Origin: Convolutriloba macropyga
Taxonomy: Eukaryota
Reading direction: 5' to 3'
DNA: 64,000 nucleotides
Assembly (NCBI RefSeq): GCF_964194025.1
Contig: NC_134477.1
Span: forward strand, 56,482,001-56,546,000
Part shown: positions 1 to 64,000 of the stretch, one piece after another
How the letters are laid out: each line of letters starts with the position of its first letter
Position numbering within the stretch: the stretch's first letter is position 1
Made by a program: the position numbers and the translations under genes
Notes under the pieces: generated by a model
The model's input: only the letters and a program-made list of their open reading frames with translations
Databases searched by the model: none
Told to the model about the DNA's origin: nothing

Positions 1-3000
1 TTTTTGTCTAAATTACTTAGTGTATATTCCTATGTTTTTTTGAATTTCTGTTTAATATATTATAGGTTCATTTCGGTATGCCTTTTATCTGCTTCCCGTT
101 AATTGAACTTTTGCTTATTTCAAGAAGTTCGAAAACTTGCATTTCTCTGACTAATCTCATTCTTCGCCCTAGCCATAGCCATTTGTTTGCTGTAGTATAA
201 TTTTTCCAGGTTTTGTCTTCCGTTTTGTTGACGTGATGCTTATCGTACTGCACCAGGCTGACCCTTTGATTATAAAAATTTACTGATCTCATTTGTTTTG
301 TTTACCTTACTGTCGTCATGTCCATTGTACGGCTCCAGGCTGATCATCAAATTGTCACGAAACAACTGATGAAAAGGGCTTTTTTGTCTAAATTACTTAG
401 TGTATATTCCTATGTTTTTTTGAATTTCTGTTTAATATATTATAGGTTCATTTCGGTATGCCTTTTATCTGCTTCCCGTTAATTGAACTTTTGCTTATTT
501 CAAGAAGTTCGAAAACTTGCATTTCTCTGACTAATCTCATTCTTCGCCCTAGCCATAGCCATTGGTTTGCTTTAGTATAATTTTTCCAGGTTTTGTCTTT
601 CGTTTTGTTGACGTGATGCTCATCGTACTGCCCCAGGCTGACCCTTTGATTATAAAAATTTACTGATCTCAGTTGTTTTGTTTACCTTACTGTCGTCATG
701 TCCATTGTACGGCTCCAGGCTGATCATCAAATTGTCACGAAACAACTGATGAAAAGGGGTTTTTTTGTCTAAATTACTTAGTGTTTATTCCTGTGTTTTT
801 TTGAATTTCTGTTTATTATATTTTAGGTTCATTTCGGTATGACTTTTATCTGCTTCCCGTTTATTGGACTTTTGCGTTTTTCAAGAAGTTCGAAAACTTG
901 CATTTCTCTGACTAATCTCAATCTTCGCCCTAGCCATTGGTTTGCTGTAGTATAATTTTTCCAGGTTTTGTCTTTCGTTTTGTTGACGTGATGCTTATCG
1001 TACTGCCCCAGGCTGGCCCTTTGATTATAAATAGTTGCTGATCTAAGTTGTTTTTTGTTTGCCTCACTGTCGTCATGTCCATTGTGCGGCTCCAGTATGA
1101 TCATCGATTTGTCACGAAAAAACTGATAAAAAGCATTTTTTTCTAAAGTACTTATTATATGTGCTCATTTTTTTGTATTTCTTTTTAAAAACTTTTATGT
1201 TCATTTGGGTATGCCTTTTATCTGCTTCCCGTTAATTGAACTTTTGCTTATTTCAAGAAGTTCGAAAACTTGCATTTCTCTGACTAATCTCATTCTTCGC
1301 CCTAGCCATAGCCATTGGTTTGCTGTAGTATAATTTTTCCAGGTTTTGTCTTCCGTTTTGTTGACGTGATGCTTATCGTACTGCACCAGGCTGACCCTTT
1401 GATTATAAAAATTTACTGATCTCATTTGTTTTGTTTACCTTACTGTCGTCATGTCCATTGTACGGCTCCAGGCTGATCATCAAATTGTCACGAAACAACT
1501 GATGAAAAGGGTTTTTTTGTCTAAATTACTTAGTGTATATTCCTATGTTTTTTTGAATTTCTGTTTAATATATTATAGGTTCATTTCGGTATGCCTTTTA
1601 TCTGCTTCCCGTTAATTGAACTTTTGCTTATTTCAAGAAGTTCGAAAACTTGCATTTCTCTGACTAATCTCATTCTTCGCCCTAGCCATAGCCATTGGTT
1701 TGCTGTAGTATAATTTTTCCAGGTTTTGTCTTTCGTTTTGTTGACGTGATGCTTATCGTACTGCCCCAGGCTGACCCTTTGATTAAAAAAATTTACTGAT
1801 CTCATTTGTTTTGTTTACCTTACTGTCGTCATGTTCATTGTACGGCTCCAGGCTGATCATCAAATTGTCACGAAACAACTGATGAAAAGGGGTTTTTTTG
1901 TCTAAATTACTTAGTGTTTATTCCTGTGTTTTTTTGAATTTCTGTTTAATATATTTTAGGTTCATTTCGGTATGACTTTTATCTGCTTCCCGTTTATTGG
2001 ACTTTTGCGTTTTTCAAGAAGTTCGAAAACTTGCATTTCTCTGACTAATCTCAATCTTCGCCCTAGCCATTGGTTTGCTGTAGTATAATTTTTCCAGGTT
2101 TTGTCTTTCGTTTTGTTGACGTGATGCTTATCGTACTGCCCCAGGCTGACCCTTTGATTATAAATAGTGGCTGATCTAAATTGTTTTTTGTTTGCCTCAC
2201 TGTCGTCATGTCCATTGTGCGGCTCCAGGCTGATCATCGATTTGTCACGAAAAAACTGATAAAAAGCATTTTTTTTCTAAAGTACTTATTATCTGTGCTT
2301 ATTTTTTTGTATTTCTTTTTAATAACTTTTATGTTCATTTCGGTGTGCCTTATATCTGCTCCCCGTTTATTGAACTTTGCGTATTTCAAGAAGTTCGAAA
2401 ACTTGCATTTCTCTGACTAATCTCAATCTTCGCCCTAGCCATTGGTTTGCTGTAGTATAATTTTTCCAGGTTTTGTCTTTCGTTTTGTTGACGTGATGCT
2501 TATCGTACTGCCCCAGGCTGACCCTTTGATTATAAAAATTTACTGATCTCATTTGTTTTGTTTACCTTACTGTCGTCATGTCCATTGTACGGCTCCAGGC
2601 TGATCATCAAATGGTCACGAAACAACTGATGAAAAGGGGTTTTTTGTCTAAATTACTTAGTGTATAATCCTATGTTTTTTTGAATATCTGTTTAATATAT
2701 TATAGGTTCATTTCGGTGTGCCTTATATCTGCTCCCCGTTTATTGAACTTTGCGTATTTCAAGAAGTTCGAAAACTTGCATTTCTCTGACTAATCTCAAT
2801 CTTCGCCCTAGCCATTGGTTTGCTGTAGTATAATTTTTCCAGGTTTTGTCTTTCGTTTTGTTGACGTGATGCTTATCGTACTGCCCCAGGCTGACCCTTT
2901 GATTATAAAAATTTACTGATCTCATTTGTTTTGTTTACCTTACTGTCGTCATGTCCATTGTACGGCTCCAGGCTGATCATCAAATTGTCACGAAACAACT

Positions 3001-6000
3001 GATGAAAAGGGGGTTTTTTGTCTAAATTACTTAGTGTTTATTCCTGTGTTTTTTTGAATTTCTGTTTAATATATTTTAGGTTCATTTCGGTATGCCTTTT
3101 ATCTGCTTCCCGTTAATTCAACTTTTGCTTATTTCAAGAAGTTCGAAAACTTGCATTTCTCTGACTAATCTCATTCTTCGCCCTAGCCATAGCCATTGGT
3201 TTGCTGTAGTATAATTTTTCCAGGTTTTTTCTTTCGTTTTGTTGACGTGATGCTTATCGTACTGCCCCAGGCTGACCCTTTGATTATAAATAATTTGCTG
3301 ATCTAAATTGTTTTCTGTTTGCCTCACTGTCGTCATGTCCATTGTGCGGCTCCAGGCTGATCATCGATTTGTCACGAAAAAACTGATGAAAAGGGGTTTT
3401 TTGTCTAAATTACTTAGTGTATATTCCTATGTTTTTTTTGAATTTCTGTTTAATATATTTTAGGTTCATTTCGGTATGCCTTTTATCTGCTTCCCGTTAA
3501 TTGAACTTTTGCTTATTTCAAGAAGTTCGAAAACTTGCATTTCTCTGACTAATCTCATTCTTCGCCCTAGCCATAGCCATTGGTTTGCTGTAGTATAATT
3601 TTTCCAGGTTTTGTCTTCCGTTTTGTTGACGTGATGCTTATCGTACTGCACCAGGCTGCCCCTTTGATTATAAAAATTTACTGATCTCATTTGTTTTGTT
3701 CACCTTACTGTCGTCATGTCCATTGTACGGCTCCAGGCTGATCATCAAATTGTCACGAAACAACTGATGAAAAGGGGTTTTTTGTCTAAATTACTTAGTG
3801 TATATTCCTATGTTTTTTTTGAATTTCTGTTTAATATATTTTAGGTTCATTTCGGTATGCCTTTTATCTGCTTCCCGTTAATTGAACTTTTGCTTATTTC
3901 AAGAAGTTCGAAAACTTGCATTTCTCTGACTAATCTCATTCTTCGCCCTAGCCATAGCCATTGGTTTGCTGTAGTATAATTTTTCCAGGTTTTGTCTTCC
4001 GTTTTGTTGACGTGATGCTTATCGTACTGCACCAGGCTGACCCTTTGATTATAAAAATTTACTGATCTCATTTGTTTTGTTTACCTTACTGTCGTCATGT
4101 CCATTGTACGGCTCCAGGCTGATCATCAAATTGTCACGAAACAACTGATGAAAAGGGGTTTTTTTGTCTAAATTACTTAGTGTTTATTCCTGTGTTTTTT
4201 TGAATTTCTGTTTAATATATTTTAGGTTCATTTCGGTATGACTTTTATCTGTTTCCCGTTTATTGGACTTTTGCGTTTTTCAAGAAGTTCGAAAACTTGC
4301 ATTTCTCTGACTAATCTCAATCTTCGCCCTAGCCATTGGTTTGCTGTAGTATAATTTTTCCAGGTTTTGTCTTTCGTTTTGTTGACGTGATGCTTATCGT
4401 ACTGCCCCGGGCTGACCCTTTGATTATAAATAGTTGCTGATCTAAATTGTTTTTTGTTTGCCTCACTGTCGTCATGTCCATTGTGCGGCTCCAGGCTGAT
4501 CATCGATTTGTCACGAAAAAACTGATAAAAAGCATTTTTTTTTAAAGTACTTTTTATATGTGCTTATTTTTTTGTATTTCTTTTTAATAACTTTTATGTT
4601 CATTTCGGTGTGCCTTATATTTGCTCCCCGTTTATTGAACTTTGCGTATTTCAAGAAGTTCGAAAACTTGCATTTCTCTGACTAATCTCATTCTTCGCCC
4701 TAGCCATAGCCATTGGTTTGCTGTAGTATAATTTTTCCAGGTTTTCTCTTTCGTTTTGTTGATGTGATGCTTATCGTACTGCCCCAGGCTGACCCTTTGA
4801 TTATAAAAATTTACTGATCTCATTTGTTTTGTTTACCTTACTGTCGTCATGTCCATTGTACGGCTCCAGGCTGATCATCAAATTGTCACGAAACAACTGA
4901 TGAAAAAGGTTTTTTGTCTAAATTACTTAGTGTTTATTCCTGTGTTTTTTTGAATTTCTGTTTAATATATTTTAGGTTCATTTCGGTATAACTTTTATCT
5001 GCTTGCCGTTTATTGGACTTTTGCGTTTTTCAAGAAGTTCGAAAACTTGCATTTCTCTGACTAATCTCAATCTTCGCCCTAGCCATTGGTTTGCTGTAGT
5101 ATAATTTTTCCAGGTTTTGTCTTTCGTTTTGTTGACGTGATGCTTATCGTACTGCCCCAGGCTGACCCTTTGATTATAAAAATTTACCGATCTCATTTGT
5201 TTTGTTTACCTTACTGTCCTCATGTCCATTGTACGGCTCCAGGCTGATCATCAAATTGTCACGAAACAACTGATGAAAAGGGGTTTTTTTGTCTAAATTA
5301 CTTAGTGTTTATTCCTGTGTTTTTTTGAATTTCTGTTTAATATATTTTAGGTTCATTTCGGTATGACTTTTATCTGTTTCCCGTTTATTGGACTTTTGCG
5401 TTTTTCAAGAAGTTCGAAAACTTGCATTTCTCTGACTAATCTCAATCTTCGCCCTAGCCATTGGTTTGCTGTAGTATAATTTTTCCAGGTTTTGTCTTTC
5501 GTTTTGTTGACGTGATGCTTATCGTACTGCCCCGGGCTGACCCTTTGATTATAAATAGTTGCTGATCTAAATTGTTTTTTGTTTGCCTCACTGTCGTCAT
5601 GTCCATTGTGCGGCTCCAGGCTGATCATCGATTTGTCACGAAAAAACTGATAAAAAGCATTTTTTTTTAAAGTACTTTTTATATGTGCTTATTTTTTTGT
5701 ATTTCTTTTTAATAACTTTTATGTTCATTTCGGTGTGCCTTATATTTGCTCCCCGTTTATTGAACTTTGCGTATTTCAAGAAGTTCGAAAACTTGCATTT
5801 CTCTGACTAATCTCATTCTTCGCCCTAGCCATAGCCATTGGTTTGCTGTAGTATAATTTTTCCAGGTTTTCTCTTTCGTTTTGTTGATGTGATGCTTATC
5901 GTACTGCCCCAGGCTGACCCTTTGATTATAAAAATTTACTGATCTCATTTGTTTTGTTTACCTTACTGTCGTCATGTCCATTGTACGGCTCCAGGCTGAT

Positions 6001-9000
6001 CATCAAATTGTCACGAAACAACTGATGAAAAAGGTTTTTTGTCTAAATTACTTAGTGTTTATTCCTGTGTTTTTTTGAATTTCTGTTTAATATATTTTAG
6101 GTTCATTTCGGTATAACTTTTATCTGCTTGCCGTTTATTGGACTTTTGCGTTTTTCAAGAAGTTCGAAAACTTGCATTTCTCTGACTAATCTCAATCTTC
6201 GCCCTAGCCATTGGTTTGCTGTAGTATAATTTTTCCAGGTTTTGTCTTTCGTTTTGTTGACGTGATGCTTATCGTACTGCCCCAGGCTGACCCTTTGATT
6301 ATAAAAATTTACCGATCTCATTTGTTTTGTTTACCTTACTGTCCTCATGTCCATTGTACGGCTCCAGGCTGATCATCAAATTGTCACGAAACAACTGATG
6401 AAAAAGGGTTTTTTGTCTAATTTACTTAGTGTTTATTCCTGTGTTTTTTTGAATTTCTGTTTAATAATTTTTAGGTTCATTTCGGTATGACTTTTATCTG
6501 CTTGCCGTTTATTGGACTTTTGCGTTTTTCAAGAAGTTCGAAAACTTGCATTTCTCTGACTAATCTCATTCTTCGCCCTAGCCATAGCCATTGGTTTGCT
6601 GTAGTATAATTTTTCCAGGTTTTGTCTTTCGTTTTGTTGACGTGATGCTTATCGTACTGCCCCAGGCCGACCCTTTGATTATAAAAATTTACTGATCTCA
6701 TTTGTTTTGTTTACCTTACTGTCGTCATGTCCATTGTACGGCTCCAGGCTGATCATCAAATTGTCACGAAACAACTGATGAAAAGGGGTTTTTTGTCTAA
6801 ATTACTTAGTGTTTATTCCTGTGTTTTTTTGAATTTCTGTTTAACATATTTTAGGTTCATTTCGGTATGCCTTTTATCTGCTTCCCGTTAATTGAACTTT
6901 TGCTTATTTCAAGAAGTTCGAAAACTTGCATTTCTCTGACTAATCTCATTCTTCGCCCTAGCCATAGCCATTGATTTGCTGTAGTATAATTTTTCCAGGT
7001 TTTGTCTTTCGTTTTTTTGACGTGATGCTTATCGTACTGCCCCAGGCTGACCCTTTGATTATAAAAATTTGCTGATCTCATTTGTTTTGTTTACCTTACT
7101 GTCGTCATATCCATTGTACGGCTCCAGGCTGATCATCAAATTGTCACGAAGCAACTGATGAAAAGGGGTTTTTTGTCTAAATTAGTTAGTGTTTTTTCCT
7201 GTGTTTTTTTTTGAATTTCTGTTTAATATATTTTAGGTTCATTTCGGTATGCTTTTTATCTGCTTCCCGTTTATTGGACTTTTGCGTTTTTCCAGAAGTT
7301 CGAAAACTTGCATTTCTCTGACTAATCTCAATCTTCGCCCTAGCCATTGGTTTGCTGTAGTATAATTTTTCCAGGTTTTGTCTTTCGTTTTGTTGACGTG
7401 ATGCTTATCGTACTGCCCCAGGCTGACTCTTTGATTATAAAAATTTACTGATCTCATTTGCTTTGTTTACCTTACTGTCGTCATGTTCATTGTACGGCTC
7501 CAGGCTGATCATCAAATTGTCACGAAGCAACTGATGAAAAAAGGTTTTTGTCTAAATTACTTAGTGTTTATTCCTGTGTTTTTTTGAATTTCTGTTTAAT
7601 ATATTTTAGGTTCATTTCGGCATGCTTTTTATCTGCTTCCCGTTTATTGGACTTTTGCGTTTTTCAAGAAGTTCGAAAACTTGCATTTCTCTGACTAATC
7701 TCAATCTTCGCCCTAGCCATTGGTTTGCTGTAGTATATTTTTTCCAGGTTTTGTCTTTCGTTTTGTTGACGTGATGCTTATCGTACTGCCCCAGGCTGAC
7801 CCTTTGATTATAAAAATTTACTGATCTCATTTGTTTTGTTTACCTTACTGTCGTCATGTCCATTGTACGGCTCCAAGCTGATCATCAAATTGTCACGAAA
7901 CAACTGATGAAAAGGGGTTTTTTGTCTAAATTACTTAGTGTTTATTCCTGTGTTTTTTTGAATTTCTGTTTAACATATTTTAGGTTCATTTCGGTATGCC
8001 TTTTATCTGCTTCCCGTTAATTGAACTTTTGCTTATTTCAAGAAGTTCGAAAACTTGCATTTCTCTGACTAATCTCATTCTTCGCCCTAGCCATAGCCAT
8101 TGATTTGCTGTAGTATAATTTTTCCAGGTTTTGTCTTTCGTTTTGTTGACGTGATGCTTATCGTACTGCCCCAGGCTGACCCTTTGATTATAAAAATTTA
8201 CTGATCTCATTTGTTTTGTTTACCTTACTGTCGTCATGTCCATTGTACGGCTCCAGGCTGATCATCAAATTGTCACGAAGCAACCGATGAAAAGGGGTTT
8301 TTAGTCTAAATTACTTAGTGTTTATTCCTGTGTTTTTTTTTGAATTTCTGTTTAATATATTTTAGGTTCATTTCGGTATGCTTTTTATCTGCTTCCCGTT
8401 TATTGGACTTTTGCGTTTTTCAAGAAGTTCGAAAACTTGCATTTCTCTGACTAATCTCAATCTTCGCCCTAGCCATTGGTTTGCTGTAGTATAATTTTTC
8501 CAGGTTTTGTCTTTCGTTTTGTTGACGTGATGCTTATCGTACTGCCCCAGGCTGACCCTTTGATTATAAAAATTTACTGATCTCATTTGTTTTGTTTACC
8601 TTACTGTCGTCATGTCAATTGTACGGCTCCAGGCTGATCATCAAATTGTCACGAAACAACTGATGAAAAGGGATTTTTTTGTCTAAATTACTTAGTGTTT
8701 ATTCCTGTGTTTTTTTGAATTTCTGTTTAATATATTTTAGGTTCATTTCGGTATGCCTTTTATCTGCTTCCCGTTAATTGAACTTTTGCTTATTTCAAGG
8801 AGTTCGAAAATTGGCATTTCTCTGACTAATCTCATTCTTCGCCCTAGCCATAGCCATTGGTTTGCTGTAGTATAATTTTTCCAGGTTTTGTCTTTCGTTT
8901 TGTTGACGTGATGCTTATCGTACTGCCCCAGGCTGACCCTTTGATTATAAAAATTTACTGATCTCATTTGTTTTGTTTACCTTACTGTCGTCATGTCCAT

Positions 9001-12000
9001 TGTACGGCTCCAGGCTGATCATCAAATTGTCACGAAGCAACCGATGAAAAGGGGTTTTTAGTCTAAATTACTTAGTGTTTATTCCTGTGTTTTTTTTTCG
9101 AATTTCTGTTTAATATATTTTAGGTTCATTTCGGTATGCTTTTTATCTGCTTCCCGTTTATTGGACTTTTGCGTTTTTCAAGAAGTTCGAAAACTTGCAT
9201 TTCTCTGACTAATCTCAATCTTCGCCCTAGCCATTGGTTTGCTGTAGTATAATTTTTCCAGGTTTTGTCTTTCGTTTTGTTGACGTGATGCTTATCGTAC
9301 TGCCCCAGGCTGACTCTTTGATTATAAAAATTTACTGATCTCATTTGCTTTGTTTACCTTACTGTCGTCATGTCCATTGTACGGCTCCAGGCTGATCATC
9401 AAATTGTCACGAAGCAACTGATGAAAAGGGGTTTTTTGTCTAAATTACTTAGTGTTTATTCCTGTGTTTTTTTTAATTTCTGTTTAATATATTTTAGGTT
9501 CATTTCGGTATGCTTTTTATCTGCTTCCCGTTTATTGGACTTTTGCGTTTTTCAAGAAGTTCGAAAACTTGCATTTCTCTGACTAATCTCAATCTTCGCC
9601 CTAGCCATTGGTTTGCTGTAGTATAATTTTTCCAGGTTTTGTCTTTCGTTTTGTTGACGTGATGCTTATCGTACTGCCCCAGACTGACCCTTTGATTATA
9701 AAAATTTACTGATCTCATTTGTTTTGTTTACCTTACTGTCGTCATGTCCATTGTACGGCTCCAAGCTGATCATCAAATTGTCACGAAACAACTGATGAAA
9801 AGGGGTTTTTTGTCTAAATTACTTAGTGTTTATTCCTGTGTTTTTTTGAATTTCTGTTTAACATATTTTAGGTTCATTTCGGTATGCCTTTTATCTGCTT
9901 CCCGTTAATTGAACTTTTGCTTATTTCAAGAAGTTCGAAAACTTGCATTTCTCTGACTAATCTCATTCTTCGCCCTAGCCATAGCCATTGATTTGCTGTA
10001 GTATAATTTTTCCAGGTTTTGTCTTTCGTTTTGTTGACGTGATGCTTATCGTACTGCCCCAGGCTGACCCTTTGATTATAAAAATTTACTGATCTCATTT
10101 GTTTTGTTTACCTTACTGTCGTCATGTCCATTGTACGGCTCCAGGCTGATCATCAAATTGTCACGAAGCAACCGATGAAAAGGGGTTTTTAGTCTAAATT
10201 ACTTAGTGTTTATTCCTGTGTTTTTTTTGAATTTCTGTTTAATATATTTTAGGTTCATTTCGGTATGCTTTTTATCTGCTTCCCGTTTTTTGGACTTTTG
10301 CGTTTTTCCAGAAGTTCGAAAACTTGCATTTCTCTGACTAATCTCAATCTTCGCCCTAGCCATTGGTTTGCTGTAGTATAATTTTTCCAGGTTTTGTCTT
10401 TCGTTTTGTTGACGTGATGCTTATCGTACTGCCCCAGGCTGACTCTTTGATTATAAAAATTTACTGATCTCATTTGCTTTGTTTACCTTACTGTCGTCAT
10501 GTCCATTGTACGGCTCCAGGCTGATCATCAAATTGTCACGAAGCAACTGATGAAAAGGGGTTTTTAGTCTAAATTACTTAGTGTTTATTCCTGTGTTTTT
10601 TTTTGAATTTCTGTTTAATATATTTTAGGTTCATTTCGGTATGCCTTTTATCTGCTTCCCGTTAATTGAACTTTTGCTTATTTCAAGAAGTTCGAAAACT
10701 TGCATTTCTCTGACTAATCTCATTCTTCGCCCTAGCCATAGCCATTGGTTTGCTGTAGTATAATTTTTCCAGGTTTTGTCTTTCGTTTTGTTGACGTGAT
10801 GCTTATCGTACTGCCCCAGGCTGACCCTTTGATTATAAAAATTTACTGATCTCATTTGTTTTGTTTACCTTACTGTCGTCATATCCATTGTACGGCTCCA
10901 GGCTGATCATCAAATTGTCACGAAGCAACTGATGAAAAGGGGTTTTTTGTCTAAATTACTTAGTGTTTATTCCTGTGTTTTTTTTTTGAATTTCTGTTTA
11001 ATATATTTTAGGTTCATTTCGGTATGCTTTTTATCTGCTTCCCGTTTATTGGACTTTTGCGTTTTTCCAGAAGTTCGAAAACTTGCATTTCTCTGACTAA
11101 TCTCAATCTTCGCCCTAGCCATTGGTTTGCTGTAGTATAATTTTTCCAGGTTTTGTCTTTCGTTTTGTTGACGTGATGCTTATCGTACTGCCCCAGGCTG
11201 ACTCTTTGATTATAAAAATTTACTGATCTCATTTGCTTTGTTTACCTTACTGTCGTCATGTCCATTGTACGGCTCCAGGCTGATCATCAAATTGTCACGA
11301 AGCAACTGATGAAAAGGGGTTTTTTGTCTAAATTACTTAGTGTTTATTTCTGTGTTTTTTTTGAATTTCTGTTTAATATATTTTAGGTTCATTTCGGTAT
11401 GCTTTTTATCTGCTTCCCGTTTATTGGACTTTTGCGTTTTTCAAGAAGTTCGAAAACTTGCATTTCTCTGACTAATCTCAATCTTCGCCCTAGCCATTGG
11501 TTTGCTGTAGTATAATTTTTCCAGGTTTTGTCTTTCGTTTTGTTGACGTGATGCTTATCGTACTGCCCCAGGCTGACCCTTTGATTATAAAAATTTACTG
11601 ATCTCATTTGTTTTGTTTACCTTACTGTCGTCATGTCCATTGTACGGCTCCAAGCTGATCATCAAATTGTCACGAAACAACTGATGAAAAGGGTTTTTTG
11701 TCTAAATTACTTAGTGTTTATTCCTGTGTTTTTTTGAATTTCTGTTTAACATATTTTAGGTTCATTTCGGTATGCCTTTTATCTGCTTCCCGTTAATTGA
11801 ACTTTTGCTTATTTCAAGAAGTTCGAAAACTTGCATTTCTCTGACTAATCTCATTCTTCGCCCTAGCCATAGCCATTGATTTGCTGTAGTATAATTTTTC
11901 CAGGTTTTGTCTTTCGTTTTGTTGACGTGATGCTTATCGTACTGCCCGAGGCTGACCCTTTGATTATAAAAATTTACTGATCTCATTTGTTTTGTTTACC

Positions 12001-15000
12001 TTACTGTCGTCATGTCCATTGTACGGCTCCAGGCTGATCATCAAATTGTCACGAAGCAACCGATGAAAAGGGGTTTTTAGTCTAAATTACTTAGTGTTTA
12101 TTCCTGTGTTTTTTTTTTGAATTTCTGTTTAATATATTTTAGGTTCATTTCGGTATGCTTTTTATCTGCTTCCCGTTTATTGGACTTTTGCGTTTTTCAA
12201 GAAGTTCGAAAACTTGCATTTCTCTGACTAATCTCAATCTTCGCCCGAGCCATTGGTTTGCTGTAGTATAATTTTTCCAGGTTTTGTCTTTCGTTTTGTT
12301 GACGTGATGCTTATCGTACTGCCCCAGGCTGACTCTTTGATTATAAAAATTTACTGATCTCATTTGCTTTGTTTACCTTACTGTCGTCATGTCCATTGTA
12401 CGGCTCCAGGCTGATCATCAAATTGTCACGAAGCAACTGATGAAAAGGGGTTTTTTGTCTAAATTACTTAGTGTTTATTCCTGTGTTTTTTTTGAATTTC
12501 TGTTTAATATATTTTAGGTTCATTTCGGTATGCTTTTTATCTGCTTCCCGTTTATTGGACTTTTGCGTTTTTCAAGAAGTTCGAAAACTTGCATTTCTCT
12601 GACTAATCTCAATCTTCGCCCTAGCCATTGGTTTGCTGTAGTTTAATTTTTCCAGGTTTTGTCTTTCGTTTTGTTGACGTGATGCTTATCGTACTGCCCC
12701 AGGCTGACCCTTTGATTATAAAAATTTACTGATCTCATTTGTTTTGTTTACCTTACTGTCGTCATGTCCATTGTACGGCTCCAAGCTGATCATCAAATTG
12801 TCACGAAACAACTGATGAAAAGGGGTTTTTTGTCTAAATTACTTAGTGTTTATTCCTGTGTTTTTTTTGAATTTCTGTTTAACATATTTTAGGTTCATTT
12901 CGGTATGCCTTTTATCTGCTTCCCGTTAATTGAACTTTTGCTTATTTCAACAAGTTCGAAAACTTGCATTTCTCTGACTAATCTCATTCTTCGCCCTAGC
13001 CATAGCCATTGATTTGCTGTAGTATAATTTTTCCAGGTTTTGTCTTTCGTTTTGTTGACGTGATGCTTATCGTACTGCCCCAGGCTGACCCTTTGATTAT
13101 AAAAATTTACTGATCTCATTTGTTTTGTTTACCTTACTGTCGTCATGTCCATTGTACGGCTCCAGGCTGATCATCAAATTGTCACGAAGCAACCGATGAA
13201 AAGGGGTTTTTAGTCTAAATTACTTAGTGTTTATTCCTGTGTTTTTTTTTGAATTTCTGTTTAATATATTTTAGGTTCATTTCGGTATGCTTTTTATCTG
13301 CTTCCCGTTTATTGGACTTTTGCGTTTTTCAAGAAGTTCGAAAACTTGCATTTCTCTGACTAATCTCAATCTTCGCCCTAGCCATTGGTTTGCTGTAGTA
13401 TAATTTTTCCAGGTTTTGTCTTTCGTTTTGTTGACGTGATGCTTATCGTACTGCCCCAGGCTGACCCTTTGATTATAAAAATTTACTGATCTCATTTGTT
13501 TTGTTTACCTTACTGTCGTCATGTCCATTGTACGGCTCCAGGCTGATCATCAAATTGTCAAGAAGCAACTGATGGAAAGGGGTTTTTAGTCTAAATTACT
13601 TAGTGTTTATTCCTGTGTTTTTTTTGAATTTCTGTTTAATATATTTTAGGTTCATTTCGGTATGCTTTTTATCTGCTTCCCGTTTATTGGACTTTTGCGT
13701 TTTTCAAGAAGTTCGAAAACTTGCATCTCTCTGACTAATCTCAATCTTCGCCCTAGCCATTGGTTTGCTGTAGTATAATTTTTCCAGGTTTTGTCTTTCG
13801 TTTTGTTGACGTGATGCTTATCGTACTGCCCCAGGCTGACCCTTTGATTATAAAAATTTACTGATCTCATTTGTTTTGTTTACCTTACTGTCGTCCTGTC
13901 CATTGTACGGCTCCAGGCTGATCATCAAATTGTCACGAAACAACTGATGAAAAGGGGTTTTTTGTCTAAATTACTTAGTGTTTATTACTGTGTTTTTTGA
14001 ATTTTTGTTTAATATATTTTAGGTTCATTTCGGTATGACTTTTATCTGCTTCCCGTTCATTGGACTTTTGCGTTTTTCAAGAAGTTCAAAAACTTGCATT
14101 TCTCTGACTAATCTCAATCTTCGCCCTAGCCATTGGTTTGCTGTAGTATAATTTTTCCAGGTTTTGTCTTTCGTTTTGTTGACGTGATGCTTATCGTACT
14201 GCCCCAGGCTGACCCTTTGATTATAAAAATTTACTGATCTCATTCGTTTTGTTTATACTGTCGTCATGTCCATTGTACGGCTCCAGGCTGATCATCAAAT
14301 TGTCACGAAACAACTGATGAAAAGGGATTTTTTGTCTAAATTACTTAGTGTTTGTTCCTGTGTTTTTTTTGAATTTCTGTTTAACATATTTTAGGTTCAT
14401 TTCGGTATGCCTTTTATCTGCTTCCCGTTAATTGAACTTTTGCTTATTTCAAGAAGTTCGAAAACTTGCATTTCTCTGACTAATCTCATTCTTCGCCCTA
14501 GCCATAGCCATTGATTTGCTGTAGTATAATTTTTCCAGGTTTTGTCTTTCGTTTTGTTGACGTGATGCTTATCGTACTGCCCCAGGCTGATCCTTTGATT
14601 ATAAAAATTTACTGATCTCATTCGTTTTGTTTACCTTACTGTCGTCATGTCCATTGTACGGCTCCAGGCTGATCATCAAATTGTCACGAAGCAACCGATG
14701 AAAAGGGGTTTTTAGTCTAAATTACTTAGTGTTTTTTCCTGTGTTTTTTTTTTTGAATTTTTGTTTAATATATTTTAGGTTCATTTCGGTATGACTTTTA
14801 TCTGCTTCCCGTTTATTGGACTTTTGCGTTTTTCAAGAAGTTCGAAAACTTGCATTTCTCTGACTAATCTCAATCTTCGCCCTAGCCATTGGTTTGCTGT
14901 AGTATAATTTTTCCAGGTTTTGTCTTTCGTTTTGTTGACGTGATGCTTATCGTACTGCCCCAGGCTGACCCTTTGATTATAAAAATTTACTGATCTCATT

Positions 15001-18000
15001 TGTTTTGTTTACCTTACTGTCGTCATGTCCATTGTACGGCTCCAGGCTGATCATCAAATTGTCACGAAACAACTGATGAAAAGGGGTTTTTTGTCTAAAT
15101 TTCTTAGTGTTTATTCCTGTGTTTTTTTGAATTTCTGTTTAACATATTTTAGGTTCATTTCGGTATGCCTTTTATCTGCTTCCCGTTAATTGAACTTTTG
15201 CTTATTTCAAGAAGTTCGAAAACTTGCATTTCTCTGACTAATCTCATTCTTCGCCCTAGCCATAGCCATTGATTTGCTGTAGTATAATTTTTCCAGGTTT
15301 TGTCTTTCGTTTTGTTGACGTGATGCTTATCGTACTGCCCCAGGCTGATCCTTTGATTATAAAAATTTACTGATCTCATTTGTTTTGTTTACCTTACTGT
15401 CGTCATGTCCATTGTACGGCTCCAGGCTGATCATCAAATTGTCACGAAGCAACTGATGAAAAGGGGTTTTTTGTCTAAATTACTTAGTGTTTATTCCTGT
15501 GTTTTTTTTGAATTTCTGTTTAATATATTTTAGGTTCATTTTGGTATGCTTTTTATCTGCTTCCCTTTTATTGGACTTTTGCGTTTTTCAAGAAGTTCGA
15601 AAACTTGCATTCCTCTGACTAATCTCAATCTTCGCCCTAGCCATTGGTTTGCTGTAGTATAATTTTTCCAGGTTTTGTCTTTCGTTTTGTTGACGTGATG
15701 CTTATCGTACTGCCCCAGGCTGACCCTTTGATTATGAAAATTTACTGATCTCATTTGTTTTGTTTACCTTACTGTCGTCATGTCCATTGTACTGCTCCAG
15801 GCTGATCATCAAATTGTCACGAAACAACTGATGAAAAGGGGTTTTTTGTCTAAATTACTTAGTGTTTATTCCTGTGTTTTTTGAATTTCTGTTTAATATA
15901 TTTTAGGTTCATTTCGATATGCCTTTTATCTGCTTCCCGTTAATTGAACTTTTGCTTATTTCAAGAAGTTCGAAAACTTGCATTTCTCTGACTAATCTCA
16001 TTCTTCGCCCTAGCCATAGCCATTGGTTTGCTGTAGTATAATTTTTCCAGGTTTTGTCTTTCGTTTTGTTGACGTGATGCTTATCGTACTGCCCCAGGCT
16101 GACCCTTTGATTATAAAAATTTACTGATCTCATTTGTTTTGTTTACCTTACTGTCGTCATGTCCATTGAACGGCTCCAGGCTGATCATCAAATTGTCACG
16201 AAACAACTGATGAAAAGGGGTTTTTTGTCTAAATTACTTAGTGTTTATTCCTGTGTTTTTTTGAATTTCTGTTTAATATATTTTAGGTTCATTTCGGTAT
16301 GCTTTTTATCTGCTTCCCGTTTATTGGACTTTTGCTTATTTCAAGAAGTTCGAAAACTTGCATTTCTCTGACTAATCTCATTCTTCGCCCTAGCCATAGC
16401 CATTGGTTTGCTGTAGTATAATTTTTCCAGGTTTTGTCTTTCGTTTTGTTGACGTGATGCTTATCGTACTGCCCCAGGCTGACCCTTTGATTATAAAAAT
16501 TTACTGATCTCATTTGTTTTGTTTACCTTACTGTCGTGATGTCCATTGTACGGCTCCAGGCTCATCATCAAATTGTCACGAAACAACTGATGAAAAGGGG
16601 TTTTTTGTCTAAATTACTTAGTGTTTATTCCTGTGTTTTTTTGAATTTCTGTTTAATATATTTTAGGTTCATTTCGGTGTACCTTTTATCTGCTCCCCGT
16701 TTATTGAACTTTTGCTTATTTCAAGAAGTTCGGAAACTTGCATTTCTCTGACTAATCTCAGTCTGCGCCCTAGCCATGGTGATTGGTTTGCTGTAGTATA
16801 ATTTTTCCAGGTTTTGATTTTCGCTTTGTTGACGTGATGCTTATCGTACTGCACCCGGCTGACCATTTGATTAAAAAATTTACTGATCTCAATTGTTTTC
16901 GCTTACCTTACTGGCGTCATTGCACTTGTACGGCTCCAGACGGATCATTAAATTGTCACGAAACAACTGATAAAAAGGATTTTTTGTCTAACTTACTTTG
17001 TATTCATGCCTGTTTTTTTTTTTTTGAATTTCTGTTTAATAACTTTTAGGTTCATTTCGGTATGCCTTTTATCTGCTTCCAGTTAATTGAACTTTTGATT
17101 ATTTCAAGAAGTTCGAAAACTTGCATTTCTCTGACTAATCTCATTCTTCGCCCTAGCCTTAGAGAGTGGTTTGCTGTAATATAATTTTTCCAGGTTTTGT
17201 CTTGTTTTGTTGACGTGATGAGTTTCGTACTGCCCCCAGGCTGACCCGTTGATTATAGAAAATTTACTGATCTCAATTGTTTTTGCTTACCTTACTGGCG
17301 TCATGTCCATTGTACCGCTCCAGGCTGATCATCAAATTGTCACGAAACAACTGATAAAAAGAGTTTTTTGTCTAAATAACTTGTGTTTATGCCTGTTTTT
17401 TTTGAATTTCTGTTTATTATCTGTTTGGTTCATTTTGGTATGCCTTTTATCTGCTTCCCGTTAATTGAATTTTTGCTGATTTAAAGAAGTTCGAAAACTT
17501 GCATTTCTCTGACTAATCTCATTCTTCGCCCTAGCCTTAGAGAGTGGTTTGCTGTAGTATAATTTTTCCAGGTTTTGTCTTGTTTTGTTGACGTGATGAG
17601 TTTCGTACTGCCCCCAGGCTGACCCGTTGATTATAGAAAGTTTACTGATCTCAATTGTTTTTGCTTACCTTACTGGCGTCATGTCCATTGTACCGCTCCA
17701 GGCTGATCATCAAATTGTCACGAAACAACTGATAAAAAGAGTTTTTTGTCTGAATTACTTGTGTTTATGCCTGTTTTTTTTTTGAATTTCTGTTTAATAT
17801 CTTTTTGGTTCATTTTGGCATGCCTTTTATCTGCTTCCCGTTAATTGAACTTTTGCTAATTTCAGAAGTTCGAAAACTTGCATTTCTCTGACTAATTTCA
17901 TTCTTCGCCCTAGCCTTAGTGAGTGGTTTGCTGTAGTATAATTTTTCCAGGTTGTCTTGTTTTGTTGACGTGATGAGTTTCGTACTGCCCCCAGGCTGAC

Positions 18001-21000
18001 CCTTTGATTATAGAAAATTTACTGATCTCAATCGTTTTTTGGTTGCCTTACTGGCGTCATGTCCATTGTACCGCTCCAGGCTGATCATTAAATTGTCACG
18101 AAACAACTGATGAAAAGGGGTTTTTTGTCTAAATTACTTAGTGTTTATTCCTGTGTTTTTTTGAATTTCTGTTTAACATATTTTAGGTTCATTTCGGTAT
18201 GCCTTTTATCTGCTTCCCGTTAATTGAACTTTTGCTTATTTCAAGAAGTTCGAAAACTTGCATTTCTCTGACTGATCTCATTCTTCGCCCTAGCCTTAGT
18301 GAGTGGTTTGCTGTAGTATAATTTTTCCAGGTTTTGTCTTGTTTTGTTGACGTGATGAGTTTCGTACTGCCCCCAGGCTGACCCTTTTATTATAGAAAAT
18401 TTACTGATCTCAATTGTTTTTGCTTACCTTACTGGCGTCATGTCCATTGTACCGCTCCAGGCTGATCATCAAACTGTCACGAAACAACTGATAAAAAGAG
18501 TTTTTTTGTCTAAATTACTTGTGTTTATGCCTGTTTTTTTGAATTTCTGTTTAATATCTTTTTGGTTCATTTTGGTATGCCTTTTATCTGCTTCCCGTTA
18601 ATTGAACTTTTGCTAATTTCAAAAGTTCGAAAACTTGCATTTCTCTGACTAATCTCATTCTTCGCCCTAGCCATAGTGATTGGTTTGCTGTAGTATAATT
18701 TTTCCAGGTTTTGACTTTCGTTTTGTTGGCGTAAGGCTTATCGTACTGCCCCAGGCTGACTCTTGGATTAGAAAAAATTTATTGATCTTAATTGATTTTT
18801 GGTTGCCTTACTGTCGTCATGTCCATTGTACGGCTCCAGGCTGATCATCGGTTTGTCACGAAGAAACTGATAAAAAGGATTTTTTTCTCTGAATTACTTA
18901 GTATTTGTGCTTATATTTTTTTCTGTTTGATAACTTTGAGGTTCATTTCGGTGTACCTTTTATCTGCTCCCCGTTTATTGAACTTTTGCTTATTTCAAGA
19001 AGTTCGAAAACTTGCATTTCTCTGACTAATCTCAGTCTGCGCCCTAGCCATGGTGATTGGTTTGCTGTAGTATAATTTTTCCAGGTTTTGTTTTTCGCTT
19101 TGTTGACGTGATGCTTATCGTACTGCACCCGGCTGACCATTTGATTAAAAAATTTTCTGATCTCAATTGTTTTCGCTTACCTTACTGGCGTCTTGTCACT
19201 TTTACGGCTCCAGACTGATCATCAAATTGTCACGAAACAACTGATAAAAAGGATTTTTTTGTCTAAATTACTTAGTACTCATGCCTGTTTTTTGAATTTC
19301 TGTTTAATAACTTGTAGGTTCATTTCGGTATGCCTTTTATCTGCTTCCCGTTAATTGCACTTTTGCTTATTTCATGAAGTTGGAACTTTTGCATTTCTCT
19401 GACTAATCTCATTCTTCGCCCTAGCCTTAGTGAGTGGTTTGCTGTAGTATAATTTTTCCAGATTTTGTCTTGTTTTGTTGACGTGATGAGTTTCGTACTG
19501 CCCCTAGGCTGACCCTTTGATTATAGAAAATTTACTGATCTCAATTGTTTTTGCTTACCTTGCTGGCGTCATGTCCATTGTACCGCTCCAGGCTGATCAT
19601 CTGATTGTCAGGAAACGCCTGATAAAAAAGCTTTGTCTTAATTATTTGGCATTTGTGTCTACTTGTTTTGTACAACTGTTTCATAGAGTTTAGGTTTGTT
19701 TCGGTATGACTTTTATCTTCTCCCCGTTGATTGAGCTTTAGCTTATTTCAAGAAGTTCGAAATTTGCATTTCTCTGACTAATCTCATTCTTCGCCCTAGC
19801 CATATTGATTGGTTTGCTGTATTTTAATTTTCCCATGTTTTGTCTTGTTTTGTTGCGTTATCTGAACCTTTGAATATAAAAAAATTACCAATCTCAATTT
19901 TCTTTGTTCACCTTACTTTCGTCATGTCCATTGTACCGCTCCAGGCTGATCATCTGATTGTCAGGAAACACCTGATAAAAAGCTTTGTCTAAATTACTTG
20001 GTATTCGTGCCAACTTGTTTTGTACAACTGGTTCTTAAATTTTAGGCTTTTTCGGTATGCCTTTTATCTGCTCCCCGTTAATTGAACCTTTGCTTATTTC
20101 AAGAAGTTCGAAAACTTGCATTTCTCTAACTAATCTCATTCTTCGCCCTAGCCATAGTGAGTGGTTTGCTGTTGTATAATTTTTCCAGGTTTTGTCTTTC
20201 ATTTTGATGACGTGATGCCTATCGTTCTGTTCTGCCCCAGACTGAGCCTTTGATTATAAAAAAAATACTGATCTCAATTGTTTTTGTTTACCTTACTGTC
20301 GTCATGTCCATTGTACTGCTCAAGGTTGATCATATGATTGTCAGGAAACACCTGATAAAAAAGCTTTGTCTAAATTACTTGGTATTTGTGCCAACTTGTT
20401 TTGTACAACTGGTTCATAAATTTTAGGCTTTTTCGGTATGCCTTTTATCTGCTCGCCGTTAATTGAACTTTTGCTTATTTCAAGAAGTTCGAAAAATTAC
20501 ATTTCTCTGACTAATATCATTCTTCGCCCTAGCCATAGTGATTGGTTTGCTGTAGTATAATTTTTCCAGGTTTTGACTTTCGTTTTGTTGGAGTAATGCT
20601 CATCGTACTGCCCCAGGCTGACAAAAATTTACTGATCTCAGTTGTTTGTTTACCTTACTGTCGTCATGTCCATTGTACGGCTCCAGGCTGATCATCGAAA
20701 TGTCACGAGACAACTGATAAATCAGGATTTTGTCTAAGATATTTAGTATTTGTGCCTGCTCTTCTTATTTACTTAATAATTTTTAGGTTTATGTCGGTAT
20801 GCCTTTTATCTGCTCCCCGTTAATTGAGCTTTTGCTTATTTCAAGAAAATCGAGAACTTGCATTTCTCTGACTAATCTCATTCTTCGCCCTAGCTATTGT
20901 GATTGGTTTGCAGTAGTATAATATTTCCAGGTTTTGTCTTTCCTTTGGTGACGTGATGCTTATGGTACTGTCCCAGGCTGACCGGTTGATTATAAAAAAA

Positions 21001-24000
21001 TTTAATGATCTCAATTGTTTTTTTAACTTACTGTCGTCATGCTCATTGTACGGCTCCAGGCTGATCATCAAATTGTCACGAAACAACTGATAAAACAGGA
21101 TGATTTGTCTACATCACTTAGTATTTGCGCCTGTTTTTTTGTATTTCTGTTTAATAATTTTTAGGTTCATTTCGGTATGCCTTTTATCTGCTCCGCGTGA
21201 ATTGAACTTTTGCTTATTTCAAGAAAATTGAAAAAATTGCCTTTCTCAGACTTATCTCATTCTTCGCCCTAGCCGTAGTGATTGATTTGCTGTAGTATAA
21301 TTTTTCCAGGTTTTGTCTTTCGTTTTGTTGACGTGATGCTTATCGTACTGCCCCAGGCTGACCCTTTGATTATAAAAATTTACTGATCTCAGTTGTTTGT
21401 TTACCTTACTGTCGTCATGTCCATTGTACGGCTCCAGGCTGATCATCAAATTGTCACGAAACAACTGATAAAAAGGATTTGTTTGTCTAAATTACTTGGT
21501 GTTTGTGTCTTCTTTTTGTATTTCTGTTTAACTTTTAGGTTCATTTCCGTATGCCTTTTATCTGCTTCCCGTTAATTGAACTTTTGCTTATTCGTACCTA
21601 TGTTTTGTAATTCTGTTTCGTAAATTTTAGTTTTGTTTGGGTTTGCCTGTCTTTGCTCCCCTTTAATTGAACTTCTGCTTTTTTCAAGAAGTTCGATAAA
21701 TTGCATTTGTCTGACTAATCTCATTCTTCGCCCTAGCTATAGTGATTGGTTTGCTGTAGTATAATGTTTCCAGGTTTTTGTCTTTCCTTTTGTTGACGTG
21801 ATGTTTATGGTACTGCCCCAGGCTGACCCTTTGTTTGTAAAAAAATTTACTGATCTCAATTGTTTTTTTAACTTACTGTCGTCATGCCCATTGTACGGCT
21901 CCAGGCTGATCATCGAATTGTCACGAAACAACTGATAAAAAAGGATTTTTGGTCTAAATTACTTAGTATTTATGCCTGTTTTGTATTTCTGTAATAACTT
22001 GTATGTTCATTTCGGTATGTATTTCTTTTATCTGCTTCCCGTTAATTGAACTTTTGCTTACTCGCGCCTATTTTTTTATTTCTGTTTCATAAACTTTAGG
22101 TTTTTTGGGTATGCCTTTCATCTGCTCCCCGTTAATTGAACTTTTGCTTTTTTCAAGAAGTTCGAAAGCTTGTATGTCTCTGACTAATCTCATTCTTGGC
22201 CCTAGCCATAGTGATTGGTTTGCTGTAGTATTTGTTTCTCAGGTGTTGTCTCGTTTTGTTGAAATGATGCTTTTTGTACTGCCCCAGGCTGACACCTTGA
22301 TTATAAAGATATTACTGATCTCAATTAGTTTTGTTTGCCTTACTGTAATCCTTTTCATTGTACCGCTCCAGGCTGATCATCGGATTGTCACGAAACAACT
22401 GATAAAAGGGGATTGTTCTGTCTAAATTACTTAGTATTCGTGCCTATTTTTTCTATTCCTGTTTCATAAATTTTAGGTTTGTTTGGATTTGCCTTTCATC
22501 TGCTCCGTTAATTGGACTTTTGCTTATTTCAAGAAAATCGAGAATTTGCATTTCTCTGACTAATCTCATTCTTCGCCCTAGCTATAGTGATTGGTTTGCA
22601 GTAGTATAGTATTTCCAGGTTTTGTCTTTCCTTTTGTTGACGTGATGCTTGTGGTACTGCCCCAGGCTGACCCTTCGATTGTAAAAAAATTTACTGATCT
22701 TAATTGTTTTTTTAACTTACTGTCGTCATGCCCATTCTACGGCTCCAGGCTGATCATCAAATTGTCACGAAACAACTGATAAAAAGGATTTGGTTGTCTA
22801 AATTACTTGGTGTTTGTGTCTTTTTTTGTATTTCTGTTTAACTTTTAGGTTCATTTCCGTATGCCTTTTATCTGCTTCCCGTTAATTGAACTTTTGCTTA
22901 TTCGTACCTATTTTTTGTAATTCTGTTTCGTAAATTTTAGTTTTGTTTGGGTTTGCCTGTCTTCTGCTCCCCTTTAATTGAACTTCTGCTTTTTTCAAGA
23001 AGTTCGATAAATTGCATTTGTCTGACTAATCTCATTCTTTGCCCTAGCTATAGTGATTGGTTTGCTGTAGTATAATGTTTCCAGGTTTTGTCTTTCCTTT
23101 TGTTGACGTGATGCTTATGGTACTGCCCCAGTCTGACCCTTTGTTTGTAAAAAAATTTACTGATCTCAATTGTTTTTTTAACTTACTGTCGTCATGCCCA
23201 TTGTACGGCTCCAGGCTGATCATCAAATTGTCACGAAACAACTGATAAAAAGGATTTGTTTGTCTAAATTACTTGGTGTTTGTGTCTTTTTTTTGTATTT
23301 CTGTGTTTAACTTTTAGGTTCATTTCCGTATGCCTTTTATCTGCTTCCCGTTAATTGAACTTTTGCTTATTCGTACCTATTTTTTGTAATTCTGTTTCGT
23401 AAATTTTAGTTTTGTTTGGGTTTGCCTGTCTTCTGCTCCCCTTTAATTGAACTTCTGCTTTTTTCAAGAAGTTCGATAAATTGCATTTGTCTGACTAATC
23501 TCTTTCTTCGCCCTAGCTATAGTGATTGGTTTGCTGTAGTATAATGTTTCCAGGTTTTGTCTTTCCTTTTGTTGACGTGATGCTTATGGTACTGCCCCAG
23601 GCTGACCCTTTGTTTGTAAAAAATTTTACTGATCTCAATTGTTTTTTTAACTTACTGTCGTCATGCCCATTGTACGGCTCCAGGCTGATCATCGAATTGT
23701 CACGAAACAACTGATAAAAAAGGATTTTTTGTCTAAATTACTTAGTATTTATGCCTGTTTTGTATTCTGTAATAACTTGTATGTTCATTTCGGTATGTAT
23801 TTCTTTTATCTGCTTCCCGTTAATTGAACTTTTGCTTACTCGCGCCTATTTTTTTATTTCTGTTTCATAAAGTTTAGGTTTTTTGGGTATGCCTTTCATC
23901 TGCTCCCCGTTAATTGAACTTTTGCTTTTTTCAAGAAGTTTGAAAGCTTGCATGTCTCTGACTAATCTCATTCTTGGCCCTAGCCATAGTGATTGGTTTG

Positions 24001-26340
24001 CTGTAGTATTTATTTCTCAGGTGTTGTCTCGTTTTGTTGAAATGATGCTTTTTGTACTGCCCCAGGCTGACACCTTGATTTTAAAGATATTACTGATCTC
24101 AATTAGTTTTGTTTGCCTTACTGTAATCCTTTTCATTGTACCGCTCCAGGCTGCTCATTGGATTGTCACGAAACAACTGATCAAAGGGATTGTTCTGTCT
24201 TAATTACTTAGTATTCGTGCCTATTTTTTCTATTCCTGTTTCATAAATTTTAGGTTTGTTTGGATTTGCCTTTCATCTGCTCCCCGTTAATTAAACTTTT
24301 GCTTATTGTTTTGTAGTTTTTAGGATTGTTTCGGTGTGCTTTTTGTCTGCTCCTCGTTAATTGAACTTTTGCCTATTTCAAGAAGTTCGAAGACTAATTT
24401 CATTCTTTGCCCTGGCCTCAGTGACTTGTTTGCTGTAGTATGATTTTTCAGGTTTTGTCTCTCGTTTTGTGGACGTGATGCTTATCGTACTGCCCCAAGC
24501 TGACCCTTTGTTTATATAAAATTTAACTATCTTGGTGGTTTTTTGTTCCTTTTAATGTCATGTCTATTGTACCGCTGCAGCTTGATCACCTTATTGTCGC
24601 AAAGCAACTGATAAAGGTTTTTTGTCTAAAATACTTGGTTTTTGTGCCTACTTGTTTTGTACTGTGTCTTAACACTTAAGGGTTTGTATTGCTCTGTCTG
24701 ATCTCCGTTGATTGAATTTTGACTTAGTTTGAATTTGACTTAGATTCAATTAGTTTGAAACTTGTGTTTCCTGACTATTCGAATTGGACTCCCTGATCTT
24801 AGTGACTGGTTTCCTGTAGTATAATTTTCTCAGGTCTTATCTCACCTTTCGTTGACGTGATGCTTAGCGTACTGCCCCTGGCTACCCCTTGTTGATAAGA
24901 AATGTAATGATCTTGGTGTTTCTTTTGTTCTTTTTACTGTCATTTCTATTTTAAACTGCAGATTGATCACCCGATTGTCGCCAAAAAAACTGATGAGAAA
25001 GGTTTATTGGTGTAAATTACTTGGTTTTTGTGCCTACTTGTTTTGTACTGCTGTTTCTGACTATTTTCAGGTTTGTATTCGTATGTCTTGTATGATCTCC
25101 GTTAATTGAAGTTTTGTTTTTTTTCAAGAAATTCGAAAAATTTCCTGACTATTCTAATTGGTTCACTGATCTTAGTGATTTGTTTGTTGTAGTATAGTTT
25201 TCTCCGGGTTTTGTTTTTCGTTTTTCTTGACTTACTGCTTATCGTACTGCTACAGGCTGACCCTTTGATTATAAAAAATTTACTGATCTCATTTGTTTTT
25301 ATTTATCTTACTGTCCTCATGCCCATTGTACGGCTCCAGGCTGATCATCAAATTGTCACGAAACAACTGATAAAAAGGAGTTGTTTGTCTAAATAGTCAT
25401 TGGTTTGCTATAGAATAATTTTTCCAGGTTGTGTCTTTCGTTTTGTTGACGTGATACTTATCGAACTGCAACAGGCTGACCCTTTGATTATAAAAAATTT
25501 ACTGATCTCAATTGTTTGTTGTTTCCTTTACTTTTACTGTCGTCATGTCCATTGTACCGCTCCAGGCTGATCGCCTGACTGTCACGAAAAAACTGATGAA
25601 AAAGGTTTTGTCTGAATTACTTTGTATTCATGCCTACTTTTCTCGTACACTTTTTTCATAAATTTTAGGTATGTTTTGGTATGCCTATCATCTGCTCCCC
25701 GTTAATTGAATTTTTGCCATTTTTACGTTTTTCAAGAGGTTCGAAAACGCGATCTTTTCCGACTAATCACATTTTTGCCCTGCTCATAGTGATTGGTTTG
25801 CTGTAGTATAGTTTTCTCAGGTTCCGTCTCTCGTTTTGCTGACGTGATGTTTATCGTACTGCACCAGGCTGGCCCTTTATCAAAAATTTACTGATCCAAC
25901 TTTGTTGTTTCCCTTACTGTCGTCATGTCCATTGTACCGCCCCAGGTTGGTCAGCTAATTGACACGAAAAAACTGATAAAAAGTTTTTTTCTAAATTACG
26001 TTGTATTGATGCCTACTTTTTTCGTAGAACTGTTTCATAAATTTTAGGTTTGTTTCGGTATGCCTTTTATCTGCTCCCCGTTAATTGAACTTTTGCTTTT
26101 TTAAAGAAGTTCGAAAACTTGCATGTCTGTCTAATCTCATTCTTCGCCCTAGCCATAGTGATTGGTTTGCTGTAGTATATTTTTTCCAGGTTTTGTCTTT
26201 CGTTTTGTTGACGTGATGCTTATCGTACTGCCCCAGGCTGACCCTTTGATTATAAAAAATTTACTGATCGCAATTGTATTTTGTTTACCTTACTGTCGTC
26301 ATGTCCATTGTACCGCTTCAGGATGGTCAGTTGATTGACA
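1..26340. repeat. Tandem satellite array, ~374-380-bp monomer, roughly 65-70 copies in the window, truncated by the window start
   Basis: TTTTTGTCTAAATTACTTAG recurs at 1 and 381 and onward. The ORF track repeats every ~375-380 bp. There are two main monomer types, with AGCCATAGCCATTG or AGCCATTG (6-bp indel) plus linked SNPs. Copies are near-identical to ~16.7 kb and increasingly diverged to ~26.3 kb. Confidence 0.98.
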
Positions 26341-26449
26341 TTAAGTGTAAAATGTAGTGATTTGCTGCATATCTAATTTTGCTCTTATGTAATCAATTGG
26401 GTGAATTAATTCCTCAATATTAGCGAAAATCGGTCTGTTTGACATTCGG

Positions 26450-27345
26450 TGAAGCACTAAGGAGACCCAGCCTTTGCTATTTAGCCTTTGCTGTTTAGAG
26501 AAATTCTAGCCTTTCCTGTTTATCAGCTCTCCTGCATTTAAGTTCTTCAAGTAGATTTCTATAGTCGCTGTTTTTTTTTTAATTTTCACGCATACGCTTT
26601 AGGGAAAGCATTTTGGTTGATGAAGGTGTACGCTGTTGTGGTGTGTCCTTGGTTTTGCTTTTTTGTAGATTCTCCGGATAACTGAACTTTTGATCAATTT
26701 TTCAGCAACAAGTTGCAATTCATTTATATCTTGCTTAGAATTCAATTCTAGATATCGGGTGATGCGATCTGACTTGATATGCATAAGTGGTGCTGAATTG
26801 TTACTAGCGACTTTTAATTGTTTTGCTTGAGCCTCCTCTTTCAATGGTTTATCGTATTTGCTCTATTGCTGTAGAGTAAAAAGCGCTTTTCCGTGATTTG
26901 GATTCCTTTAATTCCCCAGCAAACCTTCCTGCTCCAGATTCTTTCCTTCTGGTCAAAAAAGACAAACTATCAACTATGCAATTCTGGTGGTGGCTTGAAT
27001 GACGATCCTCTTCATAACGGATGGCACGTTTTGAAATCGCGTGGTTCAATGTTGACATTCTGTACAGTTTGGATAAGGTCAATAACGTCTGAGCGGCAGG
27101 TTCCATTTGAACTAAACGTTGGATTACGAATAATTAAACTATCTTTCAAATGATGTCTTTCCGGTTGATTAGCTTTAATCTTCACCTGTGCCACCTTAGA
27201 TTCCAGTTCGGCAATTCGTGTTTTTTTGCTAAATTTTCTTTGATTAGGGTTTTCAAATTTTCCTTAGCTGATTCATCAAGACTCTCACTTTCATGCTATG
27301 TTTTTATCAGATCGACCATGCCTCGCTGGCTCATCTCTATTTAAT
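26450..27345 (-). pseudogene. Degenerate coding fragment, possibly from a non-LTR retrotransposon, interrupting the satellite edge
   Basis: Non-satellite block with successive minus-strand K/E/R-rich ORF pieces (26849-27106, 26599-26844) broken by stops. No diagnostic motif was recognised. Confidence 0.25.
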
Positions 27346-27409
27346 AAGTTTATCAATTTATTTACTAAGTTTATCACAATAATTAGGATAAATTTTATCC
27401 GCTAATTTT

Positions 27410-27940
27410 AGGACTTGATTTATCTCTCTAATCTCATTCTGCTCCCAGATTGTTTTGACTGGCTGGCTCTACTACAATTTTGTGAGCGGCTGTCTCGCTT
27501 TTCGCCGACAGGATGTCCCTTATACCGTTCCAAACTGACACTTTAATAATGACAAACTAAATGGTGATAGTTTTTGATTTCCTTCACTGAGGTGATGAAA
27601 TGCCTGTCTGAACCGGAGTTTGGCAAAATTACTGCTAGTTTTTTTGGTTTCCATTACTTGCCTGATTTGTATTGCTGTAGTCTGATGACCTGACTATCAC
27701 AAAATTACTGGCGGTACTCGACTGTTTTAGCTATCGAGAATACGTGTCCTTCTTGCTCATTCGTCTTTTTCTTGTAAATATATCGTGGTTCCGTGTAAAT
27801 TCATTTTCCGGGAAAATTTGAAGGTGATTTGACTGTATCAGTCTATATTTTCCCCTTGGCTGAATTGTTTTGTTGACATTACTATGATAAGCAAGTTTTT
27901 GTCTCGCGTATTGTTGACGTGATTGTACCGCTTCAGTATT
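27410..27940. repeat. Highly decayed relics of the same satellite monomer
   Basis: CTAATCTCATTCT...TGTCTCGCTTTTCGCCGAC...AAACTGACACTTTAAT (~27428-27550) and TTGTTGACGTGATTGTACCGCTTCAG (~27911-27936) align by eye with monomer motifs in the same order. Confidence 0.55.
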
Positions 27941-28296
27941 TTTTACGCTAGAATTTGGTTTTTATTATCATTTAGTTTGTATAACATTTTGATCACTTCT
28001 TTGGGAGCTGGTTTCACGCGTTTACCATGTCGAGCCAGAGTTTTGAAGAGTCACGTAATCTTGCTTAAAATGCTCAATTTGCACGTTTTATAGTGACTAG
28101 TGTGTTATGTAAGTTATGTATATAGCCAATTCTGGCCTTTGGACTTCTGGCACTGCCGAGTTTCGGCATTTTATAACGTGCACGTGCGTTTTTTAAGCCT
28201 GTTCTTCTTCGAAACTGCTGAAGAAAGCAAGCCTGACGCCAGTAGCGATCACTACTTTGTCTATCCTTCCTTCTTTGTCGTATCATGTTTTTTGTT

Positions 28297-29172
28297 AATA
28301 GCCACACAGCGATAGCTGGACTATTATTGGCCTTCTCTTGGTTTTTTTACAATTCAATGAATTTGAATTGTATTGGGGCGCTGTCTTTTTTTAAGATCTG
28401 TTCACACATTTTCATGATTTTTAAAGTCAAATTGGAGTAGTGATTTTAGTCACCACGAAACAGGAAATGGAGCGAAAAAGCGAGTGGTTTTGCGGCGTGA
28501 AATTTTTTCACTCTAATTTTAAAGTAGAATGAGAAAACGGTGTTCGAACAAAAATTCGCTTTCTCGCTAGTGGTGTTTTGTTCACATGCGGCAATTTCGC
28601 TTTGATTTTCTGTTTTTTCGATTTTTTGGATCGGATTTTTTTCTAAATGGTTTTCCCGATCCATTCATTGTCCGTTCTAGGTCTAATTTTCTGTTTAGTC
28701 AATGAAAATTCTTTGAGTTGTACGTCAGGACTTGTCCTGCCATGTTTTTTATTTCGTCGTCGCGATTTTTGTTACGACCATATGACGTCACAACCTCTTC
28801 AAATCTGCGTTTTGTTCATTCGTTCATGCAATTTCAACTGAAGTGCGTGTGTGACGTCATTTTTCGCTCTTAGTGGAGCGAGTTTGTTTTTTTTGTTCAT
28901 TCGCGTGATTAAATTTTCAGTCACACTTTGGGATTGACTTTTATTTACTTTAATTCAAAGAGATAAGGTCAAATGAGTAAGTCACTCTAAATGAAGGTTA
29001 ATTGAGAGCAGCTAATAGAGGCAGCAAAAACTTATACAGATTTTCAATCAAAATATACCATCAGCCTTCAATGAAAAGACAATTTTTTTTGGTCTGTCTG
29101 TTTTTACTGTTTTTTTGAGACTGCAGATCTACGAAGCTATTACGGCTATTTTCTGGCAATCTGACAGCTATG
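28297..29172 (+). mobile_element. Non-autonomous Helentron/DINE-1-like (HINE) element
   Basis: 5' AATAGCC, 3' GGCTATT (29144-29150), then an imperfect hairpin CTGGCA-ATC-TGACAG, then CTATG and a T-run. The internal core (TTACAAT...GATCTGTTCAC...AAGTCAAA) is shared with copies near 31590, 46160, 49460 and 53780. Confidence 0.6.
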
Positions 29173-29588
29173 TTTCCCATTATTTTAAGTTTCAATTGTT
29201 TGGTTTACTTGTTTGGTTTCATGGCATCAAAAGTTACACCTCATTTCCCTTTTTTACATGACTTTAAAAAAAAAACATAACATTACAAAGTGATTCGGAA
29301 TCAACAAAACAGGGCACTACACAAATTAATGGAGAAGTTAATACTGGGCATTAACAAGTAGTTTGATAGCCCGATGGAATCAGGTCGCAGAGCAGATCTC
29401 TAGGGAATTTAATAGTCTTAGTAAACACTTCACCGAAGTTGTTCAGGACACAATTCAACTGGGTGAATAGCAATTTTTGGGAGTCTTAGACCCCCGAACC
29501 CATTTCAATGCCTCCTACCCCCCCCCCCCCGCGATGAACAAATGTTTATCAACTGGGAAATATCTCTTCATAAGCGGTTTATTTATAG

Positions 29589-30080
29589 GAAATTGCGACA
29601 CATGAAAGCGTCGAGAAGGCAGAAATATCTCAGAAACAACCTCTGAACTTAGACGATTGTTTGAAACTTTTGACAAAAGACCAAATTATCACAGATTTCA
29701 GCCCATGCCCGAAGTGCCAAACTACAAAAATTGCTCTAAGTCATCATATTTGGAGATCACCGGCCCATTTAATTGTTCACCTGAAGCGTTACGAACAGCC
29801 AAGCGGAACTGGTCTGAATGGTCGCTGGATAAAAAGTCACAAACGAGTGTCGTTTCCAATTGAAGATTTAAATCTATTGCCTTTCGTGTCAAAAGGATCC
29901 CATATCATGAATAAACAACTAGCGAGAGTTTATTCCGGTGTTGAACCCTCAGAAATTGGCAAGTTTTTGGCTTCAGCGGAACAGGAGCCAGAGCTGACCT
30001 CATCCGAATGTTGTTCCCAGGAAACTAATTTCAGTTCGGAGGTCGATGATTACTTCAAGTACAGATTGTTCAGTGTCTCG
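29589..30080 (+). CDS. USP32: Penultimate coding exon of a USP32-like ubiquitin-specific protease
   Basis: Acceptor TATAG before 29589 and donor GTAAG at 30081, phase 0/0. It translates EIATHESVEKAEISQKQPLNLDDCLKLLT...CPKC...IWRSPAHLIVHLKRY...NGRWIKSHKRVSFP...YRLFSVS, matching the USP32-type segments HESVE..PINLDSCL and LWRLPPILIIHLKRF..NGRWIKSQK.V.FP. Confidence 0.9.
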
Positions 30081-30803
30081 GTAAGTTAAGCACACGCACT
30101 CACGCACACAGAAACTTTAGTAGAAATAGAGCTTTTGTGCTGTGCTTATCTGTGATCTTTTTACATTGTATTATGTAACGTGTTGCCTACTACCACTTAA
30201 TTTGCAATGGGGTGGGGGTTCAGAATGGGAATAGGGGGCACACAAATTGTTTACCCCCTAGTTTTCCATTACAAGTTTTTTTTTCAATATCACGAATGAC
30301 AAATAAGAAATTCGAAAGGGAAACTGGACTGTAGCTCACGGAAGAATGTCTTTAACAACAATAGAAAGGAATTTGAACAGATTCTGAGTTAAAGATACAA
30401 CTCCTTCGAAAATTATTAGCGAATTTTGCAGAAAAGTATTCAGTTTTTTTAAATGCTATCCGTCTAAAGACACAGTGCTGTCACTTTTTATGAGGAAAGC
30501 TATTAAGACTAATTTGTTTTTAACTTTTTTTCTTGTGGTCTTGTTTCTTCGACTCAAAATTTTTCTCATCGGACTGCTAGTGTGGAGCAATTTTCAATTT
30601 TGTTGGCTCCAATATTTGAGATATTTTTTGTCGTACCATTTGTTTTGGAAAGGTTTTGGTGATTTGTTTTATTGCGTTATTTGTTGTTTTAAGCAGTTGT
30701 CACCCAAGAGAACTGTCAACGGTTGTTTTATGGCTTTTGAAGTTTGATGTTACGCTTTTTTGAGGATTTGTATCTAGCTTTGTTTTTTGTGTTTTCATTT
30801 TTT

Positions 30804-31317
30804 ATAGCTGCGAAGCTGTAAGCTGAGCGTAGCTATATTGCGGTGCTCTTGGTTTTTTTTTGTTTCGTCGTCTGACGCTCTTTTTTCGTTTTACATTTGT
30901 TCACACAGCAAAGCTGAAAAAGTCAAATTTTCTGAATGACTTCTTCCTCTCACTAACGGCGTTTGCGCGCGTGACGTCATTTCTCACTCTCTTTAGCAAA
31001 AGTTTTTTGCGTGATTAGATTTTGATCACAAGTGACTTACCTCACTCAATAAAATGACTTTTGCACTTTAAAACTTAAGTTTAATTTGAATTTGTTTAAG
31101 GTCAAAGGAACTCATATGTGCAGTAAAAGTCCTTAATAAGAGGCTTCTGCGGAATGAATTTTAACAAGCTTTATTAGTTTATCGCTAAATTTTTTTTACC
31201 TAGTTTTGTGAGCGGCGTCGATTTTTTTTTCAATTTAGATCAGTATCTGTTTCTATCTCTATTATATGGCACGCAGGTCTATTCTTTCGCAGCTATTCCG
31301 GCAATCTGCCGGCTATG
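30804..31317 (+). mobile_element. HINE/DINE-1-like element, best-preserved copy, in the last USP32 intron
   Basis: Perfect 11-bp subterminal inverted repeat ATAGCTGCGAA (30804) / TTCGCAGCTAT (31286). A 3' hairpin CCGGCA-ATC-TGCCGG is followed by CTATG. There is a short 5' inverted repeat TATAGCT..AGCTATA, T-rich flanks and no TSD. Confidence 0.75.
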
Positions 31318-31584
31318 TTCTTACTTTGACTCCACCAATTTCAAAAAGTCTTAGTGTTGCCAACTTTTTGTTTTTGCATTGTTTGTTAGTGAACTGTAAA
31401 CGTTTGTTGTATTCTGTACTCATTCTCATTTCTGTTGTCAGAATTTTCTTTTTTTTAAACTCGTTTTTTTTGAGAAATAAAATAAGTTTTAAGTTTTGTT
31501 CTTTATTTTGCGCATTTAACATCGTGCTTTTTTGAATATCATTATTTCATCTTGCTAGAGAAATGTTGATTGTCAGGTCTTTTT

Positions 31585-32578
31585 CGATTGTATTGGTGTG
31601 CTTTCTTTTTTGTAGGTCTGTGCAAACTTTTTTGACGCAGTGAGAAGTCAAAATAGTGTTAATTTTGGTCACGCTGAAGAAATAAAGGGAGCGAAAAATT
31701 GAGTAAGGTCGAAGCCTGATTCTTTTTTCAAACTACATTTAAAGTGGAATGACAAATTTTCGGTCAATTGATGTAACTGTTTCTGTTCAAAACTATTTCT
31801 TTCTATTACTTAGAAATTAGTTTCTGTGATTTTTACAAATTTTCAAAAATTAGCGTGATTTTGACACTTACAAAAACTAAACGTTGATTCTTTTATCTTG
31901 CACGTCTGTTGTTTTTTATATGGTCTTGTCGCTCTGTCTCAAAATAACAGTTCTCCTAGGCATTCAACTGTGATTTACTTTTACTCAACTTATTAACTCG
32001 AATTTTTATCTAATATTCATTGACTGAGATAACCGTTTGTTTTCGAACTAATCAGGTGATTCTTGACCTCCTTTGTAGTTATAATGTCTTCTTCTGTCAT
32101 TAGAAATAAGAACTGTCTAAAAGTATTTCATGACGTCTAAGGTATTATGTTATGCTGTCATGTGGTTTTCTTATTTTGAGGCCACTGACTTTCAAAGAAA
32201 AATTTCAGATGAATTTTTGCCCCTTTTTTGGTTTTTGCGAATACGTTCAAGCTAAAAATGCGTGATCAAAAGAATTGGGATAATTCAGTAAATCCCGGTG
32301 CGTAAGATTTATTGTTTAAAAGACTGGACTTAGTGCATTGTGTTATCAGAGTTCTTAAGAGTCTACTGCTAACTGGTATTGGTTTTAAGCTTAATGTCCT
32401 CCTGTTTAGAGGCTGAATTTGCCATATCTATCGGATCTATTGAAACTGCGAGCCAAATAAGAACTTTTTGACACTTAGAAAAATTAGGATCTGGGCATTT
32501 CTTTTTTCTTTAACTCCCTAACTTTATTCAATCACAATGTTGGCCTGTAGGGTCAACGGCGGATCTATGCCAGCTATG
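31585..32578 (+). mobile_element. Decayed HINE-like element ending just upstream of the USP32 terminal exon
   Basis: The family core (TATTGGTGTGCT...TGAGAAGTCAAA...TCACGCTGA) is at ~31590-31700. The 3' end GGTCAACGGCGG..TGCCAGCTATG at 32551-32578 resembles the end at 48037-48075. Confidence 0.5.
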
Positions 32579-32606
32579 TCTTTGTAATAAATACAAGTCA
32601 TTTCAG

Positions 32607-32903
32607 TGTCATTCGGGCAATCTTCAGAACGGCCATTACGTCTCAGTCTGCAGAAATCCATTAACTCAGAAATGGTACTGTTTCAACGACAATTCCTGCA
32701 AAGAGATCCAAGTTTCGTCAATTCCTTTGGACACGACTTATTTACTTTTCTACGAATTAGCCAAGTTGGACATCTCTCATTTTATGCCGAGTGTCGAAAT
32801 GAAACAGCCAGTTGTACCTCCAATTGAGTTCAAAAAGTCACCATCGGATTTCATCAAGTCTTTTCCCTCTGATGGTAGTGGGAGTAATTGCTCCCTTATG
32901 TGA
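32607..32903 (+). CDS. USP32: Terminal coding exon of the USP32-like protease (His box and C-terminal CaaX)
   Basis: Acceptor TTTCAG (32601-32606). It reads CHSGNLQNGHYVSVCRNPLTQKWYCFNDNSCKEI...TYLLFYE...GSNCSLM*, in frame with the previous exon. This frame is not in the ORF track. Confidence 0.9.
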   Translation, partial: CHSGNLQNGHYVSVCRNPLTQKWYCFNDNSCKEIQVSSIPLDTTYLLFYELAKLDISHFMPSVEMKQPVVPPIEFKKSPSDFIKSFPSDGSGSNCSLM

Positions 32904-34263
32904 AATTAGTGTTTTCATGCAAAGGTTGTGAAGAAAATGCTATACAAGATACAGACGTACGTGATCTCTATTTGTTCAAAGGAAGTTGTTGTTTTTTTGA
33001 AGATTATACAATCTATGGAAAATGATTTAGATATTTTTAGTAGAAAATAACTTGTAACGGCTAGTTTTAAAAAAGGCTTTTGTGAGGCTATATTAGCAAT
33101 TTTTCATAAAATTGCACTTACTCTACTCAAATGACTCTATTATGAAGGCAAATATTTGTTCACTGAGAAAAGGTAAAACTATATATTCATTTGGTACTAT
33201 AAATCAAGGGACCATTGGTACTGTCCTGTATCTTATCTGCCCCCTTAATACTACTGATGATTACTAGTTTGGAAAAGAGAAATGACGTACGTTTGTAAAT
33301 TAAGCTAGATTACTGTTTTTTGAAGTTCATGGATTCGCCGTGTGGTACCGGCCTCCCCGTGTCGTATTTTTTACCCCAAAATGATGTAAGATTAGGGGGG
33401 TAATCGCGGGAACTTTTACCGGATTCCCCTCAAAACACATCTCTTTGGGGTGTAAGGGGGGGGGGGGGGGTTTCTCGATGGGTACTTCAGAAGGGGGGGT
33501 AATAGGGGATAAAAAGATAAGAATAGGGGGTACTTGAGGGTAGACCGATACAGGAGTGGGGGGGTTAATGAAAAGGGGGGTGAAACGATGCAAAACATTT
33601 TTTTTTCCAAAGTTACTAGAATCTAGCACCGAACCAAACCCGGAAATTTCGTTTCCATATGCATAGTGAAATACCATTTAGCAGTCAGATATATATACTT
33701 ATTTTTCTCTCGGTGTTCGAAAAAGTAGAATTGTGTTCAAAATTTTCCAAAACCCAATTTTCTCTTGAAAATTCCGACTTGTTTAGCACTTTTCCTTTTC
33801 CGACGATTTTTTATGATTTCCAGTTGGTATAATTGGTATAGTCGCGGGAAGTACATAGATCGTGGGAAAAAAGTTTCTCACAAACATCTACAACAACACA
33901 TAATATGGAAGACTTTTTAGAGAATTTTTGGAGCCAATAAGAAGTTAGTTGTTATTGGACCCGTATATTCCAGAACTCTGGTTCTTTTGCAATAGAACTC
34001 ATCTAATATTGATAAATAACTGTTCCTGGACGTCAGGGGGCCAAAAACAAATCAACTTAAAGAATGACGAAAAAGGATGCTCTATTTTGGAATAAAAAGT
34101 AGTGTACTTAAGATACCACGAAAAAGAACGCCTTGCATAGCGAGCCAAACCGGAGAAGAGAGCAGCAGGTAGCGAAGCTAGCAAAAAGGCGCAAAAACCC
34201 AAGATGCGCAAAAAAAACTTGATGACTCCCTTTCTTGATGTATTGATGACTCCCTCTCTTGGT

Positions 34264-37200
34264 TCAGTGTCCATGTGGCAGGGTATCTATATCTTGCTCA
34301 AAAATATATCTTTATCGTTGAAACAGCTCAAGGCGATTTTGTTTATCGTTGTTACAATAATTTGATGGCTCTCTGATGTAATGCCTGTCATTGGCGCCGT
34401 TTCAGTTGTTCTGTTCTTCAAGCAGTTGACAAACTTGTCATGATGCAAACTCTTTTTCACACTTTTTTGCACTCCCTTTGCGCTCTGCTTTGCACCACCC
34501 CGATACTTGATGCTGTACATTTTCGAAAGCAAAAGGACGGCCTCCTCCAATGTTTGTCCTTTAAGCTCGTCCGTCATTGTCAAAGGAACTTTTTTCCTGG
34601 TTGGGTCAAACAATGCGTGATCTGAGGGATAGTCGGACAGGTCGAGGTTTTTAAATTCCTTATGTCCTCTTAGAGGTCATCTTTTTCAACTCGGTAAAGA
34701 AGAGAGTCAGTGTCTTTATACGTGACCAAGATTTTTTTATTCGTATCGCGGTTTCGTTTCATTGTAGTGAAAACCGTACAATGACAACTTGGAAAGATCT
34801 AGAATAGCCGCCCCGACTGGCGTTGGCTTGTCCCAAAATATCTTCTGCTATGACAAGGACACAGAGCACAAATTTTCACTAATAATCTGAAAGGGTTCAT
34901 AGTTTGGTTTGCTGGTAAACTTCATTGCTTCTTGTTCGTTGCTGACGAAATGAACATTCCGTCGGTTTCACTTGTTTTCCATTGTTTTACCAAAACAAGC
35001 ATTTGACATCAGTTTGTAATAAAAAAATTCCAAAAGGACTCTTGGCCTGCTTCCGAATAACTGTTTTTCTGTATATATGATGATAGCCAATTTGACTGTT
35101 TGAATTTGAGTGCCTTGTGAATATTGACAATTTGAAGTCCGTTCTGGTTACTGCAGGTTTTTTATATGGCAAATATAATTCTTTTTATCAAAAGGTGTTT
35201 CTACAAGCTTCGGAACATCCGCATTTTTCTCATTGAATTCAGAACAGTACTCGGACAGCCAATCAGACTGTATCAGAAGTTTTTCTGGAGCTAGTGGTAG
35301 ATCCTGATGGTCGATATGCAACTCAGAGGGATATGCAAGATCAACTTCAACAAAAAGATTGCGTATTCTCCCTCGCAATCGTGAGCCGAAATCAGCTCCA
35401 CAGTCGAGGTATCATCCCATTCAAAAGAACCAATCGGTAACTTTTTCGTCAATGTCCCAGCGTACAGAGAAGTAACATCAAAGAAGGCTCCAAAAACCGA
35501 AGTTTCATTGCTTTTGAAATCAGGAATATAATTGTTGTTTGCTTTGATGTACCGCAAAGATCCGACGCCATTCAACCCACCTCTGATTGCTTTTTCGCTG
35601 AACAACAAGATGTCATAGTGTTGCAGCAATCCTAACTCGACACCAGTCGTCACTAGCATCGCATCCCAACTTAAATTTGGCGCGCTATAAAAGCAAGCAG
35701 GGTCCAACTTGTAGACGTCCAGGCAGACGTCGCGAAACTTTTCAAAAACACTTGCAAGCAAAAGTACGTCAATTTTCAGGTAAACATCGTTATAATCTCC
35801 AAAATTCTTGCAGCCCATCAAATGAAACATCTCATGAGCTCCCTGATACTGTTCCAGAGTAAGATCAATCTTTCCCGAGAGCGTATTGACCCAATCAGGA
35901 CCGTAATCTGGAAAGGGGGCATCGAACTTTTCAAAACTGTCCAAGTACCCATAGGGGAAAAAACTTTCCTCCTAATCTTTTAAAACATTTCCTCAGAATC
36001 AGGAAGGAAATTTTTTTCAAAAGACTAAGGTCTTCGTCAGAGAGTGTTTGTGCAAGTGCGTCTAACCCCGACGCCATAAAGTTCAGACTATCCAGAAACC
36101 GGATATCACTTTTGATGCATTTTGTGAGACCTCTTTTGTCGACATAACTTCCAAGTGGTACACGCACCGAAACCGAGATAAAGGTCTCATCTGTTTTATC
36201 AATTGCTTTTAACTCTTCTCCATCGTAGATTTCCAATTCCTTAATAATATGGTGAGAGTCGTAGCGAGACAAGTTGTGGAAGAATACTGGTAAAAATTTC
36301 ATCACACTGCAATCAAGATTGCATTTCCTGTGAGCAACGCCATGGATATCTCCTGTCAAATGAGAATGATGAACAACTTTGCTCTCTCATTCACAACCAT
36401 CAAAGTCTTCATTGCATATGCAGCAAAGAGCAGTCCAAGATACCAAAAAATTAGCTTTGTCTACCAAATTCTTTGTAAGTTTTCGGAATTTCTGTTGCTC
36501 CTGGTGAGCCCATTTCAACCACTCCCTAAGGGTTTTTCATCATTTCACCAATAAATTGGTCTCCGCGGTAAAAAATTTGTTTCTCAGCTTTTCCACTTCT
36601 TACATCTATCAAAACGGCGCCAAAGCTGCATGGAAACTGATCTTCGATATGCAGGGTGGCAGCACCCATGTTTAGTGTCTAGTCTTCCAGAATAGTCTTT
36701 CAACATTTCAGTTAAAGAGTCTTTTTTGACATCAAATGCCTCCAAGTCAGCGTAAACAACAAAAGGACACCGAATTTGCCGGTTAAAGCCTTTAAACTGC
36801 ATTGTTTCTAGCTTGTTTGGCATTTGGATCAGAAGAGGCTCCTGATCAAGGCTAAGTCGACTTTGCTGCATCAATTTGCCCTTGTCAATACTCTGTAGAC
36901 ACCAACCACAAAACTTTCGGACATTATTTTTGGATCTAGCTGTTCTGTCAGAACGCAGCAGCGTCTTCAGGAGTTGATCGAGATTTTTGATAAGACAATA
37001 ATGAGATTTTTGATCTTCTGACGAAATTAAATGATGTATGTTAGTGATTTGAACACTCCTCTGCTCCGTAAGATAGACAGAAAATATTTCATTCCGGTTA
37101 AGTTCATAGACATTCATTGCTAGATTATTTTTTTCTCAAACGCTGGAATAGCTGAGAGAGGCATTGGCATAATCCTTTGTATTGAAATTCAGGTCATCAA

Positions 37201-37490
37201 GAGTGATTGATAGCTGCTCGGCCGTTGTTGGTTTTTTCGAACGGGCAAAAGCGCGGCCAGAACACAATAGATGGAAAAAAGCTGTCGCTCAAATTTTTGA
37301 TGTTAACGATACTTCTCAAACTCTCCAGTTTCTTTGGAGTCGGAATATATGTTGCAGGTCTCAATGGACTGTATTTATTTTCACGTCAAGACTTCATTCG
37401 ATCAATAACCCAACCGCTACCTCCCGTAGAAAAGATATTAATTTGAGTCATAATTTGGTCAACATGTGACTAATATTCTTCTGAGGTTAA
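34264..37490 (-). pseudogene. Protein-primed family-B DNA polymerase of Polinton type with an inserted endonuclease-VII-like module, multiple frameshifts and stops
   Basis: Motifs in order: GGSGWV, MNVY..HYCLIKNL, PFVVYADLEA (ExoI), HHSHLTG..HGVAHRKCNL (EndoVII-like), FFHNLSRYDSH (ExoII), FLDSLNFM, YLKIDVLLL (ExoIII), FDVTSLY (PolA), KLMSNACFGKTMEN (PolB, ~34975-35015), YKDTDSL (PolC, ~34700-34722), AKGVQK, and C-terminal TLPHGH*. Confidence 0.92.
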
Positions 37491-37763
37491 TTTTCGCGAA
37501 AGTTTCCATTGAGTAGGGTGATTTTGAAAATTTTCAGAGGGGGGACCATTTGGGTGATTTTGGATTTTTTCGAAAATTTTTGGATTTCGAACCTCTAAGT
37601 TTGCTTTAGGGTCTCGGTCCGAGGCATCAAGAAAACTACATCTCAGTGGTCATTTGTCAAGCCGAGTTTGGAAAATGTCCAGCTGCAATCATTTTCCGCC
37701 ATCTTTTTGACTGATTTTTCCCTGCTTTGCTTTACCTCAGTAACGGAGACTGCTTGGCACAGA

Positions 37764-38850
37764 ATGTCTTCCAACATTTCAGTGAAAGAGTCTTTTTTGA
37801 CATCAAATGCCTCCAAGTCAGCGTAAACAACAAAAGGACACCGAATTTGCCGGTTAAAGCCTTTAAACTGCATTGTTTCTAGCTTGTTTGGCATTTGGAT
37901 CAGCAGAGGCTCCTGATCAAGGCAAAGTAGTCTTTGCTGCATCAATTTGCTTGTCAATACTCTGTAGACACCGACCACAAAACTTTGGGACATTATTTTT
38001 GGATCTAGTTGTTCTGTTAGAACGCAGCAGCGTCTTCAGGAGTCGATCGAGATTTTTGATAAGACAATAATGAGATTTTTGATCATCTGACAAAATTAAA
38101 AGATGTATATTAGTGATTTGAACACTCCTCTGCTCCGTAAGATAGACAGAAAATATTTCATTCCCGTTAAGTCCATAGACATTCATTGCTAGATTCTTTT
38201 TTTCTCAAACGCTGGAATAGCTGAGAGAGGCATTGGCATAATCCTTTTTATTGAAATTCAGGTCACCAAAGTGTGATTGATAGCTGCTCGGACGTTGTTG
38301 ATTTTTTCGAACGGGAAAGAGCGCGGCCAGAACACAATAGATGGAAAGCTGTCGCTCAAATTTTTGATGTCAATGATACTTCTTCTCAAACTCTCCAGTT
38401 TCTTTGGAGTCGGAATATATGTTGCAGGTCTCAATGGACTGTATTTATTTTCACGTCAAGACTTCATTGATCAATAACCCAACCACTACCACCCGTAGAA
38501 AAGATATTAATTTGAGTCATAATTTGGTCAACTTGTGAGTAGTATTCTTCTGAGGTCAATTTTCGCGAAACAGTTTCCATTGAGTAGGGTGATTTTGAAC
38601 ATTTTCAGAGGGGGGACCATTTGGGTGACTCTGGATTTTTTTCGAAAATTTTTGGATTTCGAACCTCTAAGTTTGCTTTAGGGTCTCGGTCCGAGACATC
38701 AAGAAAACTACATCTCAGTGGTCATTTGTCAAGCCGAGTTTTGGAAAATGTCCAGCTGCAATCATTTTCCGCCATCTGTTTGACTGATTTTTGAAATGGA
38801 GTTTTCCCTGATTTTGCTTTACCTCAGTAACGTAGAATGCTTGGCACAGA
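37764..38850 (-). repeat. ~1.07-kb direct tandem duplication of 36690-37763 (pPolB N-terminal part plus upstream sequence)
   Basis: CAACATTTCAGT.AAAGAGTCTTTTTTGAC occurs at ~36701 and ~37772, and CATCAAGAAAACTACATCTCAG at ~37625 and ~38697. ORFs 36584-37117 and 37643-38186 share peptide sequence. Confidence 0.92.
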
Positions 38851-39162
38851 GAAGGAACCTCTAACTGAAACTATATTACTGGTATATGTCCAGCTGCAAT
38901 CATTTTCCGCCATCTGTTTGACTGATTTTTGAAATGGAGTTTTCCCTGATTTTGCTTTACCTCAGTAACGTAGAATGCTTGGCACAGAGAAGGAACCTCT
39001 AACTGAAACTATATTACTGGTATATGTCCAGCTGCAATCATTTTCCGCCATCTGTTTGACTGATTTTTGAAATGGAGTTTTCCCTGATTTTGCTTTATCT
39101 CAGTAATGTAGAATGCTTGGTACAGAGAAGGAACCTCTAACTGAAACTATATTACTGGTATA
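38749..39162. repeat. Three near-perfect 138-bp tandem repeats inside the Polinton-like element
   Basis: TCCAGCTGCAATCATTTTCCGCC starts at 38751, 38889 and 39027. Confidence 0.95.
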
Positions 39163-39740
39163 TCTGGAAAAGCGCCCTTCTTTTTTGTGGAAATTGAGTA
39201 TAGTTTTCATACTTTTTTTCATACTTTTCCGTACATTGTAAAAGATTTCTTACTTTTTTTCTCCCATATAGAGGCACTCACCTATCTTTCATATCACTCA
39301 CCTAAACATCGTTGAGCTCAGTTTTTACTGAGATACTTAATCAGAAAATATTCAAGAGTCATGGCTTCATCAGTTTCAGGAATACCGATTCAAATCTTGG
39401 TTAAAGGTTTTGCCCAGGTTTCTGTTTTTTCGATGAAATAAACAGCAAACCCATATATTATGACAATTTTCCCTCGGGATATTAGGGAACATCATTTTTG
39501 CTGCAAAGATAACTAAAATATACGATTGTTCGATCATCGATAAAAGTTTCAGTGGTGGGAAAACTAAGGTGAAGCAAATTTAGTCACAGATAAGAAATGA
39601 CAGCAGGTAAACCAACCAAAAACCGCAAGGCATTAGTCGTTGTACTTTTAATTTCAAAGCAGTTGGTTCAGATTGACTATTAAATATTTGAATTTTCCTA
39701 CGTTTTCCATCCAAATTTTCCATGTAACAGATTTATTCAA

Positions 39741-40358
39741 TATGACACTGAGAGATTGCGATTTTGATCTCGTTTTTCTTTACACAATGAGGAGAAATGG
39801 TAAAATACTCACGGTCTCACAGCCAAGCTGTGACACCATGCATCTGGAGAAACAAGACGAAAGCACCAAAGCTGTAGAACAGCACATTATTGTCCCGAGA
39901 GACATCTTCAACAGAATGACGGATGTCTTCCATCTAACAGATCAAATGGAATATATCCTTGCTCATGGGTTGCTTGATTATGCCGTCCATCAAGCAACCG
40001 TATACAAGTCAAGCGGAATCATGGAAGCAGACAGTGAGAAGTGCAAAATCACTGATGATTACATGCTGACTAACAAATGCTACATGCGGCTTGGTTTTGT
40101 CGTGTACCATCCCGAAACTTTAAAGAGATCATTTTTTTTCACATGAATAAGTTTTGCGAGATATTCCAAGAAAAGTGGGAGAAAAAACAAGGATCAATGA
40201 ACCTCCGGGAGTTCTGTGGATTAATTGCCTATACAAGGAAACATGAACGAATGGAACCAGAATCGAGGCTTGTCAACAGTATTGGGGTTGGTGTTGTAGT
40301 AGAAGAGGTGCCAGCCAAGAAAGTTCGGATTGATGATGAAAACACAGAATCCGACTGA
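39741..40358 (+). pseudogene. Orphan element-borne ORF (~200 aa), apparently split by one frameshift in a T8 run
   Basis: ORFs 39673-40146 and 40077-40358 overlap at ATTTTTTTTC (40131-40140). The composition is protein-like, with a C-terminal PAKKVR and an acidic tail. Confidence 0.5.
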
Positions 40359-40689
40359 TCAAACAAAAAACTTGTATACGAAAACTTGAATAAAAACTCA
40401 AAACTGATAAGCAGAGTAAAAACAAATTGCTTGTGCTCCGGCATGTTTATTTTTACTGGTATATTCGCTGTGAATTTATGAACTCATGCTTTCTTTTGAA
40501 AAGTGCGTGCACAGTGCATTCAAATAGGGCAAAATAGAGTAGCCTAGCATAACATCTAAGCTAGAGGTTTGAAATGAATCAATTGCCAATCGCGCTGCCT
40601 GACATAAGAGTTTAAATCGATAGAATGGCTAATAGCTTAGCCTAACATACGCAAGAGCTTTAAAATGTATCAGACACAAATTTTCGAAA

Positions 40690-40773
40690 GCTCGGTAGGC
40701 GCAGTGGTTACGACCTCTAGCTCAAAGAAAATGTCGGAGGCGTAGGTTCAAATCCCGGTGGGGGCGGAGTTTT
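40690..40773 (+). ncRNA. tRNA-like RNA polymerase III unit inside the Polinton-like element
   Basis: A-box-like TAGGCGCAGTGG (40696-40707), B box GGTTCAAATCC (40745-40755), CCTCT/GGAGG stem, partial GCTC/GGGC closing stem, TTTT at 40770-40773. It is not a canonical cloverleaf. Confidence 0.5.
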
Positions 40774-43700
40774 GGGCTAAACGGGTTTGGTGGAATGTGT
40801 CAAAGTGCGCGACAGACCCCCCCCTTTTCCCACTACTTGTATGTATTGACACAAAAATTTCCACAGAAATTTGATTTGATGAAATCATGAAAGAAAAATT
40901 GAGTTACCCGCGATATAGTTAGCGTCAGGAACTTGAATGGTATTTGGAAAACACAAATTGCACGCCGAAAAACCTATTTGATTGGGCAAAACCACTCTGC
41001 AATTAAAATCTGAGAAAAGACATGTTTTTAAGCATTCAAGCCTTGATAGGCGTTTTCACAAAATCTTTTCAGGACATGACAAACAATTGCTAGAAGAGCA
41101 GTTTAGAATGAAAAAATCTTGTATTAATCATTAATTTTTGTGCCCAATTGAAAGAAAAATTCAAAATTATTACACATTGAGTGCTTTTTTCATACGATCA
41201 TAGAAAAATTGTACAGAGGTGTTAAGTTTGGTAAAAAGAAAAACTTGGTTTCTATGCCTTGGGGCCTATTTTGCTCTTTGCATTATAGAACACTTTAAAG
41301 AGTTTTTATCTTGTCGAAAAATGCCTCTGATGCACTATTGCCCTCACTTGTATATTACCCCCCCCCCCCTCACTACCCATTTCCCCCTTATCTTACATCG
41401 TTTTACCCCCTATTCTTACATCTTTTTGGGGATAAAACCTAAAACTTCCCCCCATTACTCCCTGATCGTACAGTTTGGGGGGTAATTTTCACGGTCGTTT
41501 CAGTCGAGTAATAACTCGAAAGCTGAAAAGGTCAAATTTTCTGTTCATCGAAAGCAGTAATGTGATATAATTTTGAAGTACTTGTGTAATGTATGGTTTT
41601 TTAAAACTGTCAAATATGTGTCAGATGTTAGCAATGGTAATCAATAAAATTGGATCAAAAAATTTGGGTCAGTGAAATATTTGACAATAATTGCACAGCT
41701 CTTATGAGCGGTTATAGAGTTGCAATTCTTTCATTCAAATTTCAAAGCGCCGATAACGCTATTCAGTTCAATGACCAGGATAGAATTTTGGTTCTCGGAA
41801 CTGGCAATTACTATTACCCCAATTATTATCTCACTAGGTTGAAATTTGACTATTTAAGGAAGAATTAAGCCAAATTTATCGAATTAATAGCCAAAATTTT
41901 TCAACTGAACCGAGCTAATTTGCTGATTCAATAAAAATGGTTTCGTGTGTGATGCTAAATGATTGTTATAGTATTTGGTTGATCAAATCTTGTCAGAAAG
42001 TTATCAAATATCGAATATAAAATCTTGGTCTTTTGAGTAGATGTTTTGTCTGACTATACAAATGGTTGTTGAAAACATTTGAGTTATAATTTTAGATTTA
42101 GATCTTACTTGTTTTGTGATTTTCGTGGCGGCTGTCCGTTCTTAATTGGTCGATTTCTTAAACTCAATCTTAGATTTCGTGTTCAAAATCAAATTCTATA
42201 ATTATGCTGCTACCCCTGTAGTCCACAAAAACCTCAGTGCAACTGGAAAAAATGGTTTCAAATTTTGCGGGGTCATCCTTCGTTAATCGATTTTTCGCTT
42301 TTTCGTCCTCAAAAACGAGATAAAGAGGTAAAGAGCGGTGGGCATTCAGTTCTCTTAGAGCCGTACGGCTCACTAGTCATATATACACGATGATAATTGA
42401 GTTAGAAATTCAATTTTTGGGTGCCATTTGTATTGAATGGAAAGGACAGATTTCAATTTTTAGGTCGCTTAATTTTTATAATAATTTTTTTCGCAAACCA
42501 AGACTTTAAAATCTCCATAATTTGAAACCGCTTTTATCAGTTGCCTCAAACCTTGAATGCTAAATCAAATTGTATATTTTCCATGAAATTTTATTTTGTT
42601 ACTCGCTTCCAAAATTGTGAATTCTCAATCCTAAATTCGATAATGTATTCTTTTTCTTTTCAATCTGCTGTAATTTTGCAGTTTTGCTGTCTGCATAACG
42701 TTGTGACGATGTAAACTACTTGAATATGTGCTGAAATGATTTGTTATTATATTATTATTACTATTGTAGTTGTTGCAATTACCTGTAGATGAGAGCTTGC
42801 ATCAATCGAAACTTGTTCTATATTTTGTCTGTTGATAATCAAATCAATCAATTGTTGAATCAATTTCCCATTTAGATTGAAGCTATGCCTAAAGTCAGTT
42901 TTTCAAAAGTTAAAAGAACCACTAGAGCAATTTGCGCACAATGTTTCAAACCCGCTTATCCATATTCCGGGCTTGATTGCTTACCAAATGAAGCACAGAT
43001 AAGAACTTTGTATATAATTCAGAGGAATTCATGCGTTGTCATTCAAAACTTGGGTGCTCAAATCCCTTGCCAGCGTTTTTTCCACTAGAACGGACAAAAA
43101 TTGAACCGAGCAAAACTTAAAATCGAAAAAAATGAGTCAATCTGATACAACTTAAGCAGAAAAAATAATTGCAGAAAGCAAGGCTTGTAAACACCAAATT
43201 TTGCCAATTGACGAAAATCAGATTCTGAATTAATGTTTTATCCTGTTCAAATCAAAGTTCAACAACGAACGATTTTTTTGGTTTATCGATATCTAGCTTG
43301 GGCGAACTCGATTTAATTGCAACTATATTTTGTGTTCTCAATTTACAGGTAATAAGAGGATGCAGAAGTCTTTTTTTGTGATGTGAGACATGCATGCTCG
43401 ACAAATTAATGATCCAAATCTCATAAATGACCTAAAACCCTCGTGAATGGAACAATAAATGATCTCACGCACACAAATTCATCTGAAAAATTCGCCCGTT
43501 GACTTCATGATGGGTGATCAGATCGCAACATAAATCGAAGAAGGCGACGAAAAAAAACTATCAGCATAGTTCCTGAATTACAACCCAGAGAAATGGAGAT
43601 TAATCTGATCACTGATTTTTACAGTAAAAACAGCCGCCTTTTGCATTCAACCAAGCATACGCCAAAAATAAACAGTACAGCAGAAAAAGAATTCCTTTCT

Positions 43701-45369
43701 CTTCAAAAACTAGTTGTTTTATATCTTAACCAATTAAAACAATTTGAAGAAGTTCACTCCACGCGTCATTATAAAATATACACGAGCTTTGCGGAAAGAC
43801 ATTAGGAAACAAAGTGAAGAAAACTAAACAGCCTATGTTTGGCAAAACCCAAGGTGCTTTTTAAAGTTATGGTGTCTACGTTGATATAACACAAACCATT
43901 TGATGCTACAAAGCAGGTATTATCAAGAGACAAAGCAGCAGAAATTATAAGACAAGTGAATAAAAACAGATAAATTAAAAATCGAAAAGTAGCTAAAACT
44001 GTTCGAAAACAAAAAATGAGCACTTAGTAAATTACACTAACTGCAAACTGAAAATTTTTTTTCAGGAAAAACTTCGACTAAAATCTACTGAACTCGAAAA
44101 ACGCGATACATTTAGAAAATGATAAGCGATACATTTAGAAAATAAACAACCAGTATCGTCGAAACTAAAAAAATCAATATTTTAAAAACAGGGGATCGGT
44201 GTCCCAAACACCGCCAGCCATTGACTGAAAAAATCATATAGAATATTTCAGAGGTTTTCAGTGATATTGCGCCAAGTTAACTAAATTCATTAGTTTCCCA
44301 GTGATTTATCAAAAAATCTATACATCTATTATAACACATCTATCACACTTAGTAACATCTAGAATGCTATCAAGAGAAAAAGCATCAAAAACAAGTCAGA
44401 TTGCCACACGTGAAAAAAATTCCTGGAAACCGAAAAGCAGACCAATTTCTTAGTTCACTTCCAAGCAATTGCAAAATGTTCACGCCCTAAAACTGCTCAA
44501 TTATCTGCTCGTTTTTACCACTCTTGCGTAATTATAATCACTAATGCTTTTTGACTTATTTACATAAAATCAGAAAGGTTGTTGACATATCTTGAAGAAG
44601 ACAACGCACCAATATAATAGAAACATATGTTTTTATTCCAAATTTTAACATAATTATGTAATTACGGTTAATTGTTTTAAATTATTATAACACTGGCAGA
44701 AAAAGTTTGGAAGAGGTGAATGAAAATAGTGAAAATCAGATGTTCACAAGTTACTTTAATAGTTACTAGAAAACAATGAAAGTCGAAAACACTCGAATAG
44801 AAATTAACGAGGAATATGGCAATCGGTCAAAAATTTGCAAAAATTGACAAAAAAAAACAGTTGAGCATATAATGCTCAAAGCAAATATTATTTTAAAAAA
44901 CGGGCTAATTGGTGTTGGAACAAACGAACAGATTATGGGAGAGCATCGTAGAAATTGAAATATTTGCAGAAAGCCGAGCAAACAGTTTTTACAGGCTCAA
45001 TTGTCTACTGCTTTTTTAGCAATTGAAATTATCAACTGATAGATTTTGAACGAAACTAAAGCAATTTAAATCTTACGGCAAATAAAAACTCGCAGGACAA
45101 AAATTTTGTTGAAACAATTCTTTCATTTGTTAAAGATCCGTCTAAACTTCGACAAATTAAGTGACCTTGTGAAGTTTTGAAATCCGTTCATCTAAGTCGA
45201 TTGGAACGATCTTGAAAATACAGTGGTAGACAAAATCAGTCTTTTAAATGACATTGACACTCAAAAATTGGCATCTCTTGCCTTCGGGCGATTTAGTTTG
45301 TTGGATGTTTCTCGTTTTTCAGTAATTTGTATTTCAGTTAAATGTTTTTTCTATTTTTCAGAGTGGAAA

Positions 45370-45405
45370 ATGAACAGTGGAATTGCTGATCCAGAGCTGC
45401 GAAAG
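45370..45405 (+). CDS. PFDN1: Prefoldin subunit 1, coding exon 1 (MNSGIADPELRK)
   Basis: ATG at 45370 and donor GTGAG at 45406. It matches the D.EL(K/R)K N-terminus of PFDN1 and joins the next exon in phase 0. Confidence 0.8.
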
Positions 45406-46117
45406 GTGAGGACAATAGTTTTAACTGAATTAACAACAGTTACTTATTTTCAAAGGACCGCACGGAATTCGGTTACGTTCAAAATCATTATTCTATCTTT
45501 TGAATCTAGACCAATTCCTCAAAGTTCTTGTAAGTCTCATGTAATAACATAGCAAAGCGGAATTCAGTTAGGCGCTCTTCAATTTTGGTCGCTCGGCCAA
45601 TTCGGGTCTTTCTTTGCGGTATAATTTTTTTCTGCTTCAAGTTCTGCATCCACGTGTAGTCTATTTATTTCGATCTTGCGCAGTTACATTTCCTTTTTGC
45701 GTGGCTGACTGCTGCCTTCTTTTTTAAATGGTCAACTAAAACGAAAATCGTGACATTTATGTCATCTTCAAAACTTGTATAATTTGTTGATCGAACAAAC
45801 AGACTGTTTACAAAAAATATCTAGTTGTCAATTCTTCAAATGAATTTTGGCAGCCTTTGAATAAGTAGCGAACATACTTTTTCTCATTACTGCAGTTTTT
45901 AAAAACACGTGCAGTTGACAATTTGTTTGGTGAAAAAATGCTTGGTAAAAAATGGCGTCTAGCCACTTCATTATAAATGACAGAAGAAAAATAAGACAGA
46001 AGATTTTATATATATTTAACATCATATATATAAAAGGATTGAGCCAACTGCTACCAAAGGCAGGGCATCGCCAGACGTTAAACAGGAATCAAGCTGAAGT
46101 TAGTCTGTTACCTTTTT

Positions 46118-48078
46118 AATAGTCGCCGTCAGCCTCTCAACGGCTATTATTTAGGCGCTCTCCTTTTTTACAATCCAAAGTATTTGGATTGCATTGGTGT
46201 GCTGTCTTTTTTATGATCTGTTCACGATTTTTTCGGTTTTTTCACGTCAGTGAGAAGTCAAATTAGAGTGTTGATTTTAGTCACGCCGAGGCAGTAAAGG
46301 GAGTTGAAATTAGAATGAAATTGAGACGTGATGTTTTTTTTTTCAAACTGCCTTTAAAGTGGAGTCAGAAATTTGTTTGAACAGATTTTCGGTTTTTGAG
46401 AGGGAATTTTTTCCACGTGAGTCAATTCACTTATGTTTTCAGTGTTCTTTTCCTTGAGTGCTTTTAGTGTGATACATATGTGTTCTAATTGCGCCCATTT
46501 GCGATTGTTTGAATTCAAGGTGCTGAATTCAAGATGTTCATTAAGGTGCAGCTAAAACTTTTATGACTTCGACAATTTTTTTGTCATGAAATTTAAGTGA
46601 ATATTTGACTTTGCCCGTTTTTCAAAATTGTTTGGTTGTGTTTTTATTCAGTATCATCAATAACAGGTCTGATTGGTTGATAATAAGGCGCGAACGAACC
46701 TAATTAATGGTTCGAGTTTACAGCTTAATAGTTTTCATGAAATTGACTACTTTTTCTTAAAATTTCTTGTTGTAATTTTGTTTTTTGTCTTATCATTTAT
46801 TCTCATTAAGGAACGGCCTAGCAAATTGCTTATAGGGGCTATTTTAGTCGATTGAATTGTTTCTGATCAAAGCTGACGATTTCTATTACTTTAACACTAA
46901 TTGTTTTCAAAAGTTGAATTTTTAATTTCTCAATTTTTTGTTAACTTTGTTATGTTATATCTAGGCCTCTTTATTAAAAGGTTTCATTGGTTTCTCAGAA
47001 AGATTTAATAAATGCATATAATCTTCTCATTTATTGCTTCCTTCTACTTAAAAACTTTCCCTTTTTTAAAAACTTACTGAATTTTTTTCATTTTGCCAGT
47101 GTTTGTACGTATTGCTGTGTTATCCCTCAATCTCATTAATGACAGGTCTCATCGGTTGCCAATGAGGATTTAGTTTCTTGAAGTAATTTTATCAGTCGGT
47201 AGCTATTTGCCTTCAAAAAGTTTTAGCTAGTTTGCGAATTTTTTTTGCCGTATCATTGAATATCATTAGTGACAGGTTTCATTGACATTTAATGAGAGGT
47301 TGCTAAAGAGAAATAAGGGAAAATAATTGGTTGCTGGAGTCCAAAGATATCGGTTTTTGATTTGGACCCTGTCTTTTAAAAAAATAAAAGGTTGTTTTTT
47401 GAGTCTTGATTGTTTTTGTTGTTCTTGAGGACTGTGTCAACAGTACCAAAACTAACATTTGCTATTGGCCTTCTAATGCGATGGCATTTTTTGCCAGGTC
47501 ATAAGTTAATTCAGTTCTTTGGATTGTATTTGAGGACTTGTCCTGCTATGTTTTGTGCATTCATTTTACCTGTTGATTACGTCTTTCGTTTTACATAAGT
47601 ACGATGTTTGACTTCTGACTTACTTCACTCACTGATTCAACTGAATGGATTTCAAATTCTTTCACGCATTGAATTACGTAATAAGCGAATTGATTCAACT
47701 GAATGGATTTCAAATTCTTTCACTTATTGAATTACGAAATAAGCGAATTCGGTCAAAGTCGAAAAAGCAAAATCAAAAGAAACGGGATAACGATATAAAG
47801 CCCGGTCATTACGTCATATTGCGTTAGGTTATCAAAGTTCATTAAGGCGATTGCCAGTTGACATTAGTATTATGCTTAATAGCGTTCGGTTTAGAAGCTG
47901 AATTAAGTCTGATTGTAGAATCTAACCGTATATTCTCAATTTGCACACTAAATAACACTTTGACTCGTCGAAAAATGCTGAATTTATATATCTTAATTTT
48001 TACTCTTTCTGTTTTAATCAGAATGTGCGTCAAGCGGGTCAACGGCGGCTATTTTCCGGCAATGTGCCAGCTATTTTT
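46118..48078 (+). mobile_element. ~2-kb HINE-like element (second subfamily) in PFDN1 intron 1, with decayed central tandem repeats
   Basis: AATAGTCGCCGT (46118) / ACGGCGGCTATT (48042) is an 11/12 inverted match, followed by the hairpin CCGGCA-ATG-TGCCAG and CTATTTTT. The motif TCATTA.TGACAGGT.TCAT recurs internally at ~46651, 47131 and 47261. Confidence 0.65.
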
Positions 48079-48144
48079 AATTCTGATTTCTATTGCATTT
48101 TCTATCATTCAGAAATGTAAGGCACTGTGCTAATTTTGTGGCAG

Positions 48145-48505
48145 TTTAACTATAGCGGAGCGTAGCTATATTGCGGTTTTATTGTTTTTTTGTTTCTTCG
48201 TCTTTTTTTGGTTTTACTTTTTCTCACACAGCAAAGCTAAGAAAGTCAAAATTTTCGAATGACTTCTTCCTCTCACTGACTGCATCTGCGTGCGCGCTGA
48301 GATTATATAACTCTCTCTAATAAAAGTTTTTAAGGTCATTTGCGTGATTAAATTTTGATCATACGTGACTTAGTTCACTCAATAAATTGACTTTTGCACT
48401 TCAAAAACTTTTCTTTAATATGAATTAGTTTAAGGCTGAGAAACTTTTATAAAAGTTCGTCCCGAATTTAAACAAGCTTTATTAATGAATCGCTGAATGT
48501 TTTTT
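48145..48505 (+). mobile_element. 3'-truncated copy of the 30804-31317 element
   Basis: GAGCGTAGCTATATTGCGG...CACACAGCAAAGCT.A.AAAGTCAAA...GAATGACTTCTTCCTCTCACT...ACAAGCTTTATTA is collinear with 30826-31190. Confidence 0.75.
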
Positions 48506-48876
48506 GAGTGACATCGATCACTACTTCAACTTTTATCCGTATTGGTTTAACTGTGTTCAGCATCCTGGACCAATTTGGTGAAGTTATTGCATATCCCGCC
48601 TGTTGGTTGAGTGAGAGCAATTTTCCGATGTTTAGTCGGTTATATCTTTTTCAGAGTTCTACATGGATCTCAATTTTGTCCCTCCAAAAAATATCGTATG
48701 CCCGAAATTGGCTCATCAGAAATAACATATTGGCATGTAGTTCATAGTTTCCAATTAAATTCGGACGGTTGGAACAACTGGAATCTAAGAATCGGAACCG
48801 ACTGCTTTAGTATTAAGGAATTGGGGACAAATTTTTGAAGTGGCGTGATAAAATCAAAAATGGTTGATCAATTTAG

Positions 48877-49128
48877 GCTTTCAACGAGCTGCAGATGAAA
48901 GTTGTGGATACTCAGAACAAACTCACCTTAGCCGATCAGCAAATAGCAGAATTGCAGCAGAAGACGAAGAGGAAAGAAGTAGCACAGAAACAACTGGAGA
49001 TTTTCCCAACTGAGACTAAGATGTACTTTGGATGTGGCAAGATGTTTGTGTTGGATGAAAAAAGTGAAATTTTGACCAAAATGGGCAAAGATGTTGAAGT
49101 TAATGCTGAGAAAATAAAAGCACTAGAA
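48877..49128 (+). CDS. PFDN1: Prefoldin subunit 1, coding exon 2
   Basis: Acceptor TTTAG and donor GTACGT. It reads AFNELQMKVVDTQNKLTLADQQIAELQ...ETKMYFGCGKMFVL...EKIKALE, a typical PFDN1 beta-prefoldin sequence. Confidence 0.92.
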
Positions 49129-49183
49129 GTACGTACATGTCGAACATTCTCAAATAGTCGCCGTTGGAAATGATTTTTTTGTT

Positions 49184-49409
49184 ATAGCTGCGAAGCTGTG
49201 AGCTGTATTGCAGTGCTCTTGGTTTTTATTGTTCCGCATTGTTTGCAATGAATTTTAACAAGCTTTATTAATTTATCGTTTAATTTTTTACATACCTTTT
49301 TGAGCGGCGTCGATAACTTTTTCAACGTATATCTGTATCTGTTTCTATCTCTATCATACGGCACGCAAGTCTATTCTTTCGCAGCTATTCCGGCAAGCTG
49401 TCGGCTCTG
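49184..49409 (+). mobile_element. Internally deleted (~225-bp) copy of the 30804-31317 element with both ends
   Basis: ATAGCTGCGAA (49184) / TTCGCAGCTAT (49378), followed by the hairpin CCGGCA-AGC-TGTCGG. Confidence 0.75.
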
Positions 49410-49414
49410 TTTTT

Positions 49415-49905
49415 AATAGCCTGCCTCATCTTCTCGGCTGGCTATTGTAGCGGGCCTATTTTTTACAATCCAAAGTATTTGTGAGCTATTTTTATGCTCT
49501 GTTCACAATTTTTTGACTTTTTGATATCAATGAGAGGTCAAATTTTAGAGTGGCCATTTTAAGGACGCTGAACTAGTGAAAGGAACAAAAAACGAGCAGG
49601 TTTGAAGCGTGATTTTTTTAAATTACCTTCAAAATCGAGCGAGGCAATTTTTTTATCAAGTGCGGTAAATAGACTTCTGTTTTCGCTGTTTTTCTCAAGT
49701 TTTTAATAAGATCACACATGTTTGCTAATATTGCATGGTTGTGTTTTTTGAATCAAGGGACAGTTAATGGTTCATATAACTTAGTAAATGTTTGCTCTTA
49801 TAAATCATCAAGGATTTTGTTTGCTCGTTTTTGTAGTTCTTACCGAAGTCCTGTATATTAGTCTCATTAGTGACTGGTCTCATTAACTATTTAATGAGGC
49901 CTAAT
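49415..49905 (+). mobile_element. 5' part of a further HINE-like element directly following the previous one
   Basis: AATAGCC..GGCTATT 5' hairpin, then TTTTACAATCCAAAGTATTTG, which is identical to ~46166-46186. The central-repeat motif occurs at ~49861. Confidence 0.6.
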
Positions 49906-51144
49906 AGACGCTGTGAAAGTTTCAATTGTTACCCTTTATGAGACTGTAGCTAGAAAGAAAGCAGCTTCAGCCGTTTAATTTCAACAGAATCTACAGAAAA
50001 GAAATATTTCCTTTGTTTTGTAAAGGAAAATGCTAGTGCTCCATTTTGTACTGATTCACGACGCCAACTGTATTGAGTACCTATTTTTCCTCTTCAAGTT
50101 CTTAACAATTGGTAGCCAGATTTTAGGAGTCATCTACTTTCATTTCTTTTCAAGTTTCGAATGTCTTTGGGGTACACTTTTCGGGTGTTCTGTCCTCAAG
50201 GGTTATGGTAATCTTATTTATAAATGTCGGTAGAAAAAAAGGATCGTGATAATGCTGACTCTAGATTAACTGGAGGCTAGAACAGAATGAAAAAGGAAAC
50301 TACAACGGAAACTACGATAGCTTGAGGTGCTCTGAGAATTTTGCTCTAATCTTATGCCGCTGACTTTATTGGGACCATTTACAGAACATGCATTTATTTT
50401 GGTCGAATTTCATTTCCATCCATTGGGTTATAGTATTAGTTCAAACAGGTTTACGAAAAACTTTGCGCTATCAAAACTATTGTTAGCAACGCTCGCGGAT
50501 GCAGAAATCGCGTTTTCAATTTCCAACTTTTCAAGATGCAGCTTAACTTTTTTTCAGTTCCGATTGGAAACTAATCTAGTTGCAAGTAATTGCTCATCCT
50601 TGCTCCGGCTGCAGTGTAGTCATTCTTTTAAGTCTAAAATCCTTTGCTTGCGAAGTACGTGATTTTTCTGCCAATTTTCAGGTTGTTGTTTAAAAATCAA
50701 TTTCCTTTTTCTTTTTAGCATTACCTGTTACTTGAGAAGAATATTCAATCTCAAATACTCTTTTGTTGTAAATAATTTTGATTTGTAGGATACTGTAGCA
50801 ATTAGAGATCATGGTATCAAGTATAGTCATGTAATAAAAGTGAAAGCGTTCAAAATGAAATCGGAAATGTAGAAGTCATGATTTTATGTAACCACGTTTT
50901 AGCTTCATAAGCTTTGTTGATTGTCTTTATTAATTGCTCTTGAACGAAGTTCATATCAATTATTGTAAACGCGTGTCTTGTTTTATGCAAATTTTTTGCT
51001 TGACAATTTCGCGCTTTTCTTGAACATTCTTTGACTTCTCAAGTGACTTTTTCACGCTTTCGTTCTTCATTTTTGAGTGATCTCTATTGCTCCGAAGTAA
51101 AGCTTGTTGCTAATATAAAATGGGTTGCAGCATTGGAGAGGTAA

Positions 51145-51406
51145 GTGAGGCGTAGCTCAGTGGTTAGTGCGTGTGGTTGTGGATCGGGAGGTCAGTGGTT
51201 CGAATCCCCTTGGGGGATAGGTTTTTCAAGAGCAATTCTTCCGACATTTGTCGGTTTATGTTCACAGTTGATTTCTCTATATTATTCCATTACAGTAAAA
51301 ATATATATACCGATTGTTTTAAAGGGGAAGACGTATTTAAATATTAAGTTAGGATTCCCCAATTCCTACAGATCTTTAAATTGGTAGTTTGACACATATA
51401 AAAAAA
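51145..51406 (+). mobile_element. tRNA-derived SINE or tRNA pseudogene in PFDN1 intron 2
   Basis: A box TAGCTCAGTGG (51153), B box GGTTCGAATCC (51197) and a GTG anticodon-like loop, but the acceptor stem does not pair. An unrelated body ends in an A-run at ~51400. Confidence 0.6.
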
Positions 51407-51870
51407 TTTTGCGCACCTAAAAATAATCAAAACATTGAACTACTCGTTGTACATCTAGAGCTGTCTTTAAGGTCGGAAATTTTGGAATCGGATATCGAAT
51501 TATAGAGCGAATTTGGTTAAACCAATAAAATTGTCTCTGCTATTTTCTCTTTTCATACAAGTTTTTGACCTCCTGCTGCTTAGCTGAAAAACCGAAATCA
51601 ATGAAAAATTCACTTTGAGTGCAGTTTCTAGCGCAATACAGTTCATATATTTTTGGGACTGCAAAAAATTTTCAACTTTTTTACCAAGCTGTTTTCAAGT
51701 TTGAAGCCTCTGCACTCCAAAATGAGAATTTTGTTAATAACTGCCAATATGCTATAATCAAATTCTAGCGCTCAGGAACACTGTCGTCTTCTGTAGGAAA
51801 CATTGAAGCTGCCGGAAGCTGCCATTTGCATGGAGCTTGTGGGATCCTGACCTACCCCCCTACAAAATTG

Positions 51871-52011
51871 TTTCCGATGAAAATCCTGATTTCTTTCGAA
51901 ATAGAAATTTGTTCAAGTTTCGGCGCTTGATGGAACACCCGAATTCTGCAGTAGACTGCTCAAACTCGAACAAATTTCTATAGCGATAGAAATCAGGATT
52001 TTGGTGGGAAA
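51871..52011. repeat. ~50-bp inverted repeat with a ~40-bp spacer (MITE/foldback-like)
   Basis: AAAATCCTGATTTCTTTCGAAATAGAAATTTGTTCAAGTTT pairs with AAACTCGAACAAATTTCTATAGCGATAGAAATCAGGATTTT. Confidence 0.8.
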
Positions 52012-52155
52012 AAGTTATGGAGCCTGGACTCCCAAACCATCGCCGTCTCCAATTATAAGGGGCGATTTACAATACTGCTGTCTGTGTACCTAAAGTTGTT
52101 CTTTCCTGATTAAAGTCAGGAAAGTAGCGCCCTTAATCATATACGCACAACCCGA

Positions 52156-52709
52156 AGTTTCTCACCCAATGAGCGGGTATATGTGTATCCGTTGATGAGA
52201 GATTAGAAACGTTCGATTATATAATGTTTCGACTTAGTACACGGTCACACAAAACTTAGTTATCTAATTTAAGTAGTTTTACGTTTTTTAAATTGTATCT
52301 TACTTTAAATGGCTAGCTCTACGTCTTATGAGACAATATAAGCTGGGTTGTTTGGGATACGCTTAGGAATACAAGTGTTTTTTTTTATCACGACTGGAAA
52401 ATAAACAATTGCTAAAAATGAAATGAACAAGGAAAACGCTAATACAATCCTTGTGTTCTATAAACAATTTTAGCATCCGTTTCTTTTCCGGTCGTGATAA
52501 AACAATTGAATTTCTAAGCCGCCGATCCAAACAAAACAACTTTGGTCTCAAAATAGAGCTAACCTTTTCAAGTAATATGCCATTTGAAGAGGTAAAAATT
52601 TTCAATTCAAAAACTAATTGACTTCAATAGTCATTTAATCTGAAATTATATAATCGTTATGATCTGCCTTCAACGTGTGCACATACACCCGCTCATCGGG
52701 TGAGAAACT
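52156..52709. mobile_element. ~550-bp MITE-like element with TIRs of at least 40 bp
   Basis: AGTTTCTCACCCAATGAGCGGGTATATGTG (52156) is the reverse complement of CACATACACCCGCTCATCGGGTGAGAAACT (ending 52709), with few mismatches. Confidence 0.7.
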
Positions 52710-53060
52710 AACCTAAAATACCGTTTTGGCGCGTCCACCAACCTTGAACTTAAAGTATTCAAAGTAAAGCTTAAAAATTTTTATTTGAAAGTTTGCTAAG
52801 TACATGTTAAGGTCAGAGAGTTTTAGAAAGTACGGAAAAATGTAGTTATTGTTTTCTGAGTTAAAAAAATGCTAATCCTTGCTCTGGCTGGAGAGAAATT
52901 GTTCTTTTAAGTCTTATAAATCGTTTGCTCCCGAAGTACTTGTTTTTCTTTGCCAAATTTCAGGTTCTTATTCACCTTGAGGTTAAAAAACGTAGGGTAA
53001 AAGATAGTCGTTATGATTTTTAACAAAGGTTTGTATTAGCGTTTTCCTTGTCGATTTCAG

Positions 53061-53171
53061 AGTCAGAAAGAGCTATTAAAAAGAAATCAGAAAGAAGCCG
53101 AGGGAAATATCCGAGAGATGATTGCAGTGAAAAGACAGACCACAACTGGCCAATCAGCTGCTGCCGTTTAA
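53061..53171 (+). CDS. PFDN1: Prefoldin subunit 1, terminal coding exon (132-aa protein in total)
   Basis: Acceptor TTTCAG. It reads SQKELLKRNQKEAEGNIREMIAVKRQTTTGQSAAAV*, matching the KEAE.NIREM C-terminal motif. Confidence 0.88.
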   Translation, partial: SQKELLKRNQKEAEGNIREMIAVKRQTTTGQSAAAV

Positions 53172-53779
53172 AGAGCTCTCATTGAGCCTAATCGTTGCGA
53201 ATGACTGTTGAATAATTTGAGTGATTTTTGTATAGTTATGCTTCGGAATTGAAAATTTAAACTCTTCCAAGTTTTGCCTTTATACTGCCGAGGACGCTAA
53301 TGCATTGAAGATTACTGGTTTATATAGGAAGCTTTTCCAGGTTTGCTTGACATTATGTTATTAATAGCAGCAAAGCGGTTGCTGGGGCCATTTTTGACAT
53401 TCTCTCGGTTATTCCAATTGGGTTAATGAAAAAATTTCAATGAAATTTTAAGTTTCACGTGTACTTGTTATCAAGTGGTGCTAATGAAAAAATTGTTAAT
53501 GACATTGTGCTAATGAAAAATTTTTAATGAAATTCTAACTTTCACATGTAATTGTTGTTCTTTTTAGTGGTATCAGCACTTAGTCTGGTCAAAAATAGGG
53601 CTAATTGAGTTAAAAATGGAGTTACTTTCTGGTAAAGCTAAGGTTTCATAGCGGTAGCTTTAGAGTTAATTTACATTTTACAGTTAATTGTTTTCATGAC
53701 ACTTTGTGTAATTAAAATAAGAAGGAATTTGTTCATTGGCCCCTAAATAATGTTCTTTTTGATGTCCCGTGTCTTAGGC

Positions 53780-55700
53780 TTTACAATTCCGAGAGTTTTA
53801 ATTGTATTGGCGCGCTGTATGCTTTTAAGATCTGTTCACACTTTTTTGGTTTGTTCTGTTCACACTTTTCGTTTGTTTAAGGGATTTTTGTTTTTGGTTT
53901 GTTTAAGATCTGTTCACACTTTTCTGTTCAAACTGCTTTTCAAGTGAAGTGAGAGAATGGATTTTAACAGATTCTTCTACTGAGCGATTGTTTTTTTTTC
54001 TCTCGCGACTTGTTTTCAGTTTTCTGCTTTCGCTGTTTTTATTTCTTTTTCTGCAATAAGTTTTAAATGAGAAAAAGTGCGCTCCAATAATTCATAGTTC
54101 CAATTGTTTAGCCTCTCAAAAAGTAACTAATGGTTTGAAGTTATTTGTCTTCATGAAAGTAAAGTGATTGTTTCGATTCTGCCTGTTTTTGTAGTTATTT
54201 TGGGTGTTTTGTTGCTTAGTCTCATCAATGACAGGTCACAATGGCTCTATTGAGGCATGTCTGAATTGAATACTGATTTGAATTTGAATTAGCGGTCGTT
54301 GTGACTTTGATACTAACTGTGTTCAAAAAAATGTTACCGTTTTTTCCGGAACTTTCCATCTTTTTATTTGCTCTCAAACGAATTTTGTAGCAATTACATA
54401 AGTCTTGTTGGTCTTTTTTATGTGATTTTTCGCTTGACCCATTCTTCGTCTGAACCGTTTGATTTTCGTCATCAAAACGGGATAAACAGGTAGCTCCCGT
54501 TGTCATTAAGTGCTCTTAAAGCATTTCAGCTCACTGGTCTTCAAGTATGCGATTCACAGAAATTGTTTTGGAAAATTATGTTTATTTCGTGAAAGGCGAT
54601 TCTCAGAAGTTGCCATGAATTAAGCTGAAGCTAGGACCAAAAACGGTATAAACAGGTGGCGCCCAGCGGTCATTAATTGCTGGTATAGCCCTTCGACTCA
54701 CTGGTCTTCAAGTATGCGATTCACAGAAACTGTTGGTGTGAAGGGCGTTTTTTGTGCTCTCACTTGGTGTCATTATAGTAGCTCTGTTTTTTTCTTATGA
54801 GTCCGGGTGTTTACCACTTTTGAGATTTTTTTCATATCTAACAGTTTTAACTACCTTAACAACACTTGTTTGTTTGTTTTTTATTTTTCCCCTATTCTGT
54901 AGTGTTTTGTTGCTTTGTCTGTTTTATTTGAGGTTTTCATGCTCTCTTTTTTAAATTTTGTTATGTTTATTTTCGTGTACGTCCTTGTATTTGTTTTTTT
55001 GTTATTGTAGGTTGTTCTTTTTGAGAAAGCTGATAGTGTTCACTTCAGTGGCTTCAGTTTTTTGAAGATCTGCCTAGTTTTTGGCCGCTTCATGTCTGTG
55101 AGAATTTTAATTCAATAAGTGATTTTAATCATGCGACACTGTTAAGAGGAGCAAAAAAACGAGTACTTTTTGGTTGTTTTCGCAGTTTTGCTCTTAATTA
55201 TTGACATGAATTCTTTTAAAATTTGTAATGTGTGCTCTAATAATGCGTAGTTGCAGTTGCTTAGAACCCTCAACAGGCAGCTAATGGTTTTTCATTACAT
55301 ATTTTTGGATTCTCATTTTTTCTGCAATACTTTTTGTTGTTTTGTCACCTAGTGTCATCAATTATAGGTTTCAGTTGCGCTCTATTGAGGCATTTTTGTA
55401 TGTACTGAATTGAATTGAAATCTAAAGGTTTTGGCAAATATGACACGTATTGTCTTTAAGGTAACATTATATTATTATGTTAGTGTTCTGTCACTCAGTG
55501 TCATATGGAGAGCACTAAGTGACTCTTTTATCAGCCATGGTTTGGTCAATTTTGAGGTTTATTCCATGTGTAACGGTTTTCAAAACTTTGACACGACTCG
55601 CTTTTTTTAAAAAAATGTTTTTTATTAGCATGTTTGTGGTTTAGTTTTTGTTTTTTGGATTGTCTCATTTGAGACAGGACTCATTGGCACTTTCGTTATT
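53780..55700 (+). mobile_element. Decayed HINE-family cores and central repeats downstream of PFDN1
   Basis: TTACAATTCC..TTGTATTGGCGCGCTGT..AAGATCTGTTCACAC at ~53780 and a second diverged core at ~55070. Central-repeat motifs occur at ~54220, 55350 and 55660. Confidence 0.45.
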
Positions 55701-55779
55701 TTTTGAGTGAATAATTTTGCCATTTTATAGCTGAAAGGTTTTAACTACGTATTCTTTTCAAAAATAGTCAAAAATAATT

Positions 55780-58700
55780 TTGCAAGTTTTTTTTCTGTTA
55801 CTGTCACTGACGACAAGTCTTTAGGTCCTCTAGGGTTAGGTTTGATTCTGGTTAATCGTTGTTATCCATAGCTAACAGTTTTCGCGACTTGTTTTCAAAA
55901 ATTTCATTGCTAATGTGGACTTTCATTATTTTTGTAATTGTTTTTTGTCGTGTGGCTTGGCCAAAATTGAGAGGTCTCATTTGCTGTCTAATTCGGCGTC
56001 CTTGAATCCACTTTAGGCTAAAGCGTTTCACACCACTTAATTTCGACAATTTTTAAAGTTGTTTCTGCATTTTGCTACGGTTTTCATTTTGATACGTTTG
56101 AATGGTTGTCAAACATTCAATTTTTGGTGGTTAAAGACAAAAACGGATTGTGAATGTGTCGTTTGCTGAAAATGAGTGAAATATGGGTAATGCAAAGAGT
56201 CAGAAATTCATGTGGTCGAAAATGAATCTCTTCGTCATTGGTCGAGATGTTTTTCATTTCCTGTTAGAGTGATGCAATTGAGATTTGAAATTATAAGTGT
56301 TTGTAAAGCAATCGGAAAATGAAATAAAAGCAATCACTCACAATTTAAATCAACGCGTTCATAATTTTTGCTTAGACCTTTGGTTGAAGAAAATATTAAA
56401 TTAAAAAAAAGCAAACTATCAATCCAAAGTGTTAATCTACTACTAACCTTTTTTGAACAATGCTCTTTCACAATAGACAAAAGTGCTCGATGATCTGATC
56501 GGATCGTGAAACGTTTGCCAAAAAATAAGAGAAAGTAGCCGACAGAGCAAACAAAATTTTAGATTTGTTAACTAATGCTTTTTTGGTTTTCTTTACCTTT
56601 GGAGAAAACCGGATGCAAACGCAATGGTTATTCAAATTGCTTGCCGTTTGTGTTCTAACGTTGTTCCTATTACCTAGAGACATGTCGTTTCACGACCAAA
56701 CCCAAGCTTTGATTGTGGAGTGTGTTTTCTGTTGCATCAGCTATTCTGAAATTTTTATAGAGAAAGCTCTTGGTGACACTCTGTTCAATTGTAATTTTAT
56801 TTTTTTTAGAAGAGGTTGAAATAACACTCTGTTCAATTGTAATTTTATTTTTTTTAGAAGAGGTTGAAATAACACCATTGCTCTAGGTTCGAAATGAAAT
56901 TGTCAAGAAGTGGTGGCGTACTAATTTTAAAAGCTATTCAAGATCCTCTGAAGATGCTTAATTTCAATGTTTTTTTTAAAAATTCAGATGTTTATATGTT
57001 TTCGAGGGGCGGGTGTTTATAATTGATATAATGGTGAAAACTAACAAATTGATATTTTAGTGATAGTGTTGATTTTCTCTATTTTTGTAATTGTTATTTT
57101 CCTGTCGCTTAGCCATTATCGAGAGATGTCACGACAAGTCTATAGGTCCTCTAGAAGTAGTTTTGAACCTAGTTAACTGTTGCTATCCATGGCTAACAGT
57201 TTTTACGACTCCTTTTCAAAAATTTCACGGGTATTTTGGATTTTCTCAATTTTTGTAAATGTTTTTCGTCCTGTCGCTCGGCCAATATTGAGAGGTCTCA
57301 TCTGCTGTCTAATTAGGCATCATTGAAACCACTTAAGGCTAAAGCCTTTCACACCAATTAATTTTGACATTTTTTAAAATTTTTTCTGCTTTTTGGTACG
57401 GTTTTCCTTTTGCTACGTTTGAACTGTTTTCAAGCATTCATTTTTTGGTGGTTAAAGGTAAAAACCGGTTGTGATTGATTTGTTTGCTGACAATGGGTGA
57501 AATATGAGTATTGCAAAGAGTCAGAAATTCAGTTGGTCGAAATTGAATCTTTGTTCTGCTTTGCTGGTCAAGATGTTTTTCGTTTCCTGTTAGTGTGATG
57601 CAATTGAGACTTGGAATTATCAGTGTTTTTAAACCAGTCGGAAAATGAGATAGTTTGTATCACTCACAATTTTAATCAAATTTGTTTATAACTTTTGCCT
57701 TGTTCCTTGGTTGGCAAAAATTTGACATCAAAAGAAAGCAAACTATCAATCCGAAAAGTTAGTCTACTGTACGACCTTTTTTGATCAATGCTCTTTCACA
57801 ATCAACAAAAGTGCTCGGCGATATGTTAGGATTGTGAAGGGTTTGCCAATAAATAAGACACTGTAGCCTACAGACCAAATAACTCAAAATTTCTAGTTTG
57901 TTAACTAATGCCATAACGTTTTTCATTACCTTCGGAGAAAACCGGATGCAAACGCAATTATTATCCATATTTCTTGCCGTTTCTGCTCTAACGTTGTTCC
58001 TATTCTTCTCTAAAGGCATGTCTTTTCACGACCAAACCCAAGTTTTTATTGTGGGGTGTGTTGTCTGTTGCATCAGCTATTCTAATATTGTTAAAGTGGA
58101 AGTTTTTGGTGACACTCTGTTCGATTGTAATTTTCTTTTTTTAGAAGAGGTTAAAATAGATTAAGAGATTAAAATAGATTAGAAGAGGTTAAAATTTAAA
58201 ATAGGTTCGAAATGAAATTGGCGAGAGTTGTTGAAGTTCTAATTTTAAAAGCTATTCAAGAGCCTTTAAAGATGTTTAATTTTGTTTTGCTAAAGTTTCA
58301 GAAGTTTTAGATTCGAGGGGCGGGTATGGTGTTAGAGAAAAATTCACAAGAAGCCAAACAACAAACTCTAACAATATGACATTTGCGTCATGTTAATATT
58401 CAGCTAGTCCAGTTTTTCTTTACAACCATAGACGTATTTTGGATCCGAAGTTTCTTGAAAATTCTGCAGACATGTCTGCGAGATCATAAAATCTGTTCTA
58501 AATAAAAAGTTGTTTTTTGACTCACCACTAAGTATGTTGAGTCTCAAGAGCTTAGCTGTATCTGATTGTTGCTTAGCCTTTCAAATCAACTGTATTTCAA
58601 GGAATGATGTCGATTGGTTTTTCAATGTTTGGCATCTGATGTTTATTTAATTGCATCACATTACTTAATATTTTTGAATGTAGTATTACTGAGTACATAA

Positions 58701-61020
58701 AGCGAGTAAATATAAAGCATGAGAATCACATCCAATAAAAATTGAGTATTTTAAATTCGCATAGAATTGCGTCTAAAACACGTAGTGATCGGAAAAAAAA
58801 ATCTTTTAACATAATTTTAAGTAATCGTAATAAAACCTATCAAATCAGACAAGAAAGACTCGGCTTTATAATTTTCAGTTTGGTTTCATCGGTATAATAT
58901 GTTGAACGGCGTTGAGCTTTTTTCTGTTCGGACAAAATACGGGCCGGATGGGCATCAAAAACTGCCCTCTAAAAACCACTTGATGGTCCAATTTTTGTAA
59001 CCCTTATAATTGTAATGCTCCCCGAGTACCTGCTATCTCTCGGGTCTTATGAATTTACACTTCGGTAGACTGATTTGTTTACCCAGCTACTCACCTACAG
59101 TTTTGGTGTTCCCAGAGAGGCAATTTTGATGAACTCATCAAATAGAACTCGAATTATCATGACTTCGCTTATTTAGCTTTATATCTAAAACGAAACTTGA
59201 AGAGATATTATAACTATTCTATCACGCTCTCCGTCCCTGGAATACTTGGATATTTTCATCGCAAACTCGCGGAACCAATTCGTTGTTTATGGTTCCACGT
59301 ACATCACAATACACAAAATTCACAAACAACATCAGTAAAGATATTTCATTGCATGATAATAAAGGTTTGGTTATCAGAAGTTCATCCCGTGGCTTGATTA
59401 TTTTTGCAAAATTGAAATTAAGCAGATTTGATATTGCAAAATATGAGCACATTTGTACAGTTTTCGGGAAGATTGGAAGCTAATTCTATGTTTTTGATCA
59501 TTTTAAATGACACGCAATGCCAGTATTTTTCTTTTGTTTTTGAAATGCTCCTGGAAAAGACAGATAGCGAGAAATTATTTTGCAAGTTTTTTTCTGTTTT
59601 GGTCACTGATGACAAGTCTACAGGTCCTCTAGAGTTAGTTTTGAAACTAGTTAATTGTTGCTATCCATAGCTAACAGTTTTTACGACTTGTTTTCAAAAA
59701 TTTCACTGGTATTGTGGATTTTCACTATTTTTGTAAATGTTTTTTGTCCTGTTTCTCGGCCAATATTTAGAGGTCTCATCTGCTGTCTAATTAGGCATCA
59801 TTGAATCCAATTAAGGCTAAAGCCTTGTACACCATTTCATTTTGACAATTTTTAAAATTGTTTCTGCATTTTGCTACGGTTTTCATTTTGTTACGTTAGA
59901 TTGGTTTTCAGGCATTCTTTTTTTTTGGTGGTTAAAGACAAAAATCGATTGTGAATGTGTCGTTTGCTGAAAAGGAAAGAAATATGAGAAGTGCAAAGGG
60001 TCAGAAATTCAAGTTCTCGAAAATGAATCTTGTTTCTGCTTCGCTGTTCAAGATGTTTTTCGTTTCTTATTTGAGTGATGCAAATGAGACGTGGATTTAT
60101 CAGTGTTTGTAAAGCAATCGAAAAATGAGATAGTAGCTATCACTCACAATTTAAATCAAATTTGTTTATAACTTTTGCTTAATCCTTTGGTTGAAAAAAA
60201 AATGTGAAATCAGAAGAAAGCAAACTAACAATCAAAAGTGTTAATCTACTGCTAACCGACCTTTTTTGAACAATGCTTTTTCACAATCAGCAAATGTGCT
60301 CGGCGATTTGTTAGAATAGTGAAAGTTTTGCCAAAAAAATAAAACAAAGTAGCCTACTGACCAAACAACTCAAAAATTTAAATTTGTTAACTTCTGCTCT
60401 AACGGTTTTCATTACCTTTGGAGAAAACCGGATGCAAACGCAATGGTTATCCAAATTGCTTGCCGTTTGTGTTCTAACGTTGTTCCTATTACTAACCTAG
60501 AGGCAGGTCATTTCACGACAAAACCCAAGCTTTCATTGTGGAGTGTGTTTTCTGTTGCATCAGCTATTCTAAAATTTTTATAAAGAAAGAATTTTTGAGA
60601 CACTCTTTTCAATTTAAAATTTTTTTAGAAGACGTTGAACTAATTAACACCATTGCCCTAGGTTCCAAATGAAATTGTCGAGAGGTGGTGGCGTACTAAT
60701 TTTAAAAGCTATTCAAGATCCTTTGAAGATGTTTAATATCGTTGTTTTGCTAAATTTTAGATGTTTTCGAGGGGCGGGTATTTCAAAAGACGCCAATTAA
60801 CAAAACCTAACAAATTGATATTTTAGTGATAGTGTTGATTTTCTCTTTTTTGTAATTGTTTTTTATTTTTCCTGTCGCTTAGCCATCATTGAGAGGTCTC
60901 ATCGGCTGTCTAATTAGGCATCATTGAATCCACTTAAGACTAAAGCCTTTCACACCATTTAAATTTAATTTTGACATTTTTCAAAATTGTTTCTGCATTT
61001 TGCTACGGTTTTTATTTTGC
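55780..61020. repeat. Diverged ~1.2-1.35-kb tandem repeats: three copies (~55780, ~57128, ~59580) plus a partial fourth, interrupted by ~58330-59570
   Basis: GACAAGTCT..AGGTCCTCTAG at ~55812, 57133 and 59611. GGAGAAAACCGGATGCAAACGCAAT at 56601, 57934 and 60421. TCGAGGGGCGGGT at ~57002, 58313 and 60767. Confidence 0.9.
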
Positions 61021-61730
61021 AATGTTCGGACTTAATTCAATGGAGAATGTTCTATCTCCAGACATAGGTTTTAAAACTATTGTTTAAACTGGAAATATTA
61101 TTCCTGTCAGCCATATGAAGGAATGATTTCAGCACAATTTAGACCACAAAATTTTGTTTTTCTCCGACTGCCTTGTATTGATAATTCAGCGAACTTGAAA
61201 TAATTTTGAGTTCAATTACTCAAACGCTCTGCTGCTAGCTTAAAATTTAGTTAATTTTTTTGTAAGTCGATCATATTCAACACTCCCCGTTGCGTCTCCC
61301 CTTTTCACGACTAGGAGGAGAAAAATGCTTTTTGGAAGATAAGGATCGCAGAACTTTTGAAGTAACAACTTTTTTCAAGCTCCGATGGTTAATTTGTTGT
61401 CAAAAAAATGTTTAAACGGTACACAAATTGATTGTGACAAAAGCAAATTTTAGTGCCCGTTTCTGTTTGCAATGCTTGGACTTAATTCAATGGAGAATGT
61501 TCTTACTCCAGACAGAGGTTTTAAAACTATTGTTTCATCTGAAAATAAGATTCCTGTCAGCCATATGAAGGAAGGATCTGAGCACAATTTAGACCACGAA
61601 AGTTTGTTTGTCTCCGACTGCCTTATATTGCTAATTCAGCGTACTTGAATTAGTTTTTGAATTCCATAACTCAGCTACTCTGCTGCCAGGTTGAAACTTA
61701 GTTAATTTTTTATATGTAAGTCGATCATTA
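61016..61730. repeat. Two ~255-bp direct repeats 450 bp apart
   Basis: GGACTTAATTCAATGGAGAATGTTCT at 61028 and 61478, with both copies ending TGTAAGTCGATCAT. Confidence 0.85.
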
Positions 61731-61739
61731 ATCTAGCTA

Positions 61740-62150
61740 AACATGCGTTCTCATCGGTGAATCGAATTTGGAACAACTGAGGACCAGCTCTTCAGTTATC
61801 ACGATATCTCTAAAAGAGCAAGTCCCTTGCATTGCAGAGTGGGGCTGAAAACCGCTCACTCTGGCGCAGCTGATGTTCTATTTTGCGGCAAGTTTGATAT
61901 CTGTATGCAGCTGCTTGACGATAATAATCTCTCGAGTCCGGTCATCCTACCAAACTTGGCTTAGCGGCATTGCCTGGTTTTCTAACGGAAAATGAGCTGA
62001 AAATCACATATTTGACGCTGTTGATGGCCCCGATTTTCTGTAAGAACTTCTACAGGAAACCATTAACATTATACGAACCTTTGCAGGTCAACAATACGTA
62101 GGAGCTAGAATAGTTATCCTCAACCACTTCACTTTTCCAAGTAATTATCG
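61740..62150 (-). pseudogene. Degenerate non-LTR (LINE) reverse transcriptase fragment, possibly extending to ~63.7 kb
   Basis: Minus-strand pieces occur in RT order across frameshifts: VDLQ..Y.V...KFLQKIG (like FVDL.KAFD), LRQ..AVFSPTL (like GLRQG..LSP.LF) and IRFTDE (like LFADD). Confidence 0.45.
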
Positions 62151-64000
62151 AGATCCAGCTCAAATTAACCATCAGACCACAAGACTAGAATGTGTTAAGT
62201 GACTTTGAAAAAATTCTGTGAACCCAATGAAGTGTTGCTTTCAACTTGAAGCTCTCGTTTATTTTTTTAATTAATTTTTTCGAAAAAGGAACAATAAAGG
62301 AAAAGAGAAAAGACTCAATGTGTATTGTTATCCAATAGAAATTCGTTCCAATGTCGTTTTTATTTTTAGACTCTTAATTTAGAGAGCGTGGGTATTAAAA
62401 GTTGACATGGCGTAAAAAATAAATAGAATAACAGTTACAAATTAAAGCCAAAAGATAAAAATTTACGTTGCCTTTTTTGACTTCAAATTGTTGTCCTTTG
62501 TTATAGAAAACAAAACCAAAAATGAGATATTCCAAAAACTGCTTTAATGGATACAAGCCAAACGTTTCTTTTCTAATCTTCAATTTTCTTGCATCGTAAT
62601 GGCAGGATCCTAACATCTCCAATTTTAAGATATTTCAATTAATGTGTTTGAAGTTATGAAATGCCATACCAAGAAACTTGTCCAAAAATGTAAATATCTA
62701 AGTAACTTGGTCTTGACTTTTTTGCCCAGAAAAATGTTGATGTGCTCTGGTACATAAATTGTTGCGTGTTGAAAACCATATTCTTTTGGCGCTGCTTGGT
62801 GGCTTACTAGCAACTGAAGGAAAAGGTGTTATCTTGGATGTCTTCAACTTTGGACGTTTCATGAGGGTAACTTCCCAAACCGTTTTATTTGTCATTATTT
62901 CTGTCCTCAGACAACGATAAGAGAGCAAAATTACTGAAAAACAAACCCTTGAATAAAAAACATCATCAGTTATAAGATCTCATCAGGAGTTTTTTTCAAA
63001 GCAGAACAAACAATTTTTTGAGCATGGTTCTTTCTCGTTGTAGTGGGTTGGTTTCTTATGGGGAATAATTATTTTCTTAAATCCGTGTGCTTCCTGTAGG
63101 CTAATTGGTTCTTAGGTTGGGGCCTGACTATGCCCCAAGTTGGCTGTTTACTTGAGCCAACTTATCGTGTAGGCTTTATCGTGTCGCTCATTGTATACTT
63201 ATCGTGTTGCTCTTACTTCCTTACCTCCAGGAACCCCGAGTTACTCATCGCCACTAAGAGTTCCTGGAGAGGAGTAACGCAGAAACGTTTTTGCATGCAA
63301 CTTTTCTGACTGTTCTGTGTCGCTCAGTTTTTTAAAGACCAGTGAAAATGAAATGACGCTAGGATGACCAGGAGTGTCTCTGCTGGCGGCTCGCTTTTGA
63401 GTTCCAGCTTTTCTTTGTTTTTGGTTACAATAGTTCCTATTTCTTCATTCCTTCGTAAGTGCTCCCAAAGATTTCAGCCGCCGGCTTTTCCTCCTTGTTC
63501 TTCTTTTAAAAATTTCTGGCTGATTTTTGTAGCATCGTTTTTTGACAATCTGCTCTGCAAGTTTCTTGTCCTCAAGCACTGCAATTTTTCCTCACTCAAT
63601 TGTCTCAGACTAGCTCCTGTTGCAGAAACTTTTATAAATTTGCCTCATGCGCAAGTGTGAGACGATTCTAGAACGAATGCTCATTTAATATGAACTTGGA
63701 CGCACAGATTATCACAAACAATTAGAAACTGAACTAGAAGAGTACATCAAAGCACCAACAACGGAAAAAATACCAAGGCTTCACATCTTTGGAAGCACAA
63801 ACATTGCAGAAAGCGCGCTTTTTAATTTTGTCACTAATTTTTTAGTTCTTGATGATCTTCGTTGGTTGTTTTTGAGGGCACACTAAAATTTGCTGTTCTT
63901 CCGGTGTGCTTACTAGAACAGAAAAAGCAGGCTTTTAATGTACCCAAGCAATACATGCTACAGAATATATTCTGAGGGAGAAAAACAAATGAAAGAATTT

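Follow-up and report, generated by a model that had tools for sequence, protein, structure and literature searches.

A satellite array very probably lies within a working intron of a USP32-like gene of Convolutriloba macropyga, where it would be read through, spliced out with the rest of the intron and tolerated, having grown in place. The window analysed here is a 64,000-nt stretch (positions 56,482,001 to 56,546,000 of the forward strand) of contig NC_134477.1, referred to below as C10. It holds the two terminal coding exons of the gene, A and B, preceded by the 3′ third of the array (Table 1). A sequence-only reading of the window had proposed that the satellite fills a giant intron of this gene, and a transcript contig that joins exon A to the exon preceding the array bears this out. 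The flanking exons are joined precisely in that contig; mRNA is spliced across the array.

Table 1. Features of the array and of the terminal part of the USP32-like gene in the window.
Feature	Window position	Strand	Remarks
Array, 3′ part, 380-bp units	1..26330	+	TRF, monomer blastn, identity to consensus
Intron 3′ tail, unique	26331..29588	+	3.26 kb; no USP32 similarity; genomic DNA contigs cross 29329-30197
Penultimate coding exon A	29589..30080	+	164 codons, phase 0; part of the UCH domain
Last intron	30081..32606	+	2,526 bp, GT..AG; joint in transcript contig
Last coding exon B	32607..32903	+	codons 32607-32900, TGA 32901-32903

The two intact terminal USP32 exons that had been read from position 29589 onwards stand on their open frames, their splice signals and their Pfam UCH matches. 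Exon A opens with EIATHESVE after an acceptor AG (29587-29588) that is itself preceded by a pyrimidine tract, stays open over all of its 164 codons, and is adjoined at its end by GTAAGT. Within the UCH domain it covers the KRY/KRF box region; it scores 36.7 bits (4.6e-09; cut-off 23.9) against Pfam UCH, and is 40-47% identical to USP32 proteins at their residues ~1214-1420, the long relatives aligning at ~1215-1407. Exon B matches the end of the same profile (PF00443, positions 205-254 of 254) with 44.9 bits (1.4e-11; cut-off 23.9) and holds the His box (GHY), the catalytic Asp region with its FND motif, and a tail ending in a CaaX box (CSLM). That no USP32 exon precedes 29589 within the window was likewise confirmed by tblastn with 12 relatives, which found none in window 26330-29588, nor any in the unique sequence at the start of piece L011, upstream of the array. 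The stretch between 26.4 and 29.5 kb is unique sequence, as had been stated, array copies ending at 26329 by monomer blastn. Dispersed high-copy repeats occur in this intron tail at ~28200-29200, and the 175-bp element that lies at 29003-29176 is present at least 40 times in the genome. A second acceptor, at 27860, was considered and rejected: position 27860 lacks a preceding AG, and the X5 contig concerned stems from another locus, its loose end mapping to C2:68007409.

The exon on the far side of the array was located via the loose end of a transcript contig. This contig (record 28) stems from an independent 2016 run, X5, which is listed as ‘DNA?’, behaves as a transcriptome, and represents another individual, with 5 differences from the assembly in 751 nt. 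It consists of 440 loose letters followed by 29589-30079 and then by 32606-32865, and thus contains the joint between exons A and B at 30079/32606 (cut +1), at a depth of 333. The last 30 of the 440 loose letters have a single genomic match, at C10:56419274-56419303, where the donor exon ends, and GTGAGT follows directly; the intron therefore extends over C10:56419304-56511588 (window 29588), measures 92,285 bp and is 90% satellite. A junction running from 29589 to an exon beyond the array, which had been named as the check on the giant intron, is accordingly present in the transcript contig, and the objection that upstream exons might sit in the 26.4-29.5 kb stretch fails on both the tblastn result and this junction. 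The donor exon is a 468-nt open frame (L064:1063-1530) that ends at the splice site. It encodes the USP32 motifs CPW..C.GC and IEWEP..HLR, from the segment that precedes HESVE, and the distance from HLR to HESVE in the junction protein equals that in relatives. Genome searches with P0011 and P0005 missed this exon because it is too diverged. The intron minus the array amounts to about 9 kb, similar to the neighbouring introns.

USP32 is a lipid-anchored deubiquitinase with an EF-hand, a DUSP domain, a UBL and a split UCH domain. Collinear matches to USP32 proteins were found on the + strand of the contig at C10:56378873, 56380061, 56387764, 56388431, 56402980, 56407945 and 56410769, followed by exons A and B. 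The match to the N-terminal EF-hand pair (C10:56380061-56380183, +) shares 58-69% identity with this region in five of the USP32 proteins compared and includes the loop DSNGDGTIDFNE; the Cys box, NIGNTCFMNS, spans C10:56402980-56403129, and the core is at 56407945. The donor exon encodes the conserved UCH insert segment (CPW..C.GC ... IDW.P..HLRY) that directly precedes HESVE. The Cys box, the QHDAQE box, the EF-hand loop, the His box and the CaaX box are all intact. The best full-length relatives are USP32 proteins from a bird, a spider and a planthopper, and relatives P0007, P0009 and P0012 are named USP32 by NCBI and have USP32_N, EF-hand, DUSP and UCH domains. The protein ends in CSLM, and relatives (P0011 and P0017 among those with a terminal CaaX) end in CCLM or CSIQ; the C-terminal CaaX is the predicted lipidation box of a USP32 orthologue, and lipid modification of USP32 has been reported (PMC7312083). 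Searching the genome for USP32_N (PF25265) gave a blank, as it did in all control genomes, and the DUSP region gave weak tblastn matches only. The gene thus shares its EF-hand, Cys box, insert segment, His box and CaaX with USP32 proteins, whereas identity to known USP32 is only 40-47% in the exons compared, each exon having been searched singly. Taken together, these matches support its assignment as a probable USP32 orthologue.

From the window, the length of the array itself had been put at 26 kb or more, and TRF together with monomer blastn confirms satellite up to window 26329, with a further ~57 kb lying to the left of the window edge. Its full span, with length, continuity and placement all taken from one assembly, is C10:56425142-56508330, or ~83.2 kb, equivalent to about 270 units per haploid genome, from a first unit at L011:3142 to a last one at window ~26330, and all units are co-oriented. 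In the window, TRF gives a period of 380 bp over 1-21592 (57 copies, 91% matches) and variant units of 467-469 bp up to 24307, and blastn with a single monomer as query traced ever more diverged copies from there to the edge. The window part is homogeneous until ~19000, beyond which diverged and variant units prevail; identity to the consensus is 95-99% for units of the array core and 82-91% for those at the edge. The period of 380 bp also holds in the adjoining piece L009, and it is 258 bp in the pieces L010 and L011 further upstream, giving a large-scale order, 5′ to 3′, of 258-bp units, mixed units and related 380-bp units, the 258/380 transition falling near C10:56459000. For 30 kb of the array the evidence consists of match coordinates alone. 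C10:56432101-56446195 is satellite by a motif match spaced every 256-258 bp, and C10:56461206-56481916 by units spaced ~380 bp or multiples of 380. A weak three-unit periodicity is also present. The long head-to-tail arrangement, a unit of hundreds of base pairs and concerted homogeneity make this satellite DNA.

No sequence is harder to assemble than a long homogeneous array, and it could be that a real satellite has been given a wrong size, or wrongly put between the donor exon and exon A, as an artefact of collapse, expansion or mis-scaffolding; the true intron would in that case be much shorter or longer. The 95-99% likeness of the core monomers and the 4,694 contigs of the genome speak for this. 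We nevertheless regard it as unlikely, since at both edges the units diverge gradually until unique sequence takes over, without the abrupt break that a misjoin at the array edge, an earlier worry of which we found no sign, might be expected to leave. Moreover, the array is structured in an orderly way, from 258-bp through mixed to 380-bp units, the ~56 kb of it that were examined contain no N, and the order and orientation of the flanking exons are those that the mRNA requires. The satellite also matches nowhere else in the genome, so that there is no alternative home for the array.

All whole-genome matches to the two units (90/90 and 121/121) fall inside the array, in a search that scores the best candidates only and could miss faint relics. 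A 17-nt core motif gave 224 forward and no reverse matches in 1.18 Gb (control 0), and among the 100 matches listed of these 224, 99 are in the array and one, with 1 mismatch, is on C8. With unit matches in a single array, the repeat differs from a satellite of many loci, of heterochromatin or of centromeres. An origin of the unit from a Helitron or Helentron was rejected, there being neither a terminal hairpin nor unit matches beyond the array, and so was an origin from an RNA gene, as the Rfam search of the unit returned no family and dispersed copies are lacking. Inverted repeats are absent from the 380-bp unit and limited to two weak, AT-rich ones in the 258-bp unit; no sign of internal exons was seen within the array. 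We infer that the array originated in situ and is neutral: a piece of the intron may have been amplified by unequal exchange or replication slippage, the 258-bp unit presumably coming first, and an internally duplicated derivative of 380 bp would then have displaced it in the 3′ half, where homogenisation is ongoing.

The array has 0.21 A and 0.43 T on its + strand, on which the exons of the gene also lie, so that the T-rich strand is the sense strand, as the sequence-only reading had it. In five blocks of the array, AATAAA occurs 0, 0, 0, 2 and 0 times in sense and 64, 5, 29, 20 and 19 times in antisense, and AGGTRAG is absent from the sense strand of all five. Selection against poly(A) signals is not claimed: the scarcity of AATAAA in sense is what composition predicts (~4 expected in 21.5 kb), the strand asymmetry matches composition as well, and repeat copies are not independent, so the counts are no evidence of selection. 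Transcription probably continues through the array, RNA polymerase II reading it on the T-rich strand. Since the flanking exons abut exactly in the mature mRNA, the intron would then be excised in a single step. The array is probably tolerated because poly(A) signals and strong splice donors are nearly lacking on its sense strand.

Another possibility is that the array is functional, delaying transcription, giving rise to small or long non-coding RNA, or serving as a chromatin or enhancer block that regulates USP32. The host gene is conserved and well expressed (contig depth 333), the units are strictly uniform in orientation, and continuing homogenisation with a weak three-unit periodicity would fit such a role. 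However, uniform orientation and homogeneity are generic to tandem arrays, and neither the Rfam search nor the test for a conserved hairpin in the units gave any sign of function, which leaves this explanation improbable next to a neutral array. Finally, it is scarcely credible that exons A and B represent an orphan duplicate or form a short transcription unit of their own, with the satellite lying between genes, as the window by itself, showing no upstream exon, might have suggested, since both exons are single copy, the transcript contig runs 440 nt upstream of 29589 and the last 30 nt of this extension map to the end of the donor exon, on the far side of the array, the upstream USP32 exons are collinear on the same contig and strand, and the only other locus strongly similar to USP32 proteins, on C7, was rejected as a second USP32, being USP4/11/15-like.

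Satellite arrays are usually regarded as heterochromatin that genes avoid, and the well-studied exception, the fertility genes of the Drosophila Y, is extreme and tied to spermatogenesis. Among these, kl-3 extends over at least 4.3 Mb, with introns of megabase size built from simple repeats, (AATAT)n for example; it is Y-linked, is expressed in spermatocytes and depends on dedicated RNA-binding proteins (PMC6508621). The analogy with them that the sequence-only reading had drawn holds in part. As in kl-3, kl-5 and others, the intron is mostly tandem satellite, is spliced out correctly and has the repeat on the transcribed strand, but the scale and the unit are different: introns of hundreds of kilobases to megabases of simple satellites of 5-7 nt there, and here a single intron of 92 kb with complex units of 258 and 380 bp, its host being a widely conserved deubiquitinase gene located on a contig of 62.8 Mb. 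Tandem repeats in or beside genes, with units of hundreds of base pairs and in gene-rich euchromatin, are likewise reported for TCAST-like elements in Tribolium (PMC3411249) and for Helentron-borne arrays in oyster (PMC7492417). These are reported to be short arrays of dispersed families, some of them transposon-borne, whereas the array described here occupies ~83 kb at one locus and has no Helitron-type hairpin and no dispersed copies. The case is a clear one of a satellite inside a working gene, but it is not unprecedented.

What it adds is a conserved deubiquitinase gene of an ordinary kind whose mRNA is well represented and correctly spliced despite a homogeneous 83-kb array in one of its introns. 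The repeat is private to the locus, and probes and reads are therefore unambiguous, which makes the locus convenient for measuring polymerase passage, splicing of a repeat intron, length polymorphism and turnover. More tentatively, and with considerable doubt, this genome may routinely tolerate locus-private satellite arrays of tens of kilobases in introns of conserved, well-expressed autosomal genes. If so, satellite-driven intron gigantism would gain in it a second and independent model, beyond Drosophila and beyond a Y, which could reveal whether read-through of homogeneous repeats needs special factors and whether a T-rich sense orientation of arrays, free of poly(A) signals, is selected.

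The giant, satellite-filled intron that the sequence-only reading had proposed for the USP32 gene is supported by a transcript contig that joins exon A, the penultimate exon, to an exon lying beyond the array. The contig comes from run X5, obtained in 2016 in a separate study under the same species label and listed as 'DNA?'. Since X5 covers exons only (depth 333 on exons and about 0 on introns) and carries a GT..AG joint, it is a transcriptome; it derives from a different individual and shows 5 differences over 751 nt. Exon A is present in no run that is registered as RNA. Contig record 28 of this run (1,191 nt) reads through window positions 29589-30079 and then 32606-32865 across the GT..AG joint, and 440 of its letters stand before 29589. 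These upstream letters fit nowhere in window 27001-29588, in keeping with the earlier view that no further exon lies just 5' of exon A. Their placement rests on the last 30 of the 440 letters, which are absent from the window and occur once in the genome, at C10:56419274-56419303 on the plus strand (C10 being contig NC_134477.1), so that the loose end supplies the junction from 29589 past the array by which the proposal was to be checked. There the 30 letters close a 468-nt open frame followed by GTGAGT and encoding SYPF..., CWNCPWFNVCRGC and IEWEPTIIHLRFNFAAEN, conserved USP32 features found before HESVE in every relative, and the HLR-to-HESVE spacing across the junction is the same as in the bird protein. 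Since the 30 letters end at C10:56419303 before GTGAGT and exon A starts at 29589, the intron is C10:56419304-56511588. Contigs from the genomic runs X1, X3 and X4 extend past exon A on either side (29329-30197), so that the sequence here is confirmed in two samples.

Exons A and B (see table) both score above the Pfam UCH threshold, the exons of the gene having been searched one by one; with exon A as sole query, exhaustive HMMER retrieved long proteins matched at about their residues 1215-1407. Three of these long relatives were checked, one each from a bird, a spider and a planthopper; all bear the NCBI name USP32, and each has the domains USP32_N, EF-hand, DUSP and UCH. Exon B ends in CSLM, a CaaX box, as do the relatives P0017 and P0011 in CaaX ends of their own, and USP32 is reported to be lipid-modified (PMC7312083). 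When the whole genome was searched with spider USP32, the matches on the plus strand of C10 were collinear, so that the two exons are not an orphan duplicate. Further relatives gave tblastn matches on C10 at 56378873, 56387764 and 56388431, and weakly at 56410769. The catalytic Cys box, QHDAQE box, EF-hand loop, His box and Asp region are all intact in the gene. A multi-exon USP gene on another contig (C7:26016271-26082994, minus strand, at least 67 kb) was considered as a second USP32 and ruled out as USP4/11/15-like (99 bits against USP15 across 55 residues); it closely resembles USP15/USP4/USP11 and is probably the orthologue of that subfamily.

Features of the USP32 locus and its 3' neighbourhood (C10, contig coordinates; otherwise window positions)
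Feature	Position	Strand	Spider USP32 residues	Sequence context
EF-hand	C10:56380055	+	229-272	
Cys box	C10:56402998	+	762-806	
Catalytic core	C10:56407948	+	841-968	
Exon A	29589-30080	+	1309-1420	After pyrimidine tract and AG; 164 open codons; GTAAGT next
Exon B	32607-32900 and TGA	+	1521-1602	CAG precedes
DNA polymerase B-like ORFs	35291-37117, 37643-38186	minus		

The intron measures 92,285 bp, of which the array makes up 83.2 kb (90%); unique sequence flanks it, 5.8 kb on the 5' side and 3.3 kb on the 3' side. Neighbouring exon-match spacings measured in USP32 are about 2.4-8 kb, with one wider spacing of 13.7 kb over a stretch seen only partly; minus the array, the intron would be about 9 kb, which is ordinary for the gene. 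Some 400 bp 5' of the exon A acceptor, at window 29003-29176, sits a dispersed element about 175 bp long with at least 40 copies (88-95% identity) on many chromosomes, which looks like a SINE or MITE. Blocks 28200-29200 and 30800-31400 are very high-copy interspersed repeats, with summed contig word depths of 10^5-10^6 in all four runs against about 40-80 in unique flanks, and they seem to come from one family, many contig joints linking them. A further X5 transcript contig matches the unique-looking intron stretch 27860-28000, but a second acceptor there was rejected: no AG precedes 27860, and the upstream part of the contig maps to C2:68007409, so that another chromosome carries a related, expressed sequence. 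Just 3' of USP32, window 33350-41530 holds DNA polymerase B-like ORFs of the protein-primed type, partly duplicated and broken, and inside this element Tandem Repeats Finder detected a 138-bp unit repeated three times with 98% identity (38748-39163).

Within the window, the description of the array given from sequence was accurate. Tandem Repeats Finder reported a 380-bp period over 1-21592 (57.3 copies, 91% matches), continued by 467-469 bp variant units to 24307, and blastn with one monomer as query traced increasingly diverged copies, all on the plus strand, to 26329; on that strand the array has A 0.21 and T 0.43. Among 67 aligned monomers, those of the core are 95-99% identical to the consensus and those near the 3' edge 82-91%, with a weak three-unit periodicity (mean identity 0.965 at lag 3 and 0.959 at both lag 6 and lag 9, versus about 0.951 at other lags). 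Upstream, a sample at C10:56462001-56472000 is 380-bp array too (period 373, 92% matches), and related units of 258 bp occupy C10:56442001-56452000 and C10:56425142-56432000, the first unit beginning at C10:56425142 after T-rich unique sequence. In the 380-bp unit, positions 296-378 and 1-165 align with the 258-bp unit, and the extra block of the longer unit includes an internal duplicate. Three 10-kb stretches (30 kb) are known from match coordinates alone: copies of a 17-nt core motif lie 256-258 bp apart across C10:56432101-56446195, and unit matches come at intervals of about 380 bp, or multiples of this, through C10:56461206-56481916 and more irregularly in 56453738-56459583, so that these stretches are satellite as well. 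The array is thus C10:56425142-56508330, about 83.2 kb, its length and continuity resting on one assembly (1.18 Gb, 4,694 contigs; C10, 62.8 Mb), in which the window takes up C10:56482001-56546000 on the plus strand.

The satellite is private to the USP32 locus. All whole-genome matches of the 380-bp unit (90/90) and of the 258-bp unit (121/121) fall within the array, in a search that scores best candidates only and would leave room for faint relics elsewhere. The 17-nt motif gave 224 forward and 0 reverse matches genome-wide and its reversed control 0; of the 224, 100 were listed, and 99 of these fall within the array, the remaining one, with one mismatch, being on contig C8. Window 1-33500 gave no match to any Rfam family. 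Inverted repeats are absent from the 380-bp unit, and the 258-bp unit shows just two weak ones, hence no Helitron-type signature in the satellite.

The proposal that the array is transcribed on its T-rich sense strand stands as to orientation, the array being T-rich on the gene's strand; transcription itself we infer from the spliced mRNA, because polymerase II must read the whole intron if mRNA joins its flanking exons. In five array blocks AATAAA occurs 0, 0, 0, 2 and 0 times on the sense strand and 64, 5, 29, 20 and 19 times on the antisense strand, and AGGTRAG is absent from the sense strand of all five, so that a polymerase reading through would encounter hardly any cleavage signal, strong donor or recursive-splice motif. 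The AATAAA asymmetry is what base composition alone predicts, and selection on array orientation is therefore not claimed. On either side of the array the unique parts of the intron share its T bias (T 0.38-0.39, A 0.25-0.27), and the simplest account would be amplification in place of a stretch of ordinary T-rich intron, from which the array inherited a harmless orientation. From 5' to 3' the array runs from regular 258-bp units through a mixed zone to a homogeneous 380-bp core, with decaying edges, a layout typical of unequal exchange during which a newer unit variant spreads. Elongation rates are commonly quoted as 2-4 kb per minute, at which the array would add roughly 20-40 minutes per transcript.

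The nearest known system is that of the satellite-filled gigantic introns of Drosophila Y fertility genes, of which kl-3 spans at least 4.3 Mb, carries (AATAT)n in its introns and depends on a dedicated programme for its expression (PMC6508621). USP32 resembles these genes in being read and spliced across satellite, but differs in scale, in repeat type and, as far as can be told, in chromosomal setting. The gene-associated euchromatic satellites of beetles (PMC3411249) and oysters (PMC7492417) are reported to be short arrays of dispersed families, unlike the one 83-kb array private to its locus described here. The evidence supports the USP32 array as a further case of a known principle, that of a gene spliced across satellite.

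What the first reader, a model, noticed from the sequence alone, without database searches (positions are those of the whole stretch)
33350..41530. Compact ~8-kb Polinton-like element with pPolB, an orphan ORF and a Pol III RNA, but no integrase or capsid module
Seen: a near-complete but broken pPolB with an EndoVII-like module, a divergently oriented orphan ORF, a tRNA-like unit and related G/C-rich ends in inverted orientation. Known: autonomous Polintons are about 15-25 kb, with a retroviral-like integrase, packaging ATPase, protease and capsid genes. None was recognised here. Inference: this is either a deletion derivative or a minimal linear-plasmid/satellite-like replicon that integrated ~450 bp after the USP32 stop.
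Basis: partly seen in the sequence, partly recalled or inferred. Interest (0 to 1): 0.7.

Follow-up and report, generated by a model that had tools for sequence, protein, structure and literature searches.

The report
Truncated Polinton nested in host transposon
This is the broken remaining third of an ordinary virus-like Polinton transposon, which likely lost its integrase and capsid half by deletion after landing inside a smaller host transposon whose ends were mistaken for its own; the family's ends do carry conserved tRNA-type promoter boxes that may make small RNAs.

Summary
Not a minimal replicon. The 8-kb span is two nested elements. Inside (34238-40837) lies one end of a canonical Polinton: a broken pPolB, a family accessory ORF and a true ...ACTACT terminus at 40837. 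Six of its seven closest genomic relatives (83-93% identical) run on past 34238 into protease, capsid, integrase and ATPase genes; measured spans are 15-18 kb, with 6-bp target duplications. About 9.6 kb was lost here, the cut falls inside pPolB, and no other copy shares the junction. The G/C-rich inverted ends (33356, 41494) belong to a separate host non-autonomous DNA transposon with a 2-bp target duplication; its interior flanks the Polinton collinearly on both sides. About 1.35 kb of the length is internal duplication. The 'tRNA-like unit' is not a tRNA, but it is real: A-box, B-box and a T4 run are kept at both ends of this family while the DNA between them diverged (box identity 0.83-0.89 against 0.29-0.38). 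Transcription is untested. I found no paper describing such units; this scan noted a B-box in a Polinton end repeat of another genome.

The parts
33354..33355 (.). left 2-bp target duplication (TC) of the outer host transposon
   Evidence: same dinucleotide at 41495-41496; the family makes 2-bp duplications in 5 of 8 scorable copies
33356..33593 (+). outer host transposon: left terminal repeat (CCCGTG...) and G/C-rich subterminal repeats
   Evidence: 78-90% matches to at least 39 other places; same family forms free 350-1270 bp elements with both ends
33592..34222 (+). outer host transposon: left part of the AT-rich interior
   Evidence: 70% over 605 columns to L005, score 406 against shuffled maximum 116
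34219..34237 (+). 19-bp near-copy of Polinton sequence 34243-34261 at the deletion junction (templated-insertion-like scar)
   Evidence: sequence directly; junction bridged by short-read contigs in 4 of 4 runs of one sample
34238..37513 (-). broken pPolB gene with EndoVII-like insert; cut at both ends
   Evidence: 90-93% DNA identity to five relatives, all stopping at 34238 or 34421 (stretch edge); stops and frame changes; Pfam
37522..37763 (-). remnant of the family's 55-66-bp repeat array and upstream DNA; about 1.2 kb of relatives' sequence missing at 37513/37522
   Evidence: the 37513/37522 joint is bridged by one contig in 1 of 4 runs
37766..38850 (-). tandem duplicate of 36695-37763
   Evidence: 93.7% identical to the first copy; relatives hold it once
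38748..39163 (.). 3 x 138-bp tandem array
39742..40358 (+). family accessory ORF (the 'orphan'), frameshifted in this copy; weak PC4/PUR-like fold hint
   Evidence: homologues beside pPolB in 14 of 15 pPolB loci fetched; low-confidence model, pLDDT 53.5
40690..40773 (+). Pol III type-2-promoter-like unit: A-box 40697-40707 (one mismatch to the published consensus), B-box 40745-40755, T4 run 40770-40773
   Evidence: consensus from PMC7279448
40793..40837 (+). Polinton terminal inverted repeat core ending in ACTACT (the surviving true end)
   Evidence: relatives' homology ends at 40837; 42-51-bp inverted repeats with AGTAGT/ACTACT ends in relatives
40838..41342 (+). outer host transposon: right part of the interior
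   Evidence: 71% over 480 columns to L005, downstream of and collinear with the left part; score 290 against shuffled maximum 114; all 39 other matches are a non-Polinton repeat, 38 of them starting at 40838
41355..41494 (+). outer host transposon: right subterminal repeats and terminal repeat (...CACGG, one base shorter than the family end)
41495..41496 (.). right 2-bp target duplication (TC)

Best explanation
A single-copy, broken remnant (34238-40837) of a canonical 15-18 kb Polinton family sits inside a host non-autonomous DNA transposon (33356-41494); the full Polinton likely integrated there with its own integrase and likely lost about 9.6 kb, including protease, capsid, integrase, ATPase genes and one end, by a later deletion. 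Shown: the nesting, the one true Polinton end, the relatives' full gene set, the unique junction, the broken pPolB. Inferred order of events: (1) the host transposon inserted 453 bp after the USP gene's stop; (2) a full Polinton inserted in its interior; (3) a deletion with a short templated scar removed the far two thirds and some host DNA; (4) decay: a 1.2-kb internal deletion, a 1.07-kb duplication, a 138-bp array, many frameshifts. The order of 3 and 4 is not known. The remnant cannot replicate or integrate on its own. The A/B-box unit and the accessory ORF are normal parts of the family's end, not additions.
For: Six of the seven closest relatives carry PRO, MCP, a penton-position ORF, rve integrase and A32 ATPase in one fixed order; the seventh has PRO and MCP and then stops (Pfam). 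11 of 15 pPolB loci fetched have the whole set. The MCP model (pLDDT 88) matches double-jelly-roll capsids at E about 1e-15. At least 46 of 62 top pPolB places have an MCP tail-to-tail within 7 kb. Spans 15.3, 16.1, 18.2 kb with AGTAGT/ACTACT-type ends; 6-bp target duplications 6/6, 5/6, 5/6, 5/6. None of 13 other matches crosses 34237/8; none of 46 others crosses 40837/8. Both flanks align in order and orientation to one host repeat, L005. Both junctions are bridged by short-read contigs.
Against: The left Polinton end and its target duplication are gone, so insertion of a full element here is inferred and not seen. The host-repeat matches are only about 70%, and no near-identical empty copy with both G/C ends and this interior was found. 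Genome searches score only the best candidates (40 of 917, 40 of 376), so a second composite copy could be missed; one search scored all 14 of its candidates. 16 of 62 pPolB places had no MCP in the cut list, and one pPolB locus had no family gene in 20 kb (C12:46.49 Mb).
Confidence: 0.93

Rival explanations
1. A host TIR transposon captured a Polinton fragment (Pack-type capture by gap repair), and the 8.1-kb composite moved or can move as one unit under the host transposase.
For: The outer ends and a 2-bp target duplication are both present, so passive movement is structurally possible; the left junction has a templated-looking scar.
Against: The right junction is exactly the Polinton terminus, as an integrase would leave it; no second copy of either junction; the interior is about 30% diverged from its relatives, so the outer element looks old.
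Confidence: 0.05
2. A minimal pPolB-only linear replicon or satellite: an element that replicates with its own pPolB and borrows capsid and integrase from helpers.
For: No integrase, capsid, protease or ATPase in the window. Deleted Polinton derivatives do occur in this genome, e.g. a 5.4-kb copy with both ends but no pPolB.
Against: Only one Polinton end; the inverted ends belong to another family; pPolB is cut at both ends and riddled with stops; junction unique; relatives are full-length.
Confidence: 0.01
3. Assembly artefact: a chimeric join of a Polinton end with unrelated repeats.
For: Repeat-rich, homopolymer-rich sequence; the four runs are one sample, probably the assembled one.
Against: Short-read contigs span 32900-34482 and 40746-41758 with 0 substitutions (records 9 and 15); the two copies of the duplication differ by 6%, too much for a collapse artefact.
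Confidence: 0.01

Closest known systems
Animal Polintons/Mavericks (Barreat and Katzourakis 2021, PMC8097293; passages read)
   Same: (AGT)2//(ACT)2 end motif, 6-bp target duplication, pPolB, PRO, MCP, integrase, ATPase in the family; that paper reports that the vast majority of copies are degraded (134 intact; 2,166 without discernible TIRs).
   Different: This copy keeps one end and about a third of the element. The family's inverted repeat proper is short (42-51 bp; 133 bp in one copy) and is followed by A/B-box units; the word tRNA does not occur in that paper's main text.
Beta-class adintoviruses / group 1 Polintons (Starrett et al. 2021, PMC8502044; section 7 and passages read)
   Same: Adenain, rve integrase, packaging ATPase, hexon-like MCP, and a pPolB that scores below Pfam's PF03175 cut-off or not at all, as described for the divergent Beta class.
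   Different: Beta assignment is inferred from weak Pfam scores; no tree with named references was built. Supplementary gene maps were not seen.
Polinton pPolBs with inserted homing endonucleases (Krupovic et al. 2024, PMC11071308; Jeong et al. 2023, 10.1101/2023.08.22.554363; passages read)
   Same: An HNH/EndoVII-type nuclease inside pPolB is already described.
   Different: Nothing new here beyond another instance.
Type-2 Pol III genes: tRNA, adenovirus VA RNA, EBER (consensus boxes from PMC7279448, passages read)
   Same: A-box, B-box 39-42 bp later and a T4 run 17-18 bp after the B-box core, in all 13 aligned ends of this family apart from one A-box mismatch in the window copy.
   Different: No cloverleaf call, window unit folds no better than shuffles (z -0.44), units sit 77-98 bp from the termini and point outward; no transcript seen.
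Non-autonomous TIR transposons / MITEs, EnSpm(CMC)-like (EnSpm likeness recalled; PMC12730594 passages read)
   Same: Terminal and subterminal repeats, 2-bp target duplication, no coding capacity.
   Different: Ends are CCC..GGG, whereas that paper gives CA..TG in most cases for the CMCT clade; no transposase was identified, so the superfamily is left open.

Membership tests
Polinton/Maverick (the window copy itself) | protein-primed B-family DNA polymerase | tested here: met
   present but broken and cut at both ends
Polinton/Maverick (the window copy itself) | retroviral-like integrase, packaging ATPase, protease, capsid genes | tested here: not met
   no tblastn hit in the window with the family's own proteins; hence filed as a remnant of a Polinton, not an intact member
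Polinton/Maverick (the window copy itself) | inverted repeats with AGT/ACT motif at both ends | tested here: not met
   one end only, at 40837
Polinton/Maverick (the parent family in this genome) | rve integrase | tested here: met
   PF00665 E 1.3e-7 to 3e-3, just under the curated cut-off
Polinton/Maverick (the parent family in this genome) | A32-type packaging ATPase and adenoviral-type protease | tested here: met
   PF04665 E 1e-8; PF00770 E 1.9e-4, both above cut-off
Polinton/Maverick (the parent family in this genome) | double-jelly-roll major capsid protein | tested here: met
   model of a sister-family MCP, pLDDT 88, Foldseek E about 1e-15 to iridovirus, Sputnik, PBCV-1 capsids; 75% identical to the close family's MCP piece
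Polinton/Maverick (the parent family in this genome) | minor capsid (penton) protein | not tested
   a conserved 346-366 aa ORF lies between MCP and integrase; no Pfam hit, not folded; label by position only
Polinton/Maverick (the parent family in this genome) | AGT/ACT ends, 6-bp target duplication, 15-25 kb | tested here: met
   spans 15.3, 16.1, 18.2, 26.6 kb; duplications 6/6, 5/6, 5/6, 5/6; inverted repeats were detected in 4 of 15 loci tested
Minimal linear pPolB replicon (plasmid- or satellite-like) | own inverted repeats at both ends | tested here: not met
   the inverted G/C ends belong to a host repeat family
Minimal linear pPolB replicon (plasmid- or satellite-like) | open pPolB and several copies with the same layout | tested here: not met
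tRNA gene | cloverleaf recognised by ARAGORN or Rfam | tested here: not met
   0 genes in the window and in 40 of 40 loci at default threshold; no Rfam tRNA match
Type-2 RNA polymerase III gene | A-box, B-box at proper spacing, T-run terminator | tested here: met
   window A-box has one mismatch
Type-2 RNA polymerase III gene | transcript or Pol III/TFIIIC occupancy | not testable with these tools
   needs small-RNA or ChIP data
EnSpm/CMC non-autonomous transposon (outer element) | terminal plus subterminal repeats and 2-3 bp target duplication | tested here: met
   5 of 8 scorable copies (10 of 18 had no recognisable far end within 1.5 kb), plus L053 and the window
EnSpm/CMC non-autonomous transposon (outer element) | CA..TG termini (most members, PMC12730594) | tested here: not met
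   ends are CCC..GGG; not filed under this superfamily
EnSpm/CMC non-autonomous transposon (outer element) | autonomous partner with a CMC transposase and the same ends | not tested
   no search made

The most novel reading that the evidence does not exclude
This animal Polinton family encodes its own small Pol III RNAs: one outward-pointing unit at each terminus and a third, inward hairpin unit with a 20-bp terminal stem, the Polinton counterpart of adenovirus VA RNAs, or else TFIIIC-bound insulators that shield the integrated element. The boxes and terminator spacing stayed fixed while the two ends diverged, and a sister family at about 60% pPolB identity keeps looser boxes at the same place.
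Probability: 0.35. Interest if true: 0.6.

Novelty: new member of a known kind. Interest (0 to 1): 0.22.

Why it matters
The element as proposed does not exist: it is a degraded Polinton copy, the commonest state of these elements, nested in a host repeat. It is a clean example of how nesting fakes a 'compact replicon with inverted ends'. The part worth keeping is the conserved Pol III promoter layout at both ends of the parent family. If transcribed, it would give Polintons, the inferred ancestors of adenoviruses, a VA-RNA-like feature and a direct test of whether such RNAs predate adenoviruses; if only bound by TFIIIC, it would point to built-in insulators.

Tried and rejected
AGTAGT at 34098 as the left Polinton end: rejected, no target duplication, and relatives' homology stops at 34238. 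The A/B unit as a free SINE: rejected, 17 of 17 hits lie next to a Polinton end. The unit as a tRNA: relaxed ARAGORN gave only noise-level calls, 11-25 per 10 kb. Folding of the window unit: z -0.44. Covariation for the third hairpin unit: 0 of 27 pairs with a change on both sides in 10 sequences, so the stem is not supported by covariation. Near-identical empty outer element: not found in 12 stretches or 18 end-motif loci; upstream DNA of 11 right-flank hits did not align to the left flank above shuffles, only L005 did. Viral contigs: no relative of the pPolB. Orphan ORF: no Pfam hit, one database homologue at 96%, Atlas gave no answer, fold searches inconclusive: best Foldseek E 4e-3 to PURA, VIA Z 5.5 or less for PUR/PC4 rows, below unrelated rows at Z 6. 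Expression: no RNA holder listed. The duplication joint at 37763/37766 had no contig cover. A pPolB tree was not built: no named references were at hand and gene content had settled the question. Literature: searches (listings only) and the word tRNA in four Polinton papers showed no description of Pol III units at Polinton ends; the one mention is tRNA genes flagged in a figure of other MELD viruses. Repbase, Dfam, the 2006 founding papers and all supplements were not seen and may hold such a note.
Full report
Setting. The window is G000:C10:56482001-56546000 of a 1.18-Gb animal genome. A UCH-family gene ends at 32903 (PF00443, E 7e-12). The flagged stretch follows.

What is in the stretch. 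Minus-strand ORF pieces hit DNA_pol_B_2 weakly (E 6e-5, 2e-4). Against a relative's pPolB the window aligns in ten pieces over three frames with stops in nine of them; alignment starts at about residue 192 of the N-terminal ORF and DNA homology stops about 525 bp before the relative's stop codon. 36695-37763 is duplicated at 37766-38850 (93.7% identity) and a 138-bp unit is repeated three times, so about 1.35 kb of the length is duplication. An ORF on the plus strand at 39742-40358 is split over two frames. ARAGORN finds no tRNA and Rfam nothing near a family threshold.

The family is canonical. A pPolB piece found 3914 candidates in the genome, 150 scored, many in open frames above 1000 residues. 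I fetched 15 pPolB loci: 8 chosen for similarity to the window and 7 for long open frames. With the family's own ORFs as queries, 11 of 15 carry protease, MCP, a penton-position ORF, integrase and ATPase in one order; one is cut by its contig end before the ATPase, one stops after MCP, one has only a protease piece, one has no family gene in 20 kb. Among the seven closest (83-93% DNA identity) six are complete. Pfam confirms rve, Pox_A32 and Peptidase_C5. The MCP of a sister family folds at pLDDT 88 and matches double-jelly-roll capsids at E about 1e-15; it is 75% identical to the close family's MCP. An MCP search gave 4172 candidates, as many as pPolB. Of 62 of the top 64 pPolB places (two tandem repeats of one place left out), 46 have an MCP tail-to-tail within 7 kb; this is a lower bound, since two misses have MCP and the window is itself a miss. 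Inverted repeats were detected in 4 of 15 loci, giving spans of 15.3, 16.1, 18.2 and 26.6 kb; several distant loci were not fetched out to both ends. Ends read AGTAGT...ACTACT, with 6-bp target duplications matching 6/6, 5/6, 5/6 and 5/6, as published for Mavericks (PMC8097293, passages). The window itself gave no hit for any of these genes.

Where the Polinton really starts and stops. Relatives' homology ends at 40837, on ...CCCACTACT. On the other side it ends at 34238, inside pPolB's C-terminal tail; in the 15.3-kb relative about 9.6 kb lies between that point and the far end. A search with 34060-34420 scored all 14 candidates: besides the window, 11 begin at or after 34238, 2 match only the host-repeat part, none crosses the junction. 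None of 46 other matches crosses 40837/40838 (40 of 917 candidates scored). At the left junction 34219-34237 nearly repeats 34243-34261, a scar of the kind that microhomology-mediated repair leaves (mechanism from established knowledge, inferred here). Short-read contigs bridge both junctions (32900-34482 and 40746-41758 in run X2, others in X1, X3, X4); the four runs are one sample, so this excludes a mis-join but is not independent biology.

What the G/C-rich ends are. 33356-33467 matches 39 other places at 69-90%. These are small elements of 350-1270 bp that begin CCCGTG and end CACGGG. Of 18 loci with the end motif, 8 had a recognisable far end within 1.5 kb and 5 of those 8 have a 2-bp target duplication; L053 is a sixth. 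The window has TC on both sides (33354-33355, 41495-41496), its right end being one base short. Between these ends and the Polinton lies AT-rich DNA that matches another host repeat, L005, on both sides, in order and orientation: 33592-34222 at 70%, 40838-41342 at 71%, scores 406 and 290 against shuffled maxima 116 and 114. So the outer 8.1 kb is a host non-autonomous transposon interrupted by the Polinton. Against this: no close empty copy with both these ends and this interior was found, L005 has different terminal repeats, and 11 other right-flank hits show no left-flank homology upstream. The outer DNA could therefore itself be two nested repeats; that does not change the conclusion. The superfamily is left open.

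The accessory ORF. It has homologues next to pPolB in 14 of 15 pPolB loci, at 22-88% identity, so it is a regular family gene. One database homologue. A 14-row model shows two beta-beta-beta-beta-alpha repeats at low confidence (pLDDT 53.5); the best Foldseek row is human PURA (E 4e-3, TM 0.2) and PUR/PC4 chains recur at Z 4.6-5.5 among unrelated rows. A PC4/PUR-like single-strand-binding role would suit protein-primed replication but is only a hint.

The Pol III-type unit. All 17 genomic matches lie beside a Polinton end (16 with the subterminal motif, 1 with the terminus only), so it is not a free SINE. The far end of full-length copies carries a second unit. In an alignment of 15 ends, six near ends against five far ends are 0.89 identical in the A-box, 0.83 in the B-box and 0.87 in the terminal repeat, but 0.29 upstream, 0.38 between the boxes and 0.34 after the B-box (the two homogenised ends of C3b were left out; regions were chosen from the motifs). 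Box spacing is 39-42 bp and a T4 run follows 18 bp after the B-box core in 12 of 13 ends, 17 bp in one. The boxes fit the published type-2 consensus (PMC7279448, passages); the window's A-box has one mismatch. A family at about 60% pPolB identity keeps a clear A-box and a looser B-box at the same place. There is no cloverleaf and no folding signal. Most likely these are promoter boxes kept under selection, for transcription of an 85-nt RNA or for TFIIIC binding; I cannot separate the two. A third, inward unit near the far end (absent from the window) has an intact-looking 20-bp stem and a T run but no two-sided compensatory change. An unreviewed note of this scan reports a B-box in a Polinton end repeat of another genome and reads it as a protein-binding site; it is a lead, not support, and it lowers my odds for an RNA product.

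Comparison with the known. Degraded copies are the rule for Mavericks (PMC8097293); nucleases inserted in pPolB are described (PMC11071308; 10.1101/2023.08.22.554363); weak PF03175 scores fit the Beta class (PMC8502044 section 7; inferred). Three searches (listings only) and word look-ups in four papers found no account of Pol III units at Polinton ends; Repbase, the founding papers and supplements were not seen.

Verdict. The compact replicon is not real; this is a single truncated Polinton inside a host transposon. Interest 0.22, most of it owed to the terminal promoter boxes of the parent family.

Noticed in passing
L105:1513-1624 (minus), and 10 other hits: A third B-box unit about 297 bp inside the family's far end, pointing inward, with a 20-bp terminal stem and a T run; VA-RNA-like in outline, no compensatory changes in 10 sequences.
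   Followed up: partly
L067:3099-4310, L064:5392-6618: The integrase ORFs of sister families carry a 2A/StopGo-like peptide motif near the N terminus (motif label recalled).
   Followed up: no
L022:738-6183 (G000:C1128): A 5.4-kb internally deleted Polinton with both ends, ATPase, one unknown ORF and the accessory ORF, but no pPolB, integrase or capsid: a possible non-autonomous derivative.
   Followed up: partly
L073:7550-10000 and L074:61-1551 (G000:C12:46.49 Mb): A long open pPolB (47% to the family) with no protease, capsid, integrase or ATPase hit in the 20 kb fetched; a better candidate for a pPolB-only element than the window, or a truncated copy.
   Followed up: no
L030:1-4100, L013:3550-4710: The 5' region of pPolB holds a 55-66-bp repeat array of very variable length, several kb in one copy.
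   Followed up: no
G000 as a whole: About 3900-4200 first-look candidates each for pPolB and MCP: a very large Polinton load in several families.
   Followed up: partly
L098 and L099 (G000:C5:53.556 Mb; C2220:41.4 kb): Two diverged copies share the same flanking DNA, so they are alleles or a duplication of one insertion and not independent.
   Followed up: no
L093, L095 (G000:C15:12.72 Mb): Two tandem short pieces in which far-end-like sequence abuts the near-end unit at the A-box, suggesting recombination between the two ends' boxes.
   Followed up: no
window 1-28000: Uniform strong T skew (AT skew about -0.35) over 28 kb, probably a long tandem array; not examined.
   Followed up: no
window 42239-42544: A 29-bp inverted repeat pair 248 bp apart, probably another small host transposon.
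   Followed up: no
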